Source: a phage
Strand: one strand, 5' to 3'
Sequence record: PZ386952.1
Length of the DNA: 61,166 bases
Shown: positions 1-61,166 of the stretch, piece after piece
Layout: each line of letters begins with the position of its first letter
How positions within the stretch are numbered: the first letter of the stretch is position 1
Notes under the pieces: generated by a model
Told to the model about the DNA's origin: nothing
What the model saw: the letters and a program-made list of their open reading frames with translations, nothing else
Databases searched by the model: none
Translations under genes and position numbers: made by a program

Positions 1-1560
1 ATGGAGCTAAACCGACAACCTGATAACATGCCGCGAGTAGTCTGGAAGCCACATCCAGGTTCACAGACACTCGCTCTATCCTGTCCTGCTGATATCATTT
101 TATACCACGGTACTCGCGGTCCTGGAAAGACGGACTGCCAGCTTATGCGTTTCCGTAAGAATGTTGGCGTAGGGTACGGTAAATTCTGGAAGGGTATTAT
201 ATTCGATCGTGAATATAAAAACCTCGATGACCTTGTAACCAAATCACAGCGTTGGTTCCCTGAATTTAAAGATGGTGCTAAATTCCTTAGCTCCAAGTCT
301 GATTATAAATGGGTTTGGCCCACTGGGGAAGAATTGCTGTTCCGTGTTGCTTGCAAAGAAAAGGATTATTGGTCTTATCATGGTCACGAATACCCGTTTA
401 TCGGATGGAACGAATTAACAAAGTATCCAGACGGGCGTTTGTTTGAAGCTATGATGTCCTGTAACCGTTCATCTTTCTTACCAGAAGATAACCCAATTAT
501 CAATCCAGATGGTACGGTCACATATTTACCAGATATTCCTCTGGAAGTGTTTGCTACCAGTAACCCGTTTGGAGCGGGGCATAACTGGGTTAAGAAACGC
601 TTCATTGACGCTGCACCGATGGGCAAAATACTCAGGAAAACTACGCGAGTGTTTAACCCGCGGACGCAGAAAGAGGAAGATGTGGTTACGACGCAATGCC
701 ATATCTTCGGATCTTATCGTGAGAACAAAAACCTAAGCCCAAAATATATTGCAGAGCTTATGTCCATCACAGACCCGAACAAACGCGCTGCATGGTTGGG
801 TGGTAGCTGGGATATCACATCCGGTGGTATGTTCGATGACCTGTGGCGTAGCACTGTTCACAAAGTACGACCATTCCCGATTCCAGCAAGTTGGAAGATT
901 ACACGTTCGTTCGACTGGGGTTCTTCAAAACCTTTCTCTGTCGGTTGGTGGGCTATTAGTGATGGCTCGGATGTTGTGCGTGAAGATGGCACTACATTCT
1001 CTACGGTCCGCGGTGACCTGTTTAGGATTAACGAATGGTATGGGACCAACGGTAAAACAAACGAAGGTCTACATTTGCTGGACTCGGAAATTGCAAGCGG
1101 TATACTGGAGCGGGAATTGGCCTGGGGTATACACGATCGTGTAGTTCCTGGCCCTGCGGATAACTCCATTTGGGATCTGGAGAACAATAACTCCACCGCT
1201 GCAACAATGGCGAAGAAAATTCGTCTTAACGGGAAGTTATACAACGGTATACATTGGAAGCGCAGTGATAAGTCTGCTGGGTCGCGTAAACGCGGATGGC
1301 AGAAAATGCGTGAGTTTCTTAAAGCTGCACTGCGGGAAGATGCGAACGGTAAACCTTTGCCCGGTCCGCGCGAGAATCCGGCAATGTACATTTTTGATAA
1401 CTGCAACTATTTCTTTGAGCTGGTTCCAAGTCTACCTCGCGATGAAGTAGATCAGGACGACGTTGATACGGAATGTGAAGACCATATGGGTGATGAAGTT
1501 CGTTATATGGTTCTGGATCAAGCTGTTTATACAGGTGTTGGCAAAACTATCGGTATTTAA
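1..1560 (+). CDS. terminase large subunit
   Basis: 519-aa ORF; Walker A-like GTRGPGKT near N-terminus; directly followed by a portal-sized ORF; ATG is at window position 1 so upstream context is not visible. Confidence 0.8.
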   Translation: MELNRQPDNMPRVVWKPHPGSQTLALSCPADIILYHGTRGPGKTDCQLMRFRKNVGVGYGKFWKGIIFDREYKNLDDLVTKSQRWFPEFKDGAKFLSSKSDYKWVWPTGEELLFRVACKEKDYWSYHGHEYPFIGWNELTKYPDGRLFEAMMSCNRSSFLPEDNPIINPDGTVTYLPDIPLEVFATSNPFGAGHNWVKKRFIDAAPMGKILRKTTRVFNPRTQKEEDVVTTQCHIFGSYRENKNLSPKYIAELMSITDPNKRAAWLGGSWDITSGGMFDDLWRSTVHKVRPFPIPASWKITRSFDWGSSKPFSVGWWAISDGSDVVREDGTTFSTVRGDLFRINEWYGTNGKTNEGLHLLDSEIASGILERELAWGIHDRVVPGPADNSIWDLENNNSTAATMAKKIRLNGKLYNGIHWKRSDKSAGSRKRGWQKMREFLKAALREDANGKPLPGPRENPAMYIFDNCNYFFELVPSLPRDEVDQDDVDTECEDHMGDEVRYMVLDQAVYTGVGKTIGI

Positions 1561-1571
1561 CTGGAGGGTAT

Positions 1572-3068
1572 ATGGGTATTGATGCAACTCACCCGCTATA
1601 TGACAAGTGGAAGGACGCATGGGTTAAGTGCAACGATTGCTATGAGGGTGAAGATAAAATTAAGGAAGAAGGTGTTAAATATTTACCGCCTTTAGCTTCC
1701 ATGATTATTGATGGGATGAATAATCCTAATGATTTGGGCTTTCAACGTTGGCTCGCTTATCGTCTGCGTGCCAACTTCCCTGACGATTATTCAAGTGCCG
1801 TTACAAACAATTTAGGTCTGCTGCACCAGAAGCCACCTACAATCCAGCTTCCTCCTGAAATGGAGTACATGCGGGAGCTGTGTACTGCGGACGGTGAAGA
1901 CATTATTGCTCTGCTACGTCGCATCAACGAAATGCAGTTAAAAAATGGACGTTTGGGCTTGCTGCTGGACTTGCCAAAAGGTGAGGATGTAAATAACAGA
2001 CCGTATATTAGCGTTTATGATGCTTTATCCATTATCAACTGGGATGATGGTAAAGATGAATTAGGCAATATCAACTTGAACATGGTTGTTCTGGATGAAA
2101 GCGGTCCTGTACGTGTCAATCAGTTTGACTGGAAAGAAGAGAAGCGTTATCGTGTTCTGCAATTAGGTCCAATGGACACAGATGAAGTTGCAGGTGGGGC
2201 GGTCTACTCTCAACATCTGTTTATTAACAATACCAATTATGATGAAGGGCAAATGATTGCTCCTTATTATAAAGGTAATACGCTGGATGAAATACCTTTC
2301 CAGTTTGTCAATACAACAGATATTACCCCAGCACCGGAAGCACCGCCATTGTTGGGTCTTGCTAACATTTGTCTAAGCATGTACCGTAGTGACGCGGATT
2401 ACCGCCAAAGCTTGCATATGCAGGGTCAGGACACCTTAGTTGTTGTTGGTGGTACTGGGGAGAATGGGGATAAAGCCCCTCAACGCATTGGTCCTGGCGC
2501 TGTCATTAACGTTGCTATTGGTGGTGACGCTAAATATGTAGGTGTTAGCGGTGACGGTTTGTCCGAGCAACGTCTCGCACTAGCAGCGGATAAGCAAGAA
2601 GCCCAAATTAAAGCCGGGCAAATGGTAAACAACACCAAGAGCACGCAGGAATCAGGCGAAGCTATGAAAACGCGTATTGCTGCGCGTACAGCTAGCCTGA
2701 TTCGAATTGCGTATACTGGTGCGGCAGGTTTGGAAAACTTGCTGAAGGTTTGCGCTAAATGGATGGGTGCTGATCCAGAGAAAGTTGTGGTTAAGCCTAA
2801 TCTTGAATTTACCAAGAGCATGTTTAACGGTCAGGACTTTGTTCAAATTATTACTGCACGCAACCTTAAAGCTCCAATCAGCTTGCAGTCTATTCATGGC
2901 TGGCTTGTTGATCAGGGCTTAACCACACTAAGCTTTGAAGAAGAAATGGCAATTCTTGAGGAAGAGCTTAAGAAGTGGCCTCTGCCTGATGATGCTAAGG
3001 CTGATTTAAACGCAGAGCAGCAAGTAAACAAAGATCCTAAGGAAGACGACGCTTCCGATAAAGAATAG
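1572..3068 (+). CDS. portal protein
   Basis: 498-aa ORF immediately downstream of terminase large subunit; size and synteny; acidic C-terminus. Confidence 0.7.
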   Translation: MGIDATHPLYDKWKDAWVKCNDCYEGEDKIKEEGVKYLPPLASMIIDGMNNPNDLGFQRWLAYRLRANFPDDYSSAVTNNLGLLHQKPPTIQLPPEMEYMRELCTADGEDIIALLRRINEMQLKNGRLGLLLDLPKGEDVNNRPYISVYDALSIINWDDGKDELGNINLNMVVLDESGPVRVNQFDWKEEKRYRVLQLGPMDTDEVAGGAVYSQHLFINNTNYDEGQMIAPYYKGNTLDEIPFQFVNTTDITPAPEAPPLLGLANICLSMYRSDADYRQSLHMQGQDTLVVVGGTGENGDKAPQRIGPGAVINVAIGGDAKYVGVSGDGLSEQRLALAADKQEAQIKAGQMVNNTKSTQESGEAMKTRIAARTASLIRIAYTGAAGLENLLKVCAKWMGADPEKVVVKPNLEFTKSMFNGQDFVQIITARNLKAPISLQSIHGWLVDQGLTTLSFEEEMAILEEELKKWPLPDDAKADLNAEQQVNKDPKEDDASDKE

Positions 3069-3163
3069 TTGCAACTTCCAAATTGATTGGTTTATATTAA
3101 CGAACACGGGGCTGGGACGGCTCAGCCCCAAAAACGTCACACGGGTGACAACGGAGATAAGAA

Positions 3164-4036
3164 ATGCAAAAGAGTTCTGTAGCTATTAGTGTTGGTCTTG
3201 CTCTAATTAATCCACGCGCTCGCGGTGAAGGTGATGTGGAATTGCAATACGAGTATGCATCCGCGGAAGAAATCCCGGCGGAATTTGCAACTCTTTACGC
3301 AGAGCAGGGCGGTAAATACGTTCTTGCAAAAGTCAAAGGTGTAGCACCTGCTGATAGCGTTCGTCGTCTGGAAAGTGCGTTAGCAAAAGAGCGTAACGAT
3401 CATCGTCAGGTGAAACAACAAATTAGCGCACTGGGGCGTCCTGTTGAAGAAGTCCTGGCGGATTTGGATCGTATCCCTGAGCTGGAAGCTGCTGCTAACG
3501 GTAAAGGCAATCCGGAAGACATTGAGAAGATGGTCAAAGCCCGTCTTGCTCCGCTTGAGCGCCAATTGCAAACTGTTATCACCGAGCGTGACACGGTTAA
3601 GCAGGAAATTGAAGGTTACCGCACTCGCGAAACTAAAGCGAAGATTAAAGATGCAGTTATTGCCGCTGCTTCTGGTGCTAAATTGCGTCCATCTGCTATC
3701 GAAGATGCTGTAACTTATGCACAGTTGCAGATGACCGTCGACGAGAATGGCAATGTGGTTACGAAAGATGGGGCTGGTGTAACTCCTTACCTGACTCCGG
3801 CGGATTGGCTGAACGAAATCCTTCCGAAACGTCCGCACTGGGTTGAAGGCTCTGCTGGTGGCGGTGCATCTGGTCCTGGCGCTGGCGGTCATCACGGTGA
3901 AGACCCGTACAGTCACGATGGTTGGAACATCTCTAAGCAGATGAACCTCTGGAAAACTAATCAATCTTTAGCTAAACGCTTAGCTGAAAAGAATGGCGTA
4001 GACCCGCTGAAGCCTGTACGTCCTGCTAAGAAATAA
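3164..4036 (+). CDS. scaffolding-like / head morphogenesis protein
   Basis: 290-aa charged, helix-rich ORF between portal and major capsid genes; RBS GGAGA upstream; Gly-rich C-terminal segment. Confidence 0.45.
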   Translation: MQKSSVAISVGLALINPRARGEGDVELQYEYASAEEIPAEFATLYAEQGGKYVLAKVKGVAPADSVRRLESALAKERNDHRQVKQQISALGRPVEEVLADLDRIPELEAAANGKGNPEDIEKMVKARLAPLERQLQTVITERDTVKQEIEGYRTRETKAKIKDAVIAAASGAKLRPSAIEDAVTYAQLQMTVDENGNVVTKDGAGVTPYLTPADWLNEILPKRPHWVEGSAGGGASGPGAGGHHGEDPYSHDGWNISKQMNLWKTNQSLAKRLAEKNGVDPLKPVRPAKK

Positions 4037-4037
4037 G

Positions 4038-4066
4038 TTGACATCCCGACGTCCCTGATGTTAAGT
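4038..4066 (+). promoter_or_regulatory. candidate sigma70-type promoter upstream of major capsid gene
   Basis: TTGACA (4038-4043), 17-nt spacer, TTAAGT (4061-4066); a 9-bp stem-loop (4052-4060 / 4074-4082) overlaps spacer and 5'UTR. Confidence 0.3.
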
Positions 4067-4158
4067 TTCAACACATCAGGGACACGGGTTCCTAAACAGC
4101 CTTCCACGGGGAAAGGCTACCAACAGTAAACAAATCAATCCTTTTCCTGGAGACAAGT

Positions 4159-5220
4159 ATGTCTAAATCTAAAATTATTCTACCATTTGGTCGTGGTGAA
4201 ACTGACCTGACTCGTTTGAAGGATGTCATTGTCCCTGAGATCTTCACTGGTTATGTGCAGACGCAGACTGCTGAACTTTCTGCTCTGATTCAATCCGGTG
4301 CGGTTGTAATGGACGAGCGTTTATCTGCTAACCTTGCTGGTGCAGGTCTGACTTTTAACGAGCCATTCTATAATGACCTGAAAGACGAAGACGAAGATAT
4401 TGCGATCGATAAAGGTGCTCCGTCCAAACCGTCAAACATCACTACCGGATCTGAAGTTCAGGTTCGTATGAGTCGTTCAAAATCCTGGGGTTCTGCGGAT
4501 CTGGTATCTGCTTTGATTGGTAACGACCCAATGACCGCTATCGGTAATCGCGTGTCTGCGTGGTGGGTTCGCCGTCTGCAAGCTGCATACATTGCAACCT
4601 GGAAAGGTGTATTTGCTAATGCGAAGAAATCCCATAACGACGATTTAACTTTCGATATTTCTGGCGAGTCCTTTACGAATAACCAGACCAACTTTACCGC
4701 GTCTAACTTCATCAACGCAACGGCAACGATGGGTGATGCTGCTCGCGGTCTGACCATGATTATGGTACACTCTACCGTTCGTAACCGTATGCGTCAGTTG
4801 AACCTGATCGACTTCATTCCGGATGCTCGCGGTGAAACTCAGTTTGAGTATTATCAGGGTCTGCGTATTATTGAAGACGACTCCATGCCTCACAATCCGA
4901 CTACTGGTATCTTTGAAAGCTGGCTGTTCGGCCCGGGCGCTACCGCAATGGGTGCTGGTTCACCGAAAGTACCGACTGCGGTTGTTCGTGACGAAGCTGC
5001 TAACAATGGCGCTGGTGAAGAAGTTCTTCACAACCGTGTTGAATGGATTCTGCATCCAGTCGGTCATGCTTGGGCTGCTGCTCAAACTGCTAAAGGTGGT
5101 CCGTCTAACGCTGCAACTACTAACAACCTGGCCCATGCAGATTCCTGGCGTCGTGCGTTCCCTGAGCGCAAGCAGCTTAAAGTTGCTCGCCTGATTACTC
5201 GTGAGTATCAGGGTTCCTAA
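4159..5220 (+). CDS. major capsid protein
   Basis: 353-aa ORF after scaffold-like gene; followed by a strong intrinsic terminator; position and size typical of HK97-fold major capsid proteins. Confidence 0.75.
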   Translation: MSKSKIILPFGRGETDLTRLKDVIVPEIFTGYVQTQTAELSALIQSGAVVMDERLSANLAGAGLTFNEPFYNDLKDEDEDIAIDKGAPSKPSNITTGSEVQVRMSRSKSWGSADLVSALIGNDPMTAIGNRVSAWWVRRLQAAYIATWKGVFANAKKSHNDDLTFDISGESFTNNQTNFTASNFINATATMGDAARGLTMIMVHSTVRNRMRQLNLIDFIPDARGETQFEYYQGLRIIEDDSMPHNPTTGIFESWLFGPGATAMGAGSPKVPTAVVRDEAANNGAGEEVLHNRVEWILHPVGHAWAAAQTAKGGPSNAATTNNLAHADSWRRAFPERKQLKVARLITREYQGS

Positions 5221-5251
5221 GGCTTCACTCAACGCCGCGCTGTAGTATTTT

Positions 5252-5277
5252 GGGGACATTTATGTCCCCTCTTTTTT
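5252..5277 (+). terminator. rho-independent terminator
   Basis: GGGGACA-TTTA-TGTCCCC hairpin followed by TCTTTTTT. Confidence 0.7.
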
Positions 5278-5289
5278 AGGAGAACAACC

Positions 5290-5613
5290 ATGCGTTATCA
5301 ACGTTATGAACGACACGACTTGATGGAAAAATCGTTGCAGGTGGAGCCAATTTCGATTACTCTCGATCCTGCTAAGATTGACACCACAACTTCAGAAGTA
5401 AAGACGGTTACTGTTAAAATAAACTTTGTCCCGGGCGGAACTACAAACAAAGCGTATAGCGCGTCAGTTGACGGTTCCTCTGCTACAATTAAAGATAACG
5501 GGGACGGTACAATTACTGTAACCACAACCGAAAGCAGTGGTACTTCAAACTTGACAGTAACGTCCAAGGCAAAGGATAGTGTTACTGGTAAATGTGTTAT
5601 TAATGTGACCTAA
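5290..5613 (+). CDS. Ig-like (Big_2-like) domain protein, candidate head decoration
   Basis: 107 aa, Thr/Val-rich beta-strand pattern typical of bacterial Ig-like domains; RBS AGGAGA; just after capsid gene. Confidence 0.5.
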   Translation: MRYQRYERHDLMEKSLQVEPISITLDPAKIDTTTSEVKTVTVKINFVPGGTTNKAYSASVDGSSATIKDNGDGTITVTTTESSGTSNLTVTSKAKDSVTGKCVINVT

Positions 5614-5629
5614 AAATAAGGATTAAACA

Positions 5630-6283
5630 ATGAAGACATTAATTGAAGCACTGTTAGAACTTGATCCGGATAACCCGAATCATTGGACCAGCGATGGCTT
5701 ACCTAAAGTTGACGCTCTGCGGTTCGCTACCGCTAACCCGTCTTTAACCCGCGACGATATTACAACTGCCGCTCCGCTGTTTACCCGCGATAACCGCGTG
5801 CTGGAAGAGCCAGAACCAGTGGAACCTGTTAAATCTGCTGATCCAGTTTTACATGAAGCTGTCAAACAGGAGAAAGCTCATGAAGAACAAAAGAAAGTCG
5901 CGGTTGCAACGATGCAAATTGAAGTTAAGATTAGCGAAGCACTGCGTGCTCTTCTGGAGCCGGAAAAAATCGGTGACACTTCCAGCCTAAGCGATGAAGA
6001 GCTAAAAGCGAAGAGCGAAAAGCTTAGCAATGTGGTCAAAGAGATTGCTCACACCAAGCACGCGCTGGAGCTTGCTATTGCAGACGTTCAATCGGATCTG
6101 GATAAGATTATCGTTGAGCAGGAGCGTCGTCGTCCTAAGTCCGGTCTTACTGCAACTCAGATGTATCTTGAAGCGCAGAAAAAACGTAAACCTGAAGACA
6201 TGCTTTCCGACCATCGCTTCCAGAACCCTATTGACGATCCGGTTGCCCGTATGGTTGCACGTAATATGATGCGTCGAGGTTAA
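5630..6283 (+). CDS. hypothetical head-associated protein
   Basis: 217-aa ORF with RBS, in head module; no motif recognised. Confidence 0.4.
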   Translation: MKTLIEALLELDPDNPNHWTSDGLPKVDALRFATANPSLTRDDITTAAPLFTRDNRVLEEPEPVEPVKSADPVLHEAVKQEKAHEEQKKVAVATMQIEVKISEALRALLEPEKIGDTSSLSDEELKAKSEKLSNVVKEIAHTKHALELAIADVQSDLDKIIVEQERRRPKSGLTATQMYLEAQKKRKPEDMLSDHRFQNPIDDPVARMVARNMMRRG

Positions 6284-6337
6284 CCATGGAAATGAGCCAT
6301 AGACAATATGTGTTGTGGCTCCTCCGACGTAATAGAA

Positions 6338-6367
6338 AACGGCGTCAAGAAGACGCCGTTTCTGTTC
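6338..6367 (+). terminator. candidate terminator / stem-loop
   Basis: AACGGCGTC-AAGAA-GACGCCGTT perfect 9-bp stem followed by TCTGTTCC (weak U-tract). Confidence 0.3.
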
Positions 6368-6421
6368 CTGAAGAAGAGCTCCCGCCGCTTATCCCTACAA
6401 CCATCGCAATGAGGAAGAAAG

Positions 6422-6928
6422 ATGGAGATTCCACTGATAGTTGAAGATGGTACTGGTGTACCGGACGCCAATAGCTACATCACCATTGAACAAGCTCGAA
6501 CTTATGCAGCAATGCGAGGTATTGTTCTTCCAAGTGATGATGAAGATTTAAAGACAAAGATCTTCGACGCTATGGATTTTGTGGAAGGATACGGTCAACG
6601 GTTTAAGGGTTACAAAATGGACCCACAGCAACCGCTAAATTGGCCACGCTACGGGGTGTTTGTGGACGGGTTCGAGCTACCCCAAAGCCCTTTGCCAAAG
6701 GCGCTTATAAACGCGGTTTGCCAGCTTACAGCGGACTCAGCCACTGGCGGTCCTCTTAATGGAAAAACTACTGCATATGCAGTCAAAAGAACTAAAGTAG
6801 AAGGTCTTGAGATTGAATACGCAACTGGTAGTACCGCGCAATCCGGACCAGCAAAGACTTACGATAAAGCAATGACGTTTTTATCACCTTTGCTGGGTTA
6901 TCAAATGGGTAACAGATTAATACGGTGA
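6422..6928 (+). CDS. head-tail connector / adaptor protein
   Basis: 168 aa; N-terminal segment YITIEQARTYAAMRG resembles gp6-like head-tail connector signature; synteny. Confidence 0.5.
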   Translation: MEIPLIVEDGTGVPDANSYITIEQARTYAAMRGIVLPSDDEDLKTKIFDAMDFVEGYGQRFKGYKMDPQQPLNWPRYGVFVDGFELPQSPLPKALINAVCQLTADSATGGPLNGKTTAYAVKRTKVEGLEIEYATGSTAQSGPAKTYDKAMTFLSPLLGYQMGNRLIR

Positions 6929-6931
6929 TTT

Positions 6932-7312
6932 ATGAGCTTTCCTTATGAGCAGTTAGTTGAAGCTGCAAAGCAAATGATCAACGACGCTGGCGTGAACTGC
7001 ACCCTTGTAGTCATGGAAGAAGGAGAAGGTCAAGATGAGTGGGACGATCCTAGTGTTGAAAAACGCTACCCATTTATCGGAGCTTTCCTTTCTCCGAAGG
7101 AAAAAATGATCGGTGGGAGTCTTGTTGCCGCTGGCGAATTGAAAGTCCTAACCTATCCAATGACTCCACCATTGACACGCGATAAAGCAATGACTGCACG
7201 CATTGAGCGTATGTCTCCTGATGGTGAGTTGGAAGTATGGACAATTAACGAGTTCGTTGATACAAGACCTGCTAATGTTTCTGTTCTTTATACTTTCAAG
7301 GTGACGAGATAA
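6932..7312 (+). CDS. head-tail joining protein candidate
   Basis: 126-aa ORF tightly packed in connector region; synteny only. Confidence 0.4.
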   Translation: MSFPYEQLVEAAKQMINDAGVNCTLVVMEEGEGQDEWDDPSVEKRYPFIGAFLSPKEKMIGGSLVAAGELKVLTYPMTPPLTRDKAMTARIERMSPDGELEVWTINEFVDTRPANVSVLYTFKVTR

Positions 7313-7719
7313 TGGGATTCGGGGCGGATATACGGCGTGCAAGTCAAAAGGTGCTTGTCCAGACTGGGGAGCAAGCCAAAAAGGTTGTTGTCAAGTTCAC
7401 GGAGAATGTAATTCAGGATACTCCTGTTAAGACCGGACGTACAAAAGGCGGTTGGCGTTCATCCATTGGTGCACCATATGCGACGGAAACTATCCGCCTC
7501 GATCCTACTGGGGAGTTAGCTAAAGCGGAAGCTAGGGTTATCGTAAGACAGTTGCCAGATGATAAAGACTGGACTTTCTACTTTAGCAACTTAACCCCTT
7601 ATGCTCCGAAACTTGAATATCTTGGTTGGTCGCAGCAAGCGCCAAATGGCATGGTGCGTATTAACGTAGCGAAGCTTCCAATGTTGATACGCCAAGCTAT
7701 TGTAGAAGGAAAACTATAA
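7312..7719 (+). CDS. neck / tail completion protein candidate
   Basis: 135-aa ORF, start overlaps previous stop (ATGA); synteny only. Confidence 0.4.
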   Translation: MGFGADIRRASQKVLVQTGEQAKKVVVKFTENVIQDTPVKTGRTKGGWRSSIGAPYATETIRLDPTGELAKAEARVIVRQLPDDKDWTFYFSNLTPYAPKLEYLGWSQQAPNGMVRINVAKLPMLIRQAIVEGKL

Positions 7720-8168
7720 TGCTGGGATACGATTTTATCAATGACGCATTTAATAAGATGCTTCGCGAAGCCGTTGGACCGGATATCGGTATAGCTTGGA
7801 AGAACAAGAAGTTTACACCCAAAGCGAATCAGATGTGGTTAAAGGCAATCAACGCACCTGCATCCACATACGCAGCAACGTTAGGTGACAACGGTCTGAA
7901 TGAAATTCCAGGATTCTATCAAGTCACAGTGTACAGTCCGTTAAACACTGGAACGTCTAAACAGAATCAAATCTTGGATTCCATTCGGAAAAAGTTTAAA
8001 CTGGGCTTGCGTATCCAGTGCCCGGATGACCACACGATACGAATTGTCAGCTTAGACTTTTCGCAGGGTGGACAAACTTCGCTGAATGATTTTACCAAAG
8101 GCGGGGTTGAAGACAACTGGGACGTTAACTTTATTACAATCTATTGGTCGGCTCGTGAGCCGAGGTAA
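7719..8168 (+). CDS. tail terminator protein candidate
   Basis: 149-aa ORF immediately upstream of major tail protein; synteny only. Confidence 0.4.
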   Translation: MLGYDFINDAFNKMLREAVGPDIGIAWKNKKFTPKANQMWLKAINAPASTYAATLGDNGLNEIPGFYQVTVYSPLNTGTSKQNQILDSIRKKFKLGLRIQCPDDHTIRIVSLDFSQGGQTSLNDFTKGGVEDNWDVNFITIYWSAREPR

Positions 8169-8182
8169 GAGAGGATCTAAAT

Positions 8183-9106
8183 ATGGCTACAGGTTCACGT
8201 TATTCGTGTTGTTACGTCAAAGAAGATGTGAGCAACACAACTCCAGCAAGCGCGAAGTTTACCCCGTTTCGTGTAACGAGTTCCGGTCTGGATATTAACA
8301 TTGCAACGCTGGAGTCTGAAGAACTGCGTGATGACGCAGAAACCGCAGACTTCCGTCTTGGCGCTCGAAGCGTTGAAGGTACGGTAACGGGCGAAATGTC
8401 CTTCGGTACGTTTGACGACCTCATTGCGGCAGCGCTGCGCGGTGAATGGCAGGAGAACGTCCTTAAAGGTGGTATTGCTCGCCAGTCATTTACTTTTGTA
8501 GACTATAACGCAGATCTGCCATCAGGTAAATACACAATCTATCGCGGTTGTGAAGTTAACAGCATGACTTTCGCATTGTCAGCTGAAAACATGACCACAG
8601 TAGAGTTTGGTATTGTTGGTCGTTCCATGGAAATTGCTGAATCACTTCCTGCCGGTGCTTCCATTAAACCTCGTACAACTTCTTCACCGATGGACGGCTT
8701 CTCCGGTAGCTTGCTGGAAGGCGGTCAGGAAATTAGCGTTATTACGGAAATTGGTCTTACCGTTGAAAACGATATCTCCCCGCGCTTCGTTGTTGGCTCG
8801 AAGTTCTCCATTGAACCGTCTGCTGGTCGCCGTGCTGTAACTGGTACAGCTAACGTTTACTTCCTGGATAACAAACTGCGTAAGAAGTATCTGGATGAAG
8901 TGGAAACCTCAATCAAGTTTGATCTGATTGACCCAAGCAATCCGCAACAAAAATACACTGTGGAAATCCCTCGCGTGAAATTCACTGAAGCTCCACGCCC
9001 TATTGACGGTGAAGGGGATATCATGCTTAATATGGGCTACCGCGGATTGCTGGACCCAACAACCGCAAGTTCCATCAAAATTACCCGCGTTGTAGCGGGA
9101 GGATAA
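8183..9106 (+). CDS. major tail protein
   Basis: 307-aa ORF with RBS AGAGAGGA, directly upstream of chaperone/frameshift and tape measure genes. Confidence 0.6.
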   Translation: MATGSRYSCCYVKEDVSNTTPASAKFTPFRVTSSGLDINIATLESEELRDDAETADFRLGARSVEGTVTGEMSFGTFDDLIAAALRGEWQENVLKGGIARQSFTFVDYNADLPSGKYTIYRGCEVNSMTFALSAENMTTVEFGIVGRSMEIAESLPAGASIKPRTTSSPMDGFSGSLLEGGQEISVITEIGLTVENDISPRFVVGSKFSIEPSAGRRAVTGTANVYFLDNKLRKKYLDEVETSIKFDLIDPSNPQQKYTVEIPRVKFTEAPRPIDGEGDIMLNMGYRGLLDPTTASSIKITRVVAGG

Positions 9107-9115
9107 GGATAAGAA

Positions 9116-9523
9116 ATGACCGACACCAAAAAAGCCAAAGTTGCAGTAGCTAAAAGCTTTCGTGATTTTAAAACTGTGAGCCGGGCAAATGATCCGGCAA
9201 ACACTAAGCCTATGAATGTGGTTATTCCTGGTGTAGGCGACACTGGCGAAAAACTCTACATTCGTAGCCGCTACTGCACAGAGTACCGTGATGCTGAACT
9301 GAAAGCGCAACGTCAACTGTTGGCACTTATGCAGGGTAAAGACGGTGAAGTAACAGATGCTATGAAGGAAGACATCCTTACCCGTTCACTGTGTAACCTT
9401 GTAGCAGGTTGGACATTTGATGAGCCGCCGACTGTTGACAACGTGTTTGAGTTCTTAACGGAGAACCCAACTGTTCGAGAAGATCTTAACGTATTTGCCG
9501 CTAAAGATAGTAATTTTTTCTAA
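9116..9523 (+). CDS. tail assembly chaperone (lambda G-like)
   Basis: 135-aa ORF between major tail and tape measure genes; ends DSNFF* inside a slippery U-run. Confidence 0.65.
   Translation: MTDTKKAKVAVAKSFRDFKTVSRANDPANTKPMNVVIPGVGDTGEKLYIRSRYCTEYRDAELKAQRQLLALMQGKDGEVTDAMKEDILTRSLCNLVAGWTFDEPPTVDNVFEFLTENPTVREDLNVFAAKDSNFF
9514..9520 (+). promoter_or_regulatory. -1 ribosomal frameshift slippery heptamer T_TTT_TTC
   Basis: X_XXY_YYZ heptamer in the zero frame of the chaperone ORF, 1 nt before its stop codon. Confidence 0.6.
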
Positions 9524-9921
9524 AAGCGCGCAGACAGTTAATTGATAAGAAGATCCTCCAATGGGAACTAAATAGTAAAGTCCCCGGCGGGGGATCTTCT
9601 TTATTATCGCAACTGCAAAAGGTTGAAGAACAGTCTGGTAAGACGCCACCTAAGCTTAAAGAATATCGGGAAAAGGAAATACCGCTCTGCTTTGAATACC
9701 TGTCTACTTTATTTGATGATATTTACACTGGAGGAGATTTTAGTTATACAGAATTGCACAGCTATCAAGTGACAATGGGCTTACATCTTCAACCGTACGA
9801 ATGCGAAATACTGCGGCAGCTATGGCTTGAAAAGCGCGTGTCAGAAGCTGAGCAAAATGCTAAACTCATGGAAAGTCAAATGCAAAATCAAAATAAAGGT
9901 AGAAGAAAAAGGAGAAGATAA
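9514..9921 (+). CDS. tail assembly chaperone frameshift extension (G-T-like fusion, 9116..9520 joined to 9520..9921)
   Basis: -1 frame is open for 135 codons from the slippery site to a TAA overlapping the tape measure ATG (TAATG); no ATG start of its own, so absent from the ORF track. Confidence 0.6.
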   Translation, partial: FFLKARRQLIDKKILQWELNSKVPGGGSSLLSQLQKVEEQSGKTPPKLKEYREKEIPLCFEYLSTLFDDIYTGGDFSYTELHSYQVTMGLHLQPYECEILRQLWLEKRVSEAEQNAKLMESQMQNQNKGRRKRRR

Positions 9922-12900
9922 TGGCCGAAACCGCTTCGCTAGTAATCAGAGTTGACGCGAGAGGGATTAGTACCGCGGACTCTATGTTGCGGAACCTAGC
10001 GCGTACAGGTGACACAGCGGAGCGGTCTGCTCAACGTGTTACCTCCAGCTATAAAACATTGTCTAACACATCTAACGAACTTGCAACTGTCACAAGTCGT
10101 TTAGATGCTGCAATTTTAGGAATGGTTAGCGTTGACACTATTAGCCGTGTTATTTCGCTATCGGACTCCTGGACTATCCTCACCAACAAACTTGAACTAG
10201 CTCGTACTGGTAATGAAACCGTTGCGGATGCGCAGCAACGCGTGTTTGATATTGCCCAGCGGTCACGTACAAGCTTGGAAGCAACTGCAACTCTGTATTC
10301 CCGTCTCCAGCGTGCGATGAAGAATACTGGTATGACTGGTATGGAGCTTGGACGTATCACGGAAACAATCAACAAAGCAATGATCGTTTCTGGTGCAACG
10401 TCCCATGAAGCAAGTGCTGCTCTTATTCAGTTTTCGCAAGCAATGGCATCCGGTGTTCTGCGTGGAGATGAATTCCGCTCTGTTGCAGAACAAGCTCCGC
10501 GCTTAACTCAAATCATGTCCGATTCTTTAGGTGTTACCATTGGACAATTGCGCGAACTGGCTTACAGCGGCAAGTTAACCTCAGATGTGGTTATCAAATC
10601 GTTGTCTGGTGCTGCGGATACAATTGATAAAGAATTTAGCCGCACTATGCCAACGTTCAACCAGCAATGGACAGTTGCAACAAACAACCTGACTAAGTTT
10701 ATGGGCGAATCCCAAAAGACTCAAGGTGCTGTTGCGGCATTGGGACAGACGTTTGTTGCATTATCCGAAAACTTAGGAACGGTTGTAACGGTTGGTTCAG
10801 CTTTAGCCACAGTGATTACCGCCCGTATCATTACGGCAATGCTTGCTAAGACTAAAGCGTCTATAGCTGCTGCAAAAGCATCTCAGATGGAAGCTGCACA
10901 AACTGCGGCAACTACGGCGGTGATGCAAAGCTCTATTGGCGTTACCGCACAGAAAGCGGCTGCGGATCGTGCCGCTTCGCTTGCAGCGTTACAGGTTGCT
11001 CGCGGGTCATTAGCGGTTGCTAAGGGTACGGCAGCGGAAGCAGGTGCTCGTCTTGCGCTTATTAATGCTACCCGTGCACATTCTGCGGCAATTATGGCGG
11101 ACGTACAAGCGCGGCAGGCGCTCAATGCTGCTCTTAATGCAACTGTACCAGCCGCAAGCCGAGCAGCTACAGCAATGAGCGTGCTGCGCGGTGCTATGGG
11201 GTTAATTGGCGGTCCTGTTGGTGTAGCAATGCTGGCAGCGGGTGCAATTTACTCCTATAAAGCGTCGCTGGAAGCAGGTCGTGCGGAAAACAATCAGTTT
11301 GCGGATAGTGTTGATTCTGTACGCGAGAAACTGATGCAGATGACAGAAGCTCAGTTGGCAGCTAACGCAGTTAAAGCTCGCGCAATACTTCCGGAACTTG
11401 AAGAGCAAATGAAGCGCGAGCAAACCGCTCTTAAATCTGCAACGGAAACGCAGAAGTTCTATGAAGCACAATTGAAGCGTCGAGCTGCATCCGGTCGAGA
11501 TACTGCTAGTGCGGAAAAGAACTTACAAATTGCTACGGATAACGTCAAGCTAGCTGCTGAACGCGCGGAAGACGCACAACGTCGATATAACAATGTGCTT
11601 GAAATGACAAGCCCCGCTATAGAGAAAATAATCCCTCTAGCGCGTCAGCTTGCTGCGGATATGAAGGCTGTCCTTAACATTAAATCCGGTCCGTTAATTG
11701 ACGAAAAAGTATTGGATCGCTTTAAAGGTCAACTCGGAGACGTTAACCGTGAGATTGATGTTAACACGGTTAAAGGTGCTGGCAACGCGCGTCAAGCTGC
11801 AATCCTTAGAGGTCTGTATCAAACACTAGGTAAAGATGCAGACACCTACGGAAGTCTTATTCGCAAAGTAGCTATGGGTCAGGACGTTAGCTCAGAGGCA
11901 ACAAGCGAATCCGCTAAAGAGCTTGTTAAATATGCTCAAGATTTAGCCCAAGCTCTTGGCAAAAACTACGATCTTGAGGAAGCAGAGAAAAACCGAACCA
12001 AAGCTACAAAAGACGCTATTAAGGCGGATCAACAAAACGCTAAGGTTATTGACAATTTACGAAACAAGCTTAACGAAGTAACCACAGGAGTTAAGGAAAA
12101 CGCTAAAGCGAAAGCGCAAGCGGTGGCACTTAATAAGCTCAATGCGTCTGCAACGGCTGAGGAAAAAGCGGAAGTTGTTAGACTTGCTGCTGCAATCTAC
12201 GATGCAGAAGAAGCTCAAAAGAAACTGGACGAGCGTAAGAAGAATCGTAAGTTTGCTCAGGGTTTGTTAGATGAAGGTATGACAGACTATGAAAAAATCG
12301 CGTACGAGCAAAATACAAAGATTGCAGAGCTTAATGCAAAACAGCGAGCGGATGATTTAGCTTACTATCAGCTTTACGAAGATGCTAAAACACAAGTCCT
12401 GAAGAAAGCAAGTATGGAAAGGGAAAACCTGGATAAAGTTCTTATGAACCGAATGATATCCTTTTCTCAGGAATCATTGGGTGTTATATTGTCAGGTCTG
12501 GAAGAAGGTGTTAGTAAACAGAACTTTATTTATAAAGCAATGTTTGCAGCACAGAAAGCAATGCAAATTCCATCAATTCTTGCTAACACGGAAACAGCGG
12601 CATCTGCGGCACTTGCATGGGGTACACAGCAAGGCGGGGCTACAATGGGCGCAGCTATGGCTGGTATAGTAAAAGCTATGGGTTATGCGTCGGCTGCTAC
12701 TGTGGGTGGCTTAGCAATCGCTGGTATGGCACATGACGGTATTGATAATGTTCCGCGCGAAGGTACATGGTTATTGGATAAAGGTGAACGTGTACTTAAT
12801 GCTCCGTCTAATGACAAGTTAAACCGCTTCCTGGATAGCCAAGCTTCACAACAAGGTGGCGTGAATATGTCCGGTGGTGTTAGCATTGTTCAGTATATCA

Positions 12901-13037
12901 CGGTGCAAGGAAATGGCGATGCTGCACTCACGCAAGCCATGCAGCAAGCAGCTCGTGATGGTGCGGAGCAGGGATATAATAAAGTTCTTACTGACTTTGC
13001 ATCCCGAGGAACAATTCGTAGAACTGCAATGGGGTAA
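9921..13037 (+). CDS. tape measure protein
   Basis: 1038-aa Ala/Gln/Lys-rich helical ORF directly after chaperone frameshift region. Confidence 0.85.
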   Translation: MAETASLVIRVDARGISTADSMLRNLARTGDTAERSAQRVTSSYKTLSNTSNELATVTSRLDAAILGMVSVDTISRVISLSDSWTILTNKLELARTGNETVADAQQRVFDIAQRSRTSLEATATLYSRLQRAMKNTGMTGMELGRITETINKAMIVSGATSHEASAALIQFSQAMASGVLRGDEFRSVAEQAPRLTQIMSDSLGVTIGQLRELAYSGKLTSDVVIKSLSGAADTIDKEFSRTMPTFNQQWTVATNNLTKFMGESQKTQGAVAALGQTFVALSENLGTVVTVGSALATVITARIITAMLAKTKASIAAAKASQMEAAQTAATTAVMQSSIGVTAQKAAADRAASLAALQVARGSLAVAKGTAAEAGARLALINATRAHSAAIMADVQARQALNAALNATVPAASRAATAMSVLRGAMGLIGGPVGVAMLAAGAIYSYKASLEAGRAENNQFADSVDSVREKLMQMTEAQLAANAVKARAILPELEEQMKREQTALKSATETQKFYEAQLKRRAASGRDTASAEKNLQIATDNVKLAAERAEDAQRRYNNVLEMTSPAIEKIIPLARQLAADMKAVLNIKSGPLIDEKVLDRFKGQLGDVNREIDVNTVKGAGNARQAAILRGLYQTLGKDADTYGSLIRKVAMGQDVSSEATSESAKELVKYAQDLAQALGKNYDLEEAEKNRTKATKDAIKADQQNAKVIDNLRNKLNEVTTGVKENAKAKAQAVALNKLNASATAEEKAEVVRLAAAIYDAEEAQKKLDERKKNRKFAQGLLDEGMTDYEKIAYEQNTKIAELNAKQRADDLAYYQLYEDAKTQVLKKASMERENLDKVLMNRMISFSQESLGVILSGLEEGVSKQNFIYKAMFAAQKAMQIPSILANTETAASAALAWGTQQGGATMGAAMAGIVKAMGYASAATVGGLAIAGMAHDGIDNVPREGTWLLDKGERVLNAPSNDKLNRFLDSQASQQGGVNMSGGVSIVQYITVQGNGDAALTQAMQQAARDGAEQGYNKVLTDFASRGTIRRTAMG

Positions 13038-13040
13038 TAT

Positions 13041-13625
13041 ATGCTCATTTGGCCCGAAGAGCTTAGACCATCTGAAATGGAATGGTATCTAGTTTCAAAC
13101 GCTGTAGAATTTACAAGCCCCTTCAATGGGGCTTCCCAAACTGTGTCCTATCCTGGATCGCGATGGGAAGCTACGCTAACCTTTAGCAATTTAAATGACT
13201 GGCAATCCAGAAAGCTTGAATCGACGTTAGCTAAACTTGATGGTAAAGCTGGTCGAATCATGCTTCAGGATTTTGGTCGATGGGGGCGTGCGCCAATCGG
13301 AGTACCTGTGGTTAATGGTGCAAACAATACAGGGACAACTTTATCTACCAAAGGATGGAGCCCGAACCGCAAGGTTTTATGGGAAGGGGATTATATTGCT
13401 GTAAACAATGAATTGAAATTAATAACGGAAGATGCTTGGAGCGATGATTCCGGTAACGTAATTTTAAACATTGCACCTATGCTGAGGAGTATCCCTCCAA
13501 ATGGCGCGAAGATTGAAACTCAGAAGCCACAAGGAGCTTTCCGGTTAGCAGAAAACACTAACGGAGTTAAGCGTCAACCTGCTTTTAATAACTCCTTTAC
13601 TTTAAAATTTTCGGAGGCATTCTAA
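13041..13625 (+). CDS. minor tail protein (lambda gpM position)
   Basis: 194-aa ORF immediately after tape measure; synteny. Confidence 0.4.
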   Translation: MLIWPEELRPSEMEWYLVSNAVEFTSPFNGASQTVSYPGSRWEATLTFSNLNDWQSRKLESTLAKLDGKAGRIMLQDFGRWGRAPIGVPVVNGANNTGTTLSTKGWSPNRKVLWEGDYIAVNNELKLITEDAWSDDSGNVILNIAPMLRSIPPNGAKIETQKPQGAFRLAENTNGVKRQPAFNNSFTLKFSEAF

Positions 13626-14209
13626 TGCTATTCAGCCCATTCAGTGACGACCTTCTTAGCGCAATGGAACAACCGAACGTTGCATTGGTGCTGGCTGCGG
13701 AAATAGATTTCCCTTCCGGTGTAACAAGGGTTCACACAGGGACAGGAACTGTTATTATTAACGGTCAGACGTTTCTTGGAGTAGGTAATCTTGGGGATGT
13801 TGGTTCAGTTACTGAAGAAAACAGCACAAGCTCAAGTACGATGTCTATGGCACTTAGCGGTCTAGATATGAGTCTTGTAGGTGAAACTTTAAACGAAGAA
13901 GTTATCGGATGTAATGTTGTGTGCTATCTTGCAGTAATGAACGATCAAGGTGTTGTTACTGGCGCGAACGTATTATTCGAAGGGTTTATTACAGATACAT
14001 CCTTACAAGCAGGTCAACAAAACGCTTTGAGTTATGTTATTGCCAACGTGTTTGAGCGTTGGTCACAAGGTTTACCGGATCGCTATACGGATGAAAGCCA
14101 GCAGCGTTTATATCCAGGCGATCGCTTTTTTAGATATGTTGCACAAATGGCTGAACGTTCAATCTTTTGGGGGAGTAAAAAAGATGCGCCAGGATTCACA
14201 TATGAGTAA
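13625..14209 (+). CDS. minor tail protein (lambda gpL-like)
   Basis: 194-aa ORF; synteny with lambda-type tail tip module. Confidence 0.5.
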   Translation: MLFSPFSDDLLSAMEQPNVALVLAAEIDFPSGVTRVHTGTGTVIINGQTFLGVGNLGDVGSVTEENSTSSSTMSMALSGLDMSLVGETLNEEVIGCNVVCYLAVMNDQGVVTGANVLFEGFITDTSLQAGQQNALSYVIANVFERWSQGLPDRYTDESQQRLYPGDRFFRYVAQMAERSIFWGSKKDAPGFTYE

Positions 14210-14618
14210 ATTGCCAGGCTGGCAAACACGTTTATTAACCACAGTAAAGGAGTTGTCATCGACTCCTTTTTCTTGGGGCGAAAACGATTGCTGTACATTT
14301 GCTGCTAAATGTGTTGATGCGCAGTATGGTACTAATATCTATGAACAAATAGCAGGCAGATATAGCACTGAACTTGGAAGCAAACGGTTTTCAATTGAAA
14401 AGGTTGGAACAGCTTACCTTCCAACATTGCTGGATGCTTACCTGAGCAAGCGGGTTGATAAAAACTTTGCGCAACGCGGCGATGTGGTTACATTTGAGGG
14501 AGCATTGGGCGTAACTGCTGGCATATTATGGACTGGATATGTATGGGCTATGGGTCCGAACGGTGTGGAAACTTTCCCGCTTAATAAGATCGAAATTACG
14601 GATATTTGGAGGGTCTAA
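14184..14618 (+). CDS. tail assembly protein, gpK-like with NlpC/P60-type Cys motif
   Basis: ORF-track start at 14034 has no RBS; ATG at 14184 has GGGGGAG RBS (alternative ATG at 14202); NDCCTF cysteine motif; synteny. Confidence 0.45.
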   Translation: MRQDSHMSKLPGWQTRLLTTVKELSSTPFSWGENDCCTFAAKCVDAQYGTNIYEQIAGRYSTELGSKRFSIEKVGTAYLPTLLDAYLSKRVDKNFAQRGDVVTFEGALGVTAGILWTGYVWAMGPNGVETFPLNKIEITDIWRV

Positions 14619-17269
14619 TGCCACCAGCAATAATTGGAGCAGCAATAGCTTTAGGCGCTTCCGCTGCCGCTGCGGCGGGGTGGATTGCTACGGGTGTAGC
14701 TTTAGCTATTGGTATGGCTGCAACCGCGGCAGGTGCTCTTCTAACTAAGACACCTAATACAAACTTTAATGCTTATAAAGGTCAACAAGAACGTAAGCAA
14801 GTTTTACGAGCAGCCGCAGCCCCGCGTACCGTAGTCTATGGGACAACCGTTGCTTCCGGCGTTATGGTGTTTGCGGAAGAGCAACCGGGCGATCAAGAAG
14901 AAGACGAATTGCTGCACATGGCTTTAGTTATAGCAGGACACCCTCTTGATGGTATTGGGGATATATGGCTTGGGGATGACCTTGTTCAAACGTTTGAGGA
15001 TTATGTTACTTGGGAGTTTCATAATGACCGTCAAACTGTAGATCCTTTCATGAAAAAGAATTGTCCTTCCTGGAAGGAGGATATGATTGGTAAAGGGATT
15101 GCATGGCTTCGCATTAGTTTTAAATTTAATGCGGAGAAATTCCCGTCAGGCTTACCAAACGTCAAAATGCTGAAACGTGGTCGCCGTATATACGATCCAC
15201 GTTCCGGACAAACTGTATTCAGCGATAACGCTGCATTAGTTATACTCGATTATTTCCGTACTTACCTAAAACGTAAAGACGAGAATATTAACTGGGATCA
15301 GTTTAAAGAAGCGGCTAACATCTGCGATGAATACGTTCCTAACGCTGATGGTTCTACTGAACAGCGTTATAGAATTAATGGTGAGTTTGAAGTAGATGAA
15401 GCCCCTTCTAAGATCCTGGATGCTATGCTACAAGCTTGCGGTGGCGAACTGACATATGTAGCAGGTAAACATGGCTTGCTTGTTGGTGCATATTACGGCC
15501 CAGCTACAATGACGCTTGATGAAAGCTGCATTGCTGGAGATATTAAAATTGTTCCGGAGACTTCTTACAAGGAGCGCACCAACACCATTACAGGGACATT
15601 TATCGACCCGAAGCAGAACTATGTTGAAGCTGACTTCCCTCCAGTTGTGGTTAAGGAATGGGTGGAAAAGGATGGCGGCGAAATAACTCAGGACATGGAT
15701 TTCCGTTTTGTTGCTAGCGAGTATCAAGCTCAACGTCTAGCTAATATTGTTTTACGTCGTAAACGTGTCGGACGTACAATTGAAATCCCTTGTAACATGA
15801 GGGGTTATAAGTTCCGCCCCGGAATGTATGTAAAAGTTACTATTACGCAAATCGGTATGAAGAATGTCGAAATGCGTGTCACCAAATGGTCGTTTAACCC
15901 TAAAGGCGGAGTTAACCTAACATTACGCCAGGACTTCCTGGAAATGTGGGACGATGTTATTGGTAAACCTATGGAGCGTCCGGACCTTGTAGACCTACCT
16001 ACTGGTGGCGTTGCTCAACCTCAAAACCTTCAGTATCAAATACTACAGATCAGCGATGTTGTACAGGGGGTTTTATCCTGGACCAATATGGGACAGGTTG
16101 CGTATAACCGCGTAGCCGTGCGACAGGGGGGTACAACCATTTGGACCGCACAAGTCCCAGGCCAAAGTGTTCGCGTTACTGGGTTGCTGCGGGGCGCGTA
16201 TACAGCACACGTTCAAGCTGTATCCTATAGCGGCGCGGTGTCACCGGAAGCTTATCTGGAATTTAATATTCAAGCGCCACCTCCGCCAACGTCTGTTGAA
16301 GTGCAACAGGGTTACTTTGCAATAACCTTAATTCCTAAGTCTTCAGATATTGCAAACGTTAGTACACAATATGACTTCTGGACTTCTGGTGAAACAAGAC
16401 TTTCTTCTGCTTCTACAGATGTCGTAGAGCGCGATGCAACTCGTAAAGGTATGGGTACAACCTGGACTTCGGAAGGTTTGAAGAATGACCACACTTATTA
16501 CTGGTATGTACGGACAATTAACGCGTTCGGATCGTCTGCATTCGTAGAAGTTGCTGCAACATGCTTCACAACTGCTACAGAGCTAATGCCACAGATTGAT
16601 GCAGAACTCAAAAAGACTGAAACGTTTAAAGAGCTTACTGCTGAAATTACTGGTGTTAAAGATGGTGTTACTCAGCTTAGTCAAACTGTAGTAGAAACCG
16701 AACAACGTTTAAGTCAAAGTATTAGCAGCGTTCAGGAAAGCTTAAATGATGTTAGCGCAACTGTACAGGAGACAAGTAAAGCAGTTGTTGATCTGGAAGG
16801 CAATGTTAACGCTCAATGGGGTGCTAAAGTACAGGTTGATAATAAGGGGCAAAAATACGTTGCTGGTATCCAGTTAGGTATGGAGGGCTCCGGTGGTGCT
16901 GTTCAATCTTACTTCATGGTGAGTGCAAACAACTTTGCTGTTTATAACCCGACAAACAGTGTAGCTGAATTAGCCTTTGTGGTTAAGAACGGTCAGGTGT
17001 TCATGAAAGCTGCATTTATCGAAAACGGATCTATTGATAACGCTAAGATTGGTAACTATATTCAGTCCAACAACTATGTAAGCGGTTCTTCTGGCTGGAG
17101 GATTACTAAGGACGGGGCCTCGGAGTTTAATAATGTTGTCGTCAGAGGTGAGATACATGCAGCGGTTGGTAAATTTGGATTCGACGGGAATGGAGGTATA
17201 ACCATCAATAGTAACGGAATTACCGTCCCATTATCGGGCGGAGGTAAAGTTGTAGTTGGTAGATGGTAA
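14618..17269 (+). CDS. tail tip / host specificity protein (gpI-C-terminus-like N-terminus fused to gpJ-like)
   Basis: ATG at 14618 with GGAGGG RBS (track start 14606 is in frame); Gly/Ala-rich hydrophobic N-terminus then large beta-rich body; 883 aa. Confidence 0.6.
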   Translation: MPPAIIGAAIALGASAAAAAGWIATGVALAIGMAATAAGALLTKTPNTNFNAYKGQQERKQVLRAAAAPRTVVYGTTVASGVMVFAEEQPGDQEEDELLHMALVIAGHPLDGIGDIWLGDDLVQTFEDYVTWEFHNDRQTVDPFMKKNCPSWKEDMIGKGIAWLRISFKFNAEKFPSGLPNVKMLKRGRRIYDPRSGQTVFSDNAALVILDYFRTYLKRKDENINWDQFKEAANICDEYVPNADGSTEQRYRINGEFEVDEAPSKILDAMLQACGGELTYVAGKHGLLVGAYYGPATMTLDESCIAGDIKIVPETSYKERTNTITGTFIDPKQNYVEADFPPVVVKEWVEKDGGEITQDMDFRFVASEYQAQRLANIVLRRKRVGRTIEIPCNMRGYKFRPGMYVKVTITQIGMKNVEMRVTKWSFNPKGGVNLTLRQDFLEMWDDVIGKPMERPDLVDLPTGGVAQPQNLQYQILQISDVVQGVLSWTNMGQVAYNRVAVRQGGTTIWTAQVPGQSVRVTGLLRGAYTAHVQAVSYSGAVSPEAYLEFNIQAPPPPTSVEVQQGYFAITLIPKSSDIANVSTQYDFWTSGETRLSSASTDVVERDATRKGMGTTWTSEGLKNDHTYYWYVRTINAFGSSAFVEVAATCFTTATELMPQIDAELKKTETFKELTAEITGVKDGVTQLSQTVVETEQRLSQSISSVQESLNDVSATVQETSKAVVDLEGNVNAQWGAKVQVDNKGQKYVAGIQLGMEGSGGAVQSYFMVSANNFAVYNPTNSVAELAFVVKNGQVFMKAAFIENGSIDNAKIGNYIQSNNYVSGSSGWRITKDGASEFNNVVVRGEIHAAVGKFGFDGNGGITINSNGITVPLSGGGKVVVGRW

Positions 17270-17272
17270 CAA

Positions 17273-17290
17273 AAGGGGCGAAAGCCCCTT
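17273..17290. terminator. bidirectional stem-loop between convergent genes
   Basis: AAGGGGC-GAAA-GCCCCTT perfect hairpin at junction of + strand tail tip gene and - strand ORF. Confidence 0.55.
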
Positions 17291-18270
17291 TAATACATAT
17301 TTGGTAATGCGATAATTGGTGTCGGGATAACAATATTTCTTTCAGGTGCTGTTAGGGAGCCTAAGCTGTAGTTCCCTATCCGCTGATTTCTTTCAGCGCG
17401 TACTTTATTGTTATACATATGAACACCATTATAACGCACATTGTGATAACCGCCTGTATTAATTGTCCTCATTCCGTAGAACCCAAGTTGAATTAATCTA
17501 TCGCCAATATCCTGATCACTTGGTGTCAAAGTTAAAGTTTTATCAAATAAGAAAGGTTTCTTTACTGTGGAGAACGTAACCTGACCAGCGTTATTTGTCA
17601 TTGTAATACCGTCGCCCGGAGTTGGTGGGGTATTATTAAATATCACCAGCTCCATTGTTACACTAGCCGAAACATCATCCGTCCCAGAATAGGAAGAGTT
17701 TCTGACAATTATATTATTACCGTCAAACCCAACGGATATTCCGTTAGCATTCCATCTTGCAAAAGGGATACCCGATACTGGAAGTTGCATACTTCCGTTA
17801 ACTGTAACAGTACCAGCATACTGACAAGTCATTAATTTTGCATTATTTGAAATAGCTGTGAAATCCGTAGAGTTTGACACATACAGACCCGTGTTATATG
17901 TAGAAGCAGGTAATACTTCCATAATAGATCCTGCCCATTGTGGGAGTTTTCCAGTATACCCAAAAGGATTACCACCCCTTAAAATAACACCAGAATTACC
18001 ATTCCTGGAGATGGAGGAGATGTAGAAAGGTGAAGGGACTACAAGCCCCTGATCGTATACTTCGATAATTTCAACAGGTTTAGTAGGAATTACAAAAACT
18101 TCAGAAGCTTGGGTAAGAGTTGTATTAATTGTTAAAGTTTGATCAGACTGACAACGCTGATTAAAGTTAGCACAAAAAGATAAAGCCCGTAGACCTGACG
18201 TTATTTGCATTGCAGGTCTACCGTCATTGTAGTTTATGTAAATACCTTCAGGCATCATAGCCTCCAACAA
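17290..18270 (-). CDS. hypothetical beta-rich protein, candidate receptor-binding / host-range protein
   Basis: 326-aa Ser/Thr/Asn/Gly-rich ORF on the opposite strand inside the tail module; no signal peptide or lipobox. Confidence 0.4.
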   Translation of the reverse strand: MLEAMMPEGIYINYNDGRPAMQITSGLRALSFCANFNQRCQSDQTLTINTTLTQASEVFVIPTKPVEIIEVYDQGLVVPSPFYISSISRNGNSGVILRGGNPFGYTGKLPQWAGSIMEVLPASTYNTGLYVSNSTDFTAISNNAKLMTCQYAGTVTVNGSMQLPVSGIPFARWNANGISVGFDGNNIIVRNSSYSGTDDVSASVTMELVIFNNTPPTPGDGITMTNNAGQVTFSTVKKPFLFDKTLTLTPSDQDIGDRLIQLGFYGMRTINTGGYHNVRYNGVHMYNNKVRAERNQRIGNYSLGSLTAPERNIVIPTPIIALPNMY

Positions 18271-18381
18271 TGTGGTTAAAGATGATAGACAATATTGTTT
18301 TATATTCTAATTTAATTTACCATATTTGTATGCCATGGTGCATCCATTAATTGATCAACTCTGCAAGACAAGAGGTAAAAA

Positions 18382-21300
18382 ATGGCAACTCGTTTATATG
18401 GTGTTTTGCTTGACGGCTTAAAAAAACCAATCGTTAATGCAACAGTCGTTCTCTTAGCAAAAGGAAACACGATAACCGTCCTTAACGGTAGCGAAGCAAT
18501 CTTTAAGACCGACGCTCAGGGTGCGTACAATGTTACTGTGCAATCAGGATACTATAAAGTAATTATAGGTCCACAAGGTACTGAACCTTATAAAGCTGGG
18601 GAAATTGCAATATATGCTGATAGTCAGGAAGGGTCGCTTAACAATTATTTAGTTAACTGGGCGGAAGAAGATCTAACACCTGAAGTTATTAAACAAGTCA
18701 AAGAGCTTGTAGCGGTTTCAGAACAGTATTCGCTTCAAGCTGGAAGGTCAGCTGCCGCTGCACAAGCGGATGCTACAGATGCACGCAATAGTAAAGCTTC
18801 CGCTGCCCAATCTGCCGCAGATGCACTTGTGTATAAAAATGATTCCAAAGCTAATGCTGACGCCGCTAAACAAGCACAAGCTGGGGCTGCTGGGTCTGCT
18901 AATACCGCTAACGCCGCTGTCGCCACAATACGGGCTATACAACAGGATGTTACAGCATCCAAAGACCGAGCAATAACTGCTGAAACCAATGCAAAAGCTA
19001 GTCAAGATGCGTCTGCAAACTCAGCCGGGGCAGCAAAAGTATCGGAAACCAACGCAAAGTCCAGTGAAACTAAAGCTAAAGAGTACATGCAAACGGCGCA
19101 AAGCCTTGCCAGCCCTTTGACGCAATACAATTGGCCCGTTGAAACCAGCAATAAAGACGCTTACGTTAAGATTGCTAAACTTAGCGACCCAGGGGCATCA
19201 AGCTGCCACTTAACGCTAATGGTTACAAATGGTGGCGGCTACGGTGTAACTTACGGGAATATTGACTTTATAGAGATCTCCGCTCGCGGTCTTAACAGTA
19301 CAGGTGAAATAACCAGCGAAAACGTAATTAAGTTTTTAAGTGTTCGCCGCCTCGGTTCACCAAGCCTTTCCAATAGTAGTCAAATTAATTATGGCCTGGT
19401 AGGAGGTGATGGTTATTTTGAGGTATGGTGTTATCAGCGAACATTTATTAAAGAGACAAAGGTAGCTGTGCTGGCGCAGACTGATAAAAACGTGGAGTTA
19501 TACATTCCCGAAGGATTTGTTACTCAAACCGACGCACCCGCTGGATATATAGAAAGCAAGGCAAGGAGGATTTACGACGAGGGAAACAAACCTACTAAGG
19601 AAGATGTTGGCCTTTCCAATGCTCTACTAAAAGGTGATTTTGGTCTTGGTGGTAGCGGGTCAGTAATAAGCGGTAAGATGAGCGATGCTGAGCTATTACA
19701 ATACCTGCGTAGTAGAGGAGGTCAATTCTGGCGCAGTGATAAGCCGACCGGAAGCACGGCGACCATTTATAGCCACGGTTCGGGTATATTCTCGCGTTGC
19801 GGCGATACGTGGTCAGCGATCAATATCGACTACTCAACCGGTAAAGTCAAGGTTTACGCTGGTAACGACAATGGACTTAACTCTGGTAATTTTTCCATCA
19901 ACGAGCTATACGGAACTAAAAATAAGCCGTCGAAATCGGATGTTGGACTTAGCAACGTAACTAACGATACGCAGGTTAGAAAATCCGGCGATGCTATGTC
20001 AGGTGACTTGATAATCCAAAAAGGTACACCTTCACTCTACCTGCGGTCAAAAAGTGGAACCGCCCATGTATGGTTCCAAAATGAGGATCAGTCGGAACGC
20101 GGCGTTATTTGGGCGCCTACAAATACTGCCTCGCTTGGTGAGATCCGCATTCGGGCAAAGACCGCTGACGGCACGGCTACCGGTGATTTTGTTGTTCGTC
20201 ATGATGGACGAATCGAAGCGAAAGACGCAAAGATCAGCTATAAGGTGTCCTCTCGTACTGCTGAGTTCGCCAACGACGACACGAACACGATGGTGAACAC
20301 GTTAAAAATCATCGGTAAACAGCATACGCCGTTACTTTTAACGCGTACCGGTTATTCTGAAAACCTATCCATTGGTTTTAAGGTTGACAACGTTGTCCAA
20401 AAATATCTCGGAATTAATGGCAGTGGAGATCTGTGTTTTGGTGATTATGCTGATCAAAAAACAAACAGTAGAGTAATTACACAAGCAATACTAGATAGCG
20501 GGGTAACCGCCAGTTCATTAACCACACAGAAGGTTATTCTTGGTAATGTTACTCTTCGACAAATAAACGAGGACGAAGGTACGGGGATAGGTGTTGTTTT
20601 TGATGGTTCTAACTCTACTGAAAACACCTTCGGAATAGTTAATACTGGTGGCGGTTCGGCTGTTTTTCACAATTATGCTAAACCAGCTGATTCCTCCGCT
20701 GTTAATACGGGCGTTCTGATAGGGGGCTATGGATCAAGACCGTGGACAGGTAGCACCTATACAGAACACGGTAATGTGTCACAACACTTTCTTATGGATG
20801 GTGTAGCTTCTGCAACTAACCACGGTGGTTGGTTCCGTTTGTTAACCACACCATTAAATGCGACCGTAGACGAGCGTCGACAGACATTTGCTACAAGTAA
20901 TAATGGCGACCTTTATATAGGTTACGATGTACCTATGGGGCTGTACAAGCTGGATGCTGCAAATTACAACGGCTTGGACATATTAAACGGTCGCGGTCTT
21001 AAGCAAGTAAATAACACCGCTAATGAAATAGCCTTAATCACTCCACGAAACGGGGCAACAGCTTATCTAAATTTCAGAGGTGTTGCTTTTGATGGCACAA
21101 TGACTGGAACTAAGGGTGCAACTCAGCAGGGTGACAACTTGTGGTTATCTTTTGCAGGACATGATGGTGTAAAATTCACCGGAGCGGCGGCTGGTATCAG
21201 AATACAGGCTTCAACTGGTTGGAGCACGACCTCAACTCAATGCGGGATAACATTTGCAACAACTGCTCAAGGGAGCACAAAAAGAACGGATAGATGGGCA

Positions 21301-21798
21301 ATAACAAGTGACGGCACTCTATCACCTGCACAAGATAATACTTACGCAATTGGTAGTTCTGTTAGCCGCGCTACGTCAATCTTTGCAACTAATGGTGCAA
21401 TACAGACATCAGATGCAAGAATGAAAACAGATGTCCGAAAAATGTCAGACGCCGAACTTTCAGCCGCTAAAGATATAGCCAGAGAGTTTGGCTTCTTTCA
21501 GTGGATTGAAAGAGTTAAAACGGAGGGTGACGCTGCAAGGTGGCACGCAGGTATAACAGTCCAACGCGTCATTAGTATTATGACTTCTTACGGCTTAGAC
21601 CCAATGGCGTATGGATTTGTCTGTTATGATTCTTGGGAAGAACAGGAAATTGTATCTGTAGACCCAGATAATCAATCGAAGACTATCACAAAAATAGAAG
21701 CAGGGGATAGATATAGCTTACGTTATTCAGAACTTAGCATTTTCATAGCCAGAGGGTTGGAACAGAGGATTTCGGAGTTGGAGGACAAACTTTTGTAA
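18382..21798 (+). CDS. long tail fiber with C-terminal intramolecular chaperone (peptidase S74-like) domain
   Basis: 1138 aa; Ala-rich repeat segment near N-terminus; C-terminal ~130 aa resemble the auto-cleaving chaperone domain of T5 L-shaped fiber / endosialidases (TSDARMKTDV junction). Confidence 0.75.
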   Translation: MATRLYGVLLDGLKKPIVNATVVLLAKGNTITVLNGSEAIFKTDAQGAYNVTVQSGYYKVIIGPQGTEPYKAGEIAIYADSQEGSLNNYLVNWAEEDLTPEVIKQVKELVAVSEQYSLQAGRSAAAAQADATDARNSKASAAQSAADALVYKNDSKANADAAKQAQAGAAGSANTANAAVATIRAIQQDVTASKDRAITAETNAKASQDASANSAGAAKVSETNAKSSETKAKEYMQTAQSLASPLTQYNWPVETSNKDAYVKIAKLSDPGASSCHLTLMVTNGGGYGVTYGNIDFIEISARGLNSTGEITSENVIKFLSVRRLGSPSLSNSSQINYGLVGGDGYFEVWCYQRTFIKETKVAVLAQTDKNVELYIPEGFVTQTDAPAGYIESKARRIYDEGNKPTKEDVGLSNALLKGDFGLGGSGSVISGKMSDAELLQYLRSRGGQFWRSDKPTGSTATIYSHGSGIFSRCGDTWSAINIDYSTGKVKVYAGNDNGLNSGNFSINELYGTKNKPSKSDVGLSNVTNDTQVRKSGDAMSGDLIIQKGTPSLYLRSKSGTAHVWFQNEDQSERGVIWAPTNTASLGEIRIRAKTADGTATGDFVVRHDGRIEAKDAKISYKVSSRTAEFANDDTNTMVNTLKIIGKQHTPLLLTRTGYSENLSIGFKVDNVVQKYLGINGSGDLCFGDYADQKTNSRVITQAILDSGVTASSLTTQKVILGNVTLRQINEDEGTGIGVVFDGSNSTENTFGIVNTGGGSAVFHNYAKPADSSAVNTGVLIGGYGSRPWTGSTYTEHGNVSQHFLMDGVASATNHGGWFRLLTTPLNATVDERRQTFATSNNGDLYIGYDVPMGLYKLDAANYNGLDILNGRGLKQVNNTANEIALITPRNGATAYLNFRGVAFDGTMTGTKGATQQGDNLWLSFAGHDGVKFTGAAAGIRIQASTGWSTTSTQCGITFATTAQGSTKRTDRWAITSDGTLSPAQDNTYAIGSSVSRATSIFATNGAIQTSDARMKTDVRKMSDAELSAAKDIAREFGFFQWIERVKTEGDAARWHAGITVQRVISIMTSYGLDPMAYGFVCYDSWEEQEIVSVDPDNQSKTITKIEAGDRYSLRYSELSIFIARGLEQRISELEDKLL

Positions 21799-21803
21799 TG
21801 ATA

Positions 21804-21830
21804 AAAAGCCCTGCAATGCAGGGCTTTTTA
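21804..21830 (+). terminator. rho-independent terminator
   Basis: AAGCCCTGCA-A-TGCAGGGCTT hairpin followed by TTTTA. Confidence 0.8.
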
Positions 21831-21959
21831 TTGACTGTCAATCCTAATTTACAAAATCTTTACATTTGGATCATTGTAAAAAGCATGTTAAGGGGTATGC
21901 TTTACTTCGTAACCAGTTGGTTACATCCGCTTAACAAATCCATATATGGAGATTTTCCT

Positions 21960-22664
21960 ATGTCTGACATGACTCTTTTACCTACTAATCTCGGTGGCGA
22001 CGGTTTCGGCGGCGAAGCTGGTGCGGCTGGTATCGGTGGTGCGATCGGTGGTTTGATTGGTTCCTGGATCGGTAACGGTTGGGGTGGCAATGGTTGGGGT
22101 GGTCGCGGTAACTTCGCTGGTCCGGTGGAAGTGCAAGCTTCTGTTGACACCAACGCAATTCTGCAAGCTATCAACAACGGTACTCTTCAGACCATTCAGG
22201 GACAGAACGGTACTAACCTGACTGTTGAGCGCTCCGCCGCTTCTACCTATAACGGTATCACTCAGCAGAACACTCAGAACATGCTGGCTTCCGTTCAGGG
22301 CTTTGCCGGTCTGAACACTCAGATTCAGGGTAGCACCAGCCAAGTGCTTGCAGCTCTGTGTAGCAACGAAGCGGCTAACATTACCCGTTCTTTCCAGGCT
22401 CAGTTAGAAGCTCAGAAGTGTTGCTGCGAAACCAACCTGAACATCGAGCGTCAAGCAGAAGCTACTCGTGCTCTCCTGCGCGATCAGCACGCACAAGCGC
22501 AAGCTGTTCTAATCTGTGACCTGAAGTCCCAGTTGCAGGAAGCTCGCTTTGCAAACTCTCAGTTGGCGCAGACAGCTAGCCTTACCTGTAAAATCAATCA
22601 GGTTGAGCAGTTAGTTAACTTTAAACTGCCAACTCCTCCGACTCCTCCGACTGGCTGCTGCTAA
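21960..22664 (+). CDS. Gly/Trp-rich, Cys-containing hypothetical protein
   Basis: Track ORF starts 21798 inside terminator; ATG at 21960 has GGAGA RBS; Gly-rich N-terminus (GWGGNGWGG), Gln-rich helical middle, CCC and C-terminal GCC. Confidence 0.45.
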   Translation: MSDMTLLPTNLGGDGFGGEAGAAGIGGAIGGLIGSWIGNGWGGNGWGGRGNFAGPVEVQASVDTNAILQAINNGTLQTIQGQNGTNLTVERSAASTYNGITQQNTQNMLASVQGFAGLNTQIQGSTSQVLAALCSNEAANITRSFQAQLEAQKCCCETNLNIERQAEATRALLRDQHAQAQAVLICDLKSQLQEARFANSQLAQTASLTCKINQVEQLVNFKLPTPPTPPTGCC

Positions 22665-22685
22665 TCGTTGAAGTGTGGTTAAACT

Positions 22686-22721
22686 AAAGCGCCTTTCGCT
22701 CCTCCGCTTGGGGCGCTTTTA
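22686..22721 (+). terminator. candidate terminator
   Basis: AAAGCGCC ... GGCGCTTT 8-bp stem with internal loop, then TT. Confidence 0.35.
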
Positions 22722-22735
22722 ACAGAGGTACTATC

Positions 22736-23104
22736 ATGAGCCACATTAAAATCGCAACGATTGGAATGCCACTGGTCAAATTGCCTAAGGTTGCTTTACC
22801 TCGTATTAGCGTAGGTGAGCACCACCATGAACATGAGAAAGAGGGATACAAACATGCTCACTCTTATGCTCGAGATCATGAACATATGGCAGCTATGTCA
22901 AATGTTCTTGACCGGATGGAAGAACCTCCGCATACGTGGGCGGCGTACCACGACAAGCCCGGCGGTATGATGTCCATTGTTGAAATGGAATACCGCGAAT
23001 TAATGGAGTGTAAGAAAGGAGGCGACCAAGCAGGTATCATGAATGAGTTGACTGATCTTGCCGCAGCCTGTATTTGCGCTCTTCAAAAAATGAAAGATAT
23101 GTAA
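22736..23104 (+). CDS. His-rich protein with MazG-like C-terminal region (putative NTP pyrophosphohydrolase)
   Basis: 122 aa; His-rich stretch GEHHHEHEKEGYKHAHSYARDHEH; C-terminal EMEYRELMEC ... ELTDLAAACICAL resembles MazG/HisE helices; weak. Confidence 0.3.
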   Translation: MSHIKIATIGMPLVKLPKVALPRISVGEHHHEHEKEGYKHAHSYARDHEHMAAMSNVLDRMEEPPHTWAAYHDKPGGMMSIVEMEYRELMECKKGGDQAGIMNELTDLAAACICALQKMKDM

Positions 23105-23119
23105 GAATAGGAAGCCGAC

Positions 23120-23650
23120 ATGCAAAACGTAAACGCAGGAATGGGCGTAACCCAGTTCAACGGGATGAAACCGAAAAACTCCATCAACATGGGCGGTGTT
23201 GTTTGGACGTTACGTCGGGACGCTACCGATTCAACTACCATGTTCCCACACCAGAAGGTTAGCTGGCTTAATGCTGGCTGTGAACCTATGGGTGATGGAA
23301 GGGTTCATTACTGTTGGATTATGGGAGTGATACCGCCTACGCCGGGCACTATCGAACGACCCGTGAATGTGATGTATGTCGGCTTCCACCAGTTCAAGAT
23401 TACAATTGCCCCAAACTCCATTAGTCAGTCGGATCTTGATCGTATGCACGTTTACGTCAGCGATGGTACAGACTTCGCAGGGGATTTTATTAATAAGTTT
23501 CTTGGCGTGCAACCGGAGCAACCTGTAGAAGCCCGCGAACATATTAGTCCGTGGCCGCCGATGATTGACCAGGAAGTGTTGCAGCCGAAGACCGCTCAAA
23601 CGGTCCCTCAGAAACCGGAGCAGAAGGTAAAACCAAATGACGAAGAATGA
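23120..23650 (+). CDS. hypothetical protein
   Basis: 176-aa ORF with RBS GGAAG; no motif recognised. Confidence 0.4.
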   Translation: MQNVNAGMGVTQFNGMKPKNSINMGGVVWTLRRDATDSTTMFPHQKVSWLNAGCEPMGDGRVHYCWIMGVIPPTPGTIERPVNVMYVGFHQFKITIAPNSISQSDLDRMHVYVSDGTDFAGDFINKFLGVQPEQPVEAREHISPWPPMIDQEVLQPKTAQTVPQKPEQKVKPNDEE

Positions 23651-23942
23651 AGGTATTGATAAAGTTGTTGAAGAACTTTCTATTCGCGCTCATGTTATAG
23701 CCGATGAAGGTCATAATCAACTTACTATTATGAAATCCGCATTCAGCGATTTCAAGTCGCTTGGAAACTTAAGCGGGTTAATGACGGTGCTGTCGACCGG
23801 AAAATTAACCCAACAGCAAATCAGTCTGGCTCAGCGTATTGCTGTTAAAGTTATTGCGGTACTTGGGATGATTGAAGCTGAAAGCCCAGTTCCAAGCAGG
23901 ATAACGAAAGCGACCTTTAAGGAGGTCTACTATGTGTGGTAA
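23637..23942 (+). CDS. hypothetical protein
   Basis: 101-aa ORF overlapping neighbours by a few nt. Confidence 0.4.
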   Translation: MTKNEGIDKVVEELSIRAHVIADEGHNQLTIMKSAFSDFKSLGNLSGLMTVLSTGKLTQQQISLAQRIAVKVIAVLGMIEAESPVPSRITKATFKEVYYVW

Positions 23943-24135
23943 TACTAACCGTTGCTGTTTAGGCAGTCCTGCAACACAAGCAGGTATACTTCAGGGGCAA
24001 TTGGCTCAAGCAGCGTGTAATTGCAAAACTTTTCAACCAGTAGCGCCAACTCCTGTGTTTGTGAATGCTTTTGCCCCGCCTGTTTTCAATACTTTTGGCG
24101 TATACCCATACGGTGCTTTCTTTCGTATATTCTAA
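23932..24135 (+). CDS. small Cys-rich hypothetical protein
   Basis: 67 aa, 6 Cys; last + strand ORF before terminator. Confidence 0.3.
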   Translation: MCGNTNRCCLGSPATQAGILQGQLAQAACNCKTFQPVAPTPVFVNAFAPPVFNTFGVYPYGAFFRIF

Positions 24136-24142
24136 GAAGAGA

Positions 24143-24166
24143 AAAGGGGCAAACGCCCCCTTTCTT
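24143..24166. terminator. bidirectional terminator between + and - gene blocks
   Basis: GGGGC-AAAC-GCCCC hairpin flanked by A-run and CTTTCTTT. Confidence 0.55.
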
Positions 24167-24486
24167 TAACGCTTATGAAAAGCTGACAGGATTGCAAGTG
24201 TTACAGCACCCAATCCAAAGACGGTAGCATAAGTGAGTTGATGTTGAACTTTAACAAAACCGTAATATGTGCTAGGGATCTCCACAATCCCAAACGCCAT
24301 AGCAAAACTTGTCCCAAGAAGTGAAACCGAAAGGGCGCGTAATAACGCCCTGCTCATTGCTGCCAAACCTTTCTCGTTACTGTCTCCGGTCATTATAACC
24401 ACAATAATAAGAAACAGCGCAACAATTACTAGCAGGTATTCCATCAACGTCTTCTCTGTACATGTATTGATCATACGCAGTCGCAA
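24166..24486 (-). CDS. small membrane protein (true start probably internal)
   Basis: Hydrophobic helices; overlaps next ORF in another frame, so start is uncertain. Confidence 0.3.
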   Translation of the reverse strand: MRLRMINTCTEKTLMEYLLVIVALFLIIVVIMTGDSNEKGLAAMSRALLRALSVSLLGTSFAMAFGIVEIPSTYYGFVKVQHQLTYATVFGLGAVTLAILSAFHKR

Positions 24487-24649
24487 TAATAGTGACGGGC
24501 CAGCAAGCGAGTATACATAGAAGACTTACAATCTTCTCCCAACGTTTCTTATGGGCTAGCGCATAATCATAGTTATTCCAACAAAAGAAATAAGTCATTA
24601 CCGCAATGATTGCACCAATTACAAAATACATAACCACATATTCATTCAT
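24377..24649 (-). CDS. small membrane protein
   Basis: 90 aa with two hydrophobic segments. Confidence 0.3.
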   Translation of the reverse strand: MNEYVVMYFVIGAIIAVMTYFFCWNNYDYALAHKKRWEKIVSLLCILACWPVTIIATAYDQYMYREDVDGIPASNCCAVSYYCGYNDRRQ

Positions 24650-24831
24650 TTAGCAAACTCCCAGATCAGATTATAATTATTTCCCACTGGTACATATCGC
24701 CCTGGACGTGGATCGAAGCTTTTCACTGAAAACTCCAGCGTTCCGGCGCTATATAGTTGCACCTTTTGTCCGTCCCACGGTCCGCCTATCAATTTAAAAG
24801 TCTGCCGATAACCTTTTGCAGCTTTAGCCAT
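24646..24831 (-). CDS. hypothetical protein
   Basis: 61 aa, RBS AAGGAG upstream. Confidence 0.35.
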   Translation of the reverse strand: MAKAAKGYRQTFKLIGGPWDGQKVQLYSAGTLEFSVKSFDPRPGRYVPVGNNYNLIWEFAK

Positions 24832-24843
24832 GCTCGCTCCTTA

Positions 24844-24867
24844 AATACCCGCGCGAACGCGGGTATT
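24844..24867 (+). other. perfect 10-bp stem-loop; terminator-like on + strand
   Basis: AATACCCGCG-CGAA-CGCGGGTATT followed on + strand by ATTTTATT; on - strand it sits between a stop codon and the next RBS without a U-tract. Confidence 0.45.
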
Positions 24868-24873
24868 ATTTTA

Positions 24874-25080
24874 TTACGCTTCCGGTGTTTCCGGTGATGG
24901 TTCATTAGGAACAACAATAACGTCGGCTAAAACTTTTAATGCTTCTTGTTGCTCCGCGGTCATATTATTCCAGTAATAGACGTGAATGTAAACTACTGGT
25001 TTATCCCCATGTTGCCACGGTTCACGACTTACTACATCCGCAGCTAAATCGCTTGCTACGCTCTTTTCTTTACCAGCCAT
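24874..25080 (-). CDS. hypothetical protein
   Basis: 68-aa ORF. Confidence 0.35.
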   Translation of the reverse strand: MAGKEKSVASDLAADVVSREPWQHGDKPVVYIHVYYWNNMTAEQQEALKVLADVIVVPNEPSPETPEA

Positions 25081-25112
25081 GCTAATGTACCCCTTTAAGG
25101 TTTTACACGCGG

Positions 25113-25406
25113 CTAGCCCCCAAAAGTACCCCTATGATCAAGGGTTCTAATGCGCTGCTCCAGCCAACGTGCGTTCTTTTCAAAATGTTTATTGGTACGC
25201 GCTGCTTTGCACGCATCAATAATACCTAACTCACATCCAAGCTGCGTTTGGCCCATTACGTAAGAATGGGTTAACATGCTGGATACAAGCTCTTCACATT
25301 GTAACTTAATAGGATGGTCTTGGCATAGTTTCTTTGCTGCATCTTTTAAATCCACAGCTTGGGCACCAGGAGCTATCAGTAAAGTTACGAGTAATAAACG
25401 TTTCAT
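25113..25406 (-). CDS. secreted Cys-containing protein (signal peptide)
   Basis: N-terminal MKRLLLVTLLIAPGAQA signal-like sequence; 4 Cys. Confidence 0.45.
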   Translation of the reverse strand: MKRLLLVTLLIAPGAQAVDLKDAAKKLCQDHPIKLQCEELVSSMLTHSYVMGQTQLGCELGIIDACKAARTNKHFEKNARWLEQRIRTLDHRGTFGG

Positions 25407-25747
25407 TATGCTTTTCCTTTACGGCATAAGGCCTGAAGTTCCAGAAGCGCATCAATGTCTTCCTGTGGAGTTACACCAACGCGAATTGGATATTTAGTGC
25501 GACATTGATTGCCAACTTCAACAGTGTGGTTAATGTAGCCGTAAACACATCCACCAATAACAGTGAAGATAAGCGCAACAATCATTGTAAGGTATTTACC
25601 TTGTTTGCGTTCTTCATTTTGTTTATTAAGCTGACGGTTAAGTTCCACCGCGTCGATTTTACCTTTGTTGTAATCGTCTACTAAGCTCATTTTGCATCTC
25701 CTCTTGTTGTATGCATATATTAAAACAGACCCGCGAAGGGTCTGCAA
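25406..25747 (-). CDS. membrane protein
   Basis: 113 aa with one strong transmembrane helix. Confidence 0.4.
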   Translation of the reverse strand: MQTLRGSVLIYAYNKRRCKMSLVDDYNKGKIDAVELNRQLNKQNEERKQGKYLTMIVALIFTVIGGCVYGYINHTVEVGNQCRTKYPIRVGVTPQEDIDALLELQALCRKGKA

Positions 25748-25754
25748 GTAGAAT

Positions 25755-27740
25755 TTAGGCGTACCCCATGTCTTCGAGATACTTCTCTGCTTTAGCTATA
25801 TAAGCATCATAATCTATGTCGTCCGGTACTTTATCCGGTAGCGTCATGATTGGGACACCACCCGAGCTACCAGCTACACGGTTGCCCGAGTTAGCATAGA
25901 TTATTTCAGGTGTTTCTTCATTAGTGCTTAAGTACCAGCGTACAACCTTACCCAAAAATTCGCCATTCCATACTGCGCCGCCTTTTACCGCACGTAGGAT
26001 AATGAATTTTCTAATATCGTTGCAATTGCGTATAGTATGAGAAACAGGCGTACCGTGGGCCAAACATTCACATACAGCTTCCATAATAATTTCACCAGTA
26101 CAGTTCTTTTGAAGACCTGTCTTGGCAAACCAGCCTTTACGCTTAACTTCAATGTTGCCTTCTGCATCAGGTTCTTTGACAGCTACATAGTTGTTAACGT
26201 TTGCACTGTATAGCTTGTCATAATAAGTGGATTCCATTTCAAAACCTGTTATGGATTCCCACCACTTGATCATATTATCAACGAAGTCCTGCATGTGGTC
26301 CGGATACTTAACCACAATACCATCCGTGTTCGCTGAAATTACTTTAACACCGTTCAGCTCAAATGCTTCAATAAGCATTAACAGCGATAACTGTCCCGTT
26401 AATGTAACTTGTATCAACAATTGCGGAGCGTACAGTACGGACCACATTGAACCCAATTTACCAAACGATCCGTTAATCACGATCTTCAGCGTATTGGCTG
26501 TGTTCTTGTCCCCTGAGTGCTTAGCTGCAATACGTCGGTCTACAATGCTTTTATAAACACGAAGAAACGCTGGTCCCAACTGCTCAGGGTATAAGCCCTG
26601 ATTAAGAATAATTGAAGGGTAATAGGACGTTACGTCAATGTCCCGCTTCTTAATACCCGGCTCTTTACCGTGACCGGCACACTCTTCGGAGCTGTGTAGC
26701 CCACCAATACCCATACGGTAGACACCGTCCGCAATCTTAATCTCCAGACCTGTTAATGCAGGAGGTAAGCTAACACCACCGTTATCGCTAACAATAAAGC
26801 GACAGTCCCGAACAATATCCAAAACACTATTCATCAAAGGTGTTTGAAAACGAATAAAGTCCGGTATGTTGTATGCATACTTTGTTCCAGGATAAACTTG
26901 CGGACGCTGTGGGCGCACACCCGTCAACGCTTGAATTTCGTGTTTAATTACGTCTTCTGCAATCTGCGCATCGGAGCGTGAACGCAGGTCTACACCGTAT
27001 TCTTGCGACATGATTTCACGCAAGTGAATAGGCTCTTGTAATGCAATAAAACATTCTTCCGTCTGTACAAGGTCGTTAATACAGTACCAGCGCACAATAA
27101 GCATCTGGTCTTGCGTCAACATTGTATTAGGCTTAAACGGTAAATCCTGCATACGGCGAGTATGTACTCGTCCGCCATATTGTTTCAAACCGCCGGATCC
27201 AGGCAGAACTTCCATAATATCAATGTGGTTAACGTTCTGCATACGCTTAAGGCGGTAACTCTTCAACACATCGGAAGGACGCCAGTCTTCCACGATTATC
27301 TTATCGGTTGCATCTTTAAGCTGAGCATTAGAGCAGCCGTTAAGCGCAAGCGTAGCAATTGGCATATCGTACCCGTTACCGTTAAAGCTTACGATAAGGA
27401 AGTTTGTCATTATCCAGTTAAGTAACAAGCAATTCAAACTACAACCGTGATACATTTCGAAGTAGACAACTTTCTTAGTCCGTACTCCGCGAAATGCAAT
27501 TAAGAAATAGTTTGGATAACATTCAATATCGTATACAAGCGGTTCGCGGTTAATCCATGCTTGAATAAGTTCGTCCTGTGTGTACAGGTTGTATTGGAAG
27601 TTCCGCGCTTCCTCAAGATTGGGCAAATAATCCGGGCGCTCCCAAGTGCGCTCCGGCGGTAAACGTTTAACCTTTTCTTTCTTTGCTTTTGGCTCAGGCG
27701 GTAAGTCCTGCCAAAAGAAACCAATAGCATCAGTCCTCAT
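25755..27740 (-). CDS. DNA polymerase (family B-like)
   Basis: 661 aa; YDIECYPNYF (exo I-like DxE), DVTSYYPSII (motif A-like DxxSLYPS), SANTDGI (motif C-like); RBS GGAGT. Confidence 0.75.
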   Translation of the reverse strand: MRTDAIGFFWQDLPPEPKAKKEKVKRLPPERTWERPDYLPNLEEARNFQYNLYTQDELIQAWINREPLVYDIECYPNYFLIAFRGVRTKKVVYFEMYHGCSLNCLLLNWIMTNFLIVSFNGNGYDMPIATLALNGCSNAQLKDATDKIIVEDWRPSDVLKSYRLKRMQNVNHIDIMEVLPGSGGLKQYGGRVHTRRMQDLPFKPNTMLTQDQMLIVRWYCINDLVQTEECFIALQEPIHLREIMSQEYGVDLRSRSDAQIAEDVIKHEIQALTGVRPQRPQVYPGTKYAYNIPDFIRFQTPLMNSVLDIVRDCRFIVSDNGGVSLPPALTGLEIKIADGVYRMGIGGLHSSEECAGHGKEPGIKKRDIDVTSYYPSIILNQGLYPEQLGPAFLRVYKSIVDRRIAAKHSGDKNTANTLKIVINGSFGKLGSMWSVLYAPQLLIQVTLTGQLSLLMLIEAFELNGVKVISANTDGIVVKYPDHMQDFVDNMIKWWESITGFEMESTYYDKLYSANVNNYVAVKEPDAEGNIEVKRKGWFAKTGLQKNCTGEIIMEAVCECLAHGTPVSHTIRNCNDIRKFIILRAVKGGAVWNGEFLGKVVRWYLSTNEETPEIIYANSGNRVAGSSGGVPIMTLPDKVPDDIDYDAYIAKAEKYLEDMGYA

Positions 27741-27876
27741 CTTTAAATGACTCCAACCATTTTAAAAGTTCATCGTCGCTTAACCCTTCCGGGACAGGTG
27801 TGGATTTATGGTTTTTATTTGAGCGCGAAAGTATAACCTTATCACAAGCTCCTTTATATGTTTCTTCATTTGTCAT
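27730..27876 (-). CDS. small hypothetical protein
   Basis: ATG at 27876 with GGAGA RBS; 48 aa. Confidence 0.3.
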   Translation of the reverse strand: MTNEETYKGACDKVILSRSNKNHKSTPVPEGLSDDELLKWLESFKDED

Positions 27877-28826
27877 ACACGTTCTCCAATTAATACACCG
27901 CGAAGGTTTTCCCCAAAGAATGCGCAAGGTTGCGGATACAAACTAAAGTCCGCAGTCTTAACCACATTTTCGAGCAATAGCAGGATATCAATATTGTACA
28001 CTCCCGTTATTGTGCGGTCCTGTAATACGAAGCTTGCACCTTCTGCATCATCGTAATGAGTACGCGCTAGACCGTTTTCAATATATACGCGAGGACGATC
28101 TTCCGCAAAAGGTTTGATTTTATGCAAGCCCTCAAAAAGACCTGGATCAACAGGATGCGCATTGCATTGAACATTTAAAATACGACGTATATCTGGCCAC
28201 TCTGCATCAATAAGCTGTGTGCGCAACCAGCGACCTTCCGGATAATGAAACGTTACGTTATTTTTACTAACCTGAATATGCGTCGGGTTAGCTTTAATAC
28301 GCAGTATTTCTTTAATAGCAACAGACGGTATTATGCAGTCAATAGGGAACTGATTACCAAACCAGTATTCCGCAATAGTGACGTTATTTGTAGCAAACAG
28401 ACTACCGTTATTAATCAGGATACCGCAAGCCCACGGGCGGGACGCATCTGAGCCTACAAACGGAGCGACAGACTTCACACCGTGTACAAAGCGAGCACCG
28501 TCTATTTCGTACAAATCGCCTTCAGGGAATACGTGCGGCGTTTCTTTATCAATGCAGCGTATAGCAACACGAAACGGACCTGACTTGATATTCAGCTTAC
28601 CGTTAGCCATCATTGTTAACTGCACTGTTTCATCACAGTTTGAGATAGCTTTAATCATAGGCCCAGCTTCGGGCTTGCAATCAATATCCAACTCAATAGG
28701 GCTACCCAGTGCGATAACACCGTTAAAGCCTTGCACCTGCCCGTCACGAATAAGAAAGCTGGTAAGCCCTTCTACCAGTTCTTTCTTTGCTACGGAACCT
28801 TGAACAAATTTAAGAGCGTCAAGCAT
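27873..28826 (-). CDS. sliding clamp-like protein (DnaN/beta-clamp-like)
   Basis: 317 aa; N-terminal ALKFVQGSV and internal segments (SGPFRVAIR...FP, DIRRILN) recall the beta-clamp fold pattern; adjacent to DNA polymerase; not verified. Confidence 0.4.
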   Translation of the reverse strand: MLDALKFVQGSVAKKELVEGLTSFLIRDGQVQGFNGVIALGSPIELDIDCKPEAGPMIKAISNCDETVQLTMMANGKLNIKSGPFRVAIRCIDKETPHVFPEGDLYEIDGARFVHGVKSVAPFVGSDASRPWACGILINNGSLFATNNVTIAEYWFGNQFPIDCIIPSVAIKEILRIKANPTHIQVSKNNVTFHYPEGRWLRTQLIDAEWPDIRRILNVQCNAHPVDPGLFEGLHKIKPFAEDRPRVYIENGLARTHYDDAEGASFVLQDRTITGVYNIDILLLLENVVKTADFSLYPQPCAFFGENLRGVLIGERV

Positions 28827-29059
28827 TAGGAATCCCCATCTAAGTCTACAAGATACTCAATCTTTAATCTAAAAGGCCCCATATACGATGTAATGGCCAT
28901 AATACGACCCTCGTTTTTCTCCCATATCCAGGGCTCAGGGGGCGGTGGGTAACTTTTGGTACATAGCCCGCGTTTGTTAACTTAGCGATAGCAACACGAC
29001 CTACCGCTTTACCCCAGCTTTAGATTGGGAAGTAATATATTCTTCACACACTGGTGTCA

Positions 29060-29287
29060 TTAGCGGTCCTCGATTGCTCTAATTGTGGTTAAGTCTAATT
29101 CACAAGTTGGAGGGTATCCATAAAGTCCCATTTGTTTTCCTTGTGCATTAAACCATGTACCTGACGGATCCTGCCACTGCTTAGGTGTCTTGTGGAGAAA
29201 TACTACTCTGTTTTCACCGTAATAATTAATTCTTACGCCTGTGTGAGTATATTTACGTTTTCCTTTTGGTCTTCTTAAGTTAGCCAT
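29060..29287 (-). CDS. hypothetical protein
   Basis: 75-aa basic ORF directly downstream of DpdA. Confidence 0.4.
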   Translation of the reverse strand: MANLRRPKGKRKYTHTGVRINYYGENRVVFLHKTPKQWQDPSGTWFNAQGKQMGLYGYPPTCELDLTTIRAIEDR

Positions 29288-30207
29288 CAGAACAACTCCA
29301 TTACACGATCACGGAATGTACCGTCATGGGTAGCGTTAATGTTTGCAGCAATTACACCATACGCCCATAAGTTGAAGGCGGCACGTGATTCATAGATTGT
29401 TGATAAACGTTCGTAAGTGAAACCGTTTTGCTCAAGGTATTTAAGGACAGCGTCTTGTTCAATTTCAGTTAATGTTGAGACATGCTTACCAAAATGATGG
29501 CGGTCCGGTGACTTATCCGATACGCGCATTGGTCCCCACGGAGGGGTAACCACACTTCCGAACGCTGCCGCTTGAATCCAGGAGGATGAGTCACAGCTAT
29601 ACCACGGATAACGCTCCATAATGGTTGTGGACGTAATACCAAACGCATGAAGTTTAATCTTAGCACGTCCGCTACCGTCGCAAATATATTTGTCCCACAT
29701 GCGGTCAAGCCAAGTCTTAAGCGTGTCCGTGGAACGCCCTACCATGCCCCCGATGGTGATATATTCGTAGTTCTTCATGTAGTATTCAAGATAGCGGAAG
29801 TCTTCACCAAAGTGAAAGCAAGGTAACGGTTTAGCACCGCGTGCTTCCATTTCAAGCTGATTACGGTAGGTTTGTAACGGATCGCCGATACCATCGAGTA
29901 CCGACGCCATTACCGCACCATCTTCTACCCGCAGGATATCTTTATTGCGTTTGATGTACTCACAGTATTCAACAATATCAATGTGAGCACCTAACGAGTG
30001 CGCAGAGAATGCACCGGAGTCAAGAAACACTTTAGCCCCGTCCGCACGCATCTGATCAACATACTTCTGACGTCCAACGTAGTGGTAGGATTCCAAAATA
30101 TGGGGCAGATTGCGCGTGATATTTTTCTCATGCTCTGACAGTTTTTCATAACGCTGCTGCCCAGGCATATATCCGTTCGTGTAAACTGCTGCCATAAAAA
30201 CGTTCAT
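29287..30207 (-). CDS. dpdA: 7-deazaguanine DNA transglycosylase (tRNA-guanine transglycosylase-like, DpdA)
   Basis: 306 aa; TGT-like FLDSGAFS aspartate motif; located in preQ0 biosynthesis cluster. Confidence 0.75.
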   Translation of the reverse strand: MNVFMAAVYTNGYMPGQQRYEKLSEHEKNITRNLPHILESYHYVGRQKYVDQMRADGAKVFLDSGAFSAHSLGAHIDIVEYCEYIKRNKDILRVEDGAVMASVLDGIGDPLQTYRNQLEMEARGAKPLPCFHFGEDFRYLEYYMKNYEYITIGGMVGRSTDTLKTWLDRMWDKYICDGSGRAKIKLHAFGITSTTIMERYPWYSCDSSSWIQAAAFGSVVTPPWGPMRVSDKSPDRHHFGKHVSTLTEIEQDAVLKYLEQNGFTYERLSTIYESRAAFNLWAYGVIAANINATHDGTFRDRVMELF

Positions 30208-30437
30208 TTTTGGAAGGGCCCTCCAAACTGGTCAATTAATTCTAAAGTACGCCACGCTTCATTAAATGCTTCGTCCGCGCGATGTTTAGCGTCAATAAGC
30301 TGCTGCTTTAAAACATCTGTAGGCGCATCATTCTGTATTGCAGAGCAAGCATCCGCAGTACCTGCTTTAAGCTGGTAGAATGCTGTCTCTAATATTAGTT
30401 GTCTTGACATATTTCCTCCAATGACTAAAAAGCCCAT
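30204..30437 (-). CDS. hypothetical protein in deazaguanine cluster
   Basis: 77-aa ORF between FolE and DpdA, overlapping DpdA start. Confidence 0.4.
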   Translation of the reverse strand: MGFLVIGGNMSRQLILETAFYQLKAGTADACSAIQNDAPTDVLKQQLIDAKHRADEAFNEAWRTLELIDQFGGPFQK

Positions 30438-30481
30438 ACCAGTATTATGACCGATATGGGCTTGATCTGTAAAGCTATCTA

Positions 30482-31084
30482 TTATTTACAAGCTTCAAGG
30501 AACTCACGGCGCCAAACAGCGCCCATTGTCCCATCCCCACGGTTGAGGGTAGCACCGCGGAATGCTTTAGTGATAGTAGAGCTACCGCATACCTGCTTAA
30601 CTCCGCGCGACTCCATGCACATATGTTTCGCGTCAATATAAACACAAACAGCTTTCGGGTCTAAATGCTCCTGGATAGCATCTGCAATCTGGTTAGTAAG
30701 ACGTTCCTGAACTTGCAGTCGACGACTAAAAGCATCCACAACGCGAGACAGCTTACTAAGCCCAACGATCTTCCCATTGGGGACATAACCCACAACAGCG
30801 CGACCGATAATGGGGGCCATGTGATGTTCACAATGACTGTATACAGGAATATCACGGACAATGACCATTTCATCCGTACCTTCCGCACCATCTTCAAAGG
30901 TTTTAAACAATCCAGCAATATCTACATCGTAACCGCCAAACCACGTTGCATAAGCTTTAGCGACGCGCGATGGAGTTTCAACCAGGCCTTCACGCAGGTT
31001 ATCTCCACCTTCAATCAACTTTAAAATCTTTTCAATGCTGTGCGAAATTTCTGCTCTGTTTGTCATCTTTGTAAATTCATTCAT
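30482..31084 (-). CDS. folE: GTP cyclohydrolase I
   Basis: VYSHCEHHMAPIIG and HMCMESRG active-site motifs; GLSKLSRVVD...QVQERLT. Confidence 0.9.
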   Translation of the reverse strand: MNEFTKMTNRAEISHSIEKILKLIEGGDNLREGLVETPSRVAKAYATWFGGYDVDIAGLFKTFEDGAEGTDEMVIVRDIPVYSHCEHHMAPIIGRAVVGYVPNGKIVGLSKLSRVVDAFSRRLQVQERLTNQIADAIQEHLDPKAVCVYIDAKHMCMESRGVKQVCGSSTITKAFRGATLNRGDGTMGAVWRREFLEACK

Positions 31085-31119
31085 GGTTTACAGTTTCCTT
31101 GTTGTTAATGTGGTCATAC

Positions 31120-31641
31120 TTACAGGCTATAGTTTACGTGACATTTCGAAGTTTCTTCGATGGTGCATTCTACAAGTTGAACACCATGTTCGTCAAGCAG
31201 TTGCGGCCCAATTACTTCAACCATGTACGCAGCTAAGTTTTCAGCGGTCGGGTTGAATGGAAGTGACACCAGCGAACCTAAATAATCCATTTGATCCCGA
31301 TGCGACATATTATCCATAGTTGTCGTATCTACAAATTTATTTAAGCTCTCAATGAGCGGATCATGCTCCCAGTGCAGGAACTTATGGTCCCAATTATCTT
31401 CCAACCACTGGCAGAGCGTAGTTTTAACCACACTGAAATCGATAACGCGACCAACGCTGTCCAGCTTATTTTTTTCTAAAGTTAACCCTTGCCCATTAGA
31501 GGGCGCAGTCACTTTCAACTTTGGTGCAACCTTAAAATGAAACTTATAGTTATGCCCGTGAAGGTGGCGGCATTTGCTTTCATGACCTACAACACGATGT
31601 CCAGCGCAAATTTCATGTGAACGAATTACTGTATAGCTCAT
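31120..31641 (-). CDS. queD: 6-carboxy-5,6,7,8-tetrahydropterin synthase
   Basis: CAGHR ... CRHLHGHNY (CxxxHGH zinc motif) typical of QueD/PTPS family. Confidence 0.85.
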   Translation of the reverse strand: MSYTVIRSHEICAGHRVVGHESKCRHLHGHNYKFHFKVAPKLKVTAPSNGQGLTLEKNKLDSVGRVIDFSVVKTTLCQWLEDNWDHKFLHWEHDPLIESLNKFVDTTTMDNMSHRDQMDYLGSLVSLPFNPTAENLAAYMVEVIGPQLLDEHGVQLVECTIEETSKCHVNYSL

Positions 31642-32207
31642 TTTAATACCTCTTTAGATTGTTCAATTTCCAGCGCACGTTGTGCGGACGCAATAATGTC
31701 TTTCAAATCTTCTACCAGACTTTTATGACCGCGTTCGCCCGGCTGCAACGCTTTTTTGATTAAATGCTGCAAAGCTGGGTTAGTTGTTTCCCAGGCGGTA
31801 AGAACATCATACACATCTACAACAATTGAAGCAACATGCCCGTCAATATCTTTACCGCGGATAAGGCGCTGGTATTTGGTCAGACGGTTATCTTCAGGAT
31901 AGCTCTGGTAACGTGCTTCTGGAACCGTCATTGCAATTTCCATCACTTCTTTAAACTCGTGCTCGGTTATCGGACCTTCGCTAGCTTGTTTGACGTAATC
32001 ATCCGCAACGATATATCGCCAGGCTACTACATCCGACATCTTGAGTGGTAATGGTTTGAGGTTGTCTGTATACCAATCCCAACCAGTTCTATAATTCTTA
32101 ACAATATTACCGCTAGCTAATTGAACTTCAAACTGCTCGTTTTGTAGAAAGATAGGCATCCCTTTGCCATCATGCTTGTGCCAAATTTTATTCAAATTAT
32201 CTTTCAT
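31638..32207 (-). CDS. hypothetical protein embedded in deazaguanine cluster
   Basis: ATG at 32207 with RBS GAGAGCG (track start 32252); 189 aa; no motif recognised. Confidence 0.45.
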   Translation of the reverse strand: MKDNLNKIWHKHDGKGMPIFLQNEQFEVQLASGNIVKNYRTGWDWYTDNLKPLPLKMSDVVAWRYIVADDYVKQASEGPITEHEFKEVMEIAMTVPEARYQSYPEDNRLTKYQRLIRGKDIDGHVASIVVDVYDVLTAWETTNPALQHLIKKALQPGERGHKSLVEDLKDIIASAQRALEIEQSKEVLK

Positions 32208-32209
32208 TT

Positions 32210-32689
32210 TTACGCTCTCGCTGTACGTGAATGAACTTCGTAAACAACCCAAAGGATCGCGGATGCTGTGAACTTACTTAAGCTCATTGCCACCATCGAT
32301 CCCGGATTAACAATACCTATAATACTTAAGAATACAATGGAGTCAATTGGTACAGCTACTAAAGAGCTGATAAATACACGTTGATGGAACGGCTTCTTAG
32401 TAATCGTGTATACCGCATAGTCCGCAAACTCGCTAAGAGCAAAGGACGCAACAGATGCAACTACAACCGCAGGATTGCCAAACACCCAGCTAAGGACGCA
32501 ACCGACAATCATTGCAGGGATAACGCCTTTACCAGCGTTACGCTGTGCATAGTCGCGCAACACAAAGATAATACCTACAAAGAAAGCCATCATTGGGACT
32601 ACGCCAAGCGGCGTGTTAAGCATCGGAAGGTAGGAAAAGCCCAGGTTTACGAATGTAATTGCAGCCAGATAAGCAACGATAAATTTCAT
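32210..32689 (-). CDS. membrane transporter, YhhQ/VUT-like (putative queuosine precursor transporter)
   Basis: 159 aa, multiple TM helices; placement between QueD and QueC; family assignment by context. Confidence 0.45.
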   Translation of the reverse strand: MKFIVAYLAAITFVNLGFSYLPMLNTPLGVVPMMAFFVGIIFVLRDYAQRNAGKGVIPAMIVGCVLSWVFGNPAVVVASVASFALSEFADYAVYTITKKPFHQRVFISSLVAVPIDSIVFLSIIGIVNPGSMVAMSLSKFTASAILWVVYEVHSRTARA

Positions 32690-32764
32690 ACTTTTGTTCT
32701 CCAGTTTTAACAGCGCTATTCGCTGGTTGTTGGGTTTAAAAGCTTTAGTAGTATAGTTGGGTTA

Positions 32765-32800
32765 CCGCACCCTAAACAATGCGCTAGCGGTGCGGTTTTC
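32765..32800 (+). other. stem-loop with + strand U-tract between YhhQ-like and QueC genes
   Basis: ACCGCACC ... GGTGCGGT 8-bp stem followed by TTTC on + strand. Confidence 0.35.
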
Positions 32801-32809
32801 GCGGTAAGA

Positions 32810-33532
32810 TCAAACGTGTTTGCTGTAAGCGTTATCCATAAATTCAGTGTAACCCTTAGCACGGAGTTTACACGCCGGGCATTCCCCGCAACCGTATCCC
32901 CAGTCATGCAGAGTACGACGGACGCCGTTATAGCAAGTATGGGACTGCTCAATTACTGTGGTTAAGAAGCCAACCTTATCCGCCAGCTCAAACGTTTCTG
33001 CTTTATTTAAACGCATAAGCGGAGTAACAAAATGGATATCTGTTTCATATCCAACGTTTAACGTAGCTTCAAGCAGATCTACAAACTGCTGGCGGCAATC
33101 CGGATAACCGCTATAGTCTGTTTCACAAACGCCTGTAACCACATATCGAGCTCCAACCTTCTGCGCGTAGGCGTGCGCGGTAGTCAGGAAAAGAGCATTA
33201 CGGTTTGGCACAAAGCTTGCCGGAAGGTTGTTGTGCTGTTCGTGATGTTCGTTAACATCACCTTCATTCCCGATTAAAGCGCTATTGCCAATCTGTCTCA
33301 AAGCAGGTAATTCAAAGACAACAAATGGGACATTATGCTCTTTACAAATTTGATTAGCACAAGCCAGCTCAATGTTATGACGTTGACCGTATGCAAAACC
33401 AATAGCGTAAACTTTATCATAGTTATTAAGCGCAAGACCTAGGCAAGTCACGCTGTCCTGGCCGCCAGACAGGACCACAACGGCGGAGTTATGATTTTTT
33501 ACAGGGAATACCAGTTTATCTAATTTATTCAT
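32810..33532 (-). CDS. queC: 7-cyano-7-deazaguanine synthase
   Basis: VVLSGGQDS PP-loop; C-terminal CYNG...CGECPACKLR zinc-binding Cys cluster; 240 aa, no fused amidotransferase domain. Confidence 0.9.
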   Translation of the reverse strand: MNKLDKLVFPVKNHNSAVVVLSGGQDSVTCLGLALNNYDKVYAIGFAYGQRHNIELACANQICKEHNVPFVVFELPALRQIGNSALIGNEGDVNEHHEQHNNLPASFVPNRNALFLTTAHAYAQKVGARYVVTGVCETDYSGYPDCRQQFVDLLEATLNVGYETDIHFVTPLMRLNKAETFELADKVGFLTTVIEQSHTCYNGVRRTLHDWGYGCGECPACKLRAKGYTEFMDNAYSKHV

Positions 33533-33533
33533 T

Positions 33534-33722
33534 TTAGAAACCTTTAAGACTAATATTGAGGTTAATGACTACTTGTTCCACCACCGCTTCAGATGTTACC
33601 TGACGCTGGTGTATTTCAAGCTCCGAATGTATTTTCTTTGATGCAGCGCGGCAAATAGCGTCATTCAACTCGTCCTGTAAACGTTGCATCTTCTGCATAA
33701 GAATCACAATCTCTTCATTCAT
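33534..33722 (-). CDS. small helical hypothetical protein
   Basis: 62-aa ORF between QueE and QueC. Confidence 0.35.
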   Translation of the reverse strand: MNEEIVILMQKMQRLQDELNDAICRAASKKIHSELEIHQRQVTSEAVVEQVVINLNISLKGF

Positions 33723-33927
33723 CTTCTACACCTTTAATATCACAAGGATTGATTGTTACATTTGACATCACAATTGGATGATTGCGTGCCCCGATTGTAC
33801 TAACGTGATTAATATCTAATTCTACATGCACTCCCTGCATGGTAGCGTGAGCAATTGCAGAATTAAGTTTTTTCTACCAGCTCAGTGATCATTTCCTGAT
33901 GCTGTTTCGCTTCTTCCAAAGTGATCA

Positions 33928-34635
33928 TTATTCCACCCCAATATATTTGTGAACCTGAAGCTGCAACGTGTACCCGTGTTTCATACAGCTTTGGACAACC
34001 GCTTGGATGTTACTGTGGTTAAGATCTTCATCCTGCTCGTCCATTGGCTGTAAATATATCTTACCCTTGAACCCCTTCGGAGGTCTAGCGATAAATGGCG
34101 TAGCTTGATGATCTAATGCTTGAAGAGGTAAACCGTCTTCCACGTTTACACAGCACGCTTTAAGTACATATTTAAATGCATTAGCGCGGTACAGCACAGA
34201 AGGATGAATCTTTGAAGTCTTAGGACTGCATACAATGACAGGTAGCTGGGAAAAGTTCTTAGGTAAAGGCATAGACCCATTAGTTTCAATTTGCACCAAA
34301 TAACCCCGCGATAACAGTTGTTCAATAAACGGGTTAATTTGCTGACGGAACGGTTCACCCCCAGTAATAACCACAAGTGAAGTGGTGTTGCCGGATTCCA
34401 GCTTACGGCTTTCAATTATGCGCATAATATCAACAATGTGATAAAGACTACGACCAATAGTATAATCCGTATCACAGCCCGGACATTGCAGGTTGCACCC
34501 AGCAAGACGCACAAATACAGCAGGCTGGCCGCAGAATGGACCTTCGCCCTGAATGGTAGAGAATACCGAATGCACGTCTAAATATATATCGTTTTCTTTA
34601 GAACGAGACTCGGGAGCTTGTTGATTAATATTCAT
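33928..34635 (-). CDS. queE: 7-carboxy-7-deazaguanine synthase (radical SAM)
   Basis: FSTIQGEGPFCGQPAVFVRLAGCNLQCPGCDTDYT signature with Cys triad; ITGGEP. Confidence 0.9.
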   Translation of the reverse strand: MNINQQAPESRSKENDIYLDVHSVFSTIQGEGPFCGQPAVFVRLAGCNLQCPGCDTDYTIGRSLYHIVDIMRIIESRKLESGNTTSLVVITGGEPFRQQINPFIEQLLSRGYLVQIETNGSMPLPKNFSQLPVIVCSPKTSKIHPSVLYRANAFKYVLKACCVNVEDGLPLQALDHQATPFIARPPKGFKGKIYLQPMDEQDEDLNHSNIQAVVQSCMKHGYTLQLQVHKYIGVE

Positions 34636-34644
34636 CTTAAATCC

Positions 34645-34679
34645 TCTAGTGAAAAAGAAAGCGCCTCATTGGGCGCTTT
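34645..34679 (-). terminator. rho-independent terminator (minus strand)
   Basis: AAAGCGCC-CAATGA-GGCGCTTT hairpin followed on - strand by CTTTTTCACT. Confidence 0.45.
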
Positions 34680-34704
34680 CATTATAACGTGATATGTTTT
34701 GATA

Positions 34705-35517
34705 TTACAAGCCGTTCAGGGCTTCCGGTACTGGTACAGGTACGCGACCAGTCACACCATTAAATTTCTTCCAGCGTGCATACTGGGTTTTAACAGTATC
34801 TTCGTTCAGACCATGTCGACCAGCCAGGTTCAGAACATAAGAGATCGGAGCAGGCTGACCCAGCGTAGCGCTAATCTGGTCCATCAGAGCCCAGGCACGA
34901 CCGCAGGAAGTTTCCGGTTGTGGACGACGAACACCGTTCTGTTCCGGCATACGATTAGCTTCTTTTTCTTTCTCGCGGAGCTCTTTAGCGCGTGCTTTTT
35001 CCGCTTCTTTTTCTGCCTGTTTTGCAGCACGGATCTTGTCTTTGAAGCCTTTAATAGTAGCTTCCAGACCATCCACCAGACCCTGGGCAGAAGTTACAGC
35101 ACCGGACAGGTCTTCACCTTTAGACTTCTTAACGACAGCTTTCAGCTCTTTCAGAGCTTCTTTAATGGTCTTCAGGTTTGCAGATCCCTGAGTTTCTGCT
35201 TCCGTGATTTGTTCAACAGTGCTTTCGTCGGTGACGGTAGCCAAAGAGTTTTTCAGGATTTCAGCAGCGTTAGCAATCGCATTGAATTTGTTTTCCGCTT
35301 CAGTGCGGATTTCAGCTTGTTTCTTTTCAGCGGCAGCTTTTTTCTCTGCTTCTTTTTTCTCTTTTGCTACGCGTGCAGCTTCAGCGGCAGCGGCTTTCTT
35401 AGCTTCTGCATCATTCACAGTAGCTTCTTTCTTTGCAGGTTTAGCAGATTTTGCAGCGGCAGCAGCGGCAGCAGCGGCAGCAGCTTTTTTATCTTCAATG
35501 TTGCTCATTCTCTTCAC
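34705..35517 (-). CDS. Ala/Lys-rich protein with C-terminal putative DNA-binding domain
   Basis: 270 aa; poly-Ala run, KEKKEAEKK-type charged helices; C-terminal ~60 aa globular with HTH-like character. Confidence 0.5.
   Translation of the reverse strand: MKRMSNIEDKKAAAAAAAAAAAKSAKPAKKEATVNDAEAKKAAAAEAARVAKEKKEAEKKAAAEKKQAEIRTEAENKFNAIANAAEILKNSLATVTDESTVEQITEAETQGSANLKTIKEALKELKAVVKKSKGEDLSGAVTSAQGLVDGLEATIKGFKDKIRAAKQAEKEAEKARAKELREKEKEANRMPEQNGVRRPQPETSCGRAWALMDQISATLGQPAPISYVLNLAGRHGLNEDTVKTQYARWKKFNGVTGRVPVPVPEALNGL
35450..35486 (-). repeat. GCN trinucleotide repeat encoding poly-Ala
   Basis: (GCAGCGGCA)n-type run read directly in sequence. Confidence 0.8.
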
Positions 35518-35635
35518 TCCGAATTGTTATGGGTTCGTTTGTTACCAACGGGGTTAAATGTACCAAAGGATTTTGTGACACGCAACCCCTTATCTGAATA
35601 TTTTTAAAAATATTTTTGATCAAGCTTAGAACTTA

Positions 35636-36130
35636 CTAGCTCTTTGCCCCTCTGCCCGGCGTCCATGCAGCTTGCAATGCAGGTTGCTCACAAACGACCC
35701 TGGCACCGGAAATAATACCACCCTCCCGTTCAGCATCGTATTTGACACGGGCAGGTTTCCAAAGTCCTTCATCCATTGACGGAACGTATTGCCCAATTTG
35801 AGGTGAGCAAAAGCCTTGGATATCGTATTCCACACAGAATTCTGCTTGTGCGCTGATTTGGGCGTGATCCAGGATTGTTTCTGGAAGTTGCGTAAAGTAA
35901 TCAAACAAAATGCGCTCAACGATTTCCCGTTCATAAGGTGCAGCTCCTAAATTTTCTGTCAAGTTAATATAAAGCATTTGAAGATCAACATCTTCAAGAT
36001 CGTGTAAATCGTCTACTGGTGTTACCAGTGTTGACTCTGGACAACAGATAATTCCAAGTTGGTGTAGTGTCAACCAATTGGGATGCTTTGCCAAGAGTTC
36101 AAATTTATCTGTATCAATTAAGATATACAT
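35636..36130 (-). CDS. hypothetical protein
   Basis: 164-aa acidic ORF. Confidence 0.4.
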   Translation of the reverse strand: MYILIDTDKFELLAKHPNWLTLHQLGIICCPESTLVTPVDDLHDLEDVDLQMLYINLTENLGAAPYEREIVERILFDYFTQLPETILDHAQISAQAEFCVEYDIQGFCSPQIGQYVPSMDEGLWKPARVKYDAEREGGIISGARVVCEQPALQAAWTPGRGAKS

Positions 36131-36441
36131 TAGCGGTATACCTGCGTAGCGTTGATGAGCGCTTCCAACTTGTGAGCAATATAGGACAAGTGATTACCGT
36201 AGTCCTGATTGTTTTTGTACTCAAACCAGGCTTCAAAGAGTTTAACACCTTCATGTTCGCCAACACGAAATGTATCATGAGTTGTGGTTACGACAGATTC
36301 TCCACTATGCGGATGCGCACCGCTAATAGAGACAACAGTACCAAGATCAATAACCGTACCTCCTTTTAACTGATAAAGAGCGCAACCATTATCAACTTCA
36401 AGTCCGCGAACAATACGATTTGCCATTTGTCTACCCTCCAA
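36130..36441 (-). CDS. hypothetical protein
   Basis: 103-aa ORF, stop overlaps next start. Confidence 0.4.
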   Translation of the reverse strand: MEGRQMANRIVRGLEVDNGCALYQLKGGTVIDLGTVVSISGAHPHSGESVVTTTHDTFRVGEHEGVKLFEAWFEYKNNQDYGNHLSYIAHKLEALINATQVYR

Positions 36442-36485
36442 ATAAGTAATGCCCCAATAGTAGGGGCATTAAATGTTGAAGTCAA

Positions 36486-38462
36486 TTAGAACGGAACGTA
36501 ATCCGGATCATCTACTTGCACAGGATTAACCACATTGTTCACCGTTATGCCTTGCGTATTCTGTGAAACAATATCATCCCAGCTCACATCATCGTTATAG
36601 CTCGGACCTTCTGTTGTTCCATCCTGACCGTATACTTTAACCTGAATAGCTTCGTCGTCCTGTGGAGCTTCAAACTTACCGAAACAAGTACCGTCATAAT
36701 CATAGTTCAATATCTCAGGCCATTTCTTATTGGTATGAACTTTGATGTATTTCGGCGTTTTGAGCATTGCAGCAACACCGAGAGCTTCTTCAATAGTCTG
36801 TGGTAAAGGTAAATGTGTCCTTTTCTTCCACCATGCAACAGCTTTACGACCTGCCCAGTCCCCATGCAGCAAAGCTACCCATTCACTGAATATTTTACTA
36901 CCGCAATAATAAGTCACCTTCATTGTTGGAGGTTTAGAGCTGTCATTGCGTTTAGTGTGCTTCGCATAAGTAACATGCGTAACTTTAAAGTCTTCAACTA
37001 CTGGAATATCCTGCTTGATCAGGGCTTCCGTACTTGCAGCTTTCTTGAGTTTGGTCTGGAACTTGAACTCATGACCGCAAAAGCCTTCTTTAACGTAATC
37101 CGTCCCGCGTAGTCTAAATCCTTTCAGATATAATTGTTGAACTTGTTCCTGTGTAACGCTGTCCATTGGGATTGGTGCGAAGCCACCGCAATAACGAGCG
37201 GATGCATGATTATACGACCCGCACACATCGCATTCTTTAACCGGAGCAGTACCAGCACCTTTTTCGCCCGGGCGCTTGGGTTTAACAGGGTCGTTAATAG
37301 GACCCAAACGACGCGTATTACCGCTGAAATCCAGTACAAGGCAGTTCTGCTTAGGGCTTGCTGCAATAGCTTGCAAGCGGCCTTCCTGCGTGGAAAGATC
37401 AAAACCCTCCGCGTACACCGGACGCGTACCGCGACCTAACATCTGGACCCATAGCACCGCCGACGCAGTTGGGCGGAGCATGATAATTAAGTCCAGCATT
37501 GGGTGATCAAAACCTGTGGTTAAGACGTTATTGTTAGTTAATGCTCGAAATTCACCGCGCTTGAATTTTTCAATAATCTCGTCACGTTCTTTTGCATCAA
37601 GCTTAGAGTGAATACATCCACAGCTAATACCCATATTGTTCAGCATATCGCACGCGTCTTTAGCGTGTTCAATACCAGAACAAAATATAAGCCAGCTTTG
37701 ACGGTCTTCACCACATTCAATCGCTTCCTCAAGTGCGCGGAGTGTTGCGTCATCGCGATTTACCGCACTTTGCAACTCACTCTGGATAAACTCACCGCCG
37801 CGTTTACCTACCCCGTTGAGGTCCAGTTCCATCTTAGTACGCTTTGGCACAACCGGAAGAAGATAACCTTGCTCCAGGAACCAGTTGAAGGCTTCCGGAG
37901 TAGTTGCATCGAATGTTACCTTATCAAATAACGCATCATCGTCTTCGTTTTCCTTAACAATTGAGCCGTAACCAAGTCGGTAAGGTGTAGCGGTAAGACC
38001 GATGATTTTTAAATACGGGTTAACTTCACGCAATGCTGCAAAGAACTTCTTATACATTGTTGCATCACGCGGACTAATAAGGTGCGCTTCATCTACAAAG
38101 ATTAGATCAACCTTGCCGAACTTTTTAGGATGCTTAGCAACGGATGCAATCCCCGCAAATGTGATAAGATTATAAACTTCTTTACGCTTCAAACCTGCGC
38201 TGTAAATACCTGCTGGCGCTTCAGGCCAGACTTTCATTAATTTATCATAGTTTTGCGCAATTAACTCTTTGACGTGAGTTAACATCATTACGCGCTGGTT
38301 TGGATACCATTTATAAAGCAGATCGAGGAACCCCGCGATAACGAGCGATTTTCCTGTCCCTGTTGGTAACAGGATCAAAGGGTTCCCCGCGTTACCCTTT
38401 TCAGCATCAAAATAGCGAAATACGCTATAAACTGCTTCCTGTTGATAATCGCGGAGCTGCAT
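36486..38462 (-). CDS. SF2 DNA helicase (DEAD/DEAH-like)
   Basis: LLPTGTGKS Walker A, FVDEAH motif II, GLTATP motif III; ATG at 38462 (track start 38468 is TTG). Confidence 0.85.
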   Translation of the reverse strand: MQLRDYQQEAVYSVFRYFDAEKGNAGNPLILLPTGTGKSLVIAGFLDLLYKWYPNQRVMMLTHVKELIAQNYDKLMKVWPEAPAGIYSAGLKRKEVYNLITFAGIASVAKHPKKFGKVDLIFVDEAHLISPRDATMYKKFFAALREVNPYLKIIGLTATPYRLGYGSIVKENEDDDALFDKVTFDATTPEAFNWFLEQGYLLPVVPKRTKMELDLNGVGKRGGEFIQSELQSAVNRDDATLRALEEAIECGEDRQSWLIFCSGIEHAKDACDMLNNMGISCGCIHSKLDAKERDEIIEKFKRGEFRALTNNNVLTTGFDHPMLDLIIMLRPTASAVLWVQMLGRGTRPVYAEGFDLSTQEGRLQAIAASPKQNCLVLDFSGNTRRLGPINDPVKPKRPGEKGAGTAPVKECDVCGSYNHASARYCGGFAPIPMDSVTQEQVQQLYLKGFRLRGTDYVKEGFCGHEFKFQTKLKKAASTEALIKQDIPVVEDFKVTHVTYAKHTKRNDSSKPPTMKVTYYCGSKIFSEWVALLHGDWAGRKAVAWWKKRTHLPLPQTIEEALGVAAMLKTPKYIKVHTNKKWPEILNYDYDGTCFGKFEAPQDDEAIQVKVYGQDGTTEGPSYNDDVSWDDIVSQNTQGITVNNVVNPVQVDDPDYVPF

Positions 38463-38464
38463 AA

Positions 38465-39373
38465 TCAATCTTTCCCGTAATAGTTAGCTACTTGATAGTT
38501 TTGACAACCAACTTTTTGGCCCTGAGTATCTACTGCAACGGAATGGAAATTGCAATACCATGTTCCATCATCTTTTGGCTCAAGAAATTGACATGTGCGA
38601 CAGTTTACTTCCGGCATAGTTTTACGCCAACACAATGAGGAGTGGTTGCACCATTTGCATTCGAAGAATGTAGAGTCTTTAAAAGCACGGTCAGGAATAT
38701 CCGTAGCAATAGCAATCTGCACACCACGATCAATATACATGTCCGCAGTGACCGGATCAAATGGAATAATTTCTGCGTAAACTTCATCGTCATTCTTGTT
38801 TACAGCAAGATATAACGCTGCACCAAGTCCAAGCTTTCGCATGTACACGTTCATCTGCACATAGTGCTCAGGTTTAGCTTCTTTGACACCTTTAGCTTTC
38901 AGCTTCTTGAAAGACTTATCGTTGTGGGTCTTCATTTCAGTAAGCACGGGCATTCCAGGCTGAACGTCCGGACAACCTATAACCACACCATCGCAGGAAC
39001 CGCCAAAGTGTCCGCCAGCTTCGCTGATACGGAACTGGTGTCCGTTTTCATCCTGCTGATAGACTTGCATACCTGCCGCAAGAAGCATAGCAATGAAACG
39101 CGCTTCTTCCAGATGTCCGCGGTTAAATAAGCGGAGCTGGCGTCCGTCGAATTCTTTACGCGTAGCCCAGCGATATCCGTAGAACAGCTTGCGAGCACAT
39201 TGCTGTCCAATAAGGGAAGCGCCTAAGTGACTGCGATTTCCGCTTTCAGGGCGATATGCGTCCTCAATTGTGGGAATGACTACGCCAAGATACTTACGGT
39301 AAGTCCCACCCTGATCTTTTTGCACACCATCATTGATTGCTTGAAGTGTTTTTTCTGCAATGTAAATAGCCAT
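38465..39373 (-). CDS. PD-(D/E)XK exonuclease (YqaJ/lambda-Exo-like) with C-terminal Cys cluster
   Basis: GASLIGQQCARKLFY YqaJ-like motif; C-terminal CKWCNH...CRTC cysteines; next to SSB/Sak4. Confidence 0.55.
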   Translation of the reverse strand: MAIYIAEKTLQAINDGVQKDQGGTYRKYLGVVIPTIEDAYRPESGNRSHLGASLIGQQCARKLFYGYRWATRKEFDGRQLRLFNRGHLEEARFIAMLLAAGMQVYQQDENGHQFRISEAGGHFGGSCDGVVIGCPDVQPGMPVLTEMKTHNDKSFKKLKAKGVKEAKPEHYVQMNVYMRKLGLGAALYLAVNKNDDEVYAEIIPFDPVTADMYIDRGVQIAIATDIPDRAFKDSTFFECKWCNHSSLCWRKTMPEVNCRTCQFLEPKDDGTWYCNFHSVAVDTQGQKVGCQNYQVANYYGKD

Positions 39374-39437
39374 TGGAGTACCTTAGAAAAATAAGCCGTC
39401 TTTCGACGGCTTATGAATGCTACAAAGGAGGGTTATC

Positions 39438-40319
39438 TTACTGCTGCCACGGCGGAACTGCGGATTGTGCCGGATGCGGTTCAGCTTGCTGCTGTGGTTG
39501 CGCTTGCTGCGCTGGCGCTGCTGCCTGGCCAGGCTGCGCTACCTGCTGCGCCCACGGTTGCTGAGCTGCTTCCGGTGCTACTGGCTGTTGTACCGGAGCT
39601 TGCTGAACTGGCTGCTGCGGCGCTGCGTTTTGAGCAGGATTATCCCACGGCTGCGGTGCTGCGTTCTGCCACGGTTGAGCTGCTGCGCTCTGCTGCGGTG
39701 CTGGTTGCTGCACAGGCTGCTGAACTGGCTGCTGTTGCTGTACCGGAGCTTGCTGCTGTACAGGTGCTTGCTGTTGCTGAGCAAACGGGTTAGCTGCTGG
39801 CTGCTGTGGCGCTGCGCCCGGGAAAGTCGGTTGCTGTGCTGGCGCACCTGCACCAAACGGGTTAGCTACTGCTGGAGCGCCCATTGCCGGAGCACCTGCT
39901 TCTTTTTCTGCATATTTAACCGGATCGTTAATGTTAGCGTAACCGTTAGGCTCGTTGCTGTCTTCATAACCTTCCTGAGAACGAACTTTCAGACGCAGGT
40001 TCAGCGGAATGTTATGCAGCTGAGCAGGGGTATCCCAGCGAATTACACCAACCGCATGGGACAGAGCGCCCAGTTGCTCGTAAGCGATACGTACAGTATC
40101 TTCGTTGTCATTGATGACGTTATAACGAGCAAAGATTTTACGCCCTTTAGCAAAACCGTCAATGATGCTAAACGTTACCTGGATTGCCATACCGCCATTT
40201 TTGGTCGGTTTAAATTCAGATGCTTCAATTACTGCTTTATACCAACCTTTCGGCAATGCGCCGTAAGAAGGTGCTTGATAGCTGCTCGCGTCAAAGTGGA
40301 AATTAGTTGGCATAGTCAT
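39438..40319 (-). CDS. ssDNA-binding-like protein with long Gln/Pro/Ala-rich C-terminal tail
   Basis: N-terminal ~150-aa globular domain followed by ~140 aa of QQPxQQ/AAPQ low complexity; adjacent to Sak4-like ATPase. Confidence 0.45.
   Translation of the reverse strand: MTMPTNFHFDASSYQAPSYGALPKGWYKAVIEASEFKPTKNGGMAIQVTFSIIDGFAKGRKIFARYNVINDNEDTVRIAYEQLGALSHAVGVIRWDTPAQLHNIPLNLRLKVRSQEGYEDSNEPNGYANINDPVKYAEKEAGAPAMGAPAVANPFGAGAPAQQPTFPGAAPQQPAANPFAQQQQAPVQQQAPVQQQQPVQQPVQQPAPQQSAAAQPWQNAAPQPWDNPAQNAAPQQPVQQAPVQQPVAPEAAQQPWAQQVAQPGQAAAPAQQAQPQQQAEPHPAQSAVPPWQQ
39440..39850 (-). repeat. low-complexity CAG/CTG-rich coding repeat
   Basis: Repeated GCTGCTG / CTGGCTG units on + strand; generates long spurious antisense ORFs. 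Confidence 0.8.
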
Positions 40320-41047
40320 TAGTTGATACCTTTCATTTTGTTGATAACAGAACCTAAGTGTGGGACTTCAACCGCATCTAAACGTCCCGAACGATCCTTA
40401 GCGATTGTATTAAAGTCCGGTTGAGTTTGCAAGTAACGATATGAGTTACCTTGCTGATCCTTATTTACATTCAGACGAAACACTTCGTCGAAGAAGTAAG
40501 GGAGCATTTGCCCCAATTTGGACCCAGGCATTGATGGAGCATACGCGGTAACACCGGAGACTTCATCTTTGTCTTTGCCCATTTTAGCAGACATATAAAC
40601 ATGTTTGCCAGGAATATCGCGAAATTTACGGATCAAATCTTGCATCTTTTCAAGCAAAGTACCATAAGCTTGACGAGGATCTTTTGTTCCTTTTTTCGCA
40701 TTGTTTAAACATTGTTCAGCAATTTCGCTTAAGCTGTCAAGCGCAATAGAATCGAAATACTGCTGGTTAGCTGGAGTTACACACCACTGATAAGCAGCTT
40801 CAACGTCCTCCAGACATTTAACTTCGATAACTGGGATGTCATAAACAATCGGCAATCCCATGTTACCATAAACGCGATTAAGGTTTTCCGCTGCAATAGA
40901 CAACAGACCGGATTCTGCGCTAATCAAAATTGGTTTAGGTAATGTGGCTACAAGGCTGGTTTTACCCATACCCGCTTCACCGTAAACCAGAATTTTAACA
41001 CCTGTGTCCTGCACAACTTGCGAAGACATTTTAATTTCAATGGCCAT
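40319..41047 (-). CDS. RecA-like ATPase (Sak4-like recombination ATPase)
   Basis: ILVYGEAGMGKTS Walker A; 242 aa; flanked by SSB-like and ligase genes. Confidence 0.55.
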   Translation of the reverse strand: MAIEIKMSSQVVQDTGVKILVYGEAGMGKTSLVATLPKPILISAESGLLSIAAENLNRVYGNMGLPIVYDIPVIEVKCLEDVEAAYQWCVTPANQQYFDSIALDSLSEIAEQCLNNAKKGTKDPRQAYGTLLEKMQDLIRKFRDIPGKHVYMSAKMGKDKDEVSGVTAYAPSMPGSKLGQMLPYFFDEVFRLNVNKDQQGNSYRYLQTQPDFNTIAKDRSGRLDAVEVPHLGSVINKMKGIN

Positions 41048-41112
41048 TTAACGCCTCTCTTTTAAGTTCGCGCTCATTGTAACGTAATATACTTTGAACC
41101 CTCAATTACTTT

Positions 41113-42027
41113 TTAATCTAAAGCCTGATCACTTTCATCGCGGAAATGCATAAAGTTTGCAAAACGCGGTTTATCTTTCACGCCATGAGGGAAGTGTTTA
41201 TATGAAATAGTCCGACCTTTAATTTTGTCAGGGTTATTCCAATAATAAATCTTATCCTCTTGCGTTAGTTTACCAGGACTAACGTTGATGGTATTGCCCG
41301 TCTTAACGTCTTTACAAACAAGCGTCCCGATCATACCGTTAGGAACTTTATTCTCCTGATGTGAAGATCGTGTAGTCCTTCCCAGCTCGTTAACAGTAGC
41401 TTCATTAAGATTAGTTTCACCCTCAATAATATCGAGGACAATAGCGTCTTCCTGAATAAAGCGTTTAATACGAAGATATCCACCTTCGCGAACTGTACCG
41501 CGCCCATGCTTATAGGGCTTACCTGGATCACGGATAATGATACCTTCATAACCCATATCAAGCCAAATGTTTTCCCAGTAAAGCAGCTCTTGCAAAGACT
41601 TAACCACATACATTGGCACAACTTGCAGGTCGAGCAATTCGCCTTTAGCGTGCTGTGTGGTTATAAAGTCTTTCATCATGTTGTAGCGTGCTTCATAGCC
41701 CAGCTCTGCAACACTTTCCGCGCACAGATCAAAGATGTGCCATTTCAGGAATGGTTCACCTTCAATTGTGTTTACCGCACTGGTTGTTTTACGGCACAGA
41801 TCCGGGTCCGTTTCAACTCCTGCCGCAAGCTCACCGTCATAGCCCATGTATTGAGGGCCGCTGAAAATTGCGCTTGTATGGCGGTTTTTAAACAGCTTTA
41901 AGCTGCGCCCTACTATTTGCCCATCCGGATTTAAACCGCGCACACCGTCGATTTTAGGCAGTATACAGCACGGAAACTTAATCTTTTCTTCAACAGCGTC
42001 AGTCGCTAAATGTGGTTTGAATGCCAT
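41113..42027 (-). CDS. ATP-dependent DNA ligase
   Basis: KIDGVRG (KxDG motif I); ATG at 42027 with GAGG RBS (track start 42039). Confidence 0.75.
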   Translation of the reverse strand: MAFKPHLATDAVEEKIKFPCCILPKIDGVRGLNPDGQIVGRSLKLFKNRHTSAIFSGPQYMGYDGELAAGVETDPDLCRKTTSAVNTIEGEPFLKWHIFDLCAESVAELGYEARYNMMKDFITTQHAKGELLDLQVVPMYVVKSLQELLYWENIWLDMGYEGIIIRDPGKPYKHGRGTVREGGYLRIKRFIQEDAIVLDIIEGETNLNEATVNELGRTTRSSHQENKVPNGMIGTLVCKDVKTGNTINVSPGKLTQEDKIYYWNNPDKIKGRTISYKHFPHGVKDKPRFANFMHFRDESDQALD

Positions 42028-42035
42028 TGTTAACC

Positions 42036-42659
42036 TCATTCATAATAATCATGTTGATGGGAACTGCTGCGTATACCGCAACGTTCTAAAAGTATCGCAG
42101 CTTTTTGAGCTTTCTCTTTCATACGGGTATTACGGCGTAAATGTCCGCTACCCTTTTTAGGTCTATTTTCCTTTTTCTTTGCTTCGGAAATAAGCTCTTT
42201 GCATTCTTGCAAACGGATCTTACTTCTTTCCAATCGCATAGCAGAACGCGCACGTTCATTACAAAATCTTTGAGCTTTGCTACGCTGGTCCTGATTACTT
42301 GTATGACCTTTAACGTGGCGAAACTCAATAGTAAGGTTATATTTACGAAGTTGATCGTTCAACCATTTGAAAGCTGTACCTTCCTGTTCGCTTTTCCAGC
42401 TTGCCTCTTTATACACTTTAATAGCTGTTGAACAATCTGTTTGCACAATTAAATGATCACCCGATTGAATTAAATTAGCTTTCAATCCTTCCCAAATGAC
42501 ATTACAAATTGCCATTGTTTCGGCTGCATTATTATCCGGAGCACCGCGTAATGGACCACCGTTAGCATTGCTGCCACGGTTACAAACTACCCATCCACCA
42601 TATCCCGCGGCTTTTGTATTTGGGCAAAAACTTGCATCAGAAATAATTGTTACTCGCAT
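42036..42659 (-). CDS. ribonuclease H
   Basis: TIISDASF...GYGGWV and HVKGHTSNQDQ motifs; ATG at 42659 with RBS CAGGAG (track start 42770). Confidence 0.65.
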   Translation of the reverse strand: MRVTIISDASFCPNTKAAGYGGWVVCNRGSNANGGPLRGAPDNNAAETMAICNVIWEGLKANLIQSGDHLIVQTDCSTAIKVYKEASWKSEQEGTAFKWLNDQLRKYNLTIEFRHVKGHTSNQDQRSKAQRFCNERARSAMRLERSKIRLQECKELISEAKKKENRPKKGSGHLRRNTRMKEKAQKAAILLERCGIRSSSHQHDYYE

Positions 42660-42702
42660 AATAACTCCTGTTAAAAAGGGGTCTTTTGACCCCTTTAGTT
42701 TA

Positions 42703-43494
42703 TCACAGTTTGTTTTTGAACTCTTCGATATATTGCTCGATCGGGTACTGCTTACGCTTGAAACGATCAAACAAGATTTTAGCTGCGGTTACGTCTTCTT
42801 TATTTTCCTTGTTTGCGCCCGGTGCCATAAAATCACGCCAGGTGAAACCGTTCAGAGTGTGCATGTTTGCAATGTGTTTATTGTAACGACTTTCCCAGTC
42901 CACACGCGGACCTTCCATTGTGCGTAAACCGCGTCCAAGGACTTGCATATATGCAGATTTCTGACGTTGTACAGCTTCACCATTATAAGATCCGGTTTTA
43001 AACTCAACAACACTACCGTTAAGATCTGCACCATCTGCAAAATTTTGCAACAGAGTGTCAATAACGTCATTGAGCGTCGGGACCATCACTTTTCCCTGAG
43101 CAATACCTGCCAAATAACCGACATTTTCTTCACCGTACAACTCGATCAGTTCTTTCTTGGTCGCCTCTGCTTCTTTGTTTGCGGACAAAGCCAACATCTG
43201 TTGTTCGAACATGTGTTCCTGTTCCAGGAAGTGGGCATAGCGTTCTTCGTCCACTTTACACACAATCCATTTATATTCAACATCCTTGCTGAAGTCCGGA
43301 TACTGATCCACTTCTACTACTTCCGTAGTAAAGAACTTGCCGTTATATTGAATAACAACAGTATTGCCCGGTTGCAACTCGTCACTTTCCAGGGCACGGT
43401 AGGTATAAAGACGACCACCTGCTTCAAACTTAACTTTGACAGTTACAACACCTTTCAGCAGGGCATGGTAAGCTTTCTGAAATTCTTTACGCAT
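42703..43494 (-). CDS. hypothetical protein
   Basis: 263-aa ORF with RBS AAGAGGA. Confidence 0.45.
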   Translation of the reverse strand: MRKEFQKAYHALLKGVVTVKVKFEAGGRLYTYRALESDELQPGNTVVIQYNGKFFTTEVVEVDQYPDFSKDVEYKWIVCKVDEERYAHFLEQEHMFEQQMLALSANKEAEATKKELIELYGEENVGYLAGIAQGKVMVPTLNDVIDTLLQNFADGADLNGSVVEFKTGSYNGEAVQRQKSAYMQVLGRGLRTMEGPRVDWESRYNKHIANMHTLNGFTWRDFMAPGANKENKEDVTAAKILFDRFKRKQYPIEQYIEEFKNKL

Positions 43495-43535
43495 TTTAGT
43501 TTCCTCTTGGGCGGATTGACCGCCCGTTAATGTGG

Positions 43536-43946
43536 TTAAGCTTTATTTGGAACAATTTCCAGAGACGCAGAACCAACTTTCGATTCAACGCACTGGTTAA
43601 AGACTGCGGCCTGCTCCGCTGTAAGTTTACGCCAAGCCGCGACTTTCAATACAGGTTTATTTTCCACAAGCTGATCAACGTTAACACCAACTTTAATCAG
43701 ATCGCCCAGGATTCCGTTAAGACTTGGAAGGTCAATCTTACGATCAATCTTGTGGGTCATTTTCATAACCCCGCCAGTAATTTCAACTTTATTAGTCCCC
43801 TCAGACGGCGCTGGGAAATAGGACTTAATAATCTTATCACGGAGTGCTCGCTCGCGAGCTTGAAGCTTTTGTAATTCTGCTTTGGTTTTATACCACTCAA
43901 TAACATCTGCTTCGGTTGCTTGTACTGCTTTATCTGCGTCGAACAT
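43536..43946 (-). CDS. hypothetical protein
   Basis: ATG at 43946 with RBS GAGGA (track start 44006); 136 aa. Confidence 0.4.
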   Translation of the reverse strand: MFDADKAVQATEADVIEWYKTKAELQKLQARERALRDKIIKSYFPAPSEGTNKVEITGGVMKMTHKIDRKIDLPSLNGILGDLIKVGVNVDQLVENKPVLKVAAWRKLTAEQAAVFNQCVESKVGSASLEIVPNKA

Positions 43947-44009
43947 TTTTCTATCCTCTGTTGTGTTTCGATGTATGTATAATAGCACATCCATGTGACA
44001 GGGCAAGAA

Positions 44010-44603
44010 TTATTTTTTATCTAAATGACGTGAAGTCATAATTGGATGCAAAGACACTTCTTCCTCTGCTGTAACCACATTGGTAGATGTTCCGGTAGAT
44101 CCGAAACCGTTAGCACCGCGCTCGGTAGCCTTAAGTTCGTCTACTTCTACCAGTTGCACGCAAGGCACCTTAATAAGCATAGCTTGCGCAATACGGTCAC
44201 CATGACTAACAGTGAAGCCCCAATCGTTATCAATGGTGAGTTTAACCTTAACTTCCCCAGTGTAGTCGCTGTCAATAACGCCTACACAGTTAGCTAAGCG
44301 AACGTCATTTTTAAACCCGTGACCGCTACGGGAATAGACCATAAGCGCATACCCTTTAGGGATATCAAATGCTAAACCTGTTCGAAATATGTGGTCACCT
44401 GAGAAAAGGACTTGCTCACAACCGTCTTCACACTTAAGATCCGCGTGTAGATCAAAGCAAGCTGCCCCAGTAGTAGCGAACACTGGTAGAATTGCGGTGT
44501 CTGTTAAGCGTTTTACCCCGAGGAGAGTTGGCGCAAAGGATGTAGCAGTTATGCTAGAATTGGTTATAGAAATAGTGTGCATGTTATTTAATACGTCAGT
44601 CAT
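44010..44603 (-). CDS. dut: dUTP diphosphatase
   Basis: Trimeric dUTPase motifs: AAGFDL-like AACFDL, RSG, GVIDSDYTGE, GDRIAQ, RGANGFGSTG. Confidence 0.85.
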   Translation of the reverse strand: MTDVLNNMHTISITNSSITATSFAPTLLGVKRLTDTAILPVFATTGAACFDLHADLKCEDGCEQVLFSGDHIFRTGLAFDIPKGYALMVYSRSGHGFKNDVRLANCVGVIDSDYTGEVKVKLTIDNDWGFTVSHGDRIAQAMLIKVPCVQLVEVDELKATERGANGFGSTGTSTNVVTAEEEVSLHPIMTSRHLDKK

Positions 44604-44611
44604 AATTCACC

Positions 44612-45079
44612 TTATTGGATTGAGCCGCGATCAATTAACCATTGTTTCGCGTGAGCTTTAAAAATAATGCGGTAGTCATCAAGACTAATCTCCGCGCGGA
44701 TGGAGTCTTTAACTTCGTACCATTGCCATTCCCCATTGCTGAAGACTACTGGGTTAAGCGGTAGAACAACCTTCCATCCTTTACGTTCTATTTTATACAT
44801 AAGAACTGGATATCTGCCAAGCTCTTTAGCAGATTGAACAGTCTGCTTCCACCATGTGTTGACCTGTGGGGTAGCATGGTTCTTTACCTCTACAGCGTGG
44901 TGGCAGGTGTTGCTAATGTCACAACCACCGACAGCACTTTGATTCTGGTTACGCTGTGCAATAGGTTTTTCCGGTAATTGCATTCCCAGCTCTGCGTAAA
45001 TTTCGGCATAAATTGCATTAAAGAAATCGCATACCTCCCGCTCACCGCGTTGACCTTTAGCGCGAATATTTACTGCCAT
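44612..45079 (-). CDS. PD-(D/E)XK-like nuclease candidate
   Basis: ATG at 45079 with GGAGA RBS; D...EVK arrangement (CDISNTCHHAVEVK); weak. Confidence 0.35.
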   Translation of the reverse strand: MAVNIRAKGQRGEREVCDFFNAIYAEIYAELGMQLPEKPIAQRNQNQSAVGGCDISNTCHHAVEVKNHATPQVNTWWKQTVQSAKELGRYPVLMYKIERKGWKVVLPLNPVVFSNGEWQWYEVKDSIRAEISLDDYRIIFKAHAKQWLIDRGSIQ

Positions 45080-45151
45080 GTTTGTCTCCATAACTTTAAT
45101 GTAAAACACTTCATAAAGAATTTTATATTGAAGTTGTGTTGATCTCAAGGA

Positions 45152-45183
45152 ACAAAAAAGCCCAGGCATAAGGATTCCTGGGC
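45152..45183 (-). terminator. rho-independent terminator (minus strand)
   Basis: AGCCCAGG ... CCTGGGCT stem followed on - strand by TTTTTTGT. Confidence 0.5.
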
Positions 45184-45496
45184 TCTCTTGATTGTCGGAT
45201 AGCTTACTTTGACTGCCGTCTTCGTCTATCCTGGCCTACTTGTACAGCCTCGCCAAAGGCTGGTGACGGTTTGGTACATCTGGCGCCGTCGCGTTAAACA
45301 TCGTTCACATCGTTCAGTAAGTTGCGGGTTTACCCTGTCCGCTCCAGGAAGCCCAGCGAAAGTAGTTGCTGTAAGGAGGTACAGCTACCGCTTTCAAGGG
45401 CTTGAGTTAAGCATCGTTCACTAAGTTAATGTTGTTAAATTGTTAAACCTCGTTAACTGTGGTTATCTTAAAGGATGCAGTCTTGAATGGCAAGCT

Positions 45497-45802
45497 TCAA
45501 TTTTGCGCGGTTCCCTTTGCCGCTTTTGGTGCTAAAATACCACCTTTCAAAAGTATTTGAAAACCTTCTACTTCATAAGTTGGCACAATAGCATAGCCCA
45601 TGATTGTAAGTACAATAGATTCGTCCTCACGACGCGGATAATAAATATGACACCAATGAGGAAATGCATTGTCGTGACGAATGTCTGCATAAGTTTTATG
45701 ATCAACCAAAATCTTTTGGATTTGGTCATTGTCCTCATTATTTACATTTTCACGGATAAGCTCCGCATAAATTGCTTCACAGATAGTATTTACAATACTC
45801 AT
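45497..45802 (-). CDS. hypothetical protein
   Basis: 101-aa ORF. Confidence 0.4.
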   Translation of the reverse strand: MSIVNTICEAIYAELIRENVNNEDNDQIQKILVDHKTYADIRHDNAFPHWCHIYYPRREDESIVLTIMGYAIVPTYEVEGFQILLKGGILAPKAAKGTAQN

Positions 45803-45858
45803 TTGAACACCTCTTGAAAAGTTAATAATGCGTCACGTATAGCTTTAATAGTTTCTTA

Positions 45859-46074
45859 TTACATTAATGTAATATCATCTACAGAGAATAAGCTATCATC
45901 TTGAATACATTTACGTCTGTTAATAATGTCGTCAGTATTATAATCCATAAGGGAAGGATATTCAACCTCGTCGCGCATACAAGGTCCATAAACGCTTAGA
46001 CCTAATTCAGACAGGTGTTGCATAAACCCTTCTATAGCTTTTTTGGTGTAAATAGTTGTTTTCAATTTACTCAT
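45859..46074 (-). CDS. small hypothetical protein
   Basis: Internal ATG at 46074 chosen; overlaps next ORF; uncertain. Confidence 0.25.
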   Translation of the reverse strand: MSKLKTTIYTKKAIEGFMQHLSELGLSVYGPCMRDEVEYPSLMDYNTDDIINRRKCIQDDSLFSVDDITLM

Positions 46075-46252
46075 CTTTATCGCCCTCATAAGAAATAACA
46101 ACCAATGAAGCTGAACCAATAGTGCAGCTAATACCATATGCTATCACATAAAGTATCCCTAGGCCAGTTTGCTTGTCAACCCATACAATAAGAATAACTG
46201 TAAGAATAGTCCAAATTGTCCAATATAAATTCTTTAATAATTTGTGATTCAT
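46067..46252 (-). CDS. small membrane protein
   Basis: 61 aa, two hydrophobic helices. Confidence 0.3.
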   Translation of the reverse strand: MNHKLLKNLYWTIWTILTVILIVWVDKQTGLGILYVIAYGISCTIGSASLVVISYEGDKDE

Positions 46253-46509
46253 TATTTCAGCTCCTCAATAGCTTGCAAGACCCAACGAGGATCATGTGTT
46301 CCACCGGCCAAACGACCTAATGATAGACACATTGTGTAAATAGATTCTGTTAAATGGTATCCTTTAATATCATCGTATTTACACAATTCACGAATTGAAA
46401 TAATGTCCTCAGCAAGATTATTTGGATCGTGCTGCTCGTTGATTTCTCTGCGCATCTTGTAATATTCTGCGGCTACAATTAGTTTTGGTATAATGATGTT
46501 TTTATGCAT
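46252..46509 (-). CDS. hypothetical protein
   Basis: 85-aa ORF. Confidence 0.35.
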   Translation of the reverse strand: MHKNIIIPKLIVAAEYYKMRREINEQHDPNNLAEDIISIRELCKYDDIKGYHLTESIYTMCLSLGRLAGGTHDPRWVLQAIEELK

Positions 46510-46512
46510 TAT

Positions 46513-46719
46513 TTATCCCCTTAAATTCTGAATCATTCTATCGCAGGCAGCTTTTACAGAAGAGTTCTGCCAGGATTCTTCTCGTGCTTCACAGTCAATA
46601 GGATATCCTTCATGATTATACAGACTGTCGGCTTCGGAGTAACCTTCAATATAAGCCTGCTTTGCGGTATCTATTATTGCTTGTAAAGCAATATTGAATA
46701 GTTGTTGATCCATACTCAC
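46513..46719 (-). CDS. hypothetical protein
   Basis: 68-aa ORF. Confidence 0.35.
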   Translation of the reverse strand: MSMDQQLFNIALQAIIDTAKQAYIEGYSEADSLYNHEGYPIDCEAREESWQNSSVKAACDRMIQNLRG

Positions 46720-47039
46720 TCCTTAAGCTTGACTACTGTTCTATATCTAAGAAGCTGTGCAATACATTTATTCAATTCACTTATACGGAGTTTAATCCTG
46801 AGCTTTTTGCGCAATTGCCCAATATTATTAATTTTCAGTTTTTCTAACTCTTTTGTTAAATGGTTGAGAAGATTTAATTGGTAATCTAAAATAAACCCTA
46901 TTCTAAAATATGTGCTAGTAGACTTAGGCGGTATCACTCTAGGTAACACAGGAAAATTGTCAATGTTCATTCTATACCTCACAGTCTTTGATATTTTTAG
47001 GAATGAGAAAATATCGATTGTGTTTTGGAAAATTATCAC
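46716..47039 (-). CDS. hypothetical protein
   Basis: 107-aa ORF, start uncertain. Confidence 0.3.
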   Translation of the reverse strand: MIIFQNTIDIFSFLKISKTVRYRMNIDNFPVLPRVIPPKSTSTYFRIGFILDYQLNLLNHLTKELEKLKINNIGQLRKKLRIKLRISELNKCIAQLLRYRTVVKLKE

Positions 47040-47187
47040 TGCAACAATTACAAAGACCTCCCATTACATTTTGATTACCTACAGCATGTAAAGAACCGTC
47101 TAATCCGATAATAATTACGTCATTATCAATGTAACCAAATTCATCAACCGGAGCCTGTCCTTCAATAACTTCTAATTCAATTTTCAT
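46972..47187 (-). CDS. hypothetical protein
   Basis: ATG at 47187 with RBS GAGGTG (track start 47361); CNCC motif. Confidence 0.35.
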   Translation of the reverse strand: MKIELEVIEGQAPVDEFGYIDNDVIIIGLDGSLHAVGNQNVMGGLCNCCSDNFPKHNRYFLIPKNIKDCEV

Positions 47188-47195
47188 CTTACACC

Positions 47196-47270
47196 TCACA
47201 GAATGTACATAAACCAAAAATAACCAGCTACGAAAATAGCACCCGCAAATAATTTTAAAAGCTCGAACAT
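47196..47270 (-). CDS. 24-aa hydrophobic micro-ORF
   Basis: ATG with GGAGGG RBS 5 nt upstream; MFELLKLFAGAIFVAGYFWFMYIL; below ORF-track size cutoff. Confidence 0.3.
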   Translation of the reverse strand: MFELLKLFAGAIFVAGYFWFMYIL

Positions 47271-47428
47271 TGTTCCCTCCGTTAACTTTATGCTGTAAGT
47301 ATAGCAGGACTTGCGATGTATGCAACAACTTTAGACTTGAAATACATCTATAAAATAGCACGATTTGCCTTTACCTCTGATCCGTCTAGCTGTACTATTA
47401 ACCCATAAACAGAGCGGAGGATTACAAA

Positions 47429-47653
47429 ATGGTCATGCTGAATAAAGTATATAGCACAATGGGCGCGGATTATAAAGTTGTACGTCACCCGCGTACTGGT
47501 AAATTTGAAGCATACATCCGTCCAATGGGTGAAGGTTGGATGTATTACGGTACTTATGACGACGCTGAGCAAGCTTATAAAGAAGCGGAAAGTACAGCGG
47601 AAGCATCCGAAATTATGGCAAGGTACGACGTCGATGATTACTATCTCAACTAA
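47429..47653 (+). CDS. small hypothetical protein on opposite strand inside replication block
   Basis: 74 aa; strong RBS GGAGGA; followed by hairpin terminator; overlapping - strand ORF 47348-47656 is likely spurious. Confidence 0.5.
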   Translation: MVMLNKVYSTMGADYKVVRHPRTGKFEAYIRPMGEGWMYYGTYDDAEQAYKEAESTAEASEIMARYDVDDYYLN

Positions 47654-47657
47654 CAAT

Positions 47658-47677
47658 AAAGGGCCTTTCGGCCCTTT
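47658..47677. terminator. bidirectional terminator
   Basis: AAAGGGCC-TTTC-GGCCCTTT flanked by A-run and T-run. Confidence 0.65.
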
Positions 47678-47679
47678 AT

Positions 47680-50016
47680 TTATTTGCTTAAGTCTTTGAA
47701 AACACTCTCAATCGACTCGTCTATATACCATCCCAACCCCCTGAAATTACGCTTCAATGCATCCTCACGCGTAACCGGAACAAGCGCGCCCATGTCTACA
47801 AGTTGTTTGATAGTGAGGTCTGTTGCCGTACCTGCTCCCATCCTGTGATTCTTGAATGCTGCTAGCCCGTAGGTTCTGCGTGTGATAGTTGCCTTCGGAA
47901 TAATACCGTCAACGCGAAGCTCCTTACGATCACATGCAATTTTACCGCCAAGATAGTCTTTGCAGACCTGGCAAATAGCCTTCACGCGCGTTTCATCATC
48001 ACCACCAATAGTACCTTTTTCCCATGCGTTGATCATGATGTCCTGCCCATGCGTAACAAAATCTACCGCCCATTGCATGTGATTGGGCTGAACGACAGGA
48101 TTGATCCAGTTTTCCCCTACCGCTAGCAGGGACGCAAGGCGCAGAGCTTTAAGGTGCGCACGGTTCCATGGCTGACGAATAGCTTCGTCTTTAGTTGCGT
48201 TAATGTGTTCATCACACAACAAGTTAAACTCCCGCTCAATCCTTGCAGCTTCCGGGCTTAACTGGACGGTAACGGTCTGGAACTTCGCCATTGTTACTAA
48301 CGTGTGGTTAACAAGATGGCACACCATGTCCTTTAATTGCTGAGGCATTGTGATTTCAGGATTCTCGTTTGCAGGAACTCGATCCCCTTCATATTGCACA
48401 ATGTGGAAACGGGACAAGAAACCGTCTTCCATCATTTCACGTGTTAACGCTTCAAAGAATGTGTCCGGTGTTGTTTCGCCCAAAACGCTGAACGCCACCC
48501 CTTCCATTGTCTTGGTATTATTGGCCTTATCAGAATATCCAATACCGCCAACAACATCCATCGCACCAGATTTTTGATACACATCTGTAATAGTTTGCTT
48601 CAAGGTGTAGTTCGCAGTGCCTGGCTGAGCTGTCGCCATACCTTTAATGGTTTTACCAAACTCACCGTTAATATTCACAAACGAAGTATGATCCGCAAAA
48701 CTTTTACGCAAGGCAGGACCGGAAGCATAGTTAGTCATGTCTACAAATTCATGCACTTGCGGCAATTGCTCGCCTACCTGCTTACAAATATAACTGGGCC
48801 CAGCGTGAAGCATTTCTTTACCCACACCTGATCGGGCAATAAGCACAAAGTAACCGTTCAACCCTGTGTTGGTGATAGTATTCCACACCTTGCCGCATAC
48901 GCCGGACAAGAATGCTAACGATGCAGTGATTGCAATTTCTTTCACCGGACGCTGCGATGCTTTGTAGATATACTTCGCAAGCTCACCAGCAAGACCCGGC
49001 GGCCATTCAATAGCGGTTGCATCAATGGACGTGCTTTCAGCAACTACAATTTCACCAGACGGGCTAACTGTGGTTACAGGCATTTCCGTTACCTGCTGCA
49101 TTGTGCTGTGTGCGGCTTGCATACGGGCAGCGTAATCCCGCGCCAGCGCCGCTACGTTCTCCTGAGCAATGCGTTCACGCTCCATGCGACCGCGGCACAT
49201 ACGCAAACAACGGTCAATATGAACGTTGTTCTTGTTAGCCTTCTCACGTTTACCCAGTGCACTGTAACGGAATAAACGACGACATTGCTCATTACTTTCC
49301 GTATAAAAAGCATACATGGAAATAAGAGCAAGATCTGCTTCAGACTGGGAAGGGAATCCCATTTCAACCCATTCCCCGTTGAATAACCGTGCATACTTGT
49401 CACCGTTGTCTGCTTCCAGTGCCCGCTGGTGAATAGTTGCGTCGTCTTCTACTGGATCTTTTTCTACCAGTTCGATTTCATATGTCTTGCGCTGAAGATC
49501 AATTTCATTCACAAGCATAGTAAGATAATGATCACGTTCGGCAACTGGTTTGTTATAGACAGGATTGCCCGTGCAGATAATAAAACGCTCCTGACTATAA
49601 ACCTCGACACCATCACGTCGACGACCTTTACCGATGTTGCCTCTTAACCACAGGTGAACGCCCAATCCTGAGCGACTTACTTCGGTGTAAGTATCGAACG
49701 CGGTCATGATCTGTTCAAAGCGGCGCAACTGTTCCGGCGTCGTGTGCTTCTTGGGATCCGGTTCATTGGTTGCGTTCTTCACATCCAGATCGATGCAGGT
49801 GAACGGGTCTTGTGCAGTAAGCACGAAGCCGATGTAAGGTTTGTTGAAATGCGCGGCGCAACCTTTAGCAGCTTCAAATGTCATAAGCATATCCGGATCG
49901 GTAACGTCTGCCACCATCAAACGTCCGATATCGTTGTCCCACACAAGCGGCTTTTTATCCGCATCGGCGACCGCCCATTGTGGGAAAGCTTTAATTTCAG
50001 CGGGAAACAGTTCCAT
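47680..50016 (-). CDS. DNA primase (prim-pol N-terminal domain with C-terminal NTPase-like region)
   Basis: 778 aa; CIDLD and SGLGVHLW prim-pol-like motifs; RBS AAGGT. Confidence 0.6.
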   Translation of the reverse strand: MELFPAEIKAFPQWAVADADKKPLVWDNDIGRLMVADVTDPDMLMTFEAAKGCAAHFNKPYIGFVLTAQDPFTCIDLDVKNATNEPDPKKHTTPEQLRRFEQIMTAFDTYTEVSRSGLGVHLWLRGNIGKGRRRDGVEVYSQERFIICTGNPVYNKPVAERDHYLTMLVNEIDLQRKTYEIELVEKDPVEDDATIHQRALEADNGDKYARLFNGEWVEMGFPSQSEADLALISMYAFYTESNEQCRRLFRYSALGKREKANKNNVHIDRCLRMCRGRMERERIAQENVAALARDYAARMQAAHSTMQQVTEMPVTTVSPSGEIVVAESTSIDATAIEWPPGLAGELAKYIYKASQRPVKEIAITASLAFLSGVCGKVWNTITNTGLNGYFVLIARSGVGKEMLHAGPSYICKQVGEQLPQVHEFVDMTNYASGPALRKSFADHTSFVNINGEFGKTIKGMATAQPGTANYTLKQTITDVYQKSGAMDVVGGIGYSDKANNTKTMEGVAFSVLGETTPDTFFEALTREMMEDGFLSRFHIVQYEGDRVPANENPEITMPQQLKDMVCHLVNHTLVTMAKFQTVTVQLSPEAARIEREFNLLCDEHINATKDEAIRQPWNRAHLKALRLASLLAVGENWINPVVQPNHMQWAVDFVTHGQDIMINAWEKGTIGGDDETRVKAICQVCKDYLGGKIACDRKELRVDGIIPKATITRRTYGLAAFKNHRMGAGTATDLTIKQLVDMGALVPVTREDALKRNFRGLGWYIDESIESVFKDLSK

Positions 50017-50345
50017 TATTTACCTTCGTTAGCAATCACTTTTAACAGGGATGTAATCACATCCTTAACTTTATCAACAGTGTTGAAAGCTGTATCTAAC
50101 GTGGCATAAGTGCCAATATAATGATATTCGTCCATAACTCTGATAAATGCGCGATATGAAGTAGGCTCACCTTTTAATTCCGCCTGCTCATCCACAGGTT
50201 GACAATAAGCGCATACTTCCTCAGATTGCCCATCCCCTTGCCATGGAGCAGGAACTCGAAACGTTTCTTTACCCCTTAATGGAATTATTCTAGCCATAGA
50301 TCTGTTTCCTCCGCCATTCTTCGTATGCTGAATTATTTGCGTCAT
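50016..50345 (-). CDS. hypothetical protein
   Basis: 109-aa ORF. Confidence 0.35.
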   Translation of the reverse strand: MTQIIQHTKNGGGNRSMARIIPLRGKETFRVPAPWQGDGQSEEVCAYCQPVDEQAELKGEPTSYRAFIRVMDEYHYIGTYATLDTAFNTVDKVKDVITSLLKVIANEGK

Positions 50346-50589
50346 ATACTTCGCAAGCGTCTTTCATGCTGTCGTACAGTCCAAGGAAAGTTCGCCTTGT
50401 TTCCCCGCCTGCATCTACCCATGTTAATCGGGCGAGCCATTTACCCGTTTTGTAATCGAAAGTAACGCCCTCACGCCCGCTCACATTCTCCCGCGGCACT
50501 CGCGGTTTCCGGCGTGCAAGCCCGCGCCCTTTGAAGTTGCTCCCCGGCACCGTGCGGCACTTACGACCCACGACCAACCTCCGACACAA
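50290..50589 (-). CDS. AP2-like DNA-binding domain protein
   Basis: GVTFDYKTGKWLARLTWVDAGGETRRTFLGLYDS...ACEVYDA resembles AP2/integrase-type DNA-binding domain; start uncertain. Confidence 0.4.
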   Translation of the reverse strand: MCRRLVVGRKCRTVPGSNFKGRGLARRKPRVPRENVSGREGVTFDYKTGKWLARLTWVDAGGETRRTFLGLYDSMKDACEVYDANNSAYEEWRRKQIYG

Positions 50590-50776
50590 TCCGACCAGCG
50601 TGCAACATTAAGACAGGCTCTGCAACTTCGCGCACGTAAACGTAAACGTTAGCAATTTTAACTTCGCCCGGCAGTTTACCGCGCAGCGAACACAACTTGC
50701 GACGGCTAAGACCGAAGCGGTTTTCAATTTCTGATGTGGTTATGTATTTAAGATCAAATTCTTTTTGACAGTCCAT
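50561..50776 (-). CDS. small HTH-like DNA-binding protein
   Basis: 71 aa; ITTSEIENRFGLSRRKLCSLR helix-turn-helix-like segment; GGAGGT RBS; first gene downstream of large non-coding region. Confidence 0.4.
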   Translation of the reverse strand: MDCQKEFDLKYITTSEIENRFGLSRRKLCSLRGKLPGEVKIANVYVYVREVAEPVLMLHAGRIVSEVGRGS

Positions 50777-50882
50777 ACCTACCTCCTAACAGCACTATAC
50801 ACAATCCATAGTAATGCAGCCACAATTATTCCACATGAAGTTATGATGTGAGCGGATTGTTAATATATAACCACATGTGATG

Positions 50883-50975
50883 GAAAGTTTTGGGTAGGAA
50901 TAGTTGGTGCTCCACAGTTTGCACAATGTGACGGAAAGTTTTGTGAGTTTTGCAAAGTTTTGCGAAGTTTTGTGG
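50883..50975. repeat. iteron-like direct repeats (A)AGTTTTG
   Basis: Five copies, four of them at 9-11 bp spacing (50936-50974). Confidence 0.7.
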
Positions 50976-51129
50976 TGCCACTGTTGCTAAAAACTTTAAT
51001 AAAAACAATAAGTTGGTGCAGTAAGTTTTTGCGTTTTGGGGTAAAACGCATTTTTTACCCTAACACCCAAATCCCGACTGTTAGTAAAAAACGTATATAA
51101 ATCAATAGCATAGATACTAAATGAGTAGC

Positions 51130-51495
51130 GATTGGAATGGGTAGAAATCCAAATGATGGAAGTGGAATAAATTATTCCTACTTGATAGAATAATGGAATC
51201 GGTACTCCAGAGCGCAAAAACCTAAAACTTTCAGTCAACAGGCTAAAAACGGATAGAAACTAAAAGTTAATAAGTAATACCATAACTATATATAAAATAA
51301 GGATTTATTATTAATGTATATAGTACCTATTGGTATTATTTGAATGTTTTTTGGTCATTGTTAAAAAGTCCCAAAACTCACAAAAAGTGAAAGAATACAA
51401 TTCGTGACAGGATTGTTAATGGAATATGGTGTATGGATATACAGTATTATTCCAGATTCCGGAATAATTGGAATAATGGAATAAATTATTGAACT
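51130..51495. repeat. TGGAATAA direct repeats and 15-bp palindrome GGAATAA-A-TTATTCC
   Basis: Palindrome at 51164-51178; tandem GGAATAATTGGAATAATGGAATAAATTATT near 51461-51490. Confidence 0.7.
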
Positions 51496-51605
51496 ATTGT
51501 GATCGGAAGGTATATCAAGCTATAATGCGCTTAATCGCGGGATATTGGAGGAGGACTTTATTGCGCGGTTAACCGGACCAGTAGGAGGGCTGGCCCGGAA
51601 GTAGT

Positions 51606-51932
51606 TTAGAGCTGTACAGGTGTGAAGTGGGCTAGCGTACCGTCGGACATAACACCCGACAGTTTTTCGCTCACCCATTCGGACCAAATGCTATCCGGTT
51701 CCTGGCGGTGCACAAACCAGATTTCGGATGTGCCTTCTTTGCGCATCGGTTGTACTTCTACGAGGAACTTGTCCTGCATAAGGCGAGTGAAGCATACGCT
51801 GGTCATTGGAACCGGCTTTTCGTGTTTATTGTAATAAGGGATTAATATTTTATTTCCGAAGTCGGCAACTTCATAAACTGTTCCTTTGCGTAGACCCCGG
51901 ATGTCAGTGTAAGAGCGGATGAACGTTTTCAT
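51606..51932 (-). CDS. hypothetical protein
   Basis: 108-aa ORF. Confidence 0.4.
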   Translation of the reverse strand: MKTFIRSYTDIRGLRKGTVYEVADFGNKILIPYYNKHEKPVPMTSVCFTRLMQDKFLVEVQPMRKEGTSEIWFVHRQEPDSIWSEWVSEKLSGVMSDGTLAHFTPVQL

Positions 51933-51934
51933 GT

Positions 51935-52111
51935 TTATTTCCTTACGAACACAGAGCCGACAAATAATGTTGATTGAGTAGCAGCTTGCTCGATTAATTC
52001 GCCAACAAGCTGGGACTGCGTCAGAGGTTTAAGGTCTTCTTTGGCGCGTGCTTCATTTACACGGCGCTGAAGGTCTTTTAGGTATTGAGTTGCGAAGCCG
52101 TCTAATTGCAT
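51935..52111 (-). CDS. small hypothetical protein (58 aa)
   Basis: ATG with AGGAGT RBS; MQLDGFATQYLKDLQRR...; below ORF-track cutoff. Confidence 0.4.
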   Translation of the reverse strand: MQLDGFATQYLKDLQRRVNEARAKEDLKPLTQSQLVGELIEQAATQSTLFVGSVFVRK

Positions 52112-52168
52112 TTTCGTTACTCCTAGGGCTCCCGCAGAAGCCCGTTGGTTGAACAGTGTGGTTATAGA

Positions 52169-52783
52169 TTATGCGTCCAGTCCGTTGTATTTGCGCCAGG
52201 CGTAGAACTGAATGGCCACCGTTGTTCCGTTGTAAGAAGGCATTGCAGCTTTCATTTCTTTCAGCCCCGGCGTGCGGCCCAGTTCCTTCAGAAGTTTGTC
52301 GCCCATTGCCCACACTTCGGCGGTTTTTCCTTTGAGAGGCTTGCGAGCGCCATTTTTGAAATCACAGCGAGCAGCTTTTGCATTCTGTTTTGACGAGGCA
52401 GCTTTTGGCTCTTCAATTTTGATTTCAGAAACCTGCGTGGCAGCTTTTGCATGTTTCATATCTTTCTCTTCCTCCTGCTCCAGAGCTTCGAGGCAGCTTT
52501 TGACGATTTCCGGATTTACCATCGGGCGCAGTACCGAGACGCTGGCAGCTGGCGCGGCGGTCGGTGCCGGGACTTTCTGCTCAGGCTGTTGCGCTTTTTC
52601 ATGATCGCGCAGCACCTGAAGAACTTCCTTCTCGATAATGTAAAAACCGATCTCGTCCTGATGGATAAGCTGTTCGTGTGCGTCGCGTGCAACCTGGCCC
52701 CAGCGGGTCTTCAGGGCGCGGCGTGCATTCGTTTTCATGGTGTAGCGCATTTTGTCCTGTTCGCGGTGAGTTACTTTAGACAT
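52169..52783 (-). CDS. hypothetical protein
   Basis: ATG at 52783 with AAAGGAG RBS (track start 52843); Ala/Pro/Lys-rich middle. Confidence 0.4.
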   Translation of the reverse strand: MSKVTHREQDKMRYTMKTNARRALKTRWGQVARDAHEQLIHQDEIGFYIIEKEVLQVLRDHEKAQQPEQKVPAPTAAPAASVSVLRPMVNPEIVKSCLEALEQEEEKDMKHAKAATQVSEIKIEEPKAASSKQNAKAARCDFKNGARKPLKGKTAEVWAMGDKLLKELGRTPGLKEMKAAMPSYNGTTVAIQFYAWRKYNGLDA

Positions 52784-52856
52784 GGTATAGCTCCTTTCGT
52801 TAAAGTTAGTTTGCTTATTATTGCCCACCGTGATAGTAGGCAATGTATAAGAAAAC

Positions 52857-53105
52857 TTATTGCACGATTGCTACGAAATCGGCGGTTGCGATATCCATGC
52901 TTGCGAAAGCAACGATGCCATAGTCGGTGTCGTTTTCGGCGTTAAACGCTTTGAGGAACTGCTGTACCGCTGCTTTATGGTTAAGCGTTACGTCGATAGC
53001 ATAGTCCCAGCTATAGACTTTGCGCTTGCCAAAACCTTTAACTGCAATGCGAGCGCCTTTAGTGTTGGTTGGTGCCAAAAATTTGGTGACGATAGAAGTA
53101 GCCAT
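52857..53105 (-). CDS. hypothetical protein
   Basis: 82-aa ORF. Confidence 0.4.
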   Translation of the reverse strand: MATSIVTKFLAPTNTKGARIAVKGFGKRKVYSWDYAIDVTLNHKAAVQQFLKAFNAENDTDYGIVAFASMDIATADFVAIVQ

Positions 53106-53174
53106 GATGTATATCCTCGTTTTGTTTAAGTTGACTTATTATTGCCCAGTCAGATCAACTAGGCAAGATATAAA

Positions 53175-53327
53175 TCACTTAATTTGTACCAAATCGTATT
53201 CTTTGTAAATTTCGCTAATGTACATATCGAACTGGCCCATTAAGAAGATTTCGGCTTCCTCCCAGCTTGGAGCAGATACATAACCAGCTATTTTACCGGA
53301 CTCGAGTTCCACTAATTTGAATTCCAT
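53175..53327 (-). CDS. small hypothetical protein
   Basis: ATG at 53327 with AAGGG RBS; TGTGGTTAAG copy lies just upstream on + strand. Confidence 0.3.
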   Translation of the reverse strand: MEFKLVELESGKIAGYVSAPSWEEAEIFLMGQFDMYISEIYKEYDLVQIK

Positions 53328-53570
53328 GATGTAACCCTTAATGTGGTTAAGCAGTATTGCTTTGTTGAAGTAATAATAGCCTTGCATCGTGATATTGAAT
53401 AGGCCAAAAGTGCTATTTTGATATTGTTTTGCATCTAGTGAAATTTATGCTTGCCCTGCATGTTTAGCACTAATGGCCTAACTAACATCACACCATCTGG
53501 AGTATTCGCGCGGGCGCACACATACATATAAAGCTGCCAAATATTTTTTATAAAAAGATGCAAAAAGGTG

Positions 53571-53599
53571 TAGACACATGATCGGTCTAGCGCTACTAT
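53571..53599 (+). promoter_or_regulatory. candidate sigma70-type promoter for + strand early-type gene block
   Basis: TAGACA, 17-nt spacer, TACTAT; ~50 nt upstream of ATG at 53649; lies in divergent intergenic region. Confidence 0.3.
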
Positions 53600-53648
53600 A
53601 TACACATACCGCAAGGGTACTACAAATTAACTTAAAGGGGTTTACATC

Positions 53649-53933
53649 ATGTCCATTGTTACTATGTCATTCTTCGACCATTGCAATAACGAAAAACAAA
53701 TTATCGTTAACCTGCAAAAAGGATCTGTTGTTGCACGCAATGCAAACCGCCAATGCATCGCGCTAACCGATTTCGCATTCCGCCTTAACGTGGACAACGC
53801 CACCGCTAAAAATATCGTTCACGATACAGCGTTGGAAGCTGCCCACGCTGCGAAGGATAAAGGTATCCGCGCCGCACGCGAAATCATGCACAAGGCGCTC
53901 GGCATTACGTTCTTCATTGGCGTTAAGGGGTAA
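53649..53933 (+). CDS. hypothetical protein
   Basis: 94-aa ORF, RBS AAAGGGG; first gene of + strand block. Confidence 0.45.
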   Translation: MSIVTMSFFDHCNNEKQIIVNLQKGSVVARNANRQCIALTDFAFRLNVDNATAKNIVHDTALEAAHAAKDKGIRAAREIMHKALGITFFIGVKG

Positions 53934-53938
53934 CTACT

Positions 53939-54079
53939 ATGGCACGCAAATACACGCTTACACGCGAACAGCACGCGTTATTGATTGCAGCAATGCGCGC
54001 AGAATATGCAGTACACGGCTGGCATAGCGCCATGATGCGAGGTAAAAGCATATATGCGGACATATGCTCTCAAGAATAA
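53939..54079 (+). CDS. small hypothetical protein (46 aa)
   Basis: ATG with AAGGGG RBS; MARKYTLTREQHALL...; below ORF-track cutoff. Confidence 0.35.
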   Translation: MARKYTLTREQHALLIAAMRAEYAVHGWHSAMMRGKSIYADICSQE

Positions 54080-54641
54080 CGCACACAGCAGCACCACAGC
54101 GAGCTAAAGCTCAAAGGTAATGGTAATGCATTACTAACACACAACGAGCGCGCTTTACCCCAAAAAGCGGCGCTAATTTCAACACTCACAAGCTGTACGT
54201 TAACGCGTACGGCTTGCTCTGCTATATGCGCCATGTATATAGCTAGCTCACGATATACATCAATATAATGACGAATGAAATAGATTTGTTTGGAAGAATA
54301 ACGGATCTTACAGTCACAGACAGGTCCAATGAGCTGACTCATAGACCCCACCTAGGATCATCAGGGTACTAATAATCACCCGAGGGCGCCTTATCCATCC
54401 TGATAGTAAGTGCTTGCCTAAATCTCACCTATCACCTCACTATCCACCTACATCCATGACCCCACCTACCTTCTTTTTGAATATATTGCGCTCATCCTTT
54501 CTAAATATATGGATTTTGGTAGTAAATTCTAAGTCGTCAACGTATAATTCGTCTTGTAGCTGCTCCATAGCTACCATCTTTGAGCGGATGCAACCAATTT
54601 CTATCAATTCACACCTGTTTTAGAGCATCAAGGAGGTATTT
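54080..54641 (+). other. palindrome-rich non-coding region
   Basis: GTAATGCATTAC (54123-54134), ACGTTAACGCGT (54198-54209), GCTATAT...ATATAGC (54221-54243), CACCT x5 (54424-54470); internal ORFs (54070-54351 -, 54414-54623 +) look spurious. Confidence 0.5.
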
Positions 54642-54893
54642 ATGTGCGACTCCAGTGCAAGCGCTACACCCAGCACCTCCAGCAATGTGGTTACAGAGGT
54701 AAATGCAATGCGATTAGGTCCATATCGCGGCTATTATGGTCGTGCTGCATGGAATGACGCTACTCAACGTTTTGAAGGCTGGATTATCTGTCCGGAACGT
54801 GTTAAATTTCACTCCGTAAAAGAGAAAAATATCGTTCTTAATTTTCAAAAATGTGTCACTAAATATGTAGAGGAGCAAGAAGAATGCGTGTAG
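54642..54893 (+). CDS. hypothetical protein
   Basis: 83-aa ORF with RBS AAGGAGG. Confidence 0.45.
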   Translation: MCDSSASATPSTSSNVVTEVNAMRLGPYRGYYGRAAWNDATQRFEGWIICPERVKFHSVKEKNIVLNFQKCVTKYVEEQEECV

Positions 54894-55162
54894 AAGAGAT
54901 TGTTAAAGGTAAAGAGTATCGTTTACTGGCTGATATTGGCGGTGTTGGGTATAGTCCGGGCGATGGTGTTGAGTTCCGGGAACTGAAAGCTGGTTCTATT
55001 GTTACTGTTAATAAGGTGGTGTTTGATCTGCATAGCCTTTTCGGGCAGTGGAACCATACTGTAATTGTTAGCCAGGGTGACGATAAATACAATGAAGAAG
55101 AGGATGCTTACGAAATCAGTTATACTGGTCTTGTAGGCGCCAATTTCCTGGAGAAAGTGTAA
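54884..55162 (+). CDS. hypothetical protein
   Basis: 92-aa ORF overlapping previous stop. Confidence 0.4.
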   Translation: MRVEEIVKGKEYRLLADIGGVGYSPGDGVEFRELKAGSIVTVNKVVFDLHSLFGQWNHTVIVSQGDDKYNEEEDAYEISYTGLVGANFLEKV

Positions 55163-55212
55163 TTATCAATCTATAATGGGCTCTACGGAGCCCTTAATTA
55201 TCTGGAGGAGAT

Positions 55213-55455
55213 GTGTTTCCGCGGAACGGTTTAAAGTGGACTGCAAGGGATCTTGCTTTGCTAAAGGTTAACGCTGGCAAGATTTCGGCGGAAGAAATAG
55301 CTTACTATCTTAGAAGAGACGTTGAATCTGTACATATCAAAGCAAGTAGGCTAAAGTTGTCCTTAGTAACAAACAGATGCAAGCGCGGGCACGAACGGGT
55401 ATACCGCAAAGGGCGCTGGCGCTGCAATGAATGTCGTAAACTTAAAGGGTACTGA
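55213..55455 (+). CDS. small basic protein with Cys/His cluster (putative DNA-binding)
   Basis: 80 aa; C-terminal CKRGHERVYRKGRWRCNEC. Confidence 0.35.
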   Translation: MFPRNGLKWTARDLALLKVNAGKISAEEIAYYLRRDVESVHIKASRLKLSLVTNRCKRGHERVYRKGRWRCNECRKLKGY

Positions 55456-55457
55456 CT

Positions 55458-55754
55458 ATGTTGTATTTAGGTATGGATGAAACTGGACACGAAATTCCTT
55501 CTGTTAGCAAAGAGACGCAAGTATTTACCGACTATTATGGGTCTACTATCCCTGTTGAGCCTTGGGCTAACTTTATTGCTGTAGATGCAGACGGTAAAGT
55601 TCATTGCTATGACGAAAAACCTTATTCGTATAAAGCTGGTAGGCAATGGATGATTGGTTGTGATGGTACAAAAGTTCGTTACTGCGGTGAAGTTGACCTT
55701 GAAGGTATGGACTGGCGCGATACATTGAAGGAGATTAAACATGTCCACAGCTGA
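55458..55754 (+). CDS. hypothetical protein
   Basis: 98-aa ORF. Confidence 0.4.
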   Translation: MLYLGMDETGHEIPSVSKETQVFTDYYGSTIPVEPWANFIAVDADGKVHCYDEKPYSYKAGRQWMIGCDGTKVRYCGEVDLEGMDWRDTLKEIKHVHS

Positions 55755-55830
55755 AGTTACCACATTCATAATAGCTTTTGCGGTTGCTTTATTTCTTCTA
55801 GCTAAGTTAGATTTATTTATTGGGTGACTT

Positions 55831-56022
55831 ATGCAAAGACTGTCAGATGATCGTGTTGCTAAGCTTGCGGAATATGACTGTGCAAGCAATGACGAAGTTA
55901 TGTCGTTGGCACAAGAAGTAAAGGAACTTCGTGCTGTAGCAAAGGACTTCCTGCGTCGTAACAAATATGGTCCTTTGTTCTATCGTGATTTGTATAACCG
56001 TTTTAAGGAGATTGTGAAATGA
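55831..56022 (+). CDS. hypothetical protein
   Basis: 63-aa ORF. Confidence 0.35.
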   Translation: MQRLSDDRVAKLAEYDCASNDEVMSLAQEVKELRAVAKDFLRRNKYGPLFYRDLYNRFKEIVK

Positions 56023-56288
56023 TTACTGCTCAAGAAGCTCGTGATAAAGTCGAACAAATTAATATTCAGGAATGTATTATGTATCTGTCTTCATGTATAA
56101 CTAAAGCCGCAGAGGACGGGAAGAGAAGCATCGATTTGCATAGTCGTCCTTATAATATGATAGGTTCACCAGACGCTAATGATGAAATAAAACGTGTTTG
56201 TGACCTTCTTGTGGAAAATGGTTTCATTATTGAACACAATTCCGCGTCGACCCAATTAGATAATGATAAAGTAAGGATTTCATGGTGA
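56019..56288 (+). CDS. hypothetical protein
   Basis: 89-aa ORF overlapping previous stop. Confidence 0.4.
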   Translation: MITAQEARDKVEQINIQECIMYLSSCITKAAEDGKRSIDLHSRPYNMIGSPDANDEIKRVCDLLVENGFIIEHNSASTQLDNDKVRISW

Positions 56289-56346
56289 TTGAACAAGAGC
56301 TTTTACACTGGAAAGATTTCATTAAAGAAATGTTAGGAGAGGAATA

Positions 56347-56739
56347 ATGCTATTAGTTGTCACCGGAGGTCGAGATTTTAAACATGTAGAGTATATTTAT
56401 GCTCAACTGGATAAGTTGCATATGCAAAGAAGGATAACCACACTTCGCCACGGTGACGCTGACGGTGTTGACCGCATTTGCGCACATTGGGCAGAGCGCA
56501 ACGGTATTAAGACAGAAGCGTTCCCTGCCCCGTGGGACAATCTTTCCTTACCAAATACCAAGATACGGTATAACGCCAAAGGTGCTTATAATGCACAAGC
56601 TGGCGCTTACCGCAATCAATTAATGTTGGATACTGATCCTAAACCAGATCACGCTATTGTGTTTCCTGGCGGAGCTGGTACTATGGATATGTACAGAAGG
56701 ATTAAAGCATCCGGTATTCCTTACACTTTAGCGGAGTAA
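56347..56739 (+). CDS. SLOG-family (DUF2493-like) protein
   Basis: VVTGGRDF ... HGDADGVDR ... FPGGAGT Rossmann-like glycine motifs. Confidence 0.45.
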   Translation: MLLVVTGGRDFKHVEYIYAQLDKLHMQRRITTLRHGDADGVDRICAHWAERNGIKTEAFPAPWDNLSLPNTKIRYNAKGAYNAQAGAYRNQLMLDTDPKPDHAIVFPGGAGTMDMYRRIKASGIPYTLAE

Positions 56740-56742
56740 ATA

Positions 56743-57213
56743 ATGGCTGACGTTAAAACTATTGTTGATGCAATGGACGAATCCAAAGAGTGCCAACTGA
56801 AGAAGTCGTTTGAAGTAAAACAGGTTACAGAGACGCAGTTGATAGCCAACTTTGCGCGTTATTGCGGATTGGGGCGCGGGAAAGACTGGAACGGGCTTAT
56901 TGTTATGCCCACGTCACAGATCCTTGTCTATGTCCGTAATGTTGTAGAAGATCTTTTACGTCTTCAAATAGATATTGGTGACGTAGAAATTAACATGACC
57001 GCGAGCTCTACCATTGTGGTTAAATGGCAGTCGGGCGAGACACTTCGTTTGGAAGCGTGTCATTGTGCTAAAAGCTTGCACCACCTGCGCGGCTGTCATT
57101 ACCAGTTTGTTGGGTTTGTGCATCCGCAAGGGTTAAGCGAGCGTACGGCGCTGGTAGCGCGTTTGCTGCTGTGTCCTTATAATAACGAGCCAGAAGTTAT
57201 ATACGAGGCATAA
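56743..57213 (+). CDS. hypothetical protein
   Basis: 156-aa ORF. Confidence 0.4.
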   Translation: MADVKTIVDAMDESKECQLKKSFEVKQVTETQLIANFARYCGLGRGKDWNGLIVMPTSQILVYVRNVVEDLLRLQIDIGDVEINMTASSTIVVKWQSGETLRLEACHCAKSLHHLRGCHYQFVGFVHPQGLSERTALVARLLLCPYNNEPEVIYEA

Positions 57214-57214
57214 G

Positions 57215-57637
57215 ATGATTAAACACGTCAAGCAACCAACATTGAATACATGCGTTTCTGCGTGTTTGGCAATGATTCTTAATAGACCTGTAGAAGAAGT
57301 AATTGCGGAATTTCATGATCGATATTACAACAACTGGGAAATAACAATTTCCGAATATCTAGTACAAAACAATGTTGACCACATCTGTTCTGTAGGCGGT
57401 GGGCGTGAAACTATATACATGGGAGGTTTGTTTTTGTGCACTGTCCCAAGTCTGAATGTTCCTGGAGCACTGCATCAGGTTGTGATCGATACAACTAATC
57501 ATAAGTTTATTGTACATGACCCAATTAAAGGTTGGGAAGGTAAAAAGTTCTACGTTGGCCCGGATCAAGATCCTGAACAGCCAGGAGCATTCATCATTCA
57601 TACTTGGGTTAAAGACGTTGAGATTGTGCTTAATTAA
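57215..57637 (+). CDS. C39-like (papain-fold) cysteine peptidase domain protein
   Basis: VKQPTLNTCVSACLAMIL matches the Q...C..ACLAMIL catalytic-Cys signature of peptidase C39 domains; downstream His/Asp (IVHDP). Confidence 0.5.
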   Translation: MIKHVKQPTLNTCVSACLAMILNRPVEEVIAEFHDRYYNNWEITISEYLVQNNVDHICSVGGGRETIYMGGLFLCTVPSLNVPGALHQVVIDTTNHKFIVHDPIKGWEGKKFYVGPDQDPEQPGAFIIHTWVKDVEIVLN

Positions 57638-57699
57638 AACCCTTGCTATCAGATAACCCTTCATTGTATTGTGTACCCATCGAATAAGAGGGGTACACA

Positions 57700-57885
57700 A
57701 TGACCAAACTATACGCCGGATTGTTTTTATTTGCGACGTTAATGTTCGCTGGCCTTTATACCTATACAGTAGTTGAACAACCTTCCACGGTTATCCGAAT
57801 CTTTGCAAGTACAGGGCTTTGTATCTGTCTTATTCTATTTGTTTTATGCATTGTTATTATCCAAGACCAAAGGAAAATTAAATGA
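57700..57885 (+). CDS. small membrane protein
   Basis: 61 aa with two hydrophobic helices. Confidence 0.35.
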   Translation: MTKLYAGLFLFATLMFAGLYTYTVVEQPSTVIRIFASTGLCICLILFVLCIVIIQDQRKIK

Positions 57886-58352
57886 CTGAAGAATGGAAAA
57901 TGATTCCTTTATTTCCAAAATATGAGGTTTCCACTTTAGGTAGAGTTAGGAGAGTTAATAACCACAGACCTCTGTCCGGCTACATCTTGGAGGGACGTAG
58001 ACGTTATACTTTGCGTCATAACGGTAAGAAATACGGAGTTGATGCTGCAAGACTGATGTGTTACGCGTTTAGAGGACTTATTGAAGGTTACGAGAAACTA
58101 GATGCAAGACATCTTGACGGCAATCCGTTAAATAATGTGTTATCTAATGTGGATTGGGGTACGCGTAAAGACAATATGATAGACATGGTTCACCATGGTA
58201 ATGCTTGCCATTCTTTTACAAAGGAAGAAGTGCTAAGTATTAGGGAAAGAGCAGCTAATGGGGAGAGTCAAGCTTCTATCGCAAGAAGTATGGGCAGGTC
58301 TGTAGCTCTTATTAACTGTATTGTATTAAGAAAAACCTATAACGAATATTAA
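57882..58352 (+). CDS. HNH homing endonuclease (NUMOD4 + HNH)
   Basis: IPLFPKYEVSTLGRVRR (NUMOD4-like) and HLDGNPLNN...WGTRKDN (HNH motif). Confidence 0.7.
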   Translation: MTEEWKMIPLFPKYEVSTLGRVRRVNNHRPLSGYILEGRRRYTLRHNGKKYGVDAARLMCYAFRGLIEGYEKLDARHLDGNPLNNVLSNVDWGTRKDNMIDMVHHGNACHSFTKEEVLSIRERAANGESQASIARSMGRSVALINCIVLRKTYNEY

Positions 58353-58415
58353 TGGGGGTGGGTTATCACTACTATAGCGTTTGATGGAAAAGTATTAGCT
58401 GCGGACCGTGGCGTT

Positions 58416-58829
58416 ATGCGCGGGGAAGCTGTGACTGCTTATAAGAAAGTTCATAGCGTGAATGGACATCGTGGACGGTTTTTACTGGGCTTGTGCGGCC
58501 TTACAGCATTTACCGATCAGGTGTTGCGTTATTTTAATAGCGCGGAACCTGTTAAGTTTCCTGATATTAAACTTTATAGTAAAGATGATGATTACGGGCA
58601 AACTTGCGGTCTTGCGGTTACTCCGGAAGGTACTTGCCATTTTATTTATAATGATGGTACTTTGAGCGAGCCCATGCTGGATGGATGGGGATCTGAGGGT
58701 AGCGGTTGTGTGTTTGCCGCTGGCGCGTTGGCTGCTGGTGCAAGTGCGAGCGAAGCTATCGAGCTAGCAATCAAGCATACCACATGTGCATTTCTTGGCG
58801 TTGATACAATATCGTTTGAGGGTTTTTAA
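58416..58829 (+). CDS. hypothetical protein
   Basis: 137-aa ORF; start uncertain. Confidence 0.35.
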   Translation: MRGEAVTAYKKVHSVNGHRGRFLLGLCGLTAFTDQVLRYFNSAEPVKFPDIKLYSKDDDYGQTCGLAVTPEGTCHFIYNDGTLSEPMLDGWGSEGSGCVFAAGALAAGASASEAIELAIKHTTCAFLGVDTISFEGF

Positions 58830-59090
58830 ATGACTACATTCAGTCACCTGATCCCACCTGCTTATCATAGTAAGGTAGTTGACCACGGGACGCATGTTGT
58901 AATTGGTGGCGAAATCTTTATCACAGATAACGAGGAAATCGCCATTGCAATTATTGACAGCACTCAGCATGACTTTATGGTTATCCTGCAACACGAACCC
59001 GATAACTTCACTTTTTACTCCAGCTACGGGGTCGATAAAGGTGGAAAAGGTCTTGTTAGCTGGTACATTAGCGAGTGGTTTGACGGGTAA
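58830..59090 (+). CDS. hypothetical protein
   Basis: 86-aa ORF abutting previous stop. Confidence 0.4.
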   Translation: MTTFSHLIPPAYHSKVVDHGTHVVIGGEIFITDNEEIAIAIIDSTQHDFMVILQHEPDNFTFYSSYGVDKGGKGLVSWYISEWFDG

Positions 59091-59172
59091 TCTCCTTAGA
59101 TCAATTCTCCTTGCGCCGTATCAAGTTTCTCTGTTACCCTTCAGTGGTTCATGTCAAGCGGAGGAACTCGAT

Positions 59173-59610
59173 ATGGCGCTTCAACCTCGTGGTATTCGTA
59201 ACAACAATCCAGGTAACATTCGCTGGGGTGATAATTGGCAGGGATTGGTCCCTGTTGATAAGCGGACCGATAAATCTTTTGCTCAATTCACGCAACCGAT
59301 TTACGGCATTCGTGCGCTAGCGAAAATCCTGACAAACTACACCAAACGTGAAGGCATGCCCAATGTAGGTAAGAAAAACATCGACACTGTACGTGAAATT
59401 ATCGCTCGTTGGGCACCGCCTAACGAAAACGATACGGAAGCGTATATTCGCTCTGTTGCCAAAGCAATTGGTGTTCAACCTAACGATCCAATTAATGTCT
59501 TCGACAAGGCAATTATGTCAGGATTGGTGAAAGCAATCATTCGTCATGAAAATGGCATGATGCCCTATACCGACGACGTAATTAACCGCGCTATTGCAAT
59601 GGTACTTTAA
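59173..59610 (+). CDS. putative endolysin / cell-wall hydrolase
   Basis: ATG at 59173 with GGAGGA RBS (track start 58903); 145 aa, RNNNPGNIRWG motif; call is mainly positional (next to holin and spanins). Confidence 0.4.
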   Translation: MALQPRGIRNNNPGNIRWGDNWQGLVPVDKRTDKSFAQFTQPIYGIRALAKILTNYTKREGMPNVGKKNIDTVREIIARWAPPNENDTEAYIRSVAKAIGVQPNDPINVFDKAIMSGLVKAIIRHENGMMPYTDDVINRAIAMVL

Positions 59611-59646
59611 CTGACGGGGCGTTAGCCCCTTTTATTTGGAGGGAAC

Positions 59647-59991
59647 ATGTTCAATTCACCCAACGAACATTGGGCAGTTCTAGCGGGGTTTGCGTTTATC
59701 TCCCTCATTGGGGGAGCTCTCGGTTATGTCATGCGTACAATAGACGCTGGTAAGAAAGTACGGGCAAGCATTGCATTTCTTGAAGGCTTATCCGCCGCTT
59801 TCTTTGGCGTTATAATGTATGCGATCTACAGGGAGTTTAACATCAGCCTTTGGTTCGCTTTTGGCCTTGCTGGCCTATTTGCTTGGGCAGGTTCACGTGC
59901 TACGCTAAAAGCCCTAACGTCGCTTATAGCTTCACGGACAGGGATCAAACTCGATTCAGGGGACTGCAAACATGAAAACGATTCTAAATAA
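59647..59991 (+). CDS. holin candidate
   Basis: 114 aa with three hydrophobic helices and charged C-terminus; between endolysin candidate and spanins. Confidence 0.5.
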   Translation: MFNSPNEHWAVLAGFAFISLIGGALGYVMRTIDAGKKVRASIAFLEGLSAAFFGVIMYAIYREFNISLWFAFGLAGLFAWAGSRATLKALTSLIASRTGIKLDSGDCKHENDSK

Positions 59992-60448
59992 CTTCTTCGG
60001 TTTTATAAAAACTAAACCGCGTCTGTTTATCGAGTATTTGATGATCGGCGCGGTTGTGTTTTTATGCGGGGTGGCCGCATACTTGTGGTCACAAAACGAG
60101 CTGAGCAAAACTAATTTAAAACACGCTGAGCAAAGACTAACCGTTGTAGAACAGGACAATGCAAAGCTGGGCGAAGCTGTTGTATTTCTTGCATCCCAAC
60201 GGGAGAAGGATACTGAATCTTATAGAAAATTGGCTTCAGCAATTAAAAGTGAGCAACATAACCACAGGTTGCTTCAGGACAAATTAAAAGCACTGGAGAA
60301 AAGCAATGCCGACGTCAAAGCTTATCTTAATGAGCGTGTTCCTGATGATTTGCGCAGGCTGCTCGACGCAGACTCAACCTCCCCCAGCTCCACAGATAGT
60401 GAAGGTAAGACTGCCCGCGCATCTACTGGTGGAATGTCGGGAAGTTGA
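59972..60448 (+). CDS. i-spanin (Rz-like)
   Basis: N-terminal TM helix followed by coiled-coil periplasmic domain. Confidence 0.55.
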   Translation: MKTILNNFFGFIKTKPRLFIEYLMIGAVVFLCGVAAYLWSQNELSKTNLKHAEQRLTVVEQDNAKLGEAVVFLASQREKDTESYRKLASAIKSEQHNHRLLQDKLKALEKSNADVKAYLNERVPDDLRRLLDADSTSPSSTDSEGKTARASTGGMSGS

Positions 60449-60611
60449 GAAAATTCCTTTGGTTTATACGAGGGATATTATCCAACGTTTGCAGGATACA
60501 GAAACAGCTCTGACTGAATGTAAACTGAGGGTTAAGGAAATCATACGCTATGAAGCTGAAAATGTTTCGCTTGATTTTGTAGGATCAAGCAATTATATTC
60601 AGCCTAAATAG
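60306..60611 (+). CDS. o-spanin (Rz1-like lipoprotein), overlapped with i-spanin
   Basis: Signal plus lipobox-like LMICAGCS; Pro-rich; starts inside i-spanin gene in another frame and extends past it. Confidence 0.5.
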   Translation: MPTSKLILMSVFLMICAGCSTQTQPPPAPQIVKVRLPAHLLVECREVEKIPLVYTRDIIQRLQDTETALTECKLRVKEIIRYEAENVSLDFVGSSNYIQPK

Positions 60612-60631
60612 CAATAAGAAAGGGGGCTTCC

Positions 60632-61166
60632 ATGAACGGGGCAAGTCAAGAGCAATATGATCGTGACTGGACGAATTACATCCAGTATGCAAATAGCTTG
60701 TCCGCTGAAGAGATGGCAATACGTGACAAAGTTGTTGCTGAGTACATGTTCGACTACAATTGGACTAACGCTTGCATGAGATGCGGGTTCAATGCTATGT
60801 TTGCACAGGAGCTTGGCCAACGCTTTGCCACGGACTGTTATGTTCGATGGAAGCTCAAGGAGATTGAAAGATCCCGTGTTCAACGTACTTCTGAGCAAGC
60901 TAACATTGAAGCAGACCTTGAGCGTCAGCATATCATTGAAGCATTAAAACGTGAAGCTCATTATACAGGACCGGGATCTTCTCAAGCTGCTAGAGTGGCT
61001 GCATTGGGCAAGCTTGCACAAATTTATGATTTGGATGCTCCCAAGAAGGCTAAAATTGATGTTACTAACAGAGGCGGCGTAATGATAGTCCCTGCTGTAG
61101 CAAATATTGACGAATGGGAAAAAACTGCATCCGAGTCTCAACAACGACTAGTTAAAGAGACTGAAG
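60632..61166 (+). CDS. terminase small subunit candidate (3' partial, runs off window)
   Basis: ATG with AAGAAAGGGGG RBS; 178 codons open to the window end; not in ORF track; sits just before terminase large subunit if the molecule is circular. Confidence 0.45.
   Translation, partial: MNGASQEQYDRDWTNYIQYANSLSAEEMAIRDKVVAEYMFDYNWTNACMRCGFNAMFAQELGQRFATDCYVRWKLKEIERSRVQRTSEQANIEADLERQHIIEALKREAHYTGPGSSQAARVAALGKLAQIYDLDAPKKAKIDVTNRGGVMIVPAVANIDEWEKTASESQQRLVKETE

Follow-up and report, generated by a model that had tools for sequence, protein, structure and literature searches.

An evenly spaced and conserved octamer in a CAjan-like Seuratvirus as a predicted template recognition site of the phage primase–helicase

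Introduction

The prim-pol of phage NrS-1 has published template recognition sequences, 5'-TTTGGTTA-3' and 5'-GTGG-3', with 5'-GTGG/GTGA-3' as the minimal site. They lie only within a single origin-like region, which reads TGTGGTTAcactTTTGGTTAcact and contains exact copies of TGTGGTTA and TGTGGTCA; NrS-1 is a temperate phage, and the prim-pol doubles as its replicative polymerase. In ORF904 of pRN1, which, like the window's primase–helicase, combines an archaeo-eukaryotic-type (AEP) primase with a helicase, the helix-bundle domain (HBD) gives template sequence specificity and the primer starts outside a GTG motif (PMC8718748). That motif is a trinucleotide and is read by a plasmid replication protein. 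We know of no genome-wide arrangement of GTG sites in pRN1.

The lagging-strand priming signals of T7 and T4 are also template sequences in which the 3' base or bases are recognized and not copied. According in part to a published account (PMC12839067), T7 gp4 uses a 5'-GTC-3' core, in (G/T)GGTC and GTGTC, and T4 gp61 uses 5'-GTT/GCT-3'. Their readers are unrelated DnaG/TOPRIM primases with a zinc finger, and the sites, at 3–5 nt, are therefore frequent enough by chance; to our knowledge, neither genome-wide installation nor even spacing has been described for them. The T7 site TGGTC is contained in TGTGGTCA.

Two further kinds of element resemble the octamer described here. Chi and USS/DUS are also specific 8–10-mers, occurring about once per kb or few kb, conserved, and placed within genes in permissive frames, but their sequences differ and they are read by RecBCD/AddAB or the competence machinery. 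Chi is, moreover, skewed with the direction of replication, whereas the octamer is about equally frequent on both strands. The DnaA box TTATNCACA shares CCACA/TGTGG with the octamer and matches TTAACCACA at 8 of 9 positions, but box position 4, an invariant T, is occupied by A in the octamer. We found no prior report of the genome-wide octamer pattern in the literature.

Results

The over-represented unit is an octamer

The window, that is, the whole analysed stretch of 61,166 nucleotides (PZ386952.1), belongs to a Seuratvirus, a CAjan-like coliphage. An earlier note on this DNA had reported at least 10 copies of the decamer TGTGGTTAAG. The over-representation was borne out, but the number was too low: the window contains 14 exact copies (9 on the plus strand and 5 on the minus strand) versus 0.16 expected, a count reached in 0 of 100 shuffles. 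The ten coordinates given before, and the near variants at 22674, 45458, and 52157, were all correct; four copies had been overlooked, at 2918-2927 (-), 26307-26316 (-), 37515-37524 (+), and 49643-49652 (-). The reported bias of 8 of 10 toward the plus strand disappeared in the full count (9 of 14, binomial p = 0.42), and the argument built on it, made from an incomplete count, was wrong.

Although the decamer is over-represented, the unit is not the decamer but its core, the octamer TGTGGTTA, which is present in 53 copies (30+/23-) versus 2.6 expected under a third-order Markov model. T precedes GTGGTTA in 53 of 54 cases in the window, whereas the base after the octamer is A in 27 copies, T in 15, C in 11, and G in none, and AG is simply the commonest 3' extension (14 of 53). 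A minor variant, TGTGGTCA, occurs in 8 copies versus 1.7 expected in the window, and single-mismatch variants of the octamer showed no enrichment. The strand bias of the octamer was also not significant (30 of 53 on the plus strand, p = 0.41). Together, the two forms make 61 sites on both strands, and some opposite-strand pairs are just 55–134 nt apart.

Sites of TGTGGTTA (position, strand)
681..688, +
2786..2793, +, decamer copy
2920..2927, -, decamer copy overlooked by the earlier note
3754..3761, +
5519..5526, -
7834..7841, +
9217..9224, +
10586..10593, +
12079..12086, -
13307..13314, +
14236..14243, -, intergenic
14483..14490, +
15646..15653, +, decamer copy
16978..16985, +, decamer copy
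18271..18278, +, intergenic
20519..20526, -
20843..20850, -
21140..21147, +
22674..22681, +, intergenic
24396..24403, -
24631..24638, -, intergenic
25525..25532, +
26309..26316, -, decamer copy overlooked by the earlier note
27224..27231, +
27959..27966, -, decamer copy
29084..29091, +, decamer copy
29547..29554, -
31425..31432, -
32957..32964, +, decamer copy
33136..33143, -
34014..34021, +, decamer copy
34368..34375, -
36283..36290, +
36527..36534, -
37515..37522, +, decamer copy overlooked by the earlier note
38980..38987, -
41601..41608, -, decamer copy
41656..41663, +
43531..43538, +, decamer copy, at gene boundary
44072..44079, -
45458..45465, +, intergenic
48303..48310, +
49069..49076, +
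49645..49652, -, decamer copy overlooked by the earlier note
50735..50742, +
50868..50875, -
52157..52164, +, intergenic
53342..53349, +, decamer copy
54686..54693, +
56435..56442, -
57015..57022, +
57959..57966, -
60259..60266, -

Sites of the minor variant TGTGGTCA (position, strand)
6031..6038, +
8027..8034, -
8592..8599, -
16486..16493, -
31109..31116, +
44390..44397, +
57376..57383, -
60084..60091, +

In terms of location, 25 copies of TGTGGTTA are sense, 20 antisense, and 8 intergenic; the octamer was found in every frame free of a stop codon, and its placement followed neither gene starts nor the orientation of genes. Three plus-strand copies are indeed in frame as Val-Val-Lys, from which it had been suggested that codon usage may contribute. 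Codon-preserving shuffles, a check proposed along with that suggestion, did not yield similar counts: 12.2 ± 1.9 copies remained after synonymous shuffling and 9.8 ± 1.3 after shuffling of codon order, approximately 8 of them being the intergenic copies left unshuffled. These counts are far below 53, and codon usage is therefore not the explanation of the excess.

Selection and spacing

Compared with CAjan, the octamer positions diverged by 2.6%, versus 9.5% in the ±30-nt flanks (Fisher 1e-5), so that the sites evolve 3–4 times slower than their flanks; 34 of 38 sites were intact, versus 17 expected. Two more Seuratvirus loci showed the same trend, and the octamer sites are thus under purifying selection.

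The octamers are also more evenly spaced than randomly placed sites (gap CV 0.60 versus 0.97, P < 0.001), with a longest gap of 2845 nt in the window, and the spacing behaves in the same way in CAjan, 9g, and PSTCR4. On each strand taken separately, the mean interval is approximately 2 kb. The strand labels of neighbouring octamers alternate in excess (z 3.4 in the window; Stouffer z 8.3 across 10 lineages and 5.75 across 31 metagenomic loci), and this alternation is reproduced by a circular-shift null, which means that the even spacing holds within each strand separately. Of 81 same-strand neighbours, just 1 lay within a quarter of the mean gap, versus 33 of 225 opposite-strand neighbours (p 3e-4), which points to a strand-specific reader. 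A bias relative to a replication origin could not be detected.

Distribution among relatives

Conservation in related phages, the other check proposed earlier, was also examined, and the octamer family proved to be conserved. In relatives whose hosts are Escherichia, Providencia, Klebsiella, Pseudomonas, Vibrio, Stenotrophomonas, and Burkholderia, TGTGG-N-Y-A ranks first among octamers, whether or not 7-deazaguanine genes are present; across these seven host genera and a GC range of 0.37–0.58, the top word is TGTGGTTA, TGTGGTCA, TGTGGGCA, TGTGGCCA, or TGTGGCTA. Among 60 metagenomic loci picked solely by homology to the phage primase, TGTGG is in the top word of 34 and in one of the top three of 43, against a background in which 0.8% of octamers contain it. 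No octamer enrichment was seen in the controls T1 and PAU, and no TGTGG enrichment in the more distant AEP+HBD relatives Bas82 and Proteus 2207-N35.

Every motif-positive genome examined encodes PolB, the clamp, an SF2 helicase, a Cas4-domain exonuclease, and Sak4. Because these proteins always accompany the motif, phylogenetic profiling does not by itself point to the primase. However, in these five proteins 9g and PSTCR4 stand equally close to the window (50–58%), whereas their primases differ in identity to that of the window (9g 32–35%, PSTCR4 48–51%), and the TTA:TCA ratio is 53:8 in the window, 34:1 in PSTCR4, and 17:30 in 9g. This one discordance suggests that the motif class follows the primase, not the helicase or exonuclease. 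The GC content and host of 9g are the same as those of the window. In BcepGomr, the motif is kept and the primase N-terminus is homologous, but the helicase half is different.

The primase–helicase

The proposed reader is encoded on the minus strand.

47680..50016, -, 778-aa AEP-type primase–helicase, proposed octamer reader (Pfam, PDB, BLASTP, hhalign)
49240..49998, -, AEP catalytic domain and start of the helix-bundle domain, aa 7-259, homologous to NrS-1 N300
48055..48528, -, DUF3987 NTPase/helicase-like region, aa 497-654 (Pfam)

Its Pfam matches are NrS1-1_pol-like_HBD, at aa 224-259 and barely over the threshold (28.4 versus 27.9 bits), and DUF3987, and its PDB matches (6A9W, 6K9A, 7RR3, and 7OLA) are the NrS-1 prim-pol and the SaPI5 primase–helicase. 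Residues 7-255 align with the NrS-1 prim-pol in hhalign (99.6%, E 1e-23), and BLASTP also finds this match, remote at 25% identity. The AEP-domain residues D78, S114, G117, G119, H121, E138, and Y140 are invariant, as are the Walker-A-like G397, G399, and K400. The homology of the N-terminus to the NrS-1 prim-pol thus covers the AEP domain and the first part of the helix-bundle domain, whereas the C-terminal NTPase halves of the two proteins have no detectable sequence similarity.

The octamer of the window is also nearly identical to the published NrS-1 recognition sequences: it matches TTTGGTTA at 7 of 8 bases and includes GTGG. The two systems differ in arrangement, in that the window's sites are spread genome-wide at approximately 1 per kb and the octamer is not enriched in the NrS-1 genome (4 copies), and also in enzymology, the window being that of a lytic phage with a separate PolB and clamp.

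Discussion

We consider it probable, at roughly 70%, that the octamers serve as priming sites, encoded in the genome, for lagging-strand synthesis and are read by the phage's own AEP primase–helicase. TGTGGTTA, with TGTGGTCA as the minor form, is most likely the single-strand template recognition site of this enzyme, a prediction attributed to the primase because of the NrS-1 precedent and the 9g/PSTCR4 discordance. Of the binding, nicking, and priming roles raised by the earlier note, priming is the one that the evidence supports. In this mechanism, the fork would expose single-stranded DNA, and the helix-bundle domain would bind 5'-TGTGGTYA-3' on the template; the AEP domain would then begin the primer at the base or bases directly 5' of the site, with synthesis proceeding away from it, and the family-B polymerase and clamp would extend the primer. 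The 5' flank has A at -2 and A/T at -1, and not the pyrimidine that a primer beginning with a purine might call for. Selection would install and keep a site approximately every 2 kb per strand since chance alone would satisfy an 8-base requirement just 2–3 times in 61 kb, and each strand could thus serve as the lagging-strand template at Okazaki-sized intervals.

An improbable alternative is a Chi-like signal, a single-stranded octamer read by the phage's helicase–nuclease or one that tames a host exonuclease, switching degradation to recombination or protecting a linear genome from both ends. The candidate readers are as follows.

36486-38468, SF2 helicase
38465-39373, Cas4-domain exonuclease

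Such a signal likewise predicts a strand-specific over-represented 8-mer evenly spaced on both strands, and every motif-positive genome encodes both proteins. However, the octamer is unrelated to E. coli Chi (GCTGGTGG) and cannot be a host Chi, since the hosts span seven genera. There is also no evident sequence-reading subunit, the motif class in 9g and PSTCR4 tracks neither candidate, and the near-identity to experimentally defined sites of a homologous primase would be a coincidence.

A site for a duplex-binding phage protein, for example one that regulates transcription, shapes a nucleoid or condenses DNA, or aids packaging, is rather less probable still. The high specificity, without enriched single-mismatch variants, and the conserved, even distribution would suit such a protein, but orientation-independent binding would make plus and minus copies interchangeable, and yet their labels are strongly non-random and the regular spacing applies within each strand. 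The near balance of sense and antisense copies, unrelated to gene starts or orientation, also argues against it, and not all motif-positive genomes have small DNA-binding candidates such as DUF7173. The DnaA box was rejected as the identity of the octamer: the resemblance to its box had rightly been called imperfect, TTATNCACA is not enriched in the window (2 versus 3 expected), the words in relatives are TGTGGTCA, TGTGGGCA, and the like, and those of sister lineages, TGACCACA or TGCCCACA, are more distant from the box.

There is only a slight chance that the octamer directs nicking at specific sites, as happens in T5 or the Pseudomonas phage tf / Rembedalsseter group. For nick motifs, strand specificity, conservation among related phages, and location inside genes are all on record, but the documented motif is clustered on a single strand at approximately 13 per genome (PMC11780129), unlike the sites here, and cutting at the closest opposite-strand pairs would fragment the genome. 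The native nanopore study of CAjan mentions no nicks, and no nickase candidate was found.

A role as target or landmark of DpdA/preQ0 or another hypermodification, although the octamer contains GGTT, at which the CAjan nanopore study has a partial unexplained signal elevation, is largely refuted by the complete genomes of Halfdan and Septimatrevirus C1, which lack DpdA and any que genes and still carry 20 copies each of the sister octamer TGTGGGCA; the main DpdA motifs of CAjan are, moreover, GA and GGC, and modification targets need be neither over-represented nor evenly spaced.

The octamer family is conserved throughout the phage clade whose primases share this N-terminus. If the octamer is the priming signal of the phage's own unusual primase–helicase, each piece of discontinuous synthesis would need one in order to begin.

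An over-represented octamer in the window

The decamer TGTGGTTAAG, singled out in the earlier note, was found 14 times in the window (nine copies on the plus strand and five on the minus strand), compared with an expectation of 0.16. All ten coordinates listed previously were correct, but four copies (2918, minus; 26307, minus; 37515, plus; and 49643, minus) had been overlooked, and the plus-strand bias claimed for the decamer disappeared once all 14 copies were counted (binomial p = 0.42). K-mer counting in the window showed that the decamer is merely the most frequent extension of a shorter and much more abundant core, the octamer TGTGGTTA, which was present in 53 copies (30 plus and 23 minus) when 2.6 were expected under a third-order Markov model. 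Maximal-order k-mer statistics masked the motif because its own sub-words account for the octamer. In the window, GTGGTTA was preceded by T in 53 of its 54 occurrences, and the base 3' of TGTGGTTA was A in 27 copies, T in 15, C in 11, and G in none. The only single-mismatch variant in excess in the window was TGTGGTCA (eight copies vs 1.7 expected), and no enrichment of the other single-mismatch variants was detected there. The two forms together, written TGTGGTYA, occupy 61 sites. On their 5' side, A was favoured at position -2 and A or T at -1. The preference for A at -2 was common to all lineages (30/61 sites in the window, 30/35 in the Providencia phage PSTCR4, and 21/27 in the phages Halfdan and C1 combined). 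G at position +9 was absent from all 61 window sites, as against 8 of 47 sites in the Nonagvirus 9g and 6 of 35 in PSTCR4.

In terms of gene context, 25 octamers were in the sense orientation, 20 were antisense, and eight were intergenic, and every reading frame free of a stop codon was used. The codon-preserving shuffles proposed earlier as a check yielded far fewer copies than the 53 observed, with 12.2 after synonymous-codon shuffling and 9.8 after codon-order shuffling, and approximately eight of those were the intergenic sites left unshuffled. Taken with the scatter over frames and strands, these results exclude codon usage and a peptide motif, and therefore the target of selection is the DNA word itself. 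A promoter role, already doubted in the earlier note, was ruled out because the octamers are equally sense and antisense and are mostly intragenic.

Conservation and spacing of the sites

The window belongs to the CAjan-like Seuratvirus phages within the Queuovirinae, which are coliphages carrying 7-deazaguanine-modified DNA, and is 92–94% identical to GottfriedDienst, CAjan, and Seurat. Its structural genes lie on the plus strand at 1–24 kb and its replication and modification block on the minus strand at 24–53.6 kb, and it encodes Sak4, a Cas4-domain exonuclease, and RusA. In the comparison with related phages that the earlier note had called for, the sites were more strongly conserved than their surroundings: divergence from CAjan was 2.6% at motif positions and 9.5% in their own flanks of 30 nt on either side (Fisher p = 1e-5), and 34 of 38 aligned sites were intact when 17 were expected. 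Two more Seuratvirus loci gave the same result.

The sites were also spaced more evenly than under random placement. In the window, the gaps had a coefficient of variation of 0.60, compared with 0.97 under random placement (P < 0.001), and the longest gap was 2845 nt when approximately 5100 nt was expected; spacing was likewise even in CAjan, 9g, and PSTCR4. The plus and minus labels alternated beyond chance in the window (44 runs vs 31 expected, z = 3.4) and formed 30 runs among 34 sites in the Vibrio phage BP15, with pooled Stouffer z values of 8.3 for ten cultured lineages and 5.75 for 31 metagenomic loci. Circularly shifting the sites of one strand against those of the other reproduced the alternation (Stouffer 1.3), which rules out inter-strand coordination and obligatory site pairs; the rule is therefore that each strand, on its own, bears evenly spaced sites. 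The per-strand mean gap in the window was approximately 1.75–2.0 kb on the plus strand and 2.2–2.5 kb on the minus strand (coefficient of variation 0.44–0.67). Neighbours separated by under one-quarter of the mean gap were found in 1 of 81 same-strand cases and 33 of 225 opposite-strand cases (p = 3e-4). Indirectly, the even spacing on each strand, the avoidance between sites on the same strand, and the mutual independence of the strands suggest that the motif acts strand-specifically. An orientation-independent reader of the duplex would make plus and minus copies equivalent, whereas this pattern points to a reader that engages a single strand at a time but is required on both.

Close opposite-strand pairs showed a preferred order. 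Over ten lineages pooled (the window, L002–L010, and L094), 24 of the 112 gaps in the plus-then-minus order were short, compared with 9 of the 113 in the minus-then-plus order (Fisher p = 0.005). The plus-then-minus order would yield divergent priming if the primase model set out below holds. Examples of such pairs in the window are as follows.

2786 (plus) and 2920 (minus): close octamer pair
32957 (plus) and 33136 (minus): close octamer pair
36283 (plus) and 36527 (minus): close octamer pair
50735 (plus) and 50868 (minus): close octamer pair

Variation of the word among related phages

When each genome was searched blindly for the octamer in greatest excess, a family of related words emerged.

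CAjan: TGTGGTTA, 41 copies in 50 kb
PSTCR4 (Providencia): TGTGGTTA, 34 copies
9g and BRET (Nonagvirus): TGTGGTCA, 30 and 22 copies, plus TGTGGTTA, 17 and 10 copies
Kpn2-P2 (Klebsiella): TGTGGTCA
PAJD-1 (Pseudomonas, 58% GC): TGTGGTCA
Siara (Stenotrophomonas): TGTGGTCA
BP15 (Vibrio): TGTGGTCA plus TGTGGCCA
BcepGomr (Burkholderia): ATGTGGCTA, 11 copies (0.1 expected), plus ATGTGGTCA, nine copies
RHEph05 (Rhizobium): CTGTGG[T/A]C
Halfdan (Lokivirus) and Septimatrevirus C1: TGTGGGCA, 20 copies per complete genome, and no TGTGGTYA

We also collected 60 IMG/VR contigs (12 kb or longer) on a single criterion, the presence of a gene for a homologue of the window primase. TGTGG, which is found directly or as its complement in just 0.8% of octamers, was part of the top word in 34 of these contigs and of one of the top three words in 43, counts that are not fully independent since a few contigs are near-duplicates. 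Some primase lineages (IMG/VR loci L069, L087, L090, and L074/L076) carried rarer variants, namely TGTGATTA (10 copies vs 1.0 expected), TGTGGACA, TGTGGATA, and TGTGGCCA, which could help to map the specificity of the helix-bundle domain (HBD) of the primase.

The coliphage T1 control was negative (3 and 1 copies), and no enrichment was found in the Sphingomonas phage PAU control. There was likewise no TGTGG enrichment in Escherichia phage KarinMuster_Bas82 or Proteus 2207-N35, which are more distant AEP+HBD relatives, a result that is a weak point of the primase model although it neither supports nor refutes it. T1 has octamers of its own in strong excess, TGACTGGT (17 vs 2.0 expected), CTGACTGG (15 vs 1.7), and GTGCTATT (16 vs 1.7); since T1 encodes a P4-alpha-like primase, something comparable may be happening there with another word. 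Bas82 contained the longer words GGTGTAGGCGCTG, TGCTACAGGTG, and AGCGGCAGCA in 10–13 copies each against an expectation below 0.5, a sign of a dispersed repeat.

The primase as the proposed reader

PolB, the clamp, the SF2 helicase, the Cas4-domain exonuclease, Sak4, and the N-terminal part of the primase were common to all motif-positive genomes, and ligase, RNase H, DUF7173, RusA, and dUTPase were not universal among them. The BcepGomr primase lacks the helicase half of the window type. The motif co-occurs and co-varies with the primase, but because the core replication proteins all co-occur, profiling alone cannot single out the primase.

The predicted primase-helicase (47680–50016, minus; 778 amino acids) retains the AEP core, with D78, S114, G117, G119, H121, E138, and Y140 invariant in nine homologues including the prim-pol of phage NrS-1. 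Its PDB matches were NrS-1 prim-pol (6A9W, 6K9A, and 7RR3, at E ~4e-7) and the SaPI5 primase-helicase (7OLA, at 1e-10). The homology with NrS-1 prim-pol is remote (BLASTP, 25% identity, E 4e-12), and profile comparison with hhalign gave a probability of 99.6% (E 1e-23) over residues 7–255. Both alignments extend into the HBD segment, where Pfam PF22763 (NrS1-1_pol-like_HBD) was matched at amino acids 224–259, marginally above the cutoff (28.4 vs 27.9 bits). The C-terminal half contains DUF3987 (amino acids 497–654) and a conserved GxGKE, and no sequence similarity to the NrS-1 C-terminal region was detectable in it.

9g and PSTCR4 are equally close to the window (50–58%) in PolB, clamp, helicase, Cas4 exonuclease, and Sak4, whereas their primases are 32–35% and 48–51% identical to that of the window. 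The ratio of TTA to TCA forms was 17:30 in 9g, 34:1 in PSTCR4, and 53:8 in the window, although 9g has the same host and GC content as the window. When the primase N-termini were clustered, the TTA-only state was restricted to the Seuratvirus/Vid5/PSTCR4 clade (GC 0.37–0.48), TCA was dominant elsewhere, and GCA occurred with the Halfdan and C1 primases in neighbouring clusters. Both the discordance and the clustering link the variable portion of the word with the primase.

Two primase alleles were observed in Seuratviruses, that of the window (47680–50016) and that of another Seuratvirus locus (L001, 46566–48908). They are 77% identical overall and 99% identical in the N-terminal 300 residues (AEP+HBD), and all of the divergence falls in the helicase half, a pattern suggestive of intragenic recombination.

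Comparison with NrS-1 and candidate origins

Sequence-specific priming by AEP/HBD primases is known already. NrS-1 prim-pol requires 5'-TTTGGTTA-3', a template recognition sequence of 8 nt, but accepts 5'-GTGG-3' or 5'-GTGA-3' as well, and in pRN1, a GTG template motif is bound by the HBD itself (PMC8718748; PMC7102993). The octamer TGTGGTTA agrees with TTTGGTTA at seven of eight bases and includes GTGG. Directly 3' of the NrS-1 prim-pol gene is an iteron-rich, origin-like region with TGTGGTTAcactTTTGGTTAcactTTGGGTTAcact on the minus strand and AAAGTGTGGTCA and AAAGTGTGGTTA on the plus strand, which also holds exact copies of TGTGGTTA. The NrS-1 genome (L012) contains TTTGGTTA once (17198, minus), and TGTGGTTA occurs once per strand in this mid-genome region (17055–17460; copies at 17210, minus, and 17438, plus), with two more copies of TGTGGTTA elsewhere. 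The published oligonucleotide carries TTTGACCA, and two copies, one per strand, are stated to lie mid-genome (PMC7102993); the published accounts of the 8-nt site are thus not in full agreement with the genome. With four copies, NrS-1 shows no genome-wide enrichment of the octamer, which fits the primase model because its prim-pol doubles as the replicative polymerase and requires the site for initiation alone.

No NrS-1-like origin cluster of octamers was found in the window. A mostly non-coding, AT-rich stretch at 50780–51600, which adjoins the leftward replication-gene block, is a candidate for either an origin or an early control region and contains the following repeats.

50935–50975: five AAGTTTTG iterons
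51171 (minus), 51446 (minus), 51461 (plus), and 51470 (plus): direct and inverted repeats of GGAATAAT
approximately 51166–51180: palindrome GGAATAAATTATTCC

Genome-wide, GGAATAAT has 10 copies when 2.5 are expected. The octamer pair at 50735 (plus) and 50868 (minus) lies at the left edge of this region, with 50868 just within it.

Proposed mechanism and alternative explanations

We consider it somewhat probable (roughly 55%) that lagging-strand starts are fixed in the genome sequence of a large clade of lytic siphophages, comprising the Queuovirinae, Lokivirus, Septimatrevirus, the Beaumontvirinae, BcepGomr-like phages, and many uncultured relatives, whose AEP primase demands an 8-base word that the genomes have evolved and keep approximately every 2 kb per strand. 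From the demonstrated statistics, conservation, and homology, we infer who the reader may be, where primers may start, and what lagging-strand role the sites may have. Where template DNA lies exposed, the HBD would bind 5'-TGTGGTYA-3', the AEP domain would begin a primer immediately 5' of the site and elongate it away from the octamer, and PolB with the clamp would then take over. An 8-base need would be met by chance only two or three times in 61 kb, and selection would therefore have installed a site approximately every 2 kb per strand. Okazaki fragments in bacteria and phages are usually quoted as 1–2 kb, a range that includes the interval of approximately 2 kb per strand. Sites on both strands would be expected if lagging-strand synthesis can use either strand as template, as happens when replication is bidirectional or recombination-dependent. 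The 5' flank, with A at -2 and A/T at -1, runs against the prediction of a purine-initiated primer.

A Chi-like signal read by a phage helicase-nuclease would explain the strand and spacing statistics equally well, but it is without sequence or biochemical precedent and does not follow the discordance between 9g and PSTCR4, and we regard it as unlikely. A site for a duplex-binding protein is decidedly unlikely, as the strand pattern counts against it. That the octamer marks nicks is highly improbable: the nick motif documented in PMC11780129 is single-stranded, sparse, and clustered, whereas the octamer is on both strands (30 plus and 23 minus) and evenly spaced. It did not show the arrangement seen in T5, tf, and Rembedalsseter (one strand, about ten per genome, uneven), and the CAjan nanopore study makes no mention of nicks. 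That study did report a partial, unexplained signal elevation at GGTT sites (PMC7544227); GGTT is contained in the octamer, and octamers make up 53 of the 584 GGTT in the window. A link with the 7-deazaguanine system is nevertheless excluded, and a DNA modification target is largely refuted and scarcely credible, since the CAjan DpdA targets, GA and GGC, are both absent from the octamer, and DpdA and the que genes are missing from the complete genomes of Halfdan and C1, each of which still carries 20 sister octamers.

Host-encoded readers were rejected. The imperfect resemblance to a DnaA box remarked on in the earlier note is real: the motif, as TTAACCACA, fails to match TTATNCACA at the T of position 4, true DnaA boxes number two in the window when three are expected, and the relatives use other variants. 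The motif is not the host Chi site GCTGGTGG, and the same motif is found in phages of seven host genera. A host factor in general is thus excluded by the host range, the lineage-specific variants, and the negative controls (T1, PAU, and the DnaA boxes).

Implications for phage replication

Primases are usually held to need only three to five bases, hence no genome adaptation would be expected. In the literature, we found no earlier account of a genome-wide, per-strand regular array of primase sites under purifying selection, or of its clade-wide conservation and lineage variation, and as far as we found, this would be the first visible shaping of whole-genome architecture by primase specificity. 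If the primase model is true, the 8-base demand leaves a strong selective imprint on dozens of phage lineages of many hosts, measured here as an approximately 20-fold excess, purifying selection, and regular spacing on each strand. The starts of Okazaki fragments would in that case be deterministic and could be predicted from sequence, and the variable word positions 6–7 would co-evolve with the primase HBD. Primer placement and the control of fragment length would be testable in CAjan and the BASEL Queuovirinae, which are easily handled coliphages, and the natural variants (TTA, TCA, GCA, CCA, and CTA) would be a means to map how helix-bundle domains read DNA. In phage engineering, recoding or deletion could strip needed priming sites, and in metagenomic contigs, a dominant TGTGG-N-Y-A word would serve as an annotation flag for this replication module.

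What the first reader, a model, noticed from the sequence alone, without database searches (positions are those of the whole stretch)
9506..9921. Programmed -1 frameshift producing an extended tail assembly chaperone
The chaperone ORF (9116-9523) ends DSNFF*. The heptamer T_TTT_TTC (9514-9520) is a canonical X_XXY_YYZ slippery site in its zero frame, and the -1 frame is then open for 135 codons up to a TAA that overlaps the tape-measure ATG (TAATG). That frame has no usable start of its own. A 10-bp stem (9549-9558 pairing with 9589-9598, one G-U pair) enclosing a CCCCGGCGGGG hairpin lies about 30 nt downstream and could act as a stimulatory structure. The mechanism is conserved in lambda-like phages, but the site and structure here come from the sequence itself.
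Basis: partly seen in the sequence, partly recalled or inferred. Interest (0 to 1): 0.45.

Follow-up and report, generated by a model that had tools for sequence, protein, structure and literature searches.

The report
Known tail-chaperone −1 frameshift site
This is the standard programmed −1 ribosomal frameshift by which a Seurat-like E. coli phage makes a short and a long tail-assembly chaperone from one gene. It is well supported by comparison with relatives, but it is already annotated in the near-identical phage Seurat.

Summary
The window is a Seuratvirus phage, 95–97.6% identical to Seurat, CAjan and KS_W4 over the queried 1.5-kb stretch 8900-10400. The core observation is exact. G (9116-9523) ends AAT TTT TTC TAA. 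The −1 frame opens at 9514, just after its own TAG and TAA stops, and runs to TAA 9919-9921, which overlaps the tape-measure ATG. The two frames overlap only across the in-frame heptamer T_TTT_TTC (9514-9520).

The extension is coding. It shows a third-position substitution excess, it matches Pfam Phage_TAC_18, and PHROG 569 covers G and T contiguously. It has no ATG, GTG or TTG before 9754. The same −1 layout occurs in all 14 distinct relatives fetched and in all 60 IMG/VR loci, with an in-frame T-run slip motif in each.

GenBank KM236243 (Seurat) already carries this joined CDS with "ribosomal slippage", over an identical cassette. It is therefore already known, though as a prediction only.

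The real core is 9549-9559 paired with 9589-9599. The CCCC/GGGG mini-hairpin competes with that stem and is not enclosed by it. The hairpin is under RNA-level selection in several genera, but it starts 18–35 nt after the heptamer, outside the usual stimulator range. Its role is unresolved.

The parts
8183..9106 (+). Tail tube (major tail) protein gene, the upstream neighbour
   Evidence: Pfam Phage_tube_2, E = 3.2e-43. PHROG 290.
9106..9109 (+). Shine-Dalgarno sequence (AGGA) for G, 6 nt before the ATG
   Evidence: Read from the sequence. Same position as the RBS annotated in Seurat.
9116..9523 (+). G: the short tail assembly (tape measure) chaperone, 135 aa, ending DSNFF*
   Evidence: PHROG 569 (E = 2.8e-26) and PHROG 313 'Tail assembly chaperone'. 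Weak Pfam Phage_TAC_4 match, below threshold.
9508..9513 (+). Two stops in the −1 frame (TAG, TAA) that close that frame immediately before the heptamer
9514..9520 (+). Slippery heptamer T_TTT_TTC in the G frame. It is the only stretch where both frames are open.
   Evidence: In-frame TTTTTT[C/A] in all 14 distinct relatives fetched and in 32 of 60 IMG/VR loci.
9521..9523 (+). Zero-frame stop TAA directly after the heptamer (a possible 'shifty stop' context)
   Evidence: The stop is also immediate in STP-SP5, yong3, 9g and K9PH25C2, but not in more distant clades.
9520..9921 (+). T: the −1-frame extension, 133 codons (LKARRQ…RRKRRR) plus TAA. The fusion GT = join(9116..9520, 9520..9921), 268 aa.
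   Evidence: Codon-position substitutions 14/3/34 against STP-SP5 and 2/2/14 against L021. PHROG 569 profile positions 130-256.
9622..9831 (+). Phage_TAC_18 domain within the extension (residues 35-104). It lies mostly upstream of the first possible start codon in this frame.
   Evidence: Pfam PF23812, 38.8 bits against a cut-off of 27. First ATG/GTG/TTG at 9754.
9543..9606 (+). RNA hairpin. Core 9549-9559 x 9589-9599, lower stem 9543-9548 x 9601-9606, inner pairs 9562-9565 x 9583-9586. Role unresolved.
   Evidence: Synonymous-recoding z = −4.3 and −4.6. No Rfam family.
9910..9914 (+). Shine-Dalgarno sequence (AGGAG) of the tape measure gene, inside the end of T
   Evidence: Read from the sequence. 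Matches the Seurat RBS annotation.
9921..13037 (+). Tape measure protein gene. Its ATG overlaps the T stop (TAATG).
   Evidence: Pfam TMP_3, E = 8.5e-60.

Best explanation
Most ribosomes translating the tail-assembly-chaperone gene G stop at UAA 9521-9523 and release a 135-aa protein. A minority slip back one base while tRNA-Phe occupies UUU and UUC of U_UUU_UUC (9514-9520). This could be tandem P/A-site slippage, or P-site slippage while the adjacent stop codon waits in the A site. Those ribosomes then read CUA AAA GCG… in the −1 frame to UAA 9919-9921 and make a 268-aa GT fusion.

By analogy with lambda gpG/gpGT, the shared G part would bind the tape measure protein and the T part (Phage_TAC_18 domain) would recruit the tail tube protein. 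The fixed slip frequency would set the G:GT ratio needed for tail assembly.

Shown here: the sequence anatomy, the coding status of the −1 frame, and its family-wide conservation. Inferred: that slippage actually occurs, its efficiency, and the protein functions.
For: - Anatomy. The two frames overlap only at an in-frame X_XXY_YYZ heptamer, and there is no ATG/GTG/TTG in the −1 frame for 80 codons.
- Synteny is tube – G – T – tape measure.
- The −1 frame is coding. Substitutions fall mainly on the third codon position (14/3/34 and 2/2/14).
- There is a Pfam Phage_TAC_18 hit above the curated cut-off.
- PHROG 569 aligns G to profile positions 11-126 and T to 130-256, so the family profile is built from fusions.
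- Conservation. Every relative examined has the −1 arrangement. In-frame TTTTTT[C/A] is found in 14 of 14 distinct relatives fetched, from E. coli, Salmonella, Hafnia, Klebsiella, Enterobacter, Pantoea, Providencia, Pseudomonas/Stutzerimonas and Alteromonas phages.
- Among the 60 IMG/VR loci, 32 have TTTTTT[C/A], 16 have A_AAT_TTT, and 12 have a shorter in-frame T-run motif.
- The T-protein alignment is gapless from the slip site. The second Phe of the FF is invariant in both alignments; the first is invariant among the T_TTT_TTY phages (A1) and becomes Lys, Gln or Gly in the marine clade. Residues are conserved immediately after it. This argues against downstream initiation.
- H_HH.U_UU.Y heptamers are among the most efficient −1 motifs in E. 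coli. U_UU.U_UU.C shifts at more than 0.1% without any stimulator and is used by IS elements (PMC4066793).
- Curators of Seurat and SA80RD annotated the same join as ribosomal slippage. The cassette from the heptamer to +110 is identical to Seurat's.
Against: - I found no experimental evidence (protein, reporter or ribosome profiling) for this phage group. The Seurat, Vid5 and EC151 papers do not mention a frameshift.
- There is no stimulator at canonical spacing: no upstream SD-like element by eye, and the hairpin starts 22-28 nt downstream.
- Several depositors annotate two separate ORFs instead.
- Ribosomal slippage and insertion of one U by RNA polymerase would give the same protein.
Confidence: 0.9

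Rival explanations
1. The hairpin 9543-9606 is the 3' stimulator of the frameshift, and acts from an unusually long distance.
For: - It is a stable structure, more stable than shuffles and than synonymous recodings.
- A hairpin sits at the same place, with different sequences, in Seuratvirus, yong3, Vid5, K4PH164/EC151/L026, 9g and K9PH25C2/L027/L028.
- It is the strongest, or tied for strongest, excess-structure segment of the whole G-T gene in 5 of 7 lineages. In Vid5 and EC151 it is within 0.5 z of the strongest.
- In a distant marine clade of the same family, a covariation-supported helix starts 6 nt after a weaker slip motif.
- MFE hairpins start 5-8 nt after the heptamer in high-GC clades. 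Hairpins next to this slip site are therefore a family trait.
- Long-range effects have precedent, for example T7 gene 10 (PMC5009743).
Against: - The spacer is 22-28 nt here and 18-35 nt in related genera. Known 3' stimulators have spacers of 5-9 nt, rarely 12-15 nt.
- With the ribosome on the heptamer, the stem lies well outside the mRNA entry channel.
- There is no pseudoknot signal between the spacer and the loop, or between the loop and downstream sequence (z ≥ −0.8).
- The outer pairs that would bring the helix closer (9533-9539 x 9611-9616) are weak and are lost in close relatives.
Confidence: 0.3
2. The hairpin has a role other than stimulation. Most ribosomes terminate at 9523, so it behaves as a 3'-UTR-like hairpin of the abundant tube/G message. 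It could protect that message from 3' exonucleases or RNase E, or act as a leaky terminator or attenuator. Either way it would lower expression of T, the tape measure and distal tail genes relative to tube and G.
For: - In the lineages with the strongest hairpin signal, the G stop lies 0-6 codons after the heptamer, so only shifted ribosomes ever unwind it.
- In Seuratvirus the core stem is followed by a U-rich tract (UUUAUUAU), and the scan flags a terminator-like site at 9580-9595.
- In PSTCR4 and K4PH164, where the G stop is further downstream, the hairpin lies 10-12 nt after the stop.
Against: - The U-tract is absent in 9g, K9PH25C2 and K4PH164, so a terminator is at best genus-specific.
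- The correlation between stop position and hairpin position is weak (Spearman 0.30, p = 0.08).
- There are no transcript-end data.
Confidence: 0.35
3. GT arises from transcriptional slippage. RNA polymerase inserts one extra U in the T6 run, and the edited mRNA is then translated normally.
For: A homopolymer run is present, T6 here and T7 in 9g and K4PH164. The product would be identical to the ribosomal one.
Against: - T6 is shorter than the runs on which bacterial RNA polymerase slips appreciably (general knowledge, not tested here).
- The run is kept in the exact X_XXY_YYZ register in every lineage.
- A distant clade keeps only T4-T5 in an in-frame N_NNU_UUU motif together with a canonically spaced, covarying hairpin. 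That is a ribosomal signature.
Confidence: 0.04
4. G and T are separate proteins. T starts on its own, at an internal or non-canonical start codon or by reinitiation after G terminates, as annotated in the BASEL, 9g and Vid5 records.
For: Gene callers place starts inside the −1 frame, for example ATG 9775 in GottfriedDienst and comparable calls in relatives.
Against: - The first ATG/GTG/TTG is at 9754, with no SD sequence before it. A product from 9775 would be 48 aa and would lack most of the TAC_18 domain (9622-9831).
- Amino-acid conservation and the third-position substitution bias begin at the heptamer.
- The annotated internal starts differ between genera.
Confidence: 0.03

Closest known systems
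Escherichia phage Seurat CPT_Seurat13/14 'tape measure chaperone' (GenBank KM236243, joined CDS 9835..10640, note 'ribosomal slippage (10236)'). The same join is annotated in vB_EcoS_SA80RD.
   Same: It is the same genus and the same genes. The slip position is the same (10236 corresponds to window 9517). The nucleotide sequence is identical from the heptamer to +110, and the extension protein is 100% identical over the 127 aligned residues.
   Different: Nothing of substance. The window is another isolate, about 96.7% identical over 8900-10400. The Seurat annotation is a prediction and is not discussed in the paper.
Lambda gpG/gpGT and the conserved tail-assembly-chaperone frameshift of long-tailed dsDNA phages (Levin 1993; Xu, Hendrix and Duda 2004, as summarised in PMC5009743 and PMC10885494)
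   Same: Two overlapping ORFs lie between the major tail and tape measure genes. A −1 shift occurs near the end of the first ORF at an X_XXY_YYZ heptamer. The second ORF has no start of its own. The products are a short protein and a fusion.
   Different: - The heptamer is U_UUU_UUC, not G_GGA_AAG.
- The zero-frame stop abuts the heptamer.
- Sequence similarity to lambda G/T was not tested. The family here is Phage_TAC_18 / PHROG 569.
- The ratio and the protein functions are untested here.
U_UUU_UUC and U_UUY −1 frameshift motifs in E. coli IS elements and reporters (Sharma et al. 2014, PMC4066793)
   Same: The heptamer is the same, in the same host translation system. That work reports it as shift-prone without a stimulator and as under-represented in E. 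coli genes.
   Different: In IS elements the motif is normally paired with a hairpin or pseudoknot a few nt downstream, and sometimes with an upstream SD. Here the only strong structure starts 22-28 nt away.
Long-range or non-canonical 3' frameshift stimulators (T7 gene 10 distal element; IS elements with a second stem-loop 44-104 nt downstream; stimulators with 12-15 nt spacers), per PMC5009743
   Same: A structure beyond the canonical 5-9 nt spacer is associated with a bacterial-type −1 site.
   Different: No interaction partner close to the slip site was found, and no functional data exist. The resemblance is only positional.

Membership tests
Tail assembly chaperone G/GT programmed −1 frameshift (lambda-like, Xu et al. 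2004 class) | Two overlapping ORFs located between the major tail (tube) gene and the tape measure gene | tested here: met
   Tube 8183-9106 (Phage_tube_2), G 9116-9523, T 9520-9921, tape measure 9921-13037 (TMP_3).
Tail assembly chaperone G/GT programmed −1 frameshift (lambda-like, Xu et al. 2004 class) | The downstream ORF is in the −1 frame and lacks its own start codon and RBS | tested here: met
   The −1 frame is open 9514-9918. The first ATG/GTG/TTG is at 9754, with no SD sequence. The +1 frame closes after 7 codons.
Tail assembly chaperone G/GT programmed −1 frameshift (lambda-like, Xu et al. 2004 class) | A slippery X_XXY_YYZ sequence in the zero-frame register within the overlap | tested here: met
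   T_TTT_TTC 9514-9520 is the entire overlap. It is among the efficient E. coli motifs.
Tail assembly chaperone G/GT programmed −1 frameshift (lambda-like, Xu et al. 2004 class) | The frameshift arrangement is conserved among divergent relatives | tested here: met
   All 14 distinct relatives fetched and all 60 IMG/VR loci have the arrangement. The second Phe of the FF at the slip site is invariant in both alignments, and the first is invariant among the T_TTT_TTY phages.
Tail assembly chaperone G/GT programmed −1 frameshift (lambda-like, Xu et al. 2004 class) | Both halves belong to tail-assembly-chaperone protein families | tested here: met
   T matches Pfam Phage_TAC_18 at 38.8 bits (cut-off 27). 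G matches PHROG 569 and 313. G against Pfam Phage_TAC_4 scores only 14.3 bits, below the cut-off. There is no solved homologue.
Tail assembly chaperone G/GT programmed −1 frameshift (lambda-like, Xu et al. 2004 class) | Two proteins (G and the GT fusion) are made in a fixed ratio, both are needed for tail assembly, and both are absent from virions | not testable with these tools
   This needs Western blot or MS, reporter assays and genetics. No such data were found for Queuovirinae.
Canonical 3' RNA stimulator of −1 frameshifting (hairpin or pseudoknot) | Stable, evolutionarily maintained structure downstream of the slip site | tested here: met
   z = −4.05. Synonymous-recoding z is −2.9 to −4.6 in most of the Queuovirinae-related genera tested, and weaker in K4PH164, L025 and EC151. 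Two compensatory pairs occur in the 9g group, with only 4 sequences and therefore weak power.
Canonical 3' RNA stimulator of −1 frameshifting (hairpin or pseudoknot) | The 5' edge lies 5-9 nt (rarely 12-15 nt) after the heptamer | tested here: not met
   The spacer is 22 nt to the extended stem and 28 nt to the core. It is 18-35 nt in related genera. The range is taken from PMC5009743.
Canonical 3' RNA stimulator of −1 frameshifting (hairpin or pseudoknot) | Disrupting the structure lowers frameshifting, and compensatory changes restore it | not testable with these tools
   A reporter assay is required.
Rho-independent (intrinsic) terminator | Compact G+C-rich hairpin immediately followed by a U-tract, conserved among relatives | tested here: inconclusive
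   The pattern scan flags 9580-9595 plus CTTCTTTATT, and a U-rich tail follows the core stem in Seuratvirus. However, the favoured fold is a 64-nt irregular hairpin, and the U-tract is missing in 9g, K9PH25C2 and K4PH164.
Any Rfam RNA family | Match at or above the family gathering score | tested here: not met
   Only sub-threshold generic hairpin (miRNA-precursor-like) matches were found over 9300-10000.

The most novel reading that the evidence does not exclude
The hairpin next to this slip site is an old, family-wide RNA element. In some clades it sits at canonical distance: 6 nt in a marine clade, supported by covariation, and 5-8 nt in high-GC clades by MFE only. In Seuratvirus, Nonagvirus, Vid5-like and K4PH164-like phages it is maintained by selection at 18-35 nt, beyond the reach of a ribosome sitting on the heptamer.

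If so, there are two possibilities. It could tune the frameshift by an unconventional route, for example through pausing of already-shifted ribosomes or in concert with the abutting stop codon. Alternatively it has been repurposed, for example as a protective or attenuating 3' hairpin that sets tube/G versus T/tape-measure stoichiometry at the mRNA level.
Probability: 0.25. Interest if true: 0.45.

Novelty: already known. Interest (0 to 1): 0.15.

Why it matters
For annotation, G and T in this genome should be one joined CDS (join 9116..9520, 9520..9921) plus the short G. Several relatives annotate them as two ORFs or as a 'hypothetical protein'.

Biologically it adds nothing new to the textbook G/GT mechanism. 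Two comparative results may be of some use:
- The T-run slip motif is conserved across the whole Phage_TAC_18 family, even in genomes of about 60% G+C.
- The associated hairpin is under selection, but its spacing differs sharply between clades. This offers a natural series for testing how spacer length, slip-motif strength and an adjacent stop codon trade off in bacterial −1 frameshifting.

Tried and rejected
- +1 or −2 shift. The +1 frame closes 7 codons after the G stop. Rejected.
- Independent start for T. There is no ATG/GTG/TTG before 9754, and conservation starts at the heptamer. Rejected.
- Homopolymer sequencing error. T6 and the −1 relation recur in every independently sequenced relative examined. 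9g-type phages have T7 and keep the same frame relation. Rejected.
- A single consensus structure for all Queuovirinae-like genera. RNAalifold on the codon-aligned stack gave no structure, because the stems use different registers. I therefore used per-lineage synonymous-recoding tests instead.
- Pseudoknot between the spacer and the hairpin loop, or between the loop and downstream sequence. No signal.
- Outer helix bringing the structure to 12-14 nt (9533-9539 x 9611-9616). It is weak and is broken in IMG/VR relatives. Not relied on.
- Known RNA family. Rfam gave nothing above threshold.
- Solved structure for G or GT. None by sequence.
- Upstream SD-like stimulator. None seen by eye in the 25 nt before the heptamer in several lineages (contexts).
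- My first idea that the marine clade differs from Seuratvirus by a 3-codon indel between the slip site and the hairpin was wrong. The protein alignment is collinear. The 3' arm region is shared, but its 5' partner differs.
- One literature query failed on syntax.
Full report
**What the window is.** A megablast of 8900-10400 finds 35 phage records, 31 of them at 95–99% identity. Nearly all are Escherichia phages of the genus Seuratvirus (Queuovirinae): KS_W4 at 97.6%, and Seurat, CAjan, slur01, Greed and several BASEL phages. The local gene order is:
- tail tube protein, 8183-9106 (Pfam Phage_tube_2, E = 3e-43);
- a 135-aa ORF, 9116-9523;
- a 400-nt stretch with no conventional ORF;
- the tape measure gene, 9921-13037 (Pfam TMP_3, E = 8.5e-60).

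**Check of the observation.**
- The ORF 9116-9523 ends …AAT TTT TTC TAA (DSNFF*).
- In its frame, T_TTT_TTC at 9514-9520 is a canonical X_XXY_YYZ heptamer.
- The −1 frame carries TAG 9508 and TAA 9511. It is then open for 135 codons up to TAA 9919-9921, which overlaps the tape-measure ATG (TAATG).
- The two frames are therefore simultaneously open only across the seven bases of the heptamer. Chance would give this in 0.4% of 7-mers.
- The first ATG/GTG/TTG in the −1 frame is TTG 9754, and there is no SD sequence in front of it or of GTG 9769 or ATG 9775.
- The +1 frame closes after 7 codons.

- 9549-9558 x 9589-9598 contains two mismatches.
- The real helix is 9549-9559 x 9589-9599: 11 bp, one G-U, pair probability above 0.99. 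It is extended by 9543-9548 x 9601-9606.
- The 'enclosed' CCCCGGCGGGG hairpin uses G9589-9592, which belong to the long stem. It is a competing fold with probability of about 0.

**Is the extension a real coding sequence?**
- Against Salmonella phage STP-SP5, substitutions between the heptamer and +219 fall 14/3/34 on codon positions 1/2/3 of the −1 frame. Against an IMG/VR relative they fall 2/2/14.
- The 133-aa extension matches Pfam Phage_TAC_18 (38.8 bits, cut-off 27) over residues 35-104, which is 9622-9831. Most of this lies upstream of any possible start codon.
- PHROG 569 aligns G to profile positions 11-126 and the extension to 130-256. The family profile itself is a G-T fusion.

**Comparative test of the frameshift.**
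- tblastn with the extension finds 87 phage records, reaching down to about 25% identity.
- I fetched 14 distinct lineages: STP-SP5, Hafnia yong3, Pantoea Vid5, Klebsiella K4PH164 and K9PH25C2, Enterobacter EC151, 9g, HdK1, Providencia PSTCR4, Pseudomonas Baskent_P4_1, Ab18 and ZQG1, Salmonella PMBT28, and Alteromonas R7M.
- In every one, the −1 frame is open from inside G to the tape-measure start. The G/−1 overlap contains an in-frame TTTTTTC, or TTTTTTA in K4PH164 and EC151.
- The T-protein alignment is gapless from the slip site. The FF encoded by the heptamer is invariant among these T_TTT_TTY phages. In the marine clade only the second Phe is kept. The next residues are conserved (x-[A/E/S]-R-x-[K/Q]-L-I).
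- A profile search of IMG/VR returned 60 further loci, and all have the −1 arrangement. Of these, 32 have in-frame TTTTTT[C/A], 16 have A_AAT_TTT, and 12 have C_AAT_TTT, G_GTT_TTT or A_CTT_TTT.
- A T-run kept in one register, even in genomes of about 60% G+C, is strong evidence that the run itself is functional.
- Sharma et al. 2014 list H_HH.U_UU.Y heptamers among the most efficient −1 motifs in E. coli. They report U_UU.U_UU.C as shifting above 0.1% without stimulators, as under-represented in genes, and as used by IS elements (PMC4066793).

**Prior knowledge.**
That position corresponds to window 9517.
- vB_EcoS_SA80RD does the same.
- The nucleotide sequence from the heptamer to +110 is identical in the window and Seurat.
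- Other depositors call two ORFs or 'hypothetical protein'.
- The Seurat genome paper lists only a 'tape measure chaperone'. The Vid5 and EC151 papers do not mention it.
- The general mechanism (lambda gpG/gpGT, 30:1 ratio, G binds the tape measure, T binds the tube protein, neither is in virions) is textbook (PMC5009743; PMC10885494).
- The finding is therefore correct but already known as a prediction. I found no experimental confirmation for this phage group.

**The hairpin.**
- 9514-9620 folds to −33.7 kcal/mol, with z = −4.05 and 0 of 200 shuffles as stable.
- The 80-nt window containing it ranks 80th of 12,218 on this strand.
- Hairpins of 17-28 bp (−20 to −30 kcal/mol), mostly with an apex about 59-61 nt from the heptamer start, occur in yong3, K4PH164/EC151/L026, 9g and K9PH25C2/L027/L028. 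In Vid5 the apex is about 69.
- These hairpins have different sequences and pairing registers, so RNAalifold finds no single consensus.
- Recoding each sequence with random synonymous codons shows the native RNA to be far more stable than the protein sequence requires. z is −2.9 to −4.6 in most lineages; it is −0.95 and −1.2 in L025 and K4PH164, and about −2.3 in EC151.
- Along the whole G-T gene, the excess peaks just after the slip site in each of the seven lineages tested. That segment is the strongest, or tied for strongest, in five of them. In Vid5 and EC151 it is within 0.5 z of the strongest.
- Between 9g and K9PH25C2-type phages, two stem pairs change on both sides (only 4 sequences, so weak).
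- No Rfam family matches.

**The problem with a stimulator role is distance.** The stem begins 22 nt (extended) or 28 nt (core) after the heptamer here, and 18-35 nt in the related genera. Described 3' stimulators start 5-9 nt, rarely 12-15 nt, from the shift site (PMC5009743). I found no pseudoknot partner in the spacer or downstream.

**Hairpins in other clades of the family.**
- A distant marine IMG/VR clade has a weaker slip motif (N_AAU_UUU) and a helix that starts 6 nt after it. Columns 14-21 pair with 84-91, and 24-29 with 76-81.
- In that helix 93.8% of cells are paired, against 48% or less when the partner is slid. Five pairs show double changes, and 0 of 500 shuffles reach the observed score.
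- The protein alignment shows no indel between the slip site and the conserved P-G-S motif. The same 3' arm region (about nt 76-93) therefore pairs with nt 14-29 in that clade and with nt 30-46 in Seuratvirus.
- High-GC clades also show MFE hairpins starting 5-8 nt after the heptamer (MFE only).
- In the genera with the far-spaced hairpin, the G stop lies 0-6 codons after the heptamer. Only shifted ribosomes ever unwind the hairpin.

I therefore regard two roles as about equally likely and unresolved: a non-canonical modulator of the shift, or a 3'-UTR-like element of the tube/G message (protection or attenuation). In Seuratvirus alone the stem is followed by a U-rich tract, and the scan flags it as terminator-like.

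**Rivals to the main mechanism.**
- Transcriptional slippage on T6 would give the same protein. It does not explain the strict codon register, or the clade with only T4-5 plus a canonical hairpin.
- Independent initiation of T is contradicted by the lack of starts and by conservation that begins at the heptamer.
- A homopolymer sequencing error is excluded by recurrence in every independently sequenced relative examined.

**Verdict.** The mechanism is the ordinary G/GT −1 frameshift, and it is already annotated in Seurat. Interest is low. The only open point is what the selected, far-spaced hairpin does.

Noticed in passing
L051-L075 (IMG/VR marine-type contigs), first 105 nt from the slip motif; alignment A2: A distant clade of the same T family uses a weaker slip motif (A/C_AAT_TTT or G_GTT_TTT), with the G stop 3 codons later. 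It has a covariation-supported two-tier helix starting 6 nt after the motif: 93.8% of cells paired, 5 pairs with compensatory changes, 0 of 500 shuffles as good.
   Followed up: yes
L006 1192-1201 and L008 1192-1201 (Klebsiella K4PH164, Enterobacter EC151); also L022, L023 and L025: These phages carry two overlapping in-frame heptamers, T_TTT_TTA and T_TTA_AAG. Slipping on either would give the same protein sequence. U_UU.A_AA.G is listed among the most efficient E. coli motifs (PMC4066793).
   Followed up: partly
L013, L032, L044, L047 (idx 15-61); L029, L033, L045 (idx 14-40); L017, L038 (idx 10-51); positions counted from the heptamer: High-GC (Pseudomonas-type) members of the family have MFE hairpins beginning 5-8 nt after T_TTT_TTC, and their G ORF continues 14-31 codons past the slip site. 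These are MFE predictions only. Covariation was not tested.
   Followed up: partly
window 14651-14740, 39441-39625, 52541-52730, 60001-60095, 6286-6365, 10896-10975 (+ strand): These are the most stable 80-nt folds in the window (−34 to −38.6 kcal/mol), stronger than the hairpin studied here. I did not examine what they are. One sits at the 6283/6286 gene junction, and one lies just downstream of the TTG 14606 start of the 887-aa ORF.
   Followed up: no
window 9084-9099: A small G+C-rich hairpin (CCCGCGTTGTAGCGGG) lies at the very end of the tail tube gene, just before the G ribosome-binding site. The scan flags it as terminator-like on the − strand only.
   Followed up: no
window about 9116-9260 and the equivalent region in relatives (offsets −390 to −310 from the heptamer): A second, weaker excess-structure signal (synonymous-recoding z about −3.0 to −3.5) appears near the 5' part of G in the window, Vid5 and K9PH25C2. 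It is absent in 9g and EC151.
   Followed up: no
L003 1376-1522 (GottfriedDienst), L004 1282-1596, L009 1249-1587 and other relatives: Many deposited relatives annotate the T region as a separate short ORF with a genus-specific internal start, or leave it as 'hypothetical protein', rather than as a joined frameshift CDS. RefSeq-type labels call G a 'tail length tape measure protein'.
   Followed up: partly

Follow-up and report, generated by a model that had tools for sequence, protein, structure and literature searches.

A reverse-strand gene beside the tail-tip gene of a Seuratvirus-like siphophage is likely to encode an LptD-type receptor-binding protein

What is a single gene, read against all of its neighbours, doing in the middle of a phage tail module? 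The window analysed here, a stretch of 61,166 nucleotides (record PZ386952.1), is a complete genome of ~61.2 kb, rotated so that base 1 is the first base of the TerL start codon (TerL region 1-1560). The window ends within the TerS gene (60632-61165), whose translated part shares 98.9% identity with the TerS of VogelGryff. The first 25 kb show ~92-93% DNA identity to CAjan-like Seuratvirus phages (Queuovirinae), and on these sequence grounds the phage is a Seuratvirus-like siphophage of the virulent Queuovirinae type. We assign the gene in question, at 17290..18255 on the minus strand, as the dedicated receptor-binding protein (RBP) of the central tail fibre, of the LptD-binding type, with a probability of a little under nine in ten. 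This assignment rests on the open reading frame, homology and an AF2 structural model, and agrees with the receptor-binding or host-range role that a preliminary description of this DNA had put forward.

The longest open reading frame at the locus, 17290..18270 on the minus strand, encodes 326 aa from a TTG at 18270, as that description had stated. This TTG is probably not used. The gene almost certainly begins at the ATG at 18255, the second ATG of the frame, which would give a protein of 321 aa, because a GGAGG Shine-Dalgarno motif read from the sequence (18261..18265, minus strand) lies 5 nt upstream and because relatives carry that ATG only, with GGAG and the single ATG both kept. The claim that this is the sole minus-strand gene of the structural block holds: within 1-24000, every other minus-strand reading frame of at least 100 aa is nested in a longer plus-strand frame, and in the annotated VogelGryff genome no CDS other than the homologue lies on the minus strand from TerS to position 23233. 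GC content is 38.8% in the gene and 45.6% in the structural block. The protein is rich in Ser, Thr, Asn and Gly (N+G+T+S make up 36.3%), its N-terminus (MPEGIYINYNDGRP) is polar, and neither a signal peptide nor a transmembrane segment was found in it, the highest 19-residue Kyte-Doolittle mean being 0.84. Both the composition and the missing signal peptide had been noted before.

The family to which the protein belongs, with members of about 310-321 aa, is clear. Pfam DUF6453 (PF20051) matches residues 5-298 over profile positions 1-290 of 291 (E 4.6e-124), and a PDB sequence search with the 322-aa protein that starts at the first ATG (18258) gave a sole match, 9rpt_C/9rpw/9rqi (E 3.3e-133, residues 3-322), the structures of the Oekolampad (Bas18) RBP. 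Sequence identity is 88.5% to the homologue in FritzHoffmann (Bas20, bas20_0020), the closest phage record compared, 85.4% to that of PLYYY01, 82.6% to that of VogelGryff (Bas25, bas25_0021), ~66% to each of those from ChristophMerian (Bas19), SD04 and SA126VB, 62.9% over the full length to the Oekolampad RBP, and 39% to the TheodorHerzl (Bas14) protein and Rtp44; one metagenomic protein is 98% identical. The best conserved part of the family is the N-terminal ~40 aa.

An AF2 model built from 50 family members (pLDDT 86.9, pTM 0.86) contains 26 strands and no helix, in keeping with the all-beta character anticipated earlier, and reproduces the two-sandwich all-beta fold of the solved Oekolampad RBP. 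The comparison of a predicted structure with known receptor-binding proteins, which had been suggested as a check, gave a single result: at a Foldseek cut-off of E<=0.001, 9rpt_C alone among PDB entries passes (E 1.1e-29, TM 0.95 on target, rmsd 2.2 A).

Experimental work on these relatives ties the family to a receptor. No receptor could be assigned by single-gene knockouts to Bas01, 02, 14, 18, 19, 20 and 25, but mutants resistant to Bas14, 18, 19, 20 and 25 carried in-frame lptD deletions, and for Bas25 the dependence on LptD was backed by complementation (Maffei et al., PLoS Biol 2021, PMC8594841). Bas20 and Bas25 are blocked by the lptD loop deletions delta Y658-Y678::H and delta L394-V396::Y. 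That the locus downstream of gpJ is a variable "RBP locus" is also established (PMC8594841; 2026 preprint). The 2026 preprint, covering 255 phages, distinguishes four families at this hypervariable locus, defined at >30% identity and each with one receptor (FhuA, BtuB, LptD or YncD), and reports that the C-terminal features of GpJ are receptor-specific. Purified Oekolampad RBP is soluble and binds LptDE, the lipopolysaccharide translocon, on its extracellular side. By cryo-EM (PDB 9RPT) it sits deep inside LptDE, in the lumen of an LptD barrel whose open state had not been seen before (Dunbar et al., PNAS 2025, PMC12685063). The interface covers ~1,700 A^2, with 20 hydrogen bonds, mostly to the extracellular LptD loops EL3-5 and EL11; among the contacts, Gln299 hydrogen-bonds LptD Ser350 (PMC12685063). 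Black et al. modelled several such RBPs, that of Bas20 included, as two lectin-like beta-sandwiches with a loop-bearing tip at one end and a conserved base carrying the N-terminus at the other, and proposed the N-terminal base as the side of tail attachment (PMC13035648). Virion proteomics of Rtp44-type proteins was looked for in the literature, with no usable result.

Given the homology to the Oekolampad RBP, the LptD dependence of Bas20 and Bas25 and the variable nature of the locus, we hold with high confidence the prediction that LptD is the receptor of this phage. Locus, receptor and structure of its RBP family have already been published (genetics in 2021, structure in 2025), and with this new member the window thus adds an allele rather than a concept. 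What it does offer is a confident receptor prediction from sequence alone, together with a correction of misleading database labels. LptD-binding RBP alleles should be useful for host-range engineering and phage steering, because LptD is essential and conserved.

The arrangement of genes around the RBP is that of its LptD-type relatives. Upstream on the plus strand lies a J-like tail-tip gene of ~883 aa, with a probable extent of 14618..17269 and Pfam Phage_Tail_Tip and Ig_J domains (PF09327, PF24489); the RBP gene follows in reverse orientation, its stop codon starting 21 nt past the J stop at 17269; and a lateral tail-fibre gene of 1138 aa comes next on the plus strand (18382..21798), with an N-terminal prophage tail-fibre domain and a C-terminal S74 intramolecular chaperone (Pfam). 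The lateral tail-fibre gene is a divergently transcribed neighbour and stands outside the RBP module proper. The same order of J, a reverse-strand gene of 966 bp and a lateral tail fibre is found in Bas19, Bas20, Bas25, SD04 and SA126VB, and an opposite-strand gene of ~930-966 bp directly downstream of the gpJ homologue also occurs in Bas14, 18, 19, 20, 25 and Rtp. The loci of Bas20 and Bas25 correspond to that of the window element by element, with J, a terminator hairpin, the reverse RBP gene, a conserved intergenic region of ~120 bp and the lateral tail fibre. In Oekolampad, a Dhillonvirus, the RBP (Bas18_0025; 9RPT, 9RPW, 9RQI) shares the DUF6453 family, length and fold of the window protein, its gene likewise lies on the reverse strand right after a J-like gene, and the C-terminal tails of the two J proteins are of one type; several surface loops differ, the Gln299 loop among them. 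Rtp, of the Drexlerviridae, carries a member of the same family, Rtp44, whose gene likewise follows rtp43, the J homologue of that phage.

Downstream of the tail fibre, the ORF at 21798-22664 matches phrog_9288 (function unassigned) from residue 55 only, so its true start is probably internal. The encoded sequence is rich in Gly and Trp over an N-terminal stretch and closes with PTPPTPPTGCC, and it is unlike the "lateral tail fiber chaperone" annotated at that position in VogelGryff.

A detailed comparison of the J proteins enabled us to propose how the RBP is held on the tail. The C-terminal tail of J, encoded at 17135..17269 on the plus strand and ending GKFGFDGNGGITINSNGITVPLSGGGKVVVGRW, follows the type of RBP rather than the rest of J. 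Its last 40 aa are 50-95% identical to those of J proteins from LptD-type phages (Queuovirinae, Dhillonvirus and Drexlerviridae), whereas the 200 aa before these are only 27-62% identical in the same phages; against the J of CAjan the relationship is reversed, with 37.5% identity over the last 40 aa and 88.5% over the preceding 200 aa. DNA similarity to CAjan ends at ~17136. Across three phage taxa, RBP type and the final ~40 residues of J vary together, independently of the remainder of the protein. CAjan itself, of the same genus and ~92% identical across the structural block, has a J of 1040 aa with a C-terminal extension of ~170 aa, and an unrelated 77-aa lipoprotein occupies the locus. 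The C-terminal tail of J is therefore a probable docking site for the RBP, as judged from this covariation.

The RBP gene also has a history of its own. In the phage collection its locus is nearest to that of PLYYY01, a Seuratvirus, at 83.5% DNA identity across the locus, and the closest relatives of the RBP locus (PLYYY01 and the Nonagvirus FritzHoffmann) differ from the phages that come closest in the structural block. As the backbone is that of a CAjan-like Seuratvirus and the RBP is closest to that of the Nonagvirus Bas20, the genome is a mosaic. The covariation of the J tail, the different module in CAjan, and a GC content and nearest relatives that deviate from those of the block together support the view that the RBP gene and the J C-terminal tail form an exchangeable host-range cassette.

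The two genes of this cassette meet at a hairpin with an 8-bp stem (AAAGGGGC/GCCCCTTT) and a GAAA loop, at 17272..17291, which begins 2 nt past the J stop codon and overlaps the minus-strand RBP stop codon. A stem-loop folding on both strands had been described at 17273-17290; it exists, with its coordinates shifted by one base. Its 56-nt context has a folding energy of -20.9 kcal/mol (z -4.4) on the plus strand and -14.3 kcal/mol (z -3.1) on the minus strand, and none of 200 shuffles folded equally well on either strand. Six relatives from three taxa have a stem-loop in the same place with different stem sequences, and the SA126VB record lists a terminator there for both strands. From its fold energy, conserved position and annotation in SA126VB, the hairpin is probably a convergent bidirectional terminator common to the J and RBP genes. 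A simple terminator scan missed it, probably since the T-run was counted into the stem.

At its other end the RBP gene is separated from the tail-fibre start by a divergent intergenic region of 126 bp, which contains a nearly invariant block of ~65-70 nt (18271..18336). This block is near-identical in the six Nonagvirus and Seuratvirus genomes of the Queuovirinae that were compared, against 70-87% identity in the flanking coding DNA, and probably holds back-to-back promoters or a regulator site. A consensus promoter scan of the intergenic region found no strong sigma-70 site for the RBP gene. On the RBP strand the block includes CATACA-N17-TAGAAT (-35 at 18332-18327, -10 at 18309-18304), which by virtue of its conservation we put forward as a weak candidate promoter for the RBP gene, and SA126VB annotates a promoter on the tail-fibre strand of the same region.

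These elements most likely act together as follows. Minus-strand transcription of the RBP gene would start late in the conserved intergenic region between the two divergent genes, and would end at the hairpin shared with J. The predicted product, a 321-aa all-beta protein without a signal peptide, would be carried in the virion at the tail tip, with its conserved N-terminal base docked non-covalently on the matching C-terminal tail of J. Like the 62.9%-identical Oekolampad RBP, it would then insert deeply into the LptD barrel, a terminal and irreversible step that would follow a first contact by the lateral fibres. Irreversible adsorption of this kind would in turn trigger DNA ejection.

A rival reading concerns the exact receptor that the allele recognises. 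Of the 37 residues that differ from Bas20, 28 fall in residues 170-196 and 258-303, and only three lie in the first 156. These regions include the loop equivalent to that of Oekolampad Gln299, placed from the main text of PMC12685063, which reads YSLGSLTAPERN in the window as against YSRQQFQMPGKN in Oekolampad; the variants of this loop are SLGSLTAPE in the window, HSPSLRPPE in Bas20 and SRQQFQMPG in Oekolampad. This concentration of changes in the C-terminal half, the divergence of a loop that matches an Oekolampad-LptD contact, and the spread of DUF6453 proteins over phages and prophages of Klebsiella, Citrobacter, Salmonella, Shigella and Sodalis could all be taken to mean that this RBP, though alike in fold and in its place on the tail, binds an outer-membrane protein other than LptD, or exclusively the LptD of some enterobacterium other than E. 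coli. We regard this as improbable. Family members at only 33-39% identity (Rtp44/Bas01 and Bas14) still use LptD, the two other variants of the loop, one shared by Bas20 and Bas25 and the other by Bas18 and Bas19, are both found in LptD-dependent phages, and neither Maffei et al. (PMC8594841) nor the 2026 preprint contains an exception to the rule of one family, one receptor. An LptD-binding RBP thus remains our preferred reading, within which the divergent loop region suggests that fine specificity, for instance for a certain LptD variant or host, may not be that of the tested relatives.

A second possibility is that the gene is a moron, as the preliminary description had also considered, or a membrane protein expressed for host benefit or exclusion, outside the virion. 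This is what the label of its family in PHROG implies (PHROG 1265, "membrane protein", category "moron, auxiliary metabolic gene and host takeover"), and the opposite strand, the separate terminator and the low GC content are all in line with it. However, the protein has no signal peptide or transmembrane segment, its purified homologue is a soluble receptor binder that attaches to LptDE on the extracellular side (PMC12685063), the locus tracks receptor specificity (PMC8594841; 2026 preprint), and a lysogenic-conversion moron makes little sense in a phage of the virulent Queuovirinae type. We therefore reject this reading as very improbable, and consider the PHROG 1265 label "membrane protein" wrong for the DUF6453 RBP family. 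Equally remote is a role in tail assembly or as a fibre chaperone that helps to build the tip, to which the position of the gene between two tail-fibre genes might point, as the homologue itself binds the receptor through a 1,700 A^2 interface seen in three PDB entries and the fold search gave no chaperone-like match.

Other labels of the family also lag behind the literature: Pfam lists DUF6453 as of unknown function, and relatives in GenBank are "hypothetical protein". DUF6453 homologues are present in chromosomes of Citrobacter, Salmonella and E. coli, presumably within prophages.

The preliminary description had drawn a parallel to T5-like phages. As an analogy of organisation, with a separate RBP encoded beside the tail-tip gene, this is apt, and T5 pb5 follows the same logic of a separate RBP at the tip of the central fibre that binds an outer-membrane protein. 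The likeness does not extend to descent: pb5 is absent from the PDB sequence search at E<=0.01 and from the best 50 Foldseek matches listed, and we dismiss homology to it, as neither sequence nor fold matches. The receptor of pb5 is FhuA rather than LptD, and T5 has a partner protein, Llp, which has no counterpart in the window. The J of lambda and the extended J of CAjan occupy the same tail position and act as terminal receptor binders, but in these the binder forms a C-terminal extension of J itself, while in the window it is a separate polypeptide.

One difference from related phages concerns superinfection exclusion. In Oekolampad, TheodorHerzl and Rtp, a gene for a lipoprotein of ~75 aa (Rtp45 family, Pfam PF24052) lies directly upstream of the RBP gene, in Oekolampad as Bas18_0026 within the RBP operon; Dhillonvirus and Rtp-like phages that have this RBP family always combine it with the lipoprotein. 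According to published work on Rtp45, this protein binds the periplasmic face of LptD, displaces loop EL4 and blocks RBP binding. No such gene occurs anywhere in the window. Searches by tblastn with SE_Oeko, the TheodorHerzl lipoprotein, Rtp45 and CAjan gp19 gave best E values of 1 or worse, an HMM built from four lipoprotein sequences reached a best E of 2.3 against all six-frame peptides of the genome, and two lipobox regex scans produced no credible lipoprotein ORF. One lipobox candidate, at 25406-25585, was discarded, being a segment from inside a 94-aa phrog_26834 protein. The 126-bp intergenic region is too short for an Rtp45-type gene. In this the window differs from Oekolampad and Rtp and resembles Bas20 and Bas25; no Rtp45-type gene is annotated at the RBP locus in the five Queuovirinae relatives with gene annotation there (Bas19, Bas20, Bas25, SD04 and SA126VB). 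The missing partner is the one mildly unexpected feature of the window's locus. Tentatively, and as a guess we would not press, LptD-type Queuovirinae without Rtp45 might employ an unrelated factor, so far unrecognised, that keeps their progeny from binding LptD on cell debris, or dispense with receptor masking; as a separate conjecture, put forward just as cautiously, the clustered substitutions in the RBP might mark a shifted specificity for LptD allele or host.

Components of the RBP-lipoprotein pair also surfaced elsewhere. The Gordonclarkvirinae podophage EK010 encodes a DUF6453 protein, ORF100 (L012:2159-3193), beside its tail-fibre gene, with a Pfam E of 3.6e-26 and an hhalign probability of 98.7% against the RBP family, and phage EP335 of the same subfamily carries a PF24052 lipoprotein, ORF106 (L013:2468-2749), among its early genes (E 3.5e-36). 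These sequence matches hint that O-antigen-dependent Gordonclarkvirinae podophages may also engage LptD. Finally, two records labelled "Campylobacter phage", MG065671 (A120) and MG065675 (A118), encode an RBP that is 80% identical and an Rtp45-type lipoprotein that is 60% identical; as both proteins are typical of coliphages, the host label of these two phages looks doubtful.

Follow-up and report, generated by a model that had tools for sequence, protein, structure and literature searches.

Replacement of guanine in phage DNA by dPreQ0 is already known and has been well studied in CAjan-like phages of E. coli. LC-MS/MS of CAjan DNA revealed only dPreQ0, at ~23-32% of G, with dADG, dPreQ1, dG+ and dQ below detection (PMC6884629, PMC7544227). 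The modification occurs at the motifs 5′-GA and 5′-GGC (PMC7544227). Mutation of dpdA abolished dPreQ0 and restriction resistance (PMC6884629), the folE and queC deletion mutants fell under the nanopore modification cutoff, and the queC mutant contained ~12-fold less dPreQ0 by LC-MS/MS (PMC7544227). A yhhQ mutant was wild-type-like, so this gene is dispensable for modification (PMC7544227). In vivo, Seuratvirus phages withstand type I and type II restriction-modification systems (PMC8594841).

Two other phage systems are instructive. Enterobacteria phage 9g (Nonagvirus) produces dG+ (2′-deoxyarchaeosine), not dPreQ0 (PMC6884629). The dPreQ0 cluster of Pseudomonas phage iggy (Queuovirinae) has a DpdA that targets GA only, and ~16.5% of G is modified (PMC10484667).

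The window, by which we mean the whole 61.2-kb stretch of DNA that was analysed, is the complete genome of a Seuratvirus (Queuovirinae), and 52.3 kb of it are collinear with CAjan, at ~90-96% identity. Its minus strand encodes, from 29287 to 34635 and in the order of transcription, QueE, QueC, a short YhhQ/VUT-like membrane protein, QueD, FolE and DpdA, with four small or uncharacterised ORFs interspersed (Table 1). The initial annotation had given the same limits and the same six ORFs, and all the motifs that it quoted are found in the translations. It had also called the family a known one, which is correct: 34 Seuratvirus records match 80% or more of the region, and by this comparison the block is the signature cluster of Seuratvirus. 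We estimate at about 93% the probability that the block serves dPreQ0 DNA hypermodification in an E. coli siphovirus of the CAjan type.

Table 1. Features of the predicted dPreQ0 cluster and its upstream flank
Feature	Position	Strand	Description
dpdA	29287-30207	minus	306 aa; predicted DNA guanine/preQ0 transglycosylase, phage DpdA1 type
small conserved ORF	30204-30437	minus	77 aa listed; likely 68 aa from ATG at 30410
folE	30482-31084	minus	200 aa; GTP cyclohydrolase I (GTP to dihydroneopterin triphosphate)
queD	31120-31641	minus	173 aa; 6-carboxytetrahydropterin synthase
189-aa ORF	31638-32207	minus	PHROG 23361, 5e-103
YhhQ/VUT-like	32210-32689	minus	159 aa; putative preQ0 (queuosine-precursor) transporter
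queC	32810-33532	minus	240 aa; 7-cyano-7-deazaguanine (preQ0) synthase, stand-alone
62-aa conserved ORF	33534-33722	minus	PHROG 24420, 3e-43
gp44-homologue remnant, frameshifted	33715-33928	minus	CAjan version 70 aa
queE	33928-34635	minus	235 aa; radical-SAM 7-carboxy-7-deazaguanine synthase
terminator-like hairpin + T-run	34657-34680	minus	upstream of queE; 9-bp stem, 6 GC pairs, then TTTTT (consensus scan)

The arrangement is that of CAjan gp35-gp45, both in gene order (queE, small ORFs, queC, yhhQ-like, 189-aa ORF, queD, folE, small ORF, dpdA) and in location, between the DNA polymerase/clamp genes and the helicase gene. Differences from CAjan are the absence from the window of gp39 (107 aa), the frameshifted gp44 homologue and a divergent allele of the block FolE-QueD-189-aa ORF. 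This block has 75-82% amino acid identity to CAjan (75% for QueD, only 82% for FolE) and ~83-85% nucleotide identity to its best record; it is assumed to be active. Amino acid identity to the CAjan protein is 100% for DpdA (40 synonymous and 0 non-synonymous differences), 99.2% for QueC (43 and 2), 97.9% for QueE (30 and 6) and, against gp41, 97.5% for the YhhQ-like protein (32 and 4). The synonymous excess indicates strong purifying selection on these four genes.

The same excess argues against a cluster that is decaying or inactive in the present phage, whose DNA would then be unmodified, as does the finding that all six functional ORFs are unbroken and retain their catalytic motifs. G217, whose change to Glu inactivated the DpdA of phage HK243, is also kept if the HK243 numbering applies to the window's DpdA (bioRxiv 10.1101/2025.10.29.685425). 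What would fit decay is the divergence of FolE and QueD, the frameshift in one small ORF of the cluster, and the fact that glycosylase defences against 7-deazaguanine DNA can select for loss of the modification (bioRxiv 10.1101/2025.10.29.685425). By alignment, the frameshift stems from a run of A residues that is one longer in the window (A6) than in CAjan (A5) and splits the ORF; the cause is either pseudogenisation or a sequencing error in the homopolymer. Taken together, we consider inactivity extremely unlikely.

Profile searches, which the initial annotation had proposed as a check of the gene families, identify FolE, QueC and QueD. FolE matches PF01227 (1.4e-63), exceeds the TIGR00063 cutoff (199 bits, cutoff 181.6) and has the motifs CEHH and HMCMESRG. 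QueC matches PF06508 (1e-74), exceeds the TIGR00364 cutoff (242 bits, cutoff 150) and has the SGGQDS PP-loop and a C-terminal C..CGECPAC cluster. QueD matches PF01242 (74 bits versus a cutoff of 22.4, 1.1e-20) and PHROG 2389 (2e-53), with its CxxxHGH motif occurring as CRHLHGH; on TIGR03367 it scores 59 bits, under the cutoff of 89. The five best NCBIfam matches of QueE are all QueE models (5e-28 to 1e-20), each under its cutoff; this protein also matches PHROG 2076 (2e-67) and contains a CNLQCPGC cluster and IQGEG.

For DpdA, the proposed check failed with both Pfam and NCBIfam. The Pfam TGT family PF01702 detected neither the window's DpdA nor any of 81 relatives, and the NCBIfam bacterial DpdA model gave 16.9 bits versus a cutoff of 200; a profile search matched PHROG 887 (8e-96). 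Because these two collections are blind to the protein, a comparison of folds was needed. In a Foldseek search of the PDB with an AlphaFold model (pLDDT 96.9, pTM 0.92), all top 50 matches listed were ArcTGT, TGT or the bacterial DpdA 7ui4. The best were 1j2b and 1iq8 (E ~1e-7; 1.4e-7 for the ArcTGT 1j2b), and 7ui4 was matched at 2.2e-5 (TMq 0.58). The model thus supports a TGT-fold transglycosylase. The predicted pocket and catalytic residues D63, S64, F67, D105, H132, G153, G154, F189 and D206 are present, and they are conserved among 82 relatives. In this set D206 is invariant, and conservation reaches 90% or more at D63, D105, H132, G153, G154, F189 and G217.

DpdA has both catalytic Asp residues and the preQ0 pocket in common with archaeal ArcTGT and with bacterial and eukaryotic TGT (PMC7544227 and residue alignment). 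However, sequence identity to these enzymes is 10-15%, ArcTGT chains are much longer (576-577 aa against 306), and the substrate of DpdA would be double-stranded DNA. The DpdA of the bacterial Dpd system (dpdA-K in Salmonella Montevideo) is likewise a TGT-fold DNA preQ0 insertase, and when the diverse profile is used the motifs GGMVP and S-x-D-S-T align; by contrast, genes for DpdB, DpdC and DpdD-K were not identified in the window. The bacterial Dpd system is a defence that resembles restriction-modification rather than a means of countering restriction. Reported insertion also differs in extent, affecting <0.1% of G in bacteria and up to ~30% with phage DpdA1 (PMC10516641).

Given that the fold is that of tRNA-guanine transglycosylases, the cluster could be read as an auxiliary metabolic module for raising queuosine/tRNA modification in the host, with the TGT-like protein acting on tRNA rather than DNA. 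Many database records do label such genes “queuosine biosynthesis” or “queuine tRNA-ribosyltransferase”. However, without the identical protein CAjan DNA lacks dPreQ0 (PMC6884629), the window's DpdA has just 306 aa, a DNA preQ0 insertase is among its structural matches, and QueF, QueA and QueG, for finishing queuosine, were not found. A role on tRNA is therefore highly improbable.

The base expected from the cluster is dPreQ0, because the whole window gave no match to a Gat domain, and neither QueF nor another tailoring enzyme was identified. The locus shares with 9g its genomic neighbourhood, the core order queE, queC-type gene, queD, folE and dpdA, and a DpdA that is 69% identical. The 9g QueC is a 471-aa Gat-QueC fusion, whereas the window's QueC is stand-alone, as the initial annotation had stated, and aligns solely to residues 241-456 of the fusion, its C-terminal QueC half (29% identity). 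The QueC of iggy is unrelated in sequence (PMC10484667).

The initial annotation had also arrived at dPreQ0, reasoning from the absence of QueF, a Gat fusion and ArcS. The product stands, but this reasoning is insufficient alone, because QueC homologues (QueC*) have been proposed as ADG synthases in other phages (PMC10516641). The same cluster might then yield dADG, by QueC halting at the amide or by hydration after insertion, dPreQ1 by way of a host QueF, or dG+. DpdA enzymes can be promiscuous (PMC10516641), and Rosebush, with an equal gene set, has traces of dADG (PMC6884629). Gene content alone would leave dADG possible; what settles the product is near-identity to CAjan, since QueC and DpdA hardly differ from or equal those of a phage in which other 7-deazaguanines were undetected. 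Moreover, ORFs of the window that are absent from CAjan contain no tailoring domains. A final base other than dPreQ0 is thus very unlikely.

For dPreQ0, the pathway would run as follows. FolE would convert GTP to dihydroneopterin triphosphate, QueD would convert this to 6-carboxytetrahydropterin, and the radical-SAM enzyme QueE would form 7-carboxy-7-deazaguanine. QueC, with ATP and ammonia, would produce first the amide and then 7-cyano-7-deazaguanine (preQ0). After replication, DpdA would flip guanines out of double-stranded phage DNA and put preQ0 in their place by way of a covalent intermediate on Asp206, at 5′-GA-3′ and 5′-GGC-3′. The modified DNA would resist many type I and type II restriction enzymes. 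This pathway, the gene roles and the anti-restriction purpose, all put forward in the initial annotation, agree with the profiles, the fold and the near-identity to CAjan. Product, gene requirements, motifs and restriction protection are carried over from the CAjan experiments, on the expectation that the present phage behaves like CAjan. A swap for guanine, as first proposed, holds with a restriction: replacement is expected solely at G in GA and GGC, which amount to 28.1% of G in the window and to the same share in CAjan.

The YhhQ-like protein may be a remote, short member of the VUT family, with a marginal score on PF02592 (27.8 bits versus a cutoff of 27.2), 22 bits on TIGR00697 (cutoff 51) and about four hydrophobic stretches in a crude hydropathy scan. 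The earlier assignment as a transporter thus retains some support, but BLASTP against E. coli YhhQ gave no significant match. The protein is probably an accessory part that would salvage external preQ0. The annotation of the 9g cluster includes no yhhQ-like gene, and iggy lacks yhhQ (PMC10484667).

The four extra ORFs inside the block, like the invisibility of DpdA to Pfam, were absent from the initial annotation. A Pfam search assigned no family to the 189-aa ORF. A stretch of ~80 aa at its C terminus is found in 719 phage records, most of them from phages of Salmonella and E. coli; the carriers listed belong to other phage groups and have genomes of 31-49 kb, and the 9g cluster protein gp07 has this domain too. 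The ORF is probably not specific to the pathway. Judging by Table 1 of PMC7544227, the CAjan yhhQ deletion appears also to take out the 5′ part of this ORF, with modification unaffected.

The hairpin upstream of queE may mark the 5′ limit of the transcription unit; terminator-like sites show no enrichment in the cluster region. The small ORF between dpdA and folE, to which a Pfam search assigned no family, matches PHROG 20065 (2e-40, alignment starting at residue 10) and is 93.5% identical to CAjan gp36 (pN/pS 0.13). The 62-aa ORF is 84% identical to gp43 (pN/pS 0.15).

A run of minus-strand ORFs, uninterrupted from 29287 to 34635, carries the genes that the initial annotation read as a 7-deazaguanine DNA modification cluster. 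The ORF list and the motifs confirm the cluster: all motifs that had been quoted for it (CEHH, HMCMESRG, CRHLHGH, CNLQCPGC, SGGQDS and a C-terminal Cys cluster) are found in the translations. The interpretation of the cluster is likewise supported. The dPreQ0 (deoxy-preQ0 in DNA) system itself is already known, having been experimentally characterised in the E. coli Seuratvirus phage CAjan, whose DpdA is identical to the one found here.

Table. Features of the window, with amino acid (aa) identity and synonymous/non-synonymous differences relative to CAjan
Feature	Coordinates	Strand	Length	Identity to CAjan	Syn./non-syn.	Remark
DpdA	29287-30207	-	306 aa	100%	40/0	
Small ORF	30204-30437	-	77 aa listed, probably 68 aa			
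FolE	30482-31084	-	200 aa	82%	~48/55	
QueD	31120-31641	-	173 aa	75%	~52/71	
189-aa ORF	31638-32207	-	189 aa	78%	~54/52	no assigned function
YhhQ-like membrane protein	32210-32689	-	159 aa	97.5%	32/4	
QueC	32810-33532	-	240 aa	99.2%	43/2	
Small ORF	33534-33722	-	62 aa			
gp44 homologue remnant	33715-33928	-				split ORF; from alignment to CAjan
QueE	33928-34635	-	235 aa	97.9%	30/6	
DUF6453 ORF	17290-18270	opposite strand	326 aa			PF20051 at 5e-124
Fibre gene	18382-21798		1138 aa			within 17137-21822
ORF	50290-50589	-	99 aa			insert absent in CAjan; weak AP2-domain match, E 2.5e-4, under Pfam cutoff
HNH/NUMOD4 homing-endonuclease-like ORF	57882-58352	+	156 aa			insert absent in CAjan

The proposal that dPreQ0 is the final base is well supported, but via orthology to CAjan rather than via gene content. 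By LC-MS/MS, dPreQ0 alone was detected in CAjan DNA, at 70,628 per 10^6 nt (~32% of G), with dADG, dG+, dPreQ1 and dQ each below 6 per 10^6, and dPreQ0 was absent in a dpdA mutant (PMC6884629). A second study measured 44 dPreQ0 per 10^3 nt and assigned the modification to the motifs GA and GGC; folE and queC deletion mutants were under the nanopore modification cutoff, and by LC-MS/MS the queC mutant had ~12-fold less dPreQ0, the remainder coming from host preQ0 (PMC7544227). DpdA of the window matches that of CAjan across all 306 aa, as expected of orthologues, and dPreQ0 is thus the well-supported expectation for the phage studied here.

Nonagvirus clusters, in contrast to the dPreQ0 cluster of Seuratvirus, yield dG+ or dPreQ1. 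Gat-QueC, ArcS, QueF/QueF-L and other preQ0-tailoring genes appear to be absent from the window, as expected of the Seuratvirus type. In agreement with the initial annotation, QueC stands alone: its alignment to the 471-aa Gat-QueC fusion of 9g, a Nonagvirus with dG+ as its product, is confined to residues 241-456 of the fusion, at 29% identity. A six-frame tblastn search of the whole window with the 9g Gat domain gave no match (best E 0.88). Ten ORFs lie in regions not shared with CAjan, and an HMM scan detected no deazaguanine-tailoring domain in them; they comprise tail-fibre and receptor-binding alleles, a DUF6453 protein, an HNH/NUMOD4 endonuclease, an AP2-like ORF and small unassigned ORFs. 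The remainder of the window was judged by its sharing with CAjan. These results agree with the earlier statement that no Gat-QueC fusion, QueF or ArcS-like gene is seen. Such gene content is nonetheless insufficient to settle the base, because QueC homologues have been proposed to be ADG synthases in other phages (PMC10516641). Orthology to CAjan is what favours dPreQ0 over ADG.

In the expected pathway, FolE, QueD, QueE and QueC would convert GTP to preQ0, and DpdA, acting on double-stranded DNA once it has been replicated, would replace G by preQ0 at GA and GGC. DNA modified in this way would withstand many restriction enzymes. Work on CAjan in 2019-2023 established the mechanism of the system, its product, its motifs and the resulting phenotype. 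DNA with the modification is protected against many restriction enzymes in vitro (PMC6884629, PMC7544227), withstands type I and II restriction-modification systems in vivo (PMC8594841) and becomes a target of 7-deazaguanine-specific glycosylase defences (bioRxiv 10.1101/2025.10.29.685425). GA or GGC contexts contain 28.1% of the G in the window; the value for CAjan is equal, and the motif fractions quoted for CAjan, 23.96% and 4.28%, agree with it (PMC10484667). We predict that dPreQ0 takes the place of ~28% of the guanines in the window, namely those followed by A or by GC, and consequently that the DNA resists many type I and II enzymes, e.g., EcoRV (17 sites in the window) and HaeIII (60 sites), whereas AanI/PsiI (29 sites), NsiI (12 sites) and SspI (25 sites) are predicted to cut it. 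The predicted modification may also interfere with nanopore base-calling and is expected to make the DNA sensitive to glycosylase defences against 7-deazaguanine DNA, which were described recently. The value of these predictions is practical, rather than lying in a new mechanism.

Profile-HMM searches differed in outcome between the genes of the initial annotation. FolE, QueC and QueD score above their Pfam cutoffs, the YhhQ-like protein barely passes one model and fails another, and DpdA and QueE fall below. FolE matches PF01227 with 214 bits (cutoff 27, E 1.4e-63) and TIGR00063 with 199 bits (cutoff 181.6), and its zinc and catalytic motifs CEHH and HMCMESRG are those of a type 1 GTP cyclohydrolase I. 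QueC scores 242 bits with TIGR00364 (cutoff 150) and matches PF06508 at 1e-74; a PP-loop SGGxDS and the C-terminal Cys cluster, with no fused Gat, mark it as a preQ0 synthase. QueD belongs to the PTPS family according to PF01242 (74 bits, cutoff 22.4, E 1.1e-20) and its CRHLHGH sequence, which fits the CxxxHGH motif. An insertion of ~50 aa probably explains why it reaches only 59 bits with the QueD-specific TIGR03367 (cutoff 89). For QueE, the best five NCBIfam matches consist entirely of QueE models (E 5e-28 to 1e-20), each under its own cutoff, and with Pfam Radical_SAM the protein reaches 27.2, short of the cutoff of 29.5. QueE has the CxxxCxxC cluster, matches PHROG 2076 at 2e-67 and closely resembles CAjan QueE.

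DpdA was assigned by its fold and residues. An AlphaFold model based on an 82-sequence alignment has a pLDDT of 96.9 and a pTM of 0.92, and the best 50 PDB matches listed by Foldseek are all ArcTGT, TGT or bacterial DpdA, with probability 1.00. The top matches include ArcTGT 1j2b (E 1.4e-7) and the bacterial DNA preQ0 insertase DpdA 7ui4 (2.2e-5), and we conclude that the protein most likely adopts a TGT-type (beta/alpha)8 barrel. This model, from a diverse alignment, superseded a poor one based on a shallow alignment of close homologues (pLDDT 60.8), for which Foldseek gave a weak result in which ArcTGT ranked first, with E 0.03. Sequence comparison was less sensitive: a search of PDB chains gave no match, a shallow 34-sequence profile found nothing relevant, and a diverse profile placed 7ui4 on top, aligning the GGMVP and S-x-D-S-T motifs, at an E of only 0.065. 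Searching a 50%-identity representative library yielded 6500 relatives.

Catalytic and pocket residues have been proposed for CAjan DpdA, including an Asp nucleophile, a second Asp and a preQ0/guanine pocket (PMC7544227). D63, S64, F67, D105, H132, G153, G154, F189 and D206 are all present in the window DpdA. Among 82 diverse relatives D206 is invariant, and conservation is 90% or higher at D63, D105, H132, G153, G154, F189 and G217. PHROG 887 (“queuine tRNA-ribosyltransferase”) matches at 8e-96. The protein scores 16.9 bits with NF041059, the NCBIfam model of bacterial DpdA (cutoff 200), and neither the window DpdA nor any of 81 relatives has a PF01702 (Pfam TGT) match. We therefore do not class it as a bacterial DpdA or a canonical TGT but place it in the phage DpdA1 branch, which has this fold too; with 0 of 82 sequences matching, that branch lies beyond the reach of the Pfam TGT model. 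By analogy to CAjan, the phage DpdA is predicted to insert preQ0 at GA and GGC in double-stranded DNA.

Some metagenomic DpdA relatives (P0122, P0128, P0137, P0146 and P0182) are ~600-637 aa long. An insertion of ~316 aa occurs two residues ahead of the catalytic Asp in some relatives, at the site RYPW[Y/H] / C...VTGN / SVDSSSW in both sequences read (P0122 and P0128). With Cys at its start and Asn then Ser at its end, it looks like an intein, although Pfam detects neither a Hint nor an endonuclease domain there. The window DpdA does not have the insertion.

The cluster is a mosaic. A block comprising FolE, QueD and the 189-aa ORF (~30440-32260) has only 83-85% nucleotide identity to the best phage record, whereas nucleotide identity to CAjan is 96% for dpdA and 94% for queC on either side. 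Part of the cluster thus comes from a lineage not sampled so far. CAjan gp39 (107 aa, no assigned function), which occupies the gap between queD and gp40 at CAjan 31193-31516, is absent at the corresponding window junction (31641/31638). Phage OddieOddie seems to lack gp39 too, given a single uninterrupted, same-length match to the block. In CAjan, gp44 encodes 70 aa and is annotated as “radical SAM domain-containing”; the window copy is frameshifted, because an A-run has six A (A6) where CAjan has five (A5), which splits the ORF. This points to a pseudogene or else to an error in sequencing the homopolymer. Between queE and an upstream 270-aa Ala/Lys-rich ORF we noticed a strong hairpin that resembles a terminator, GAAAGCGCC...GGCGCTTTC and then TTTTT (34657-34680, minus strand), with a promoter-like TTGTAA-18-TATAAT immediately upstream. 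A promoter scan showed no enrichment over shuffles.

The putative YhhQ-like transporter is only marginally a VUT-family member. It scores 27.8 bits with PF02592 (VUT/YhhQ; cutoff 27.2) and 22 with TIGR00697 (cutoff 51), and BLASTP to E. coli YhhQ is not significant (E >1). The E. coli protein has 221 aa; a crude hydropathy scan of the shorter phage protein indicates ~4 hydrophobic stretches. Purifying selection on the gene (pN/pS 0.04 relative to CAjan) is as strong as on the enzymes. Since differences are overwhelmingly synonymous although a CAjan yhhQ mutant has wild-type modification (PMC7544227), the gene appears to have a selected function that is hidden under laboratory conditions.

The CAjan “delta-yhhQ” deletion is located at position 31850 and shortens the genome by 550 bp (PMC7544227 Table 1). 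We infer that the deleted segment extends into the 5′ end of gp40, to which the 189-aa ORF is homologous; modification was unchanged in this mutant. A domain formed by the last ~80 aa of the 189-aa ORF is present in 719 phage records, most of them from Salmonella and E. coli phages of other groups, counted irrespective of their deazaguanine genes; gp07 of 9g carries this domain too. Given this wide distribution and the apparent clipping without effect in CAjan, we regard the ORF as not specific to the pathway and as an unlikely component of it. A permissive Pfam scan of the unassigned cluster ORFs found nothing. It is quite unlikely that the VUT-like protein and the 68-, 62- and 189-aa ORFs genuinely belong to the modification system as components not yet characterised and used in natural hosts. 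If they were, they might have accessory roles in salvaging preQ0 where de novo synthesis is limiting, or in diverting preQ0 from the host tRNA pathway.

A megablast search with the region matched 49 phage records, 34 of which cover at least 80% at ~90-94% identity. Nearly all of these 34 are E. coli Seuratvirus phages, such as CAjan, Seurat, Skure and several BASEL phages. Collinear alignment to the complete CAjan genome extends over 52.3 of 61.2 kb. The window is circularly permuted (60632-61166 corresponds to CAjan 1-535) and the small terminase gene crosses its ends (1-23 and 60632-61166), so it is a complete Seuratvirus genome. For two large segments, no phage record in the collection searched exceeds ~94% identity at ~86% coverage; the phage is a distinct Seuratvirus isolate, as opposed to a resequenced known phage, and probably a new species-level one. 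In the receptor-binding and lateral tail-fibre region (17137-21822), the nucleotide match to CAjan amounts to only 614 bp at 78%.
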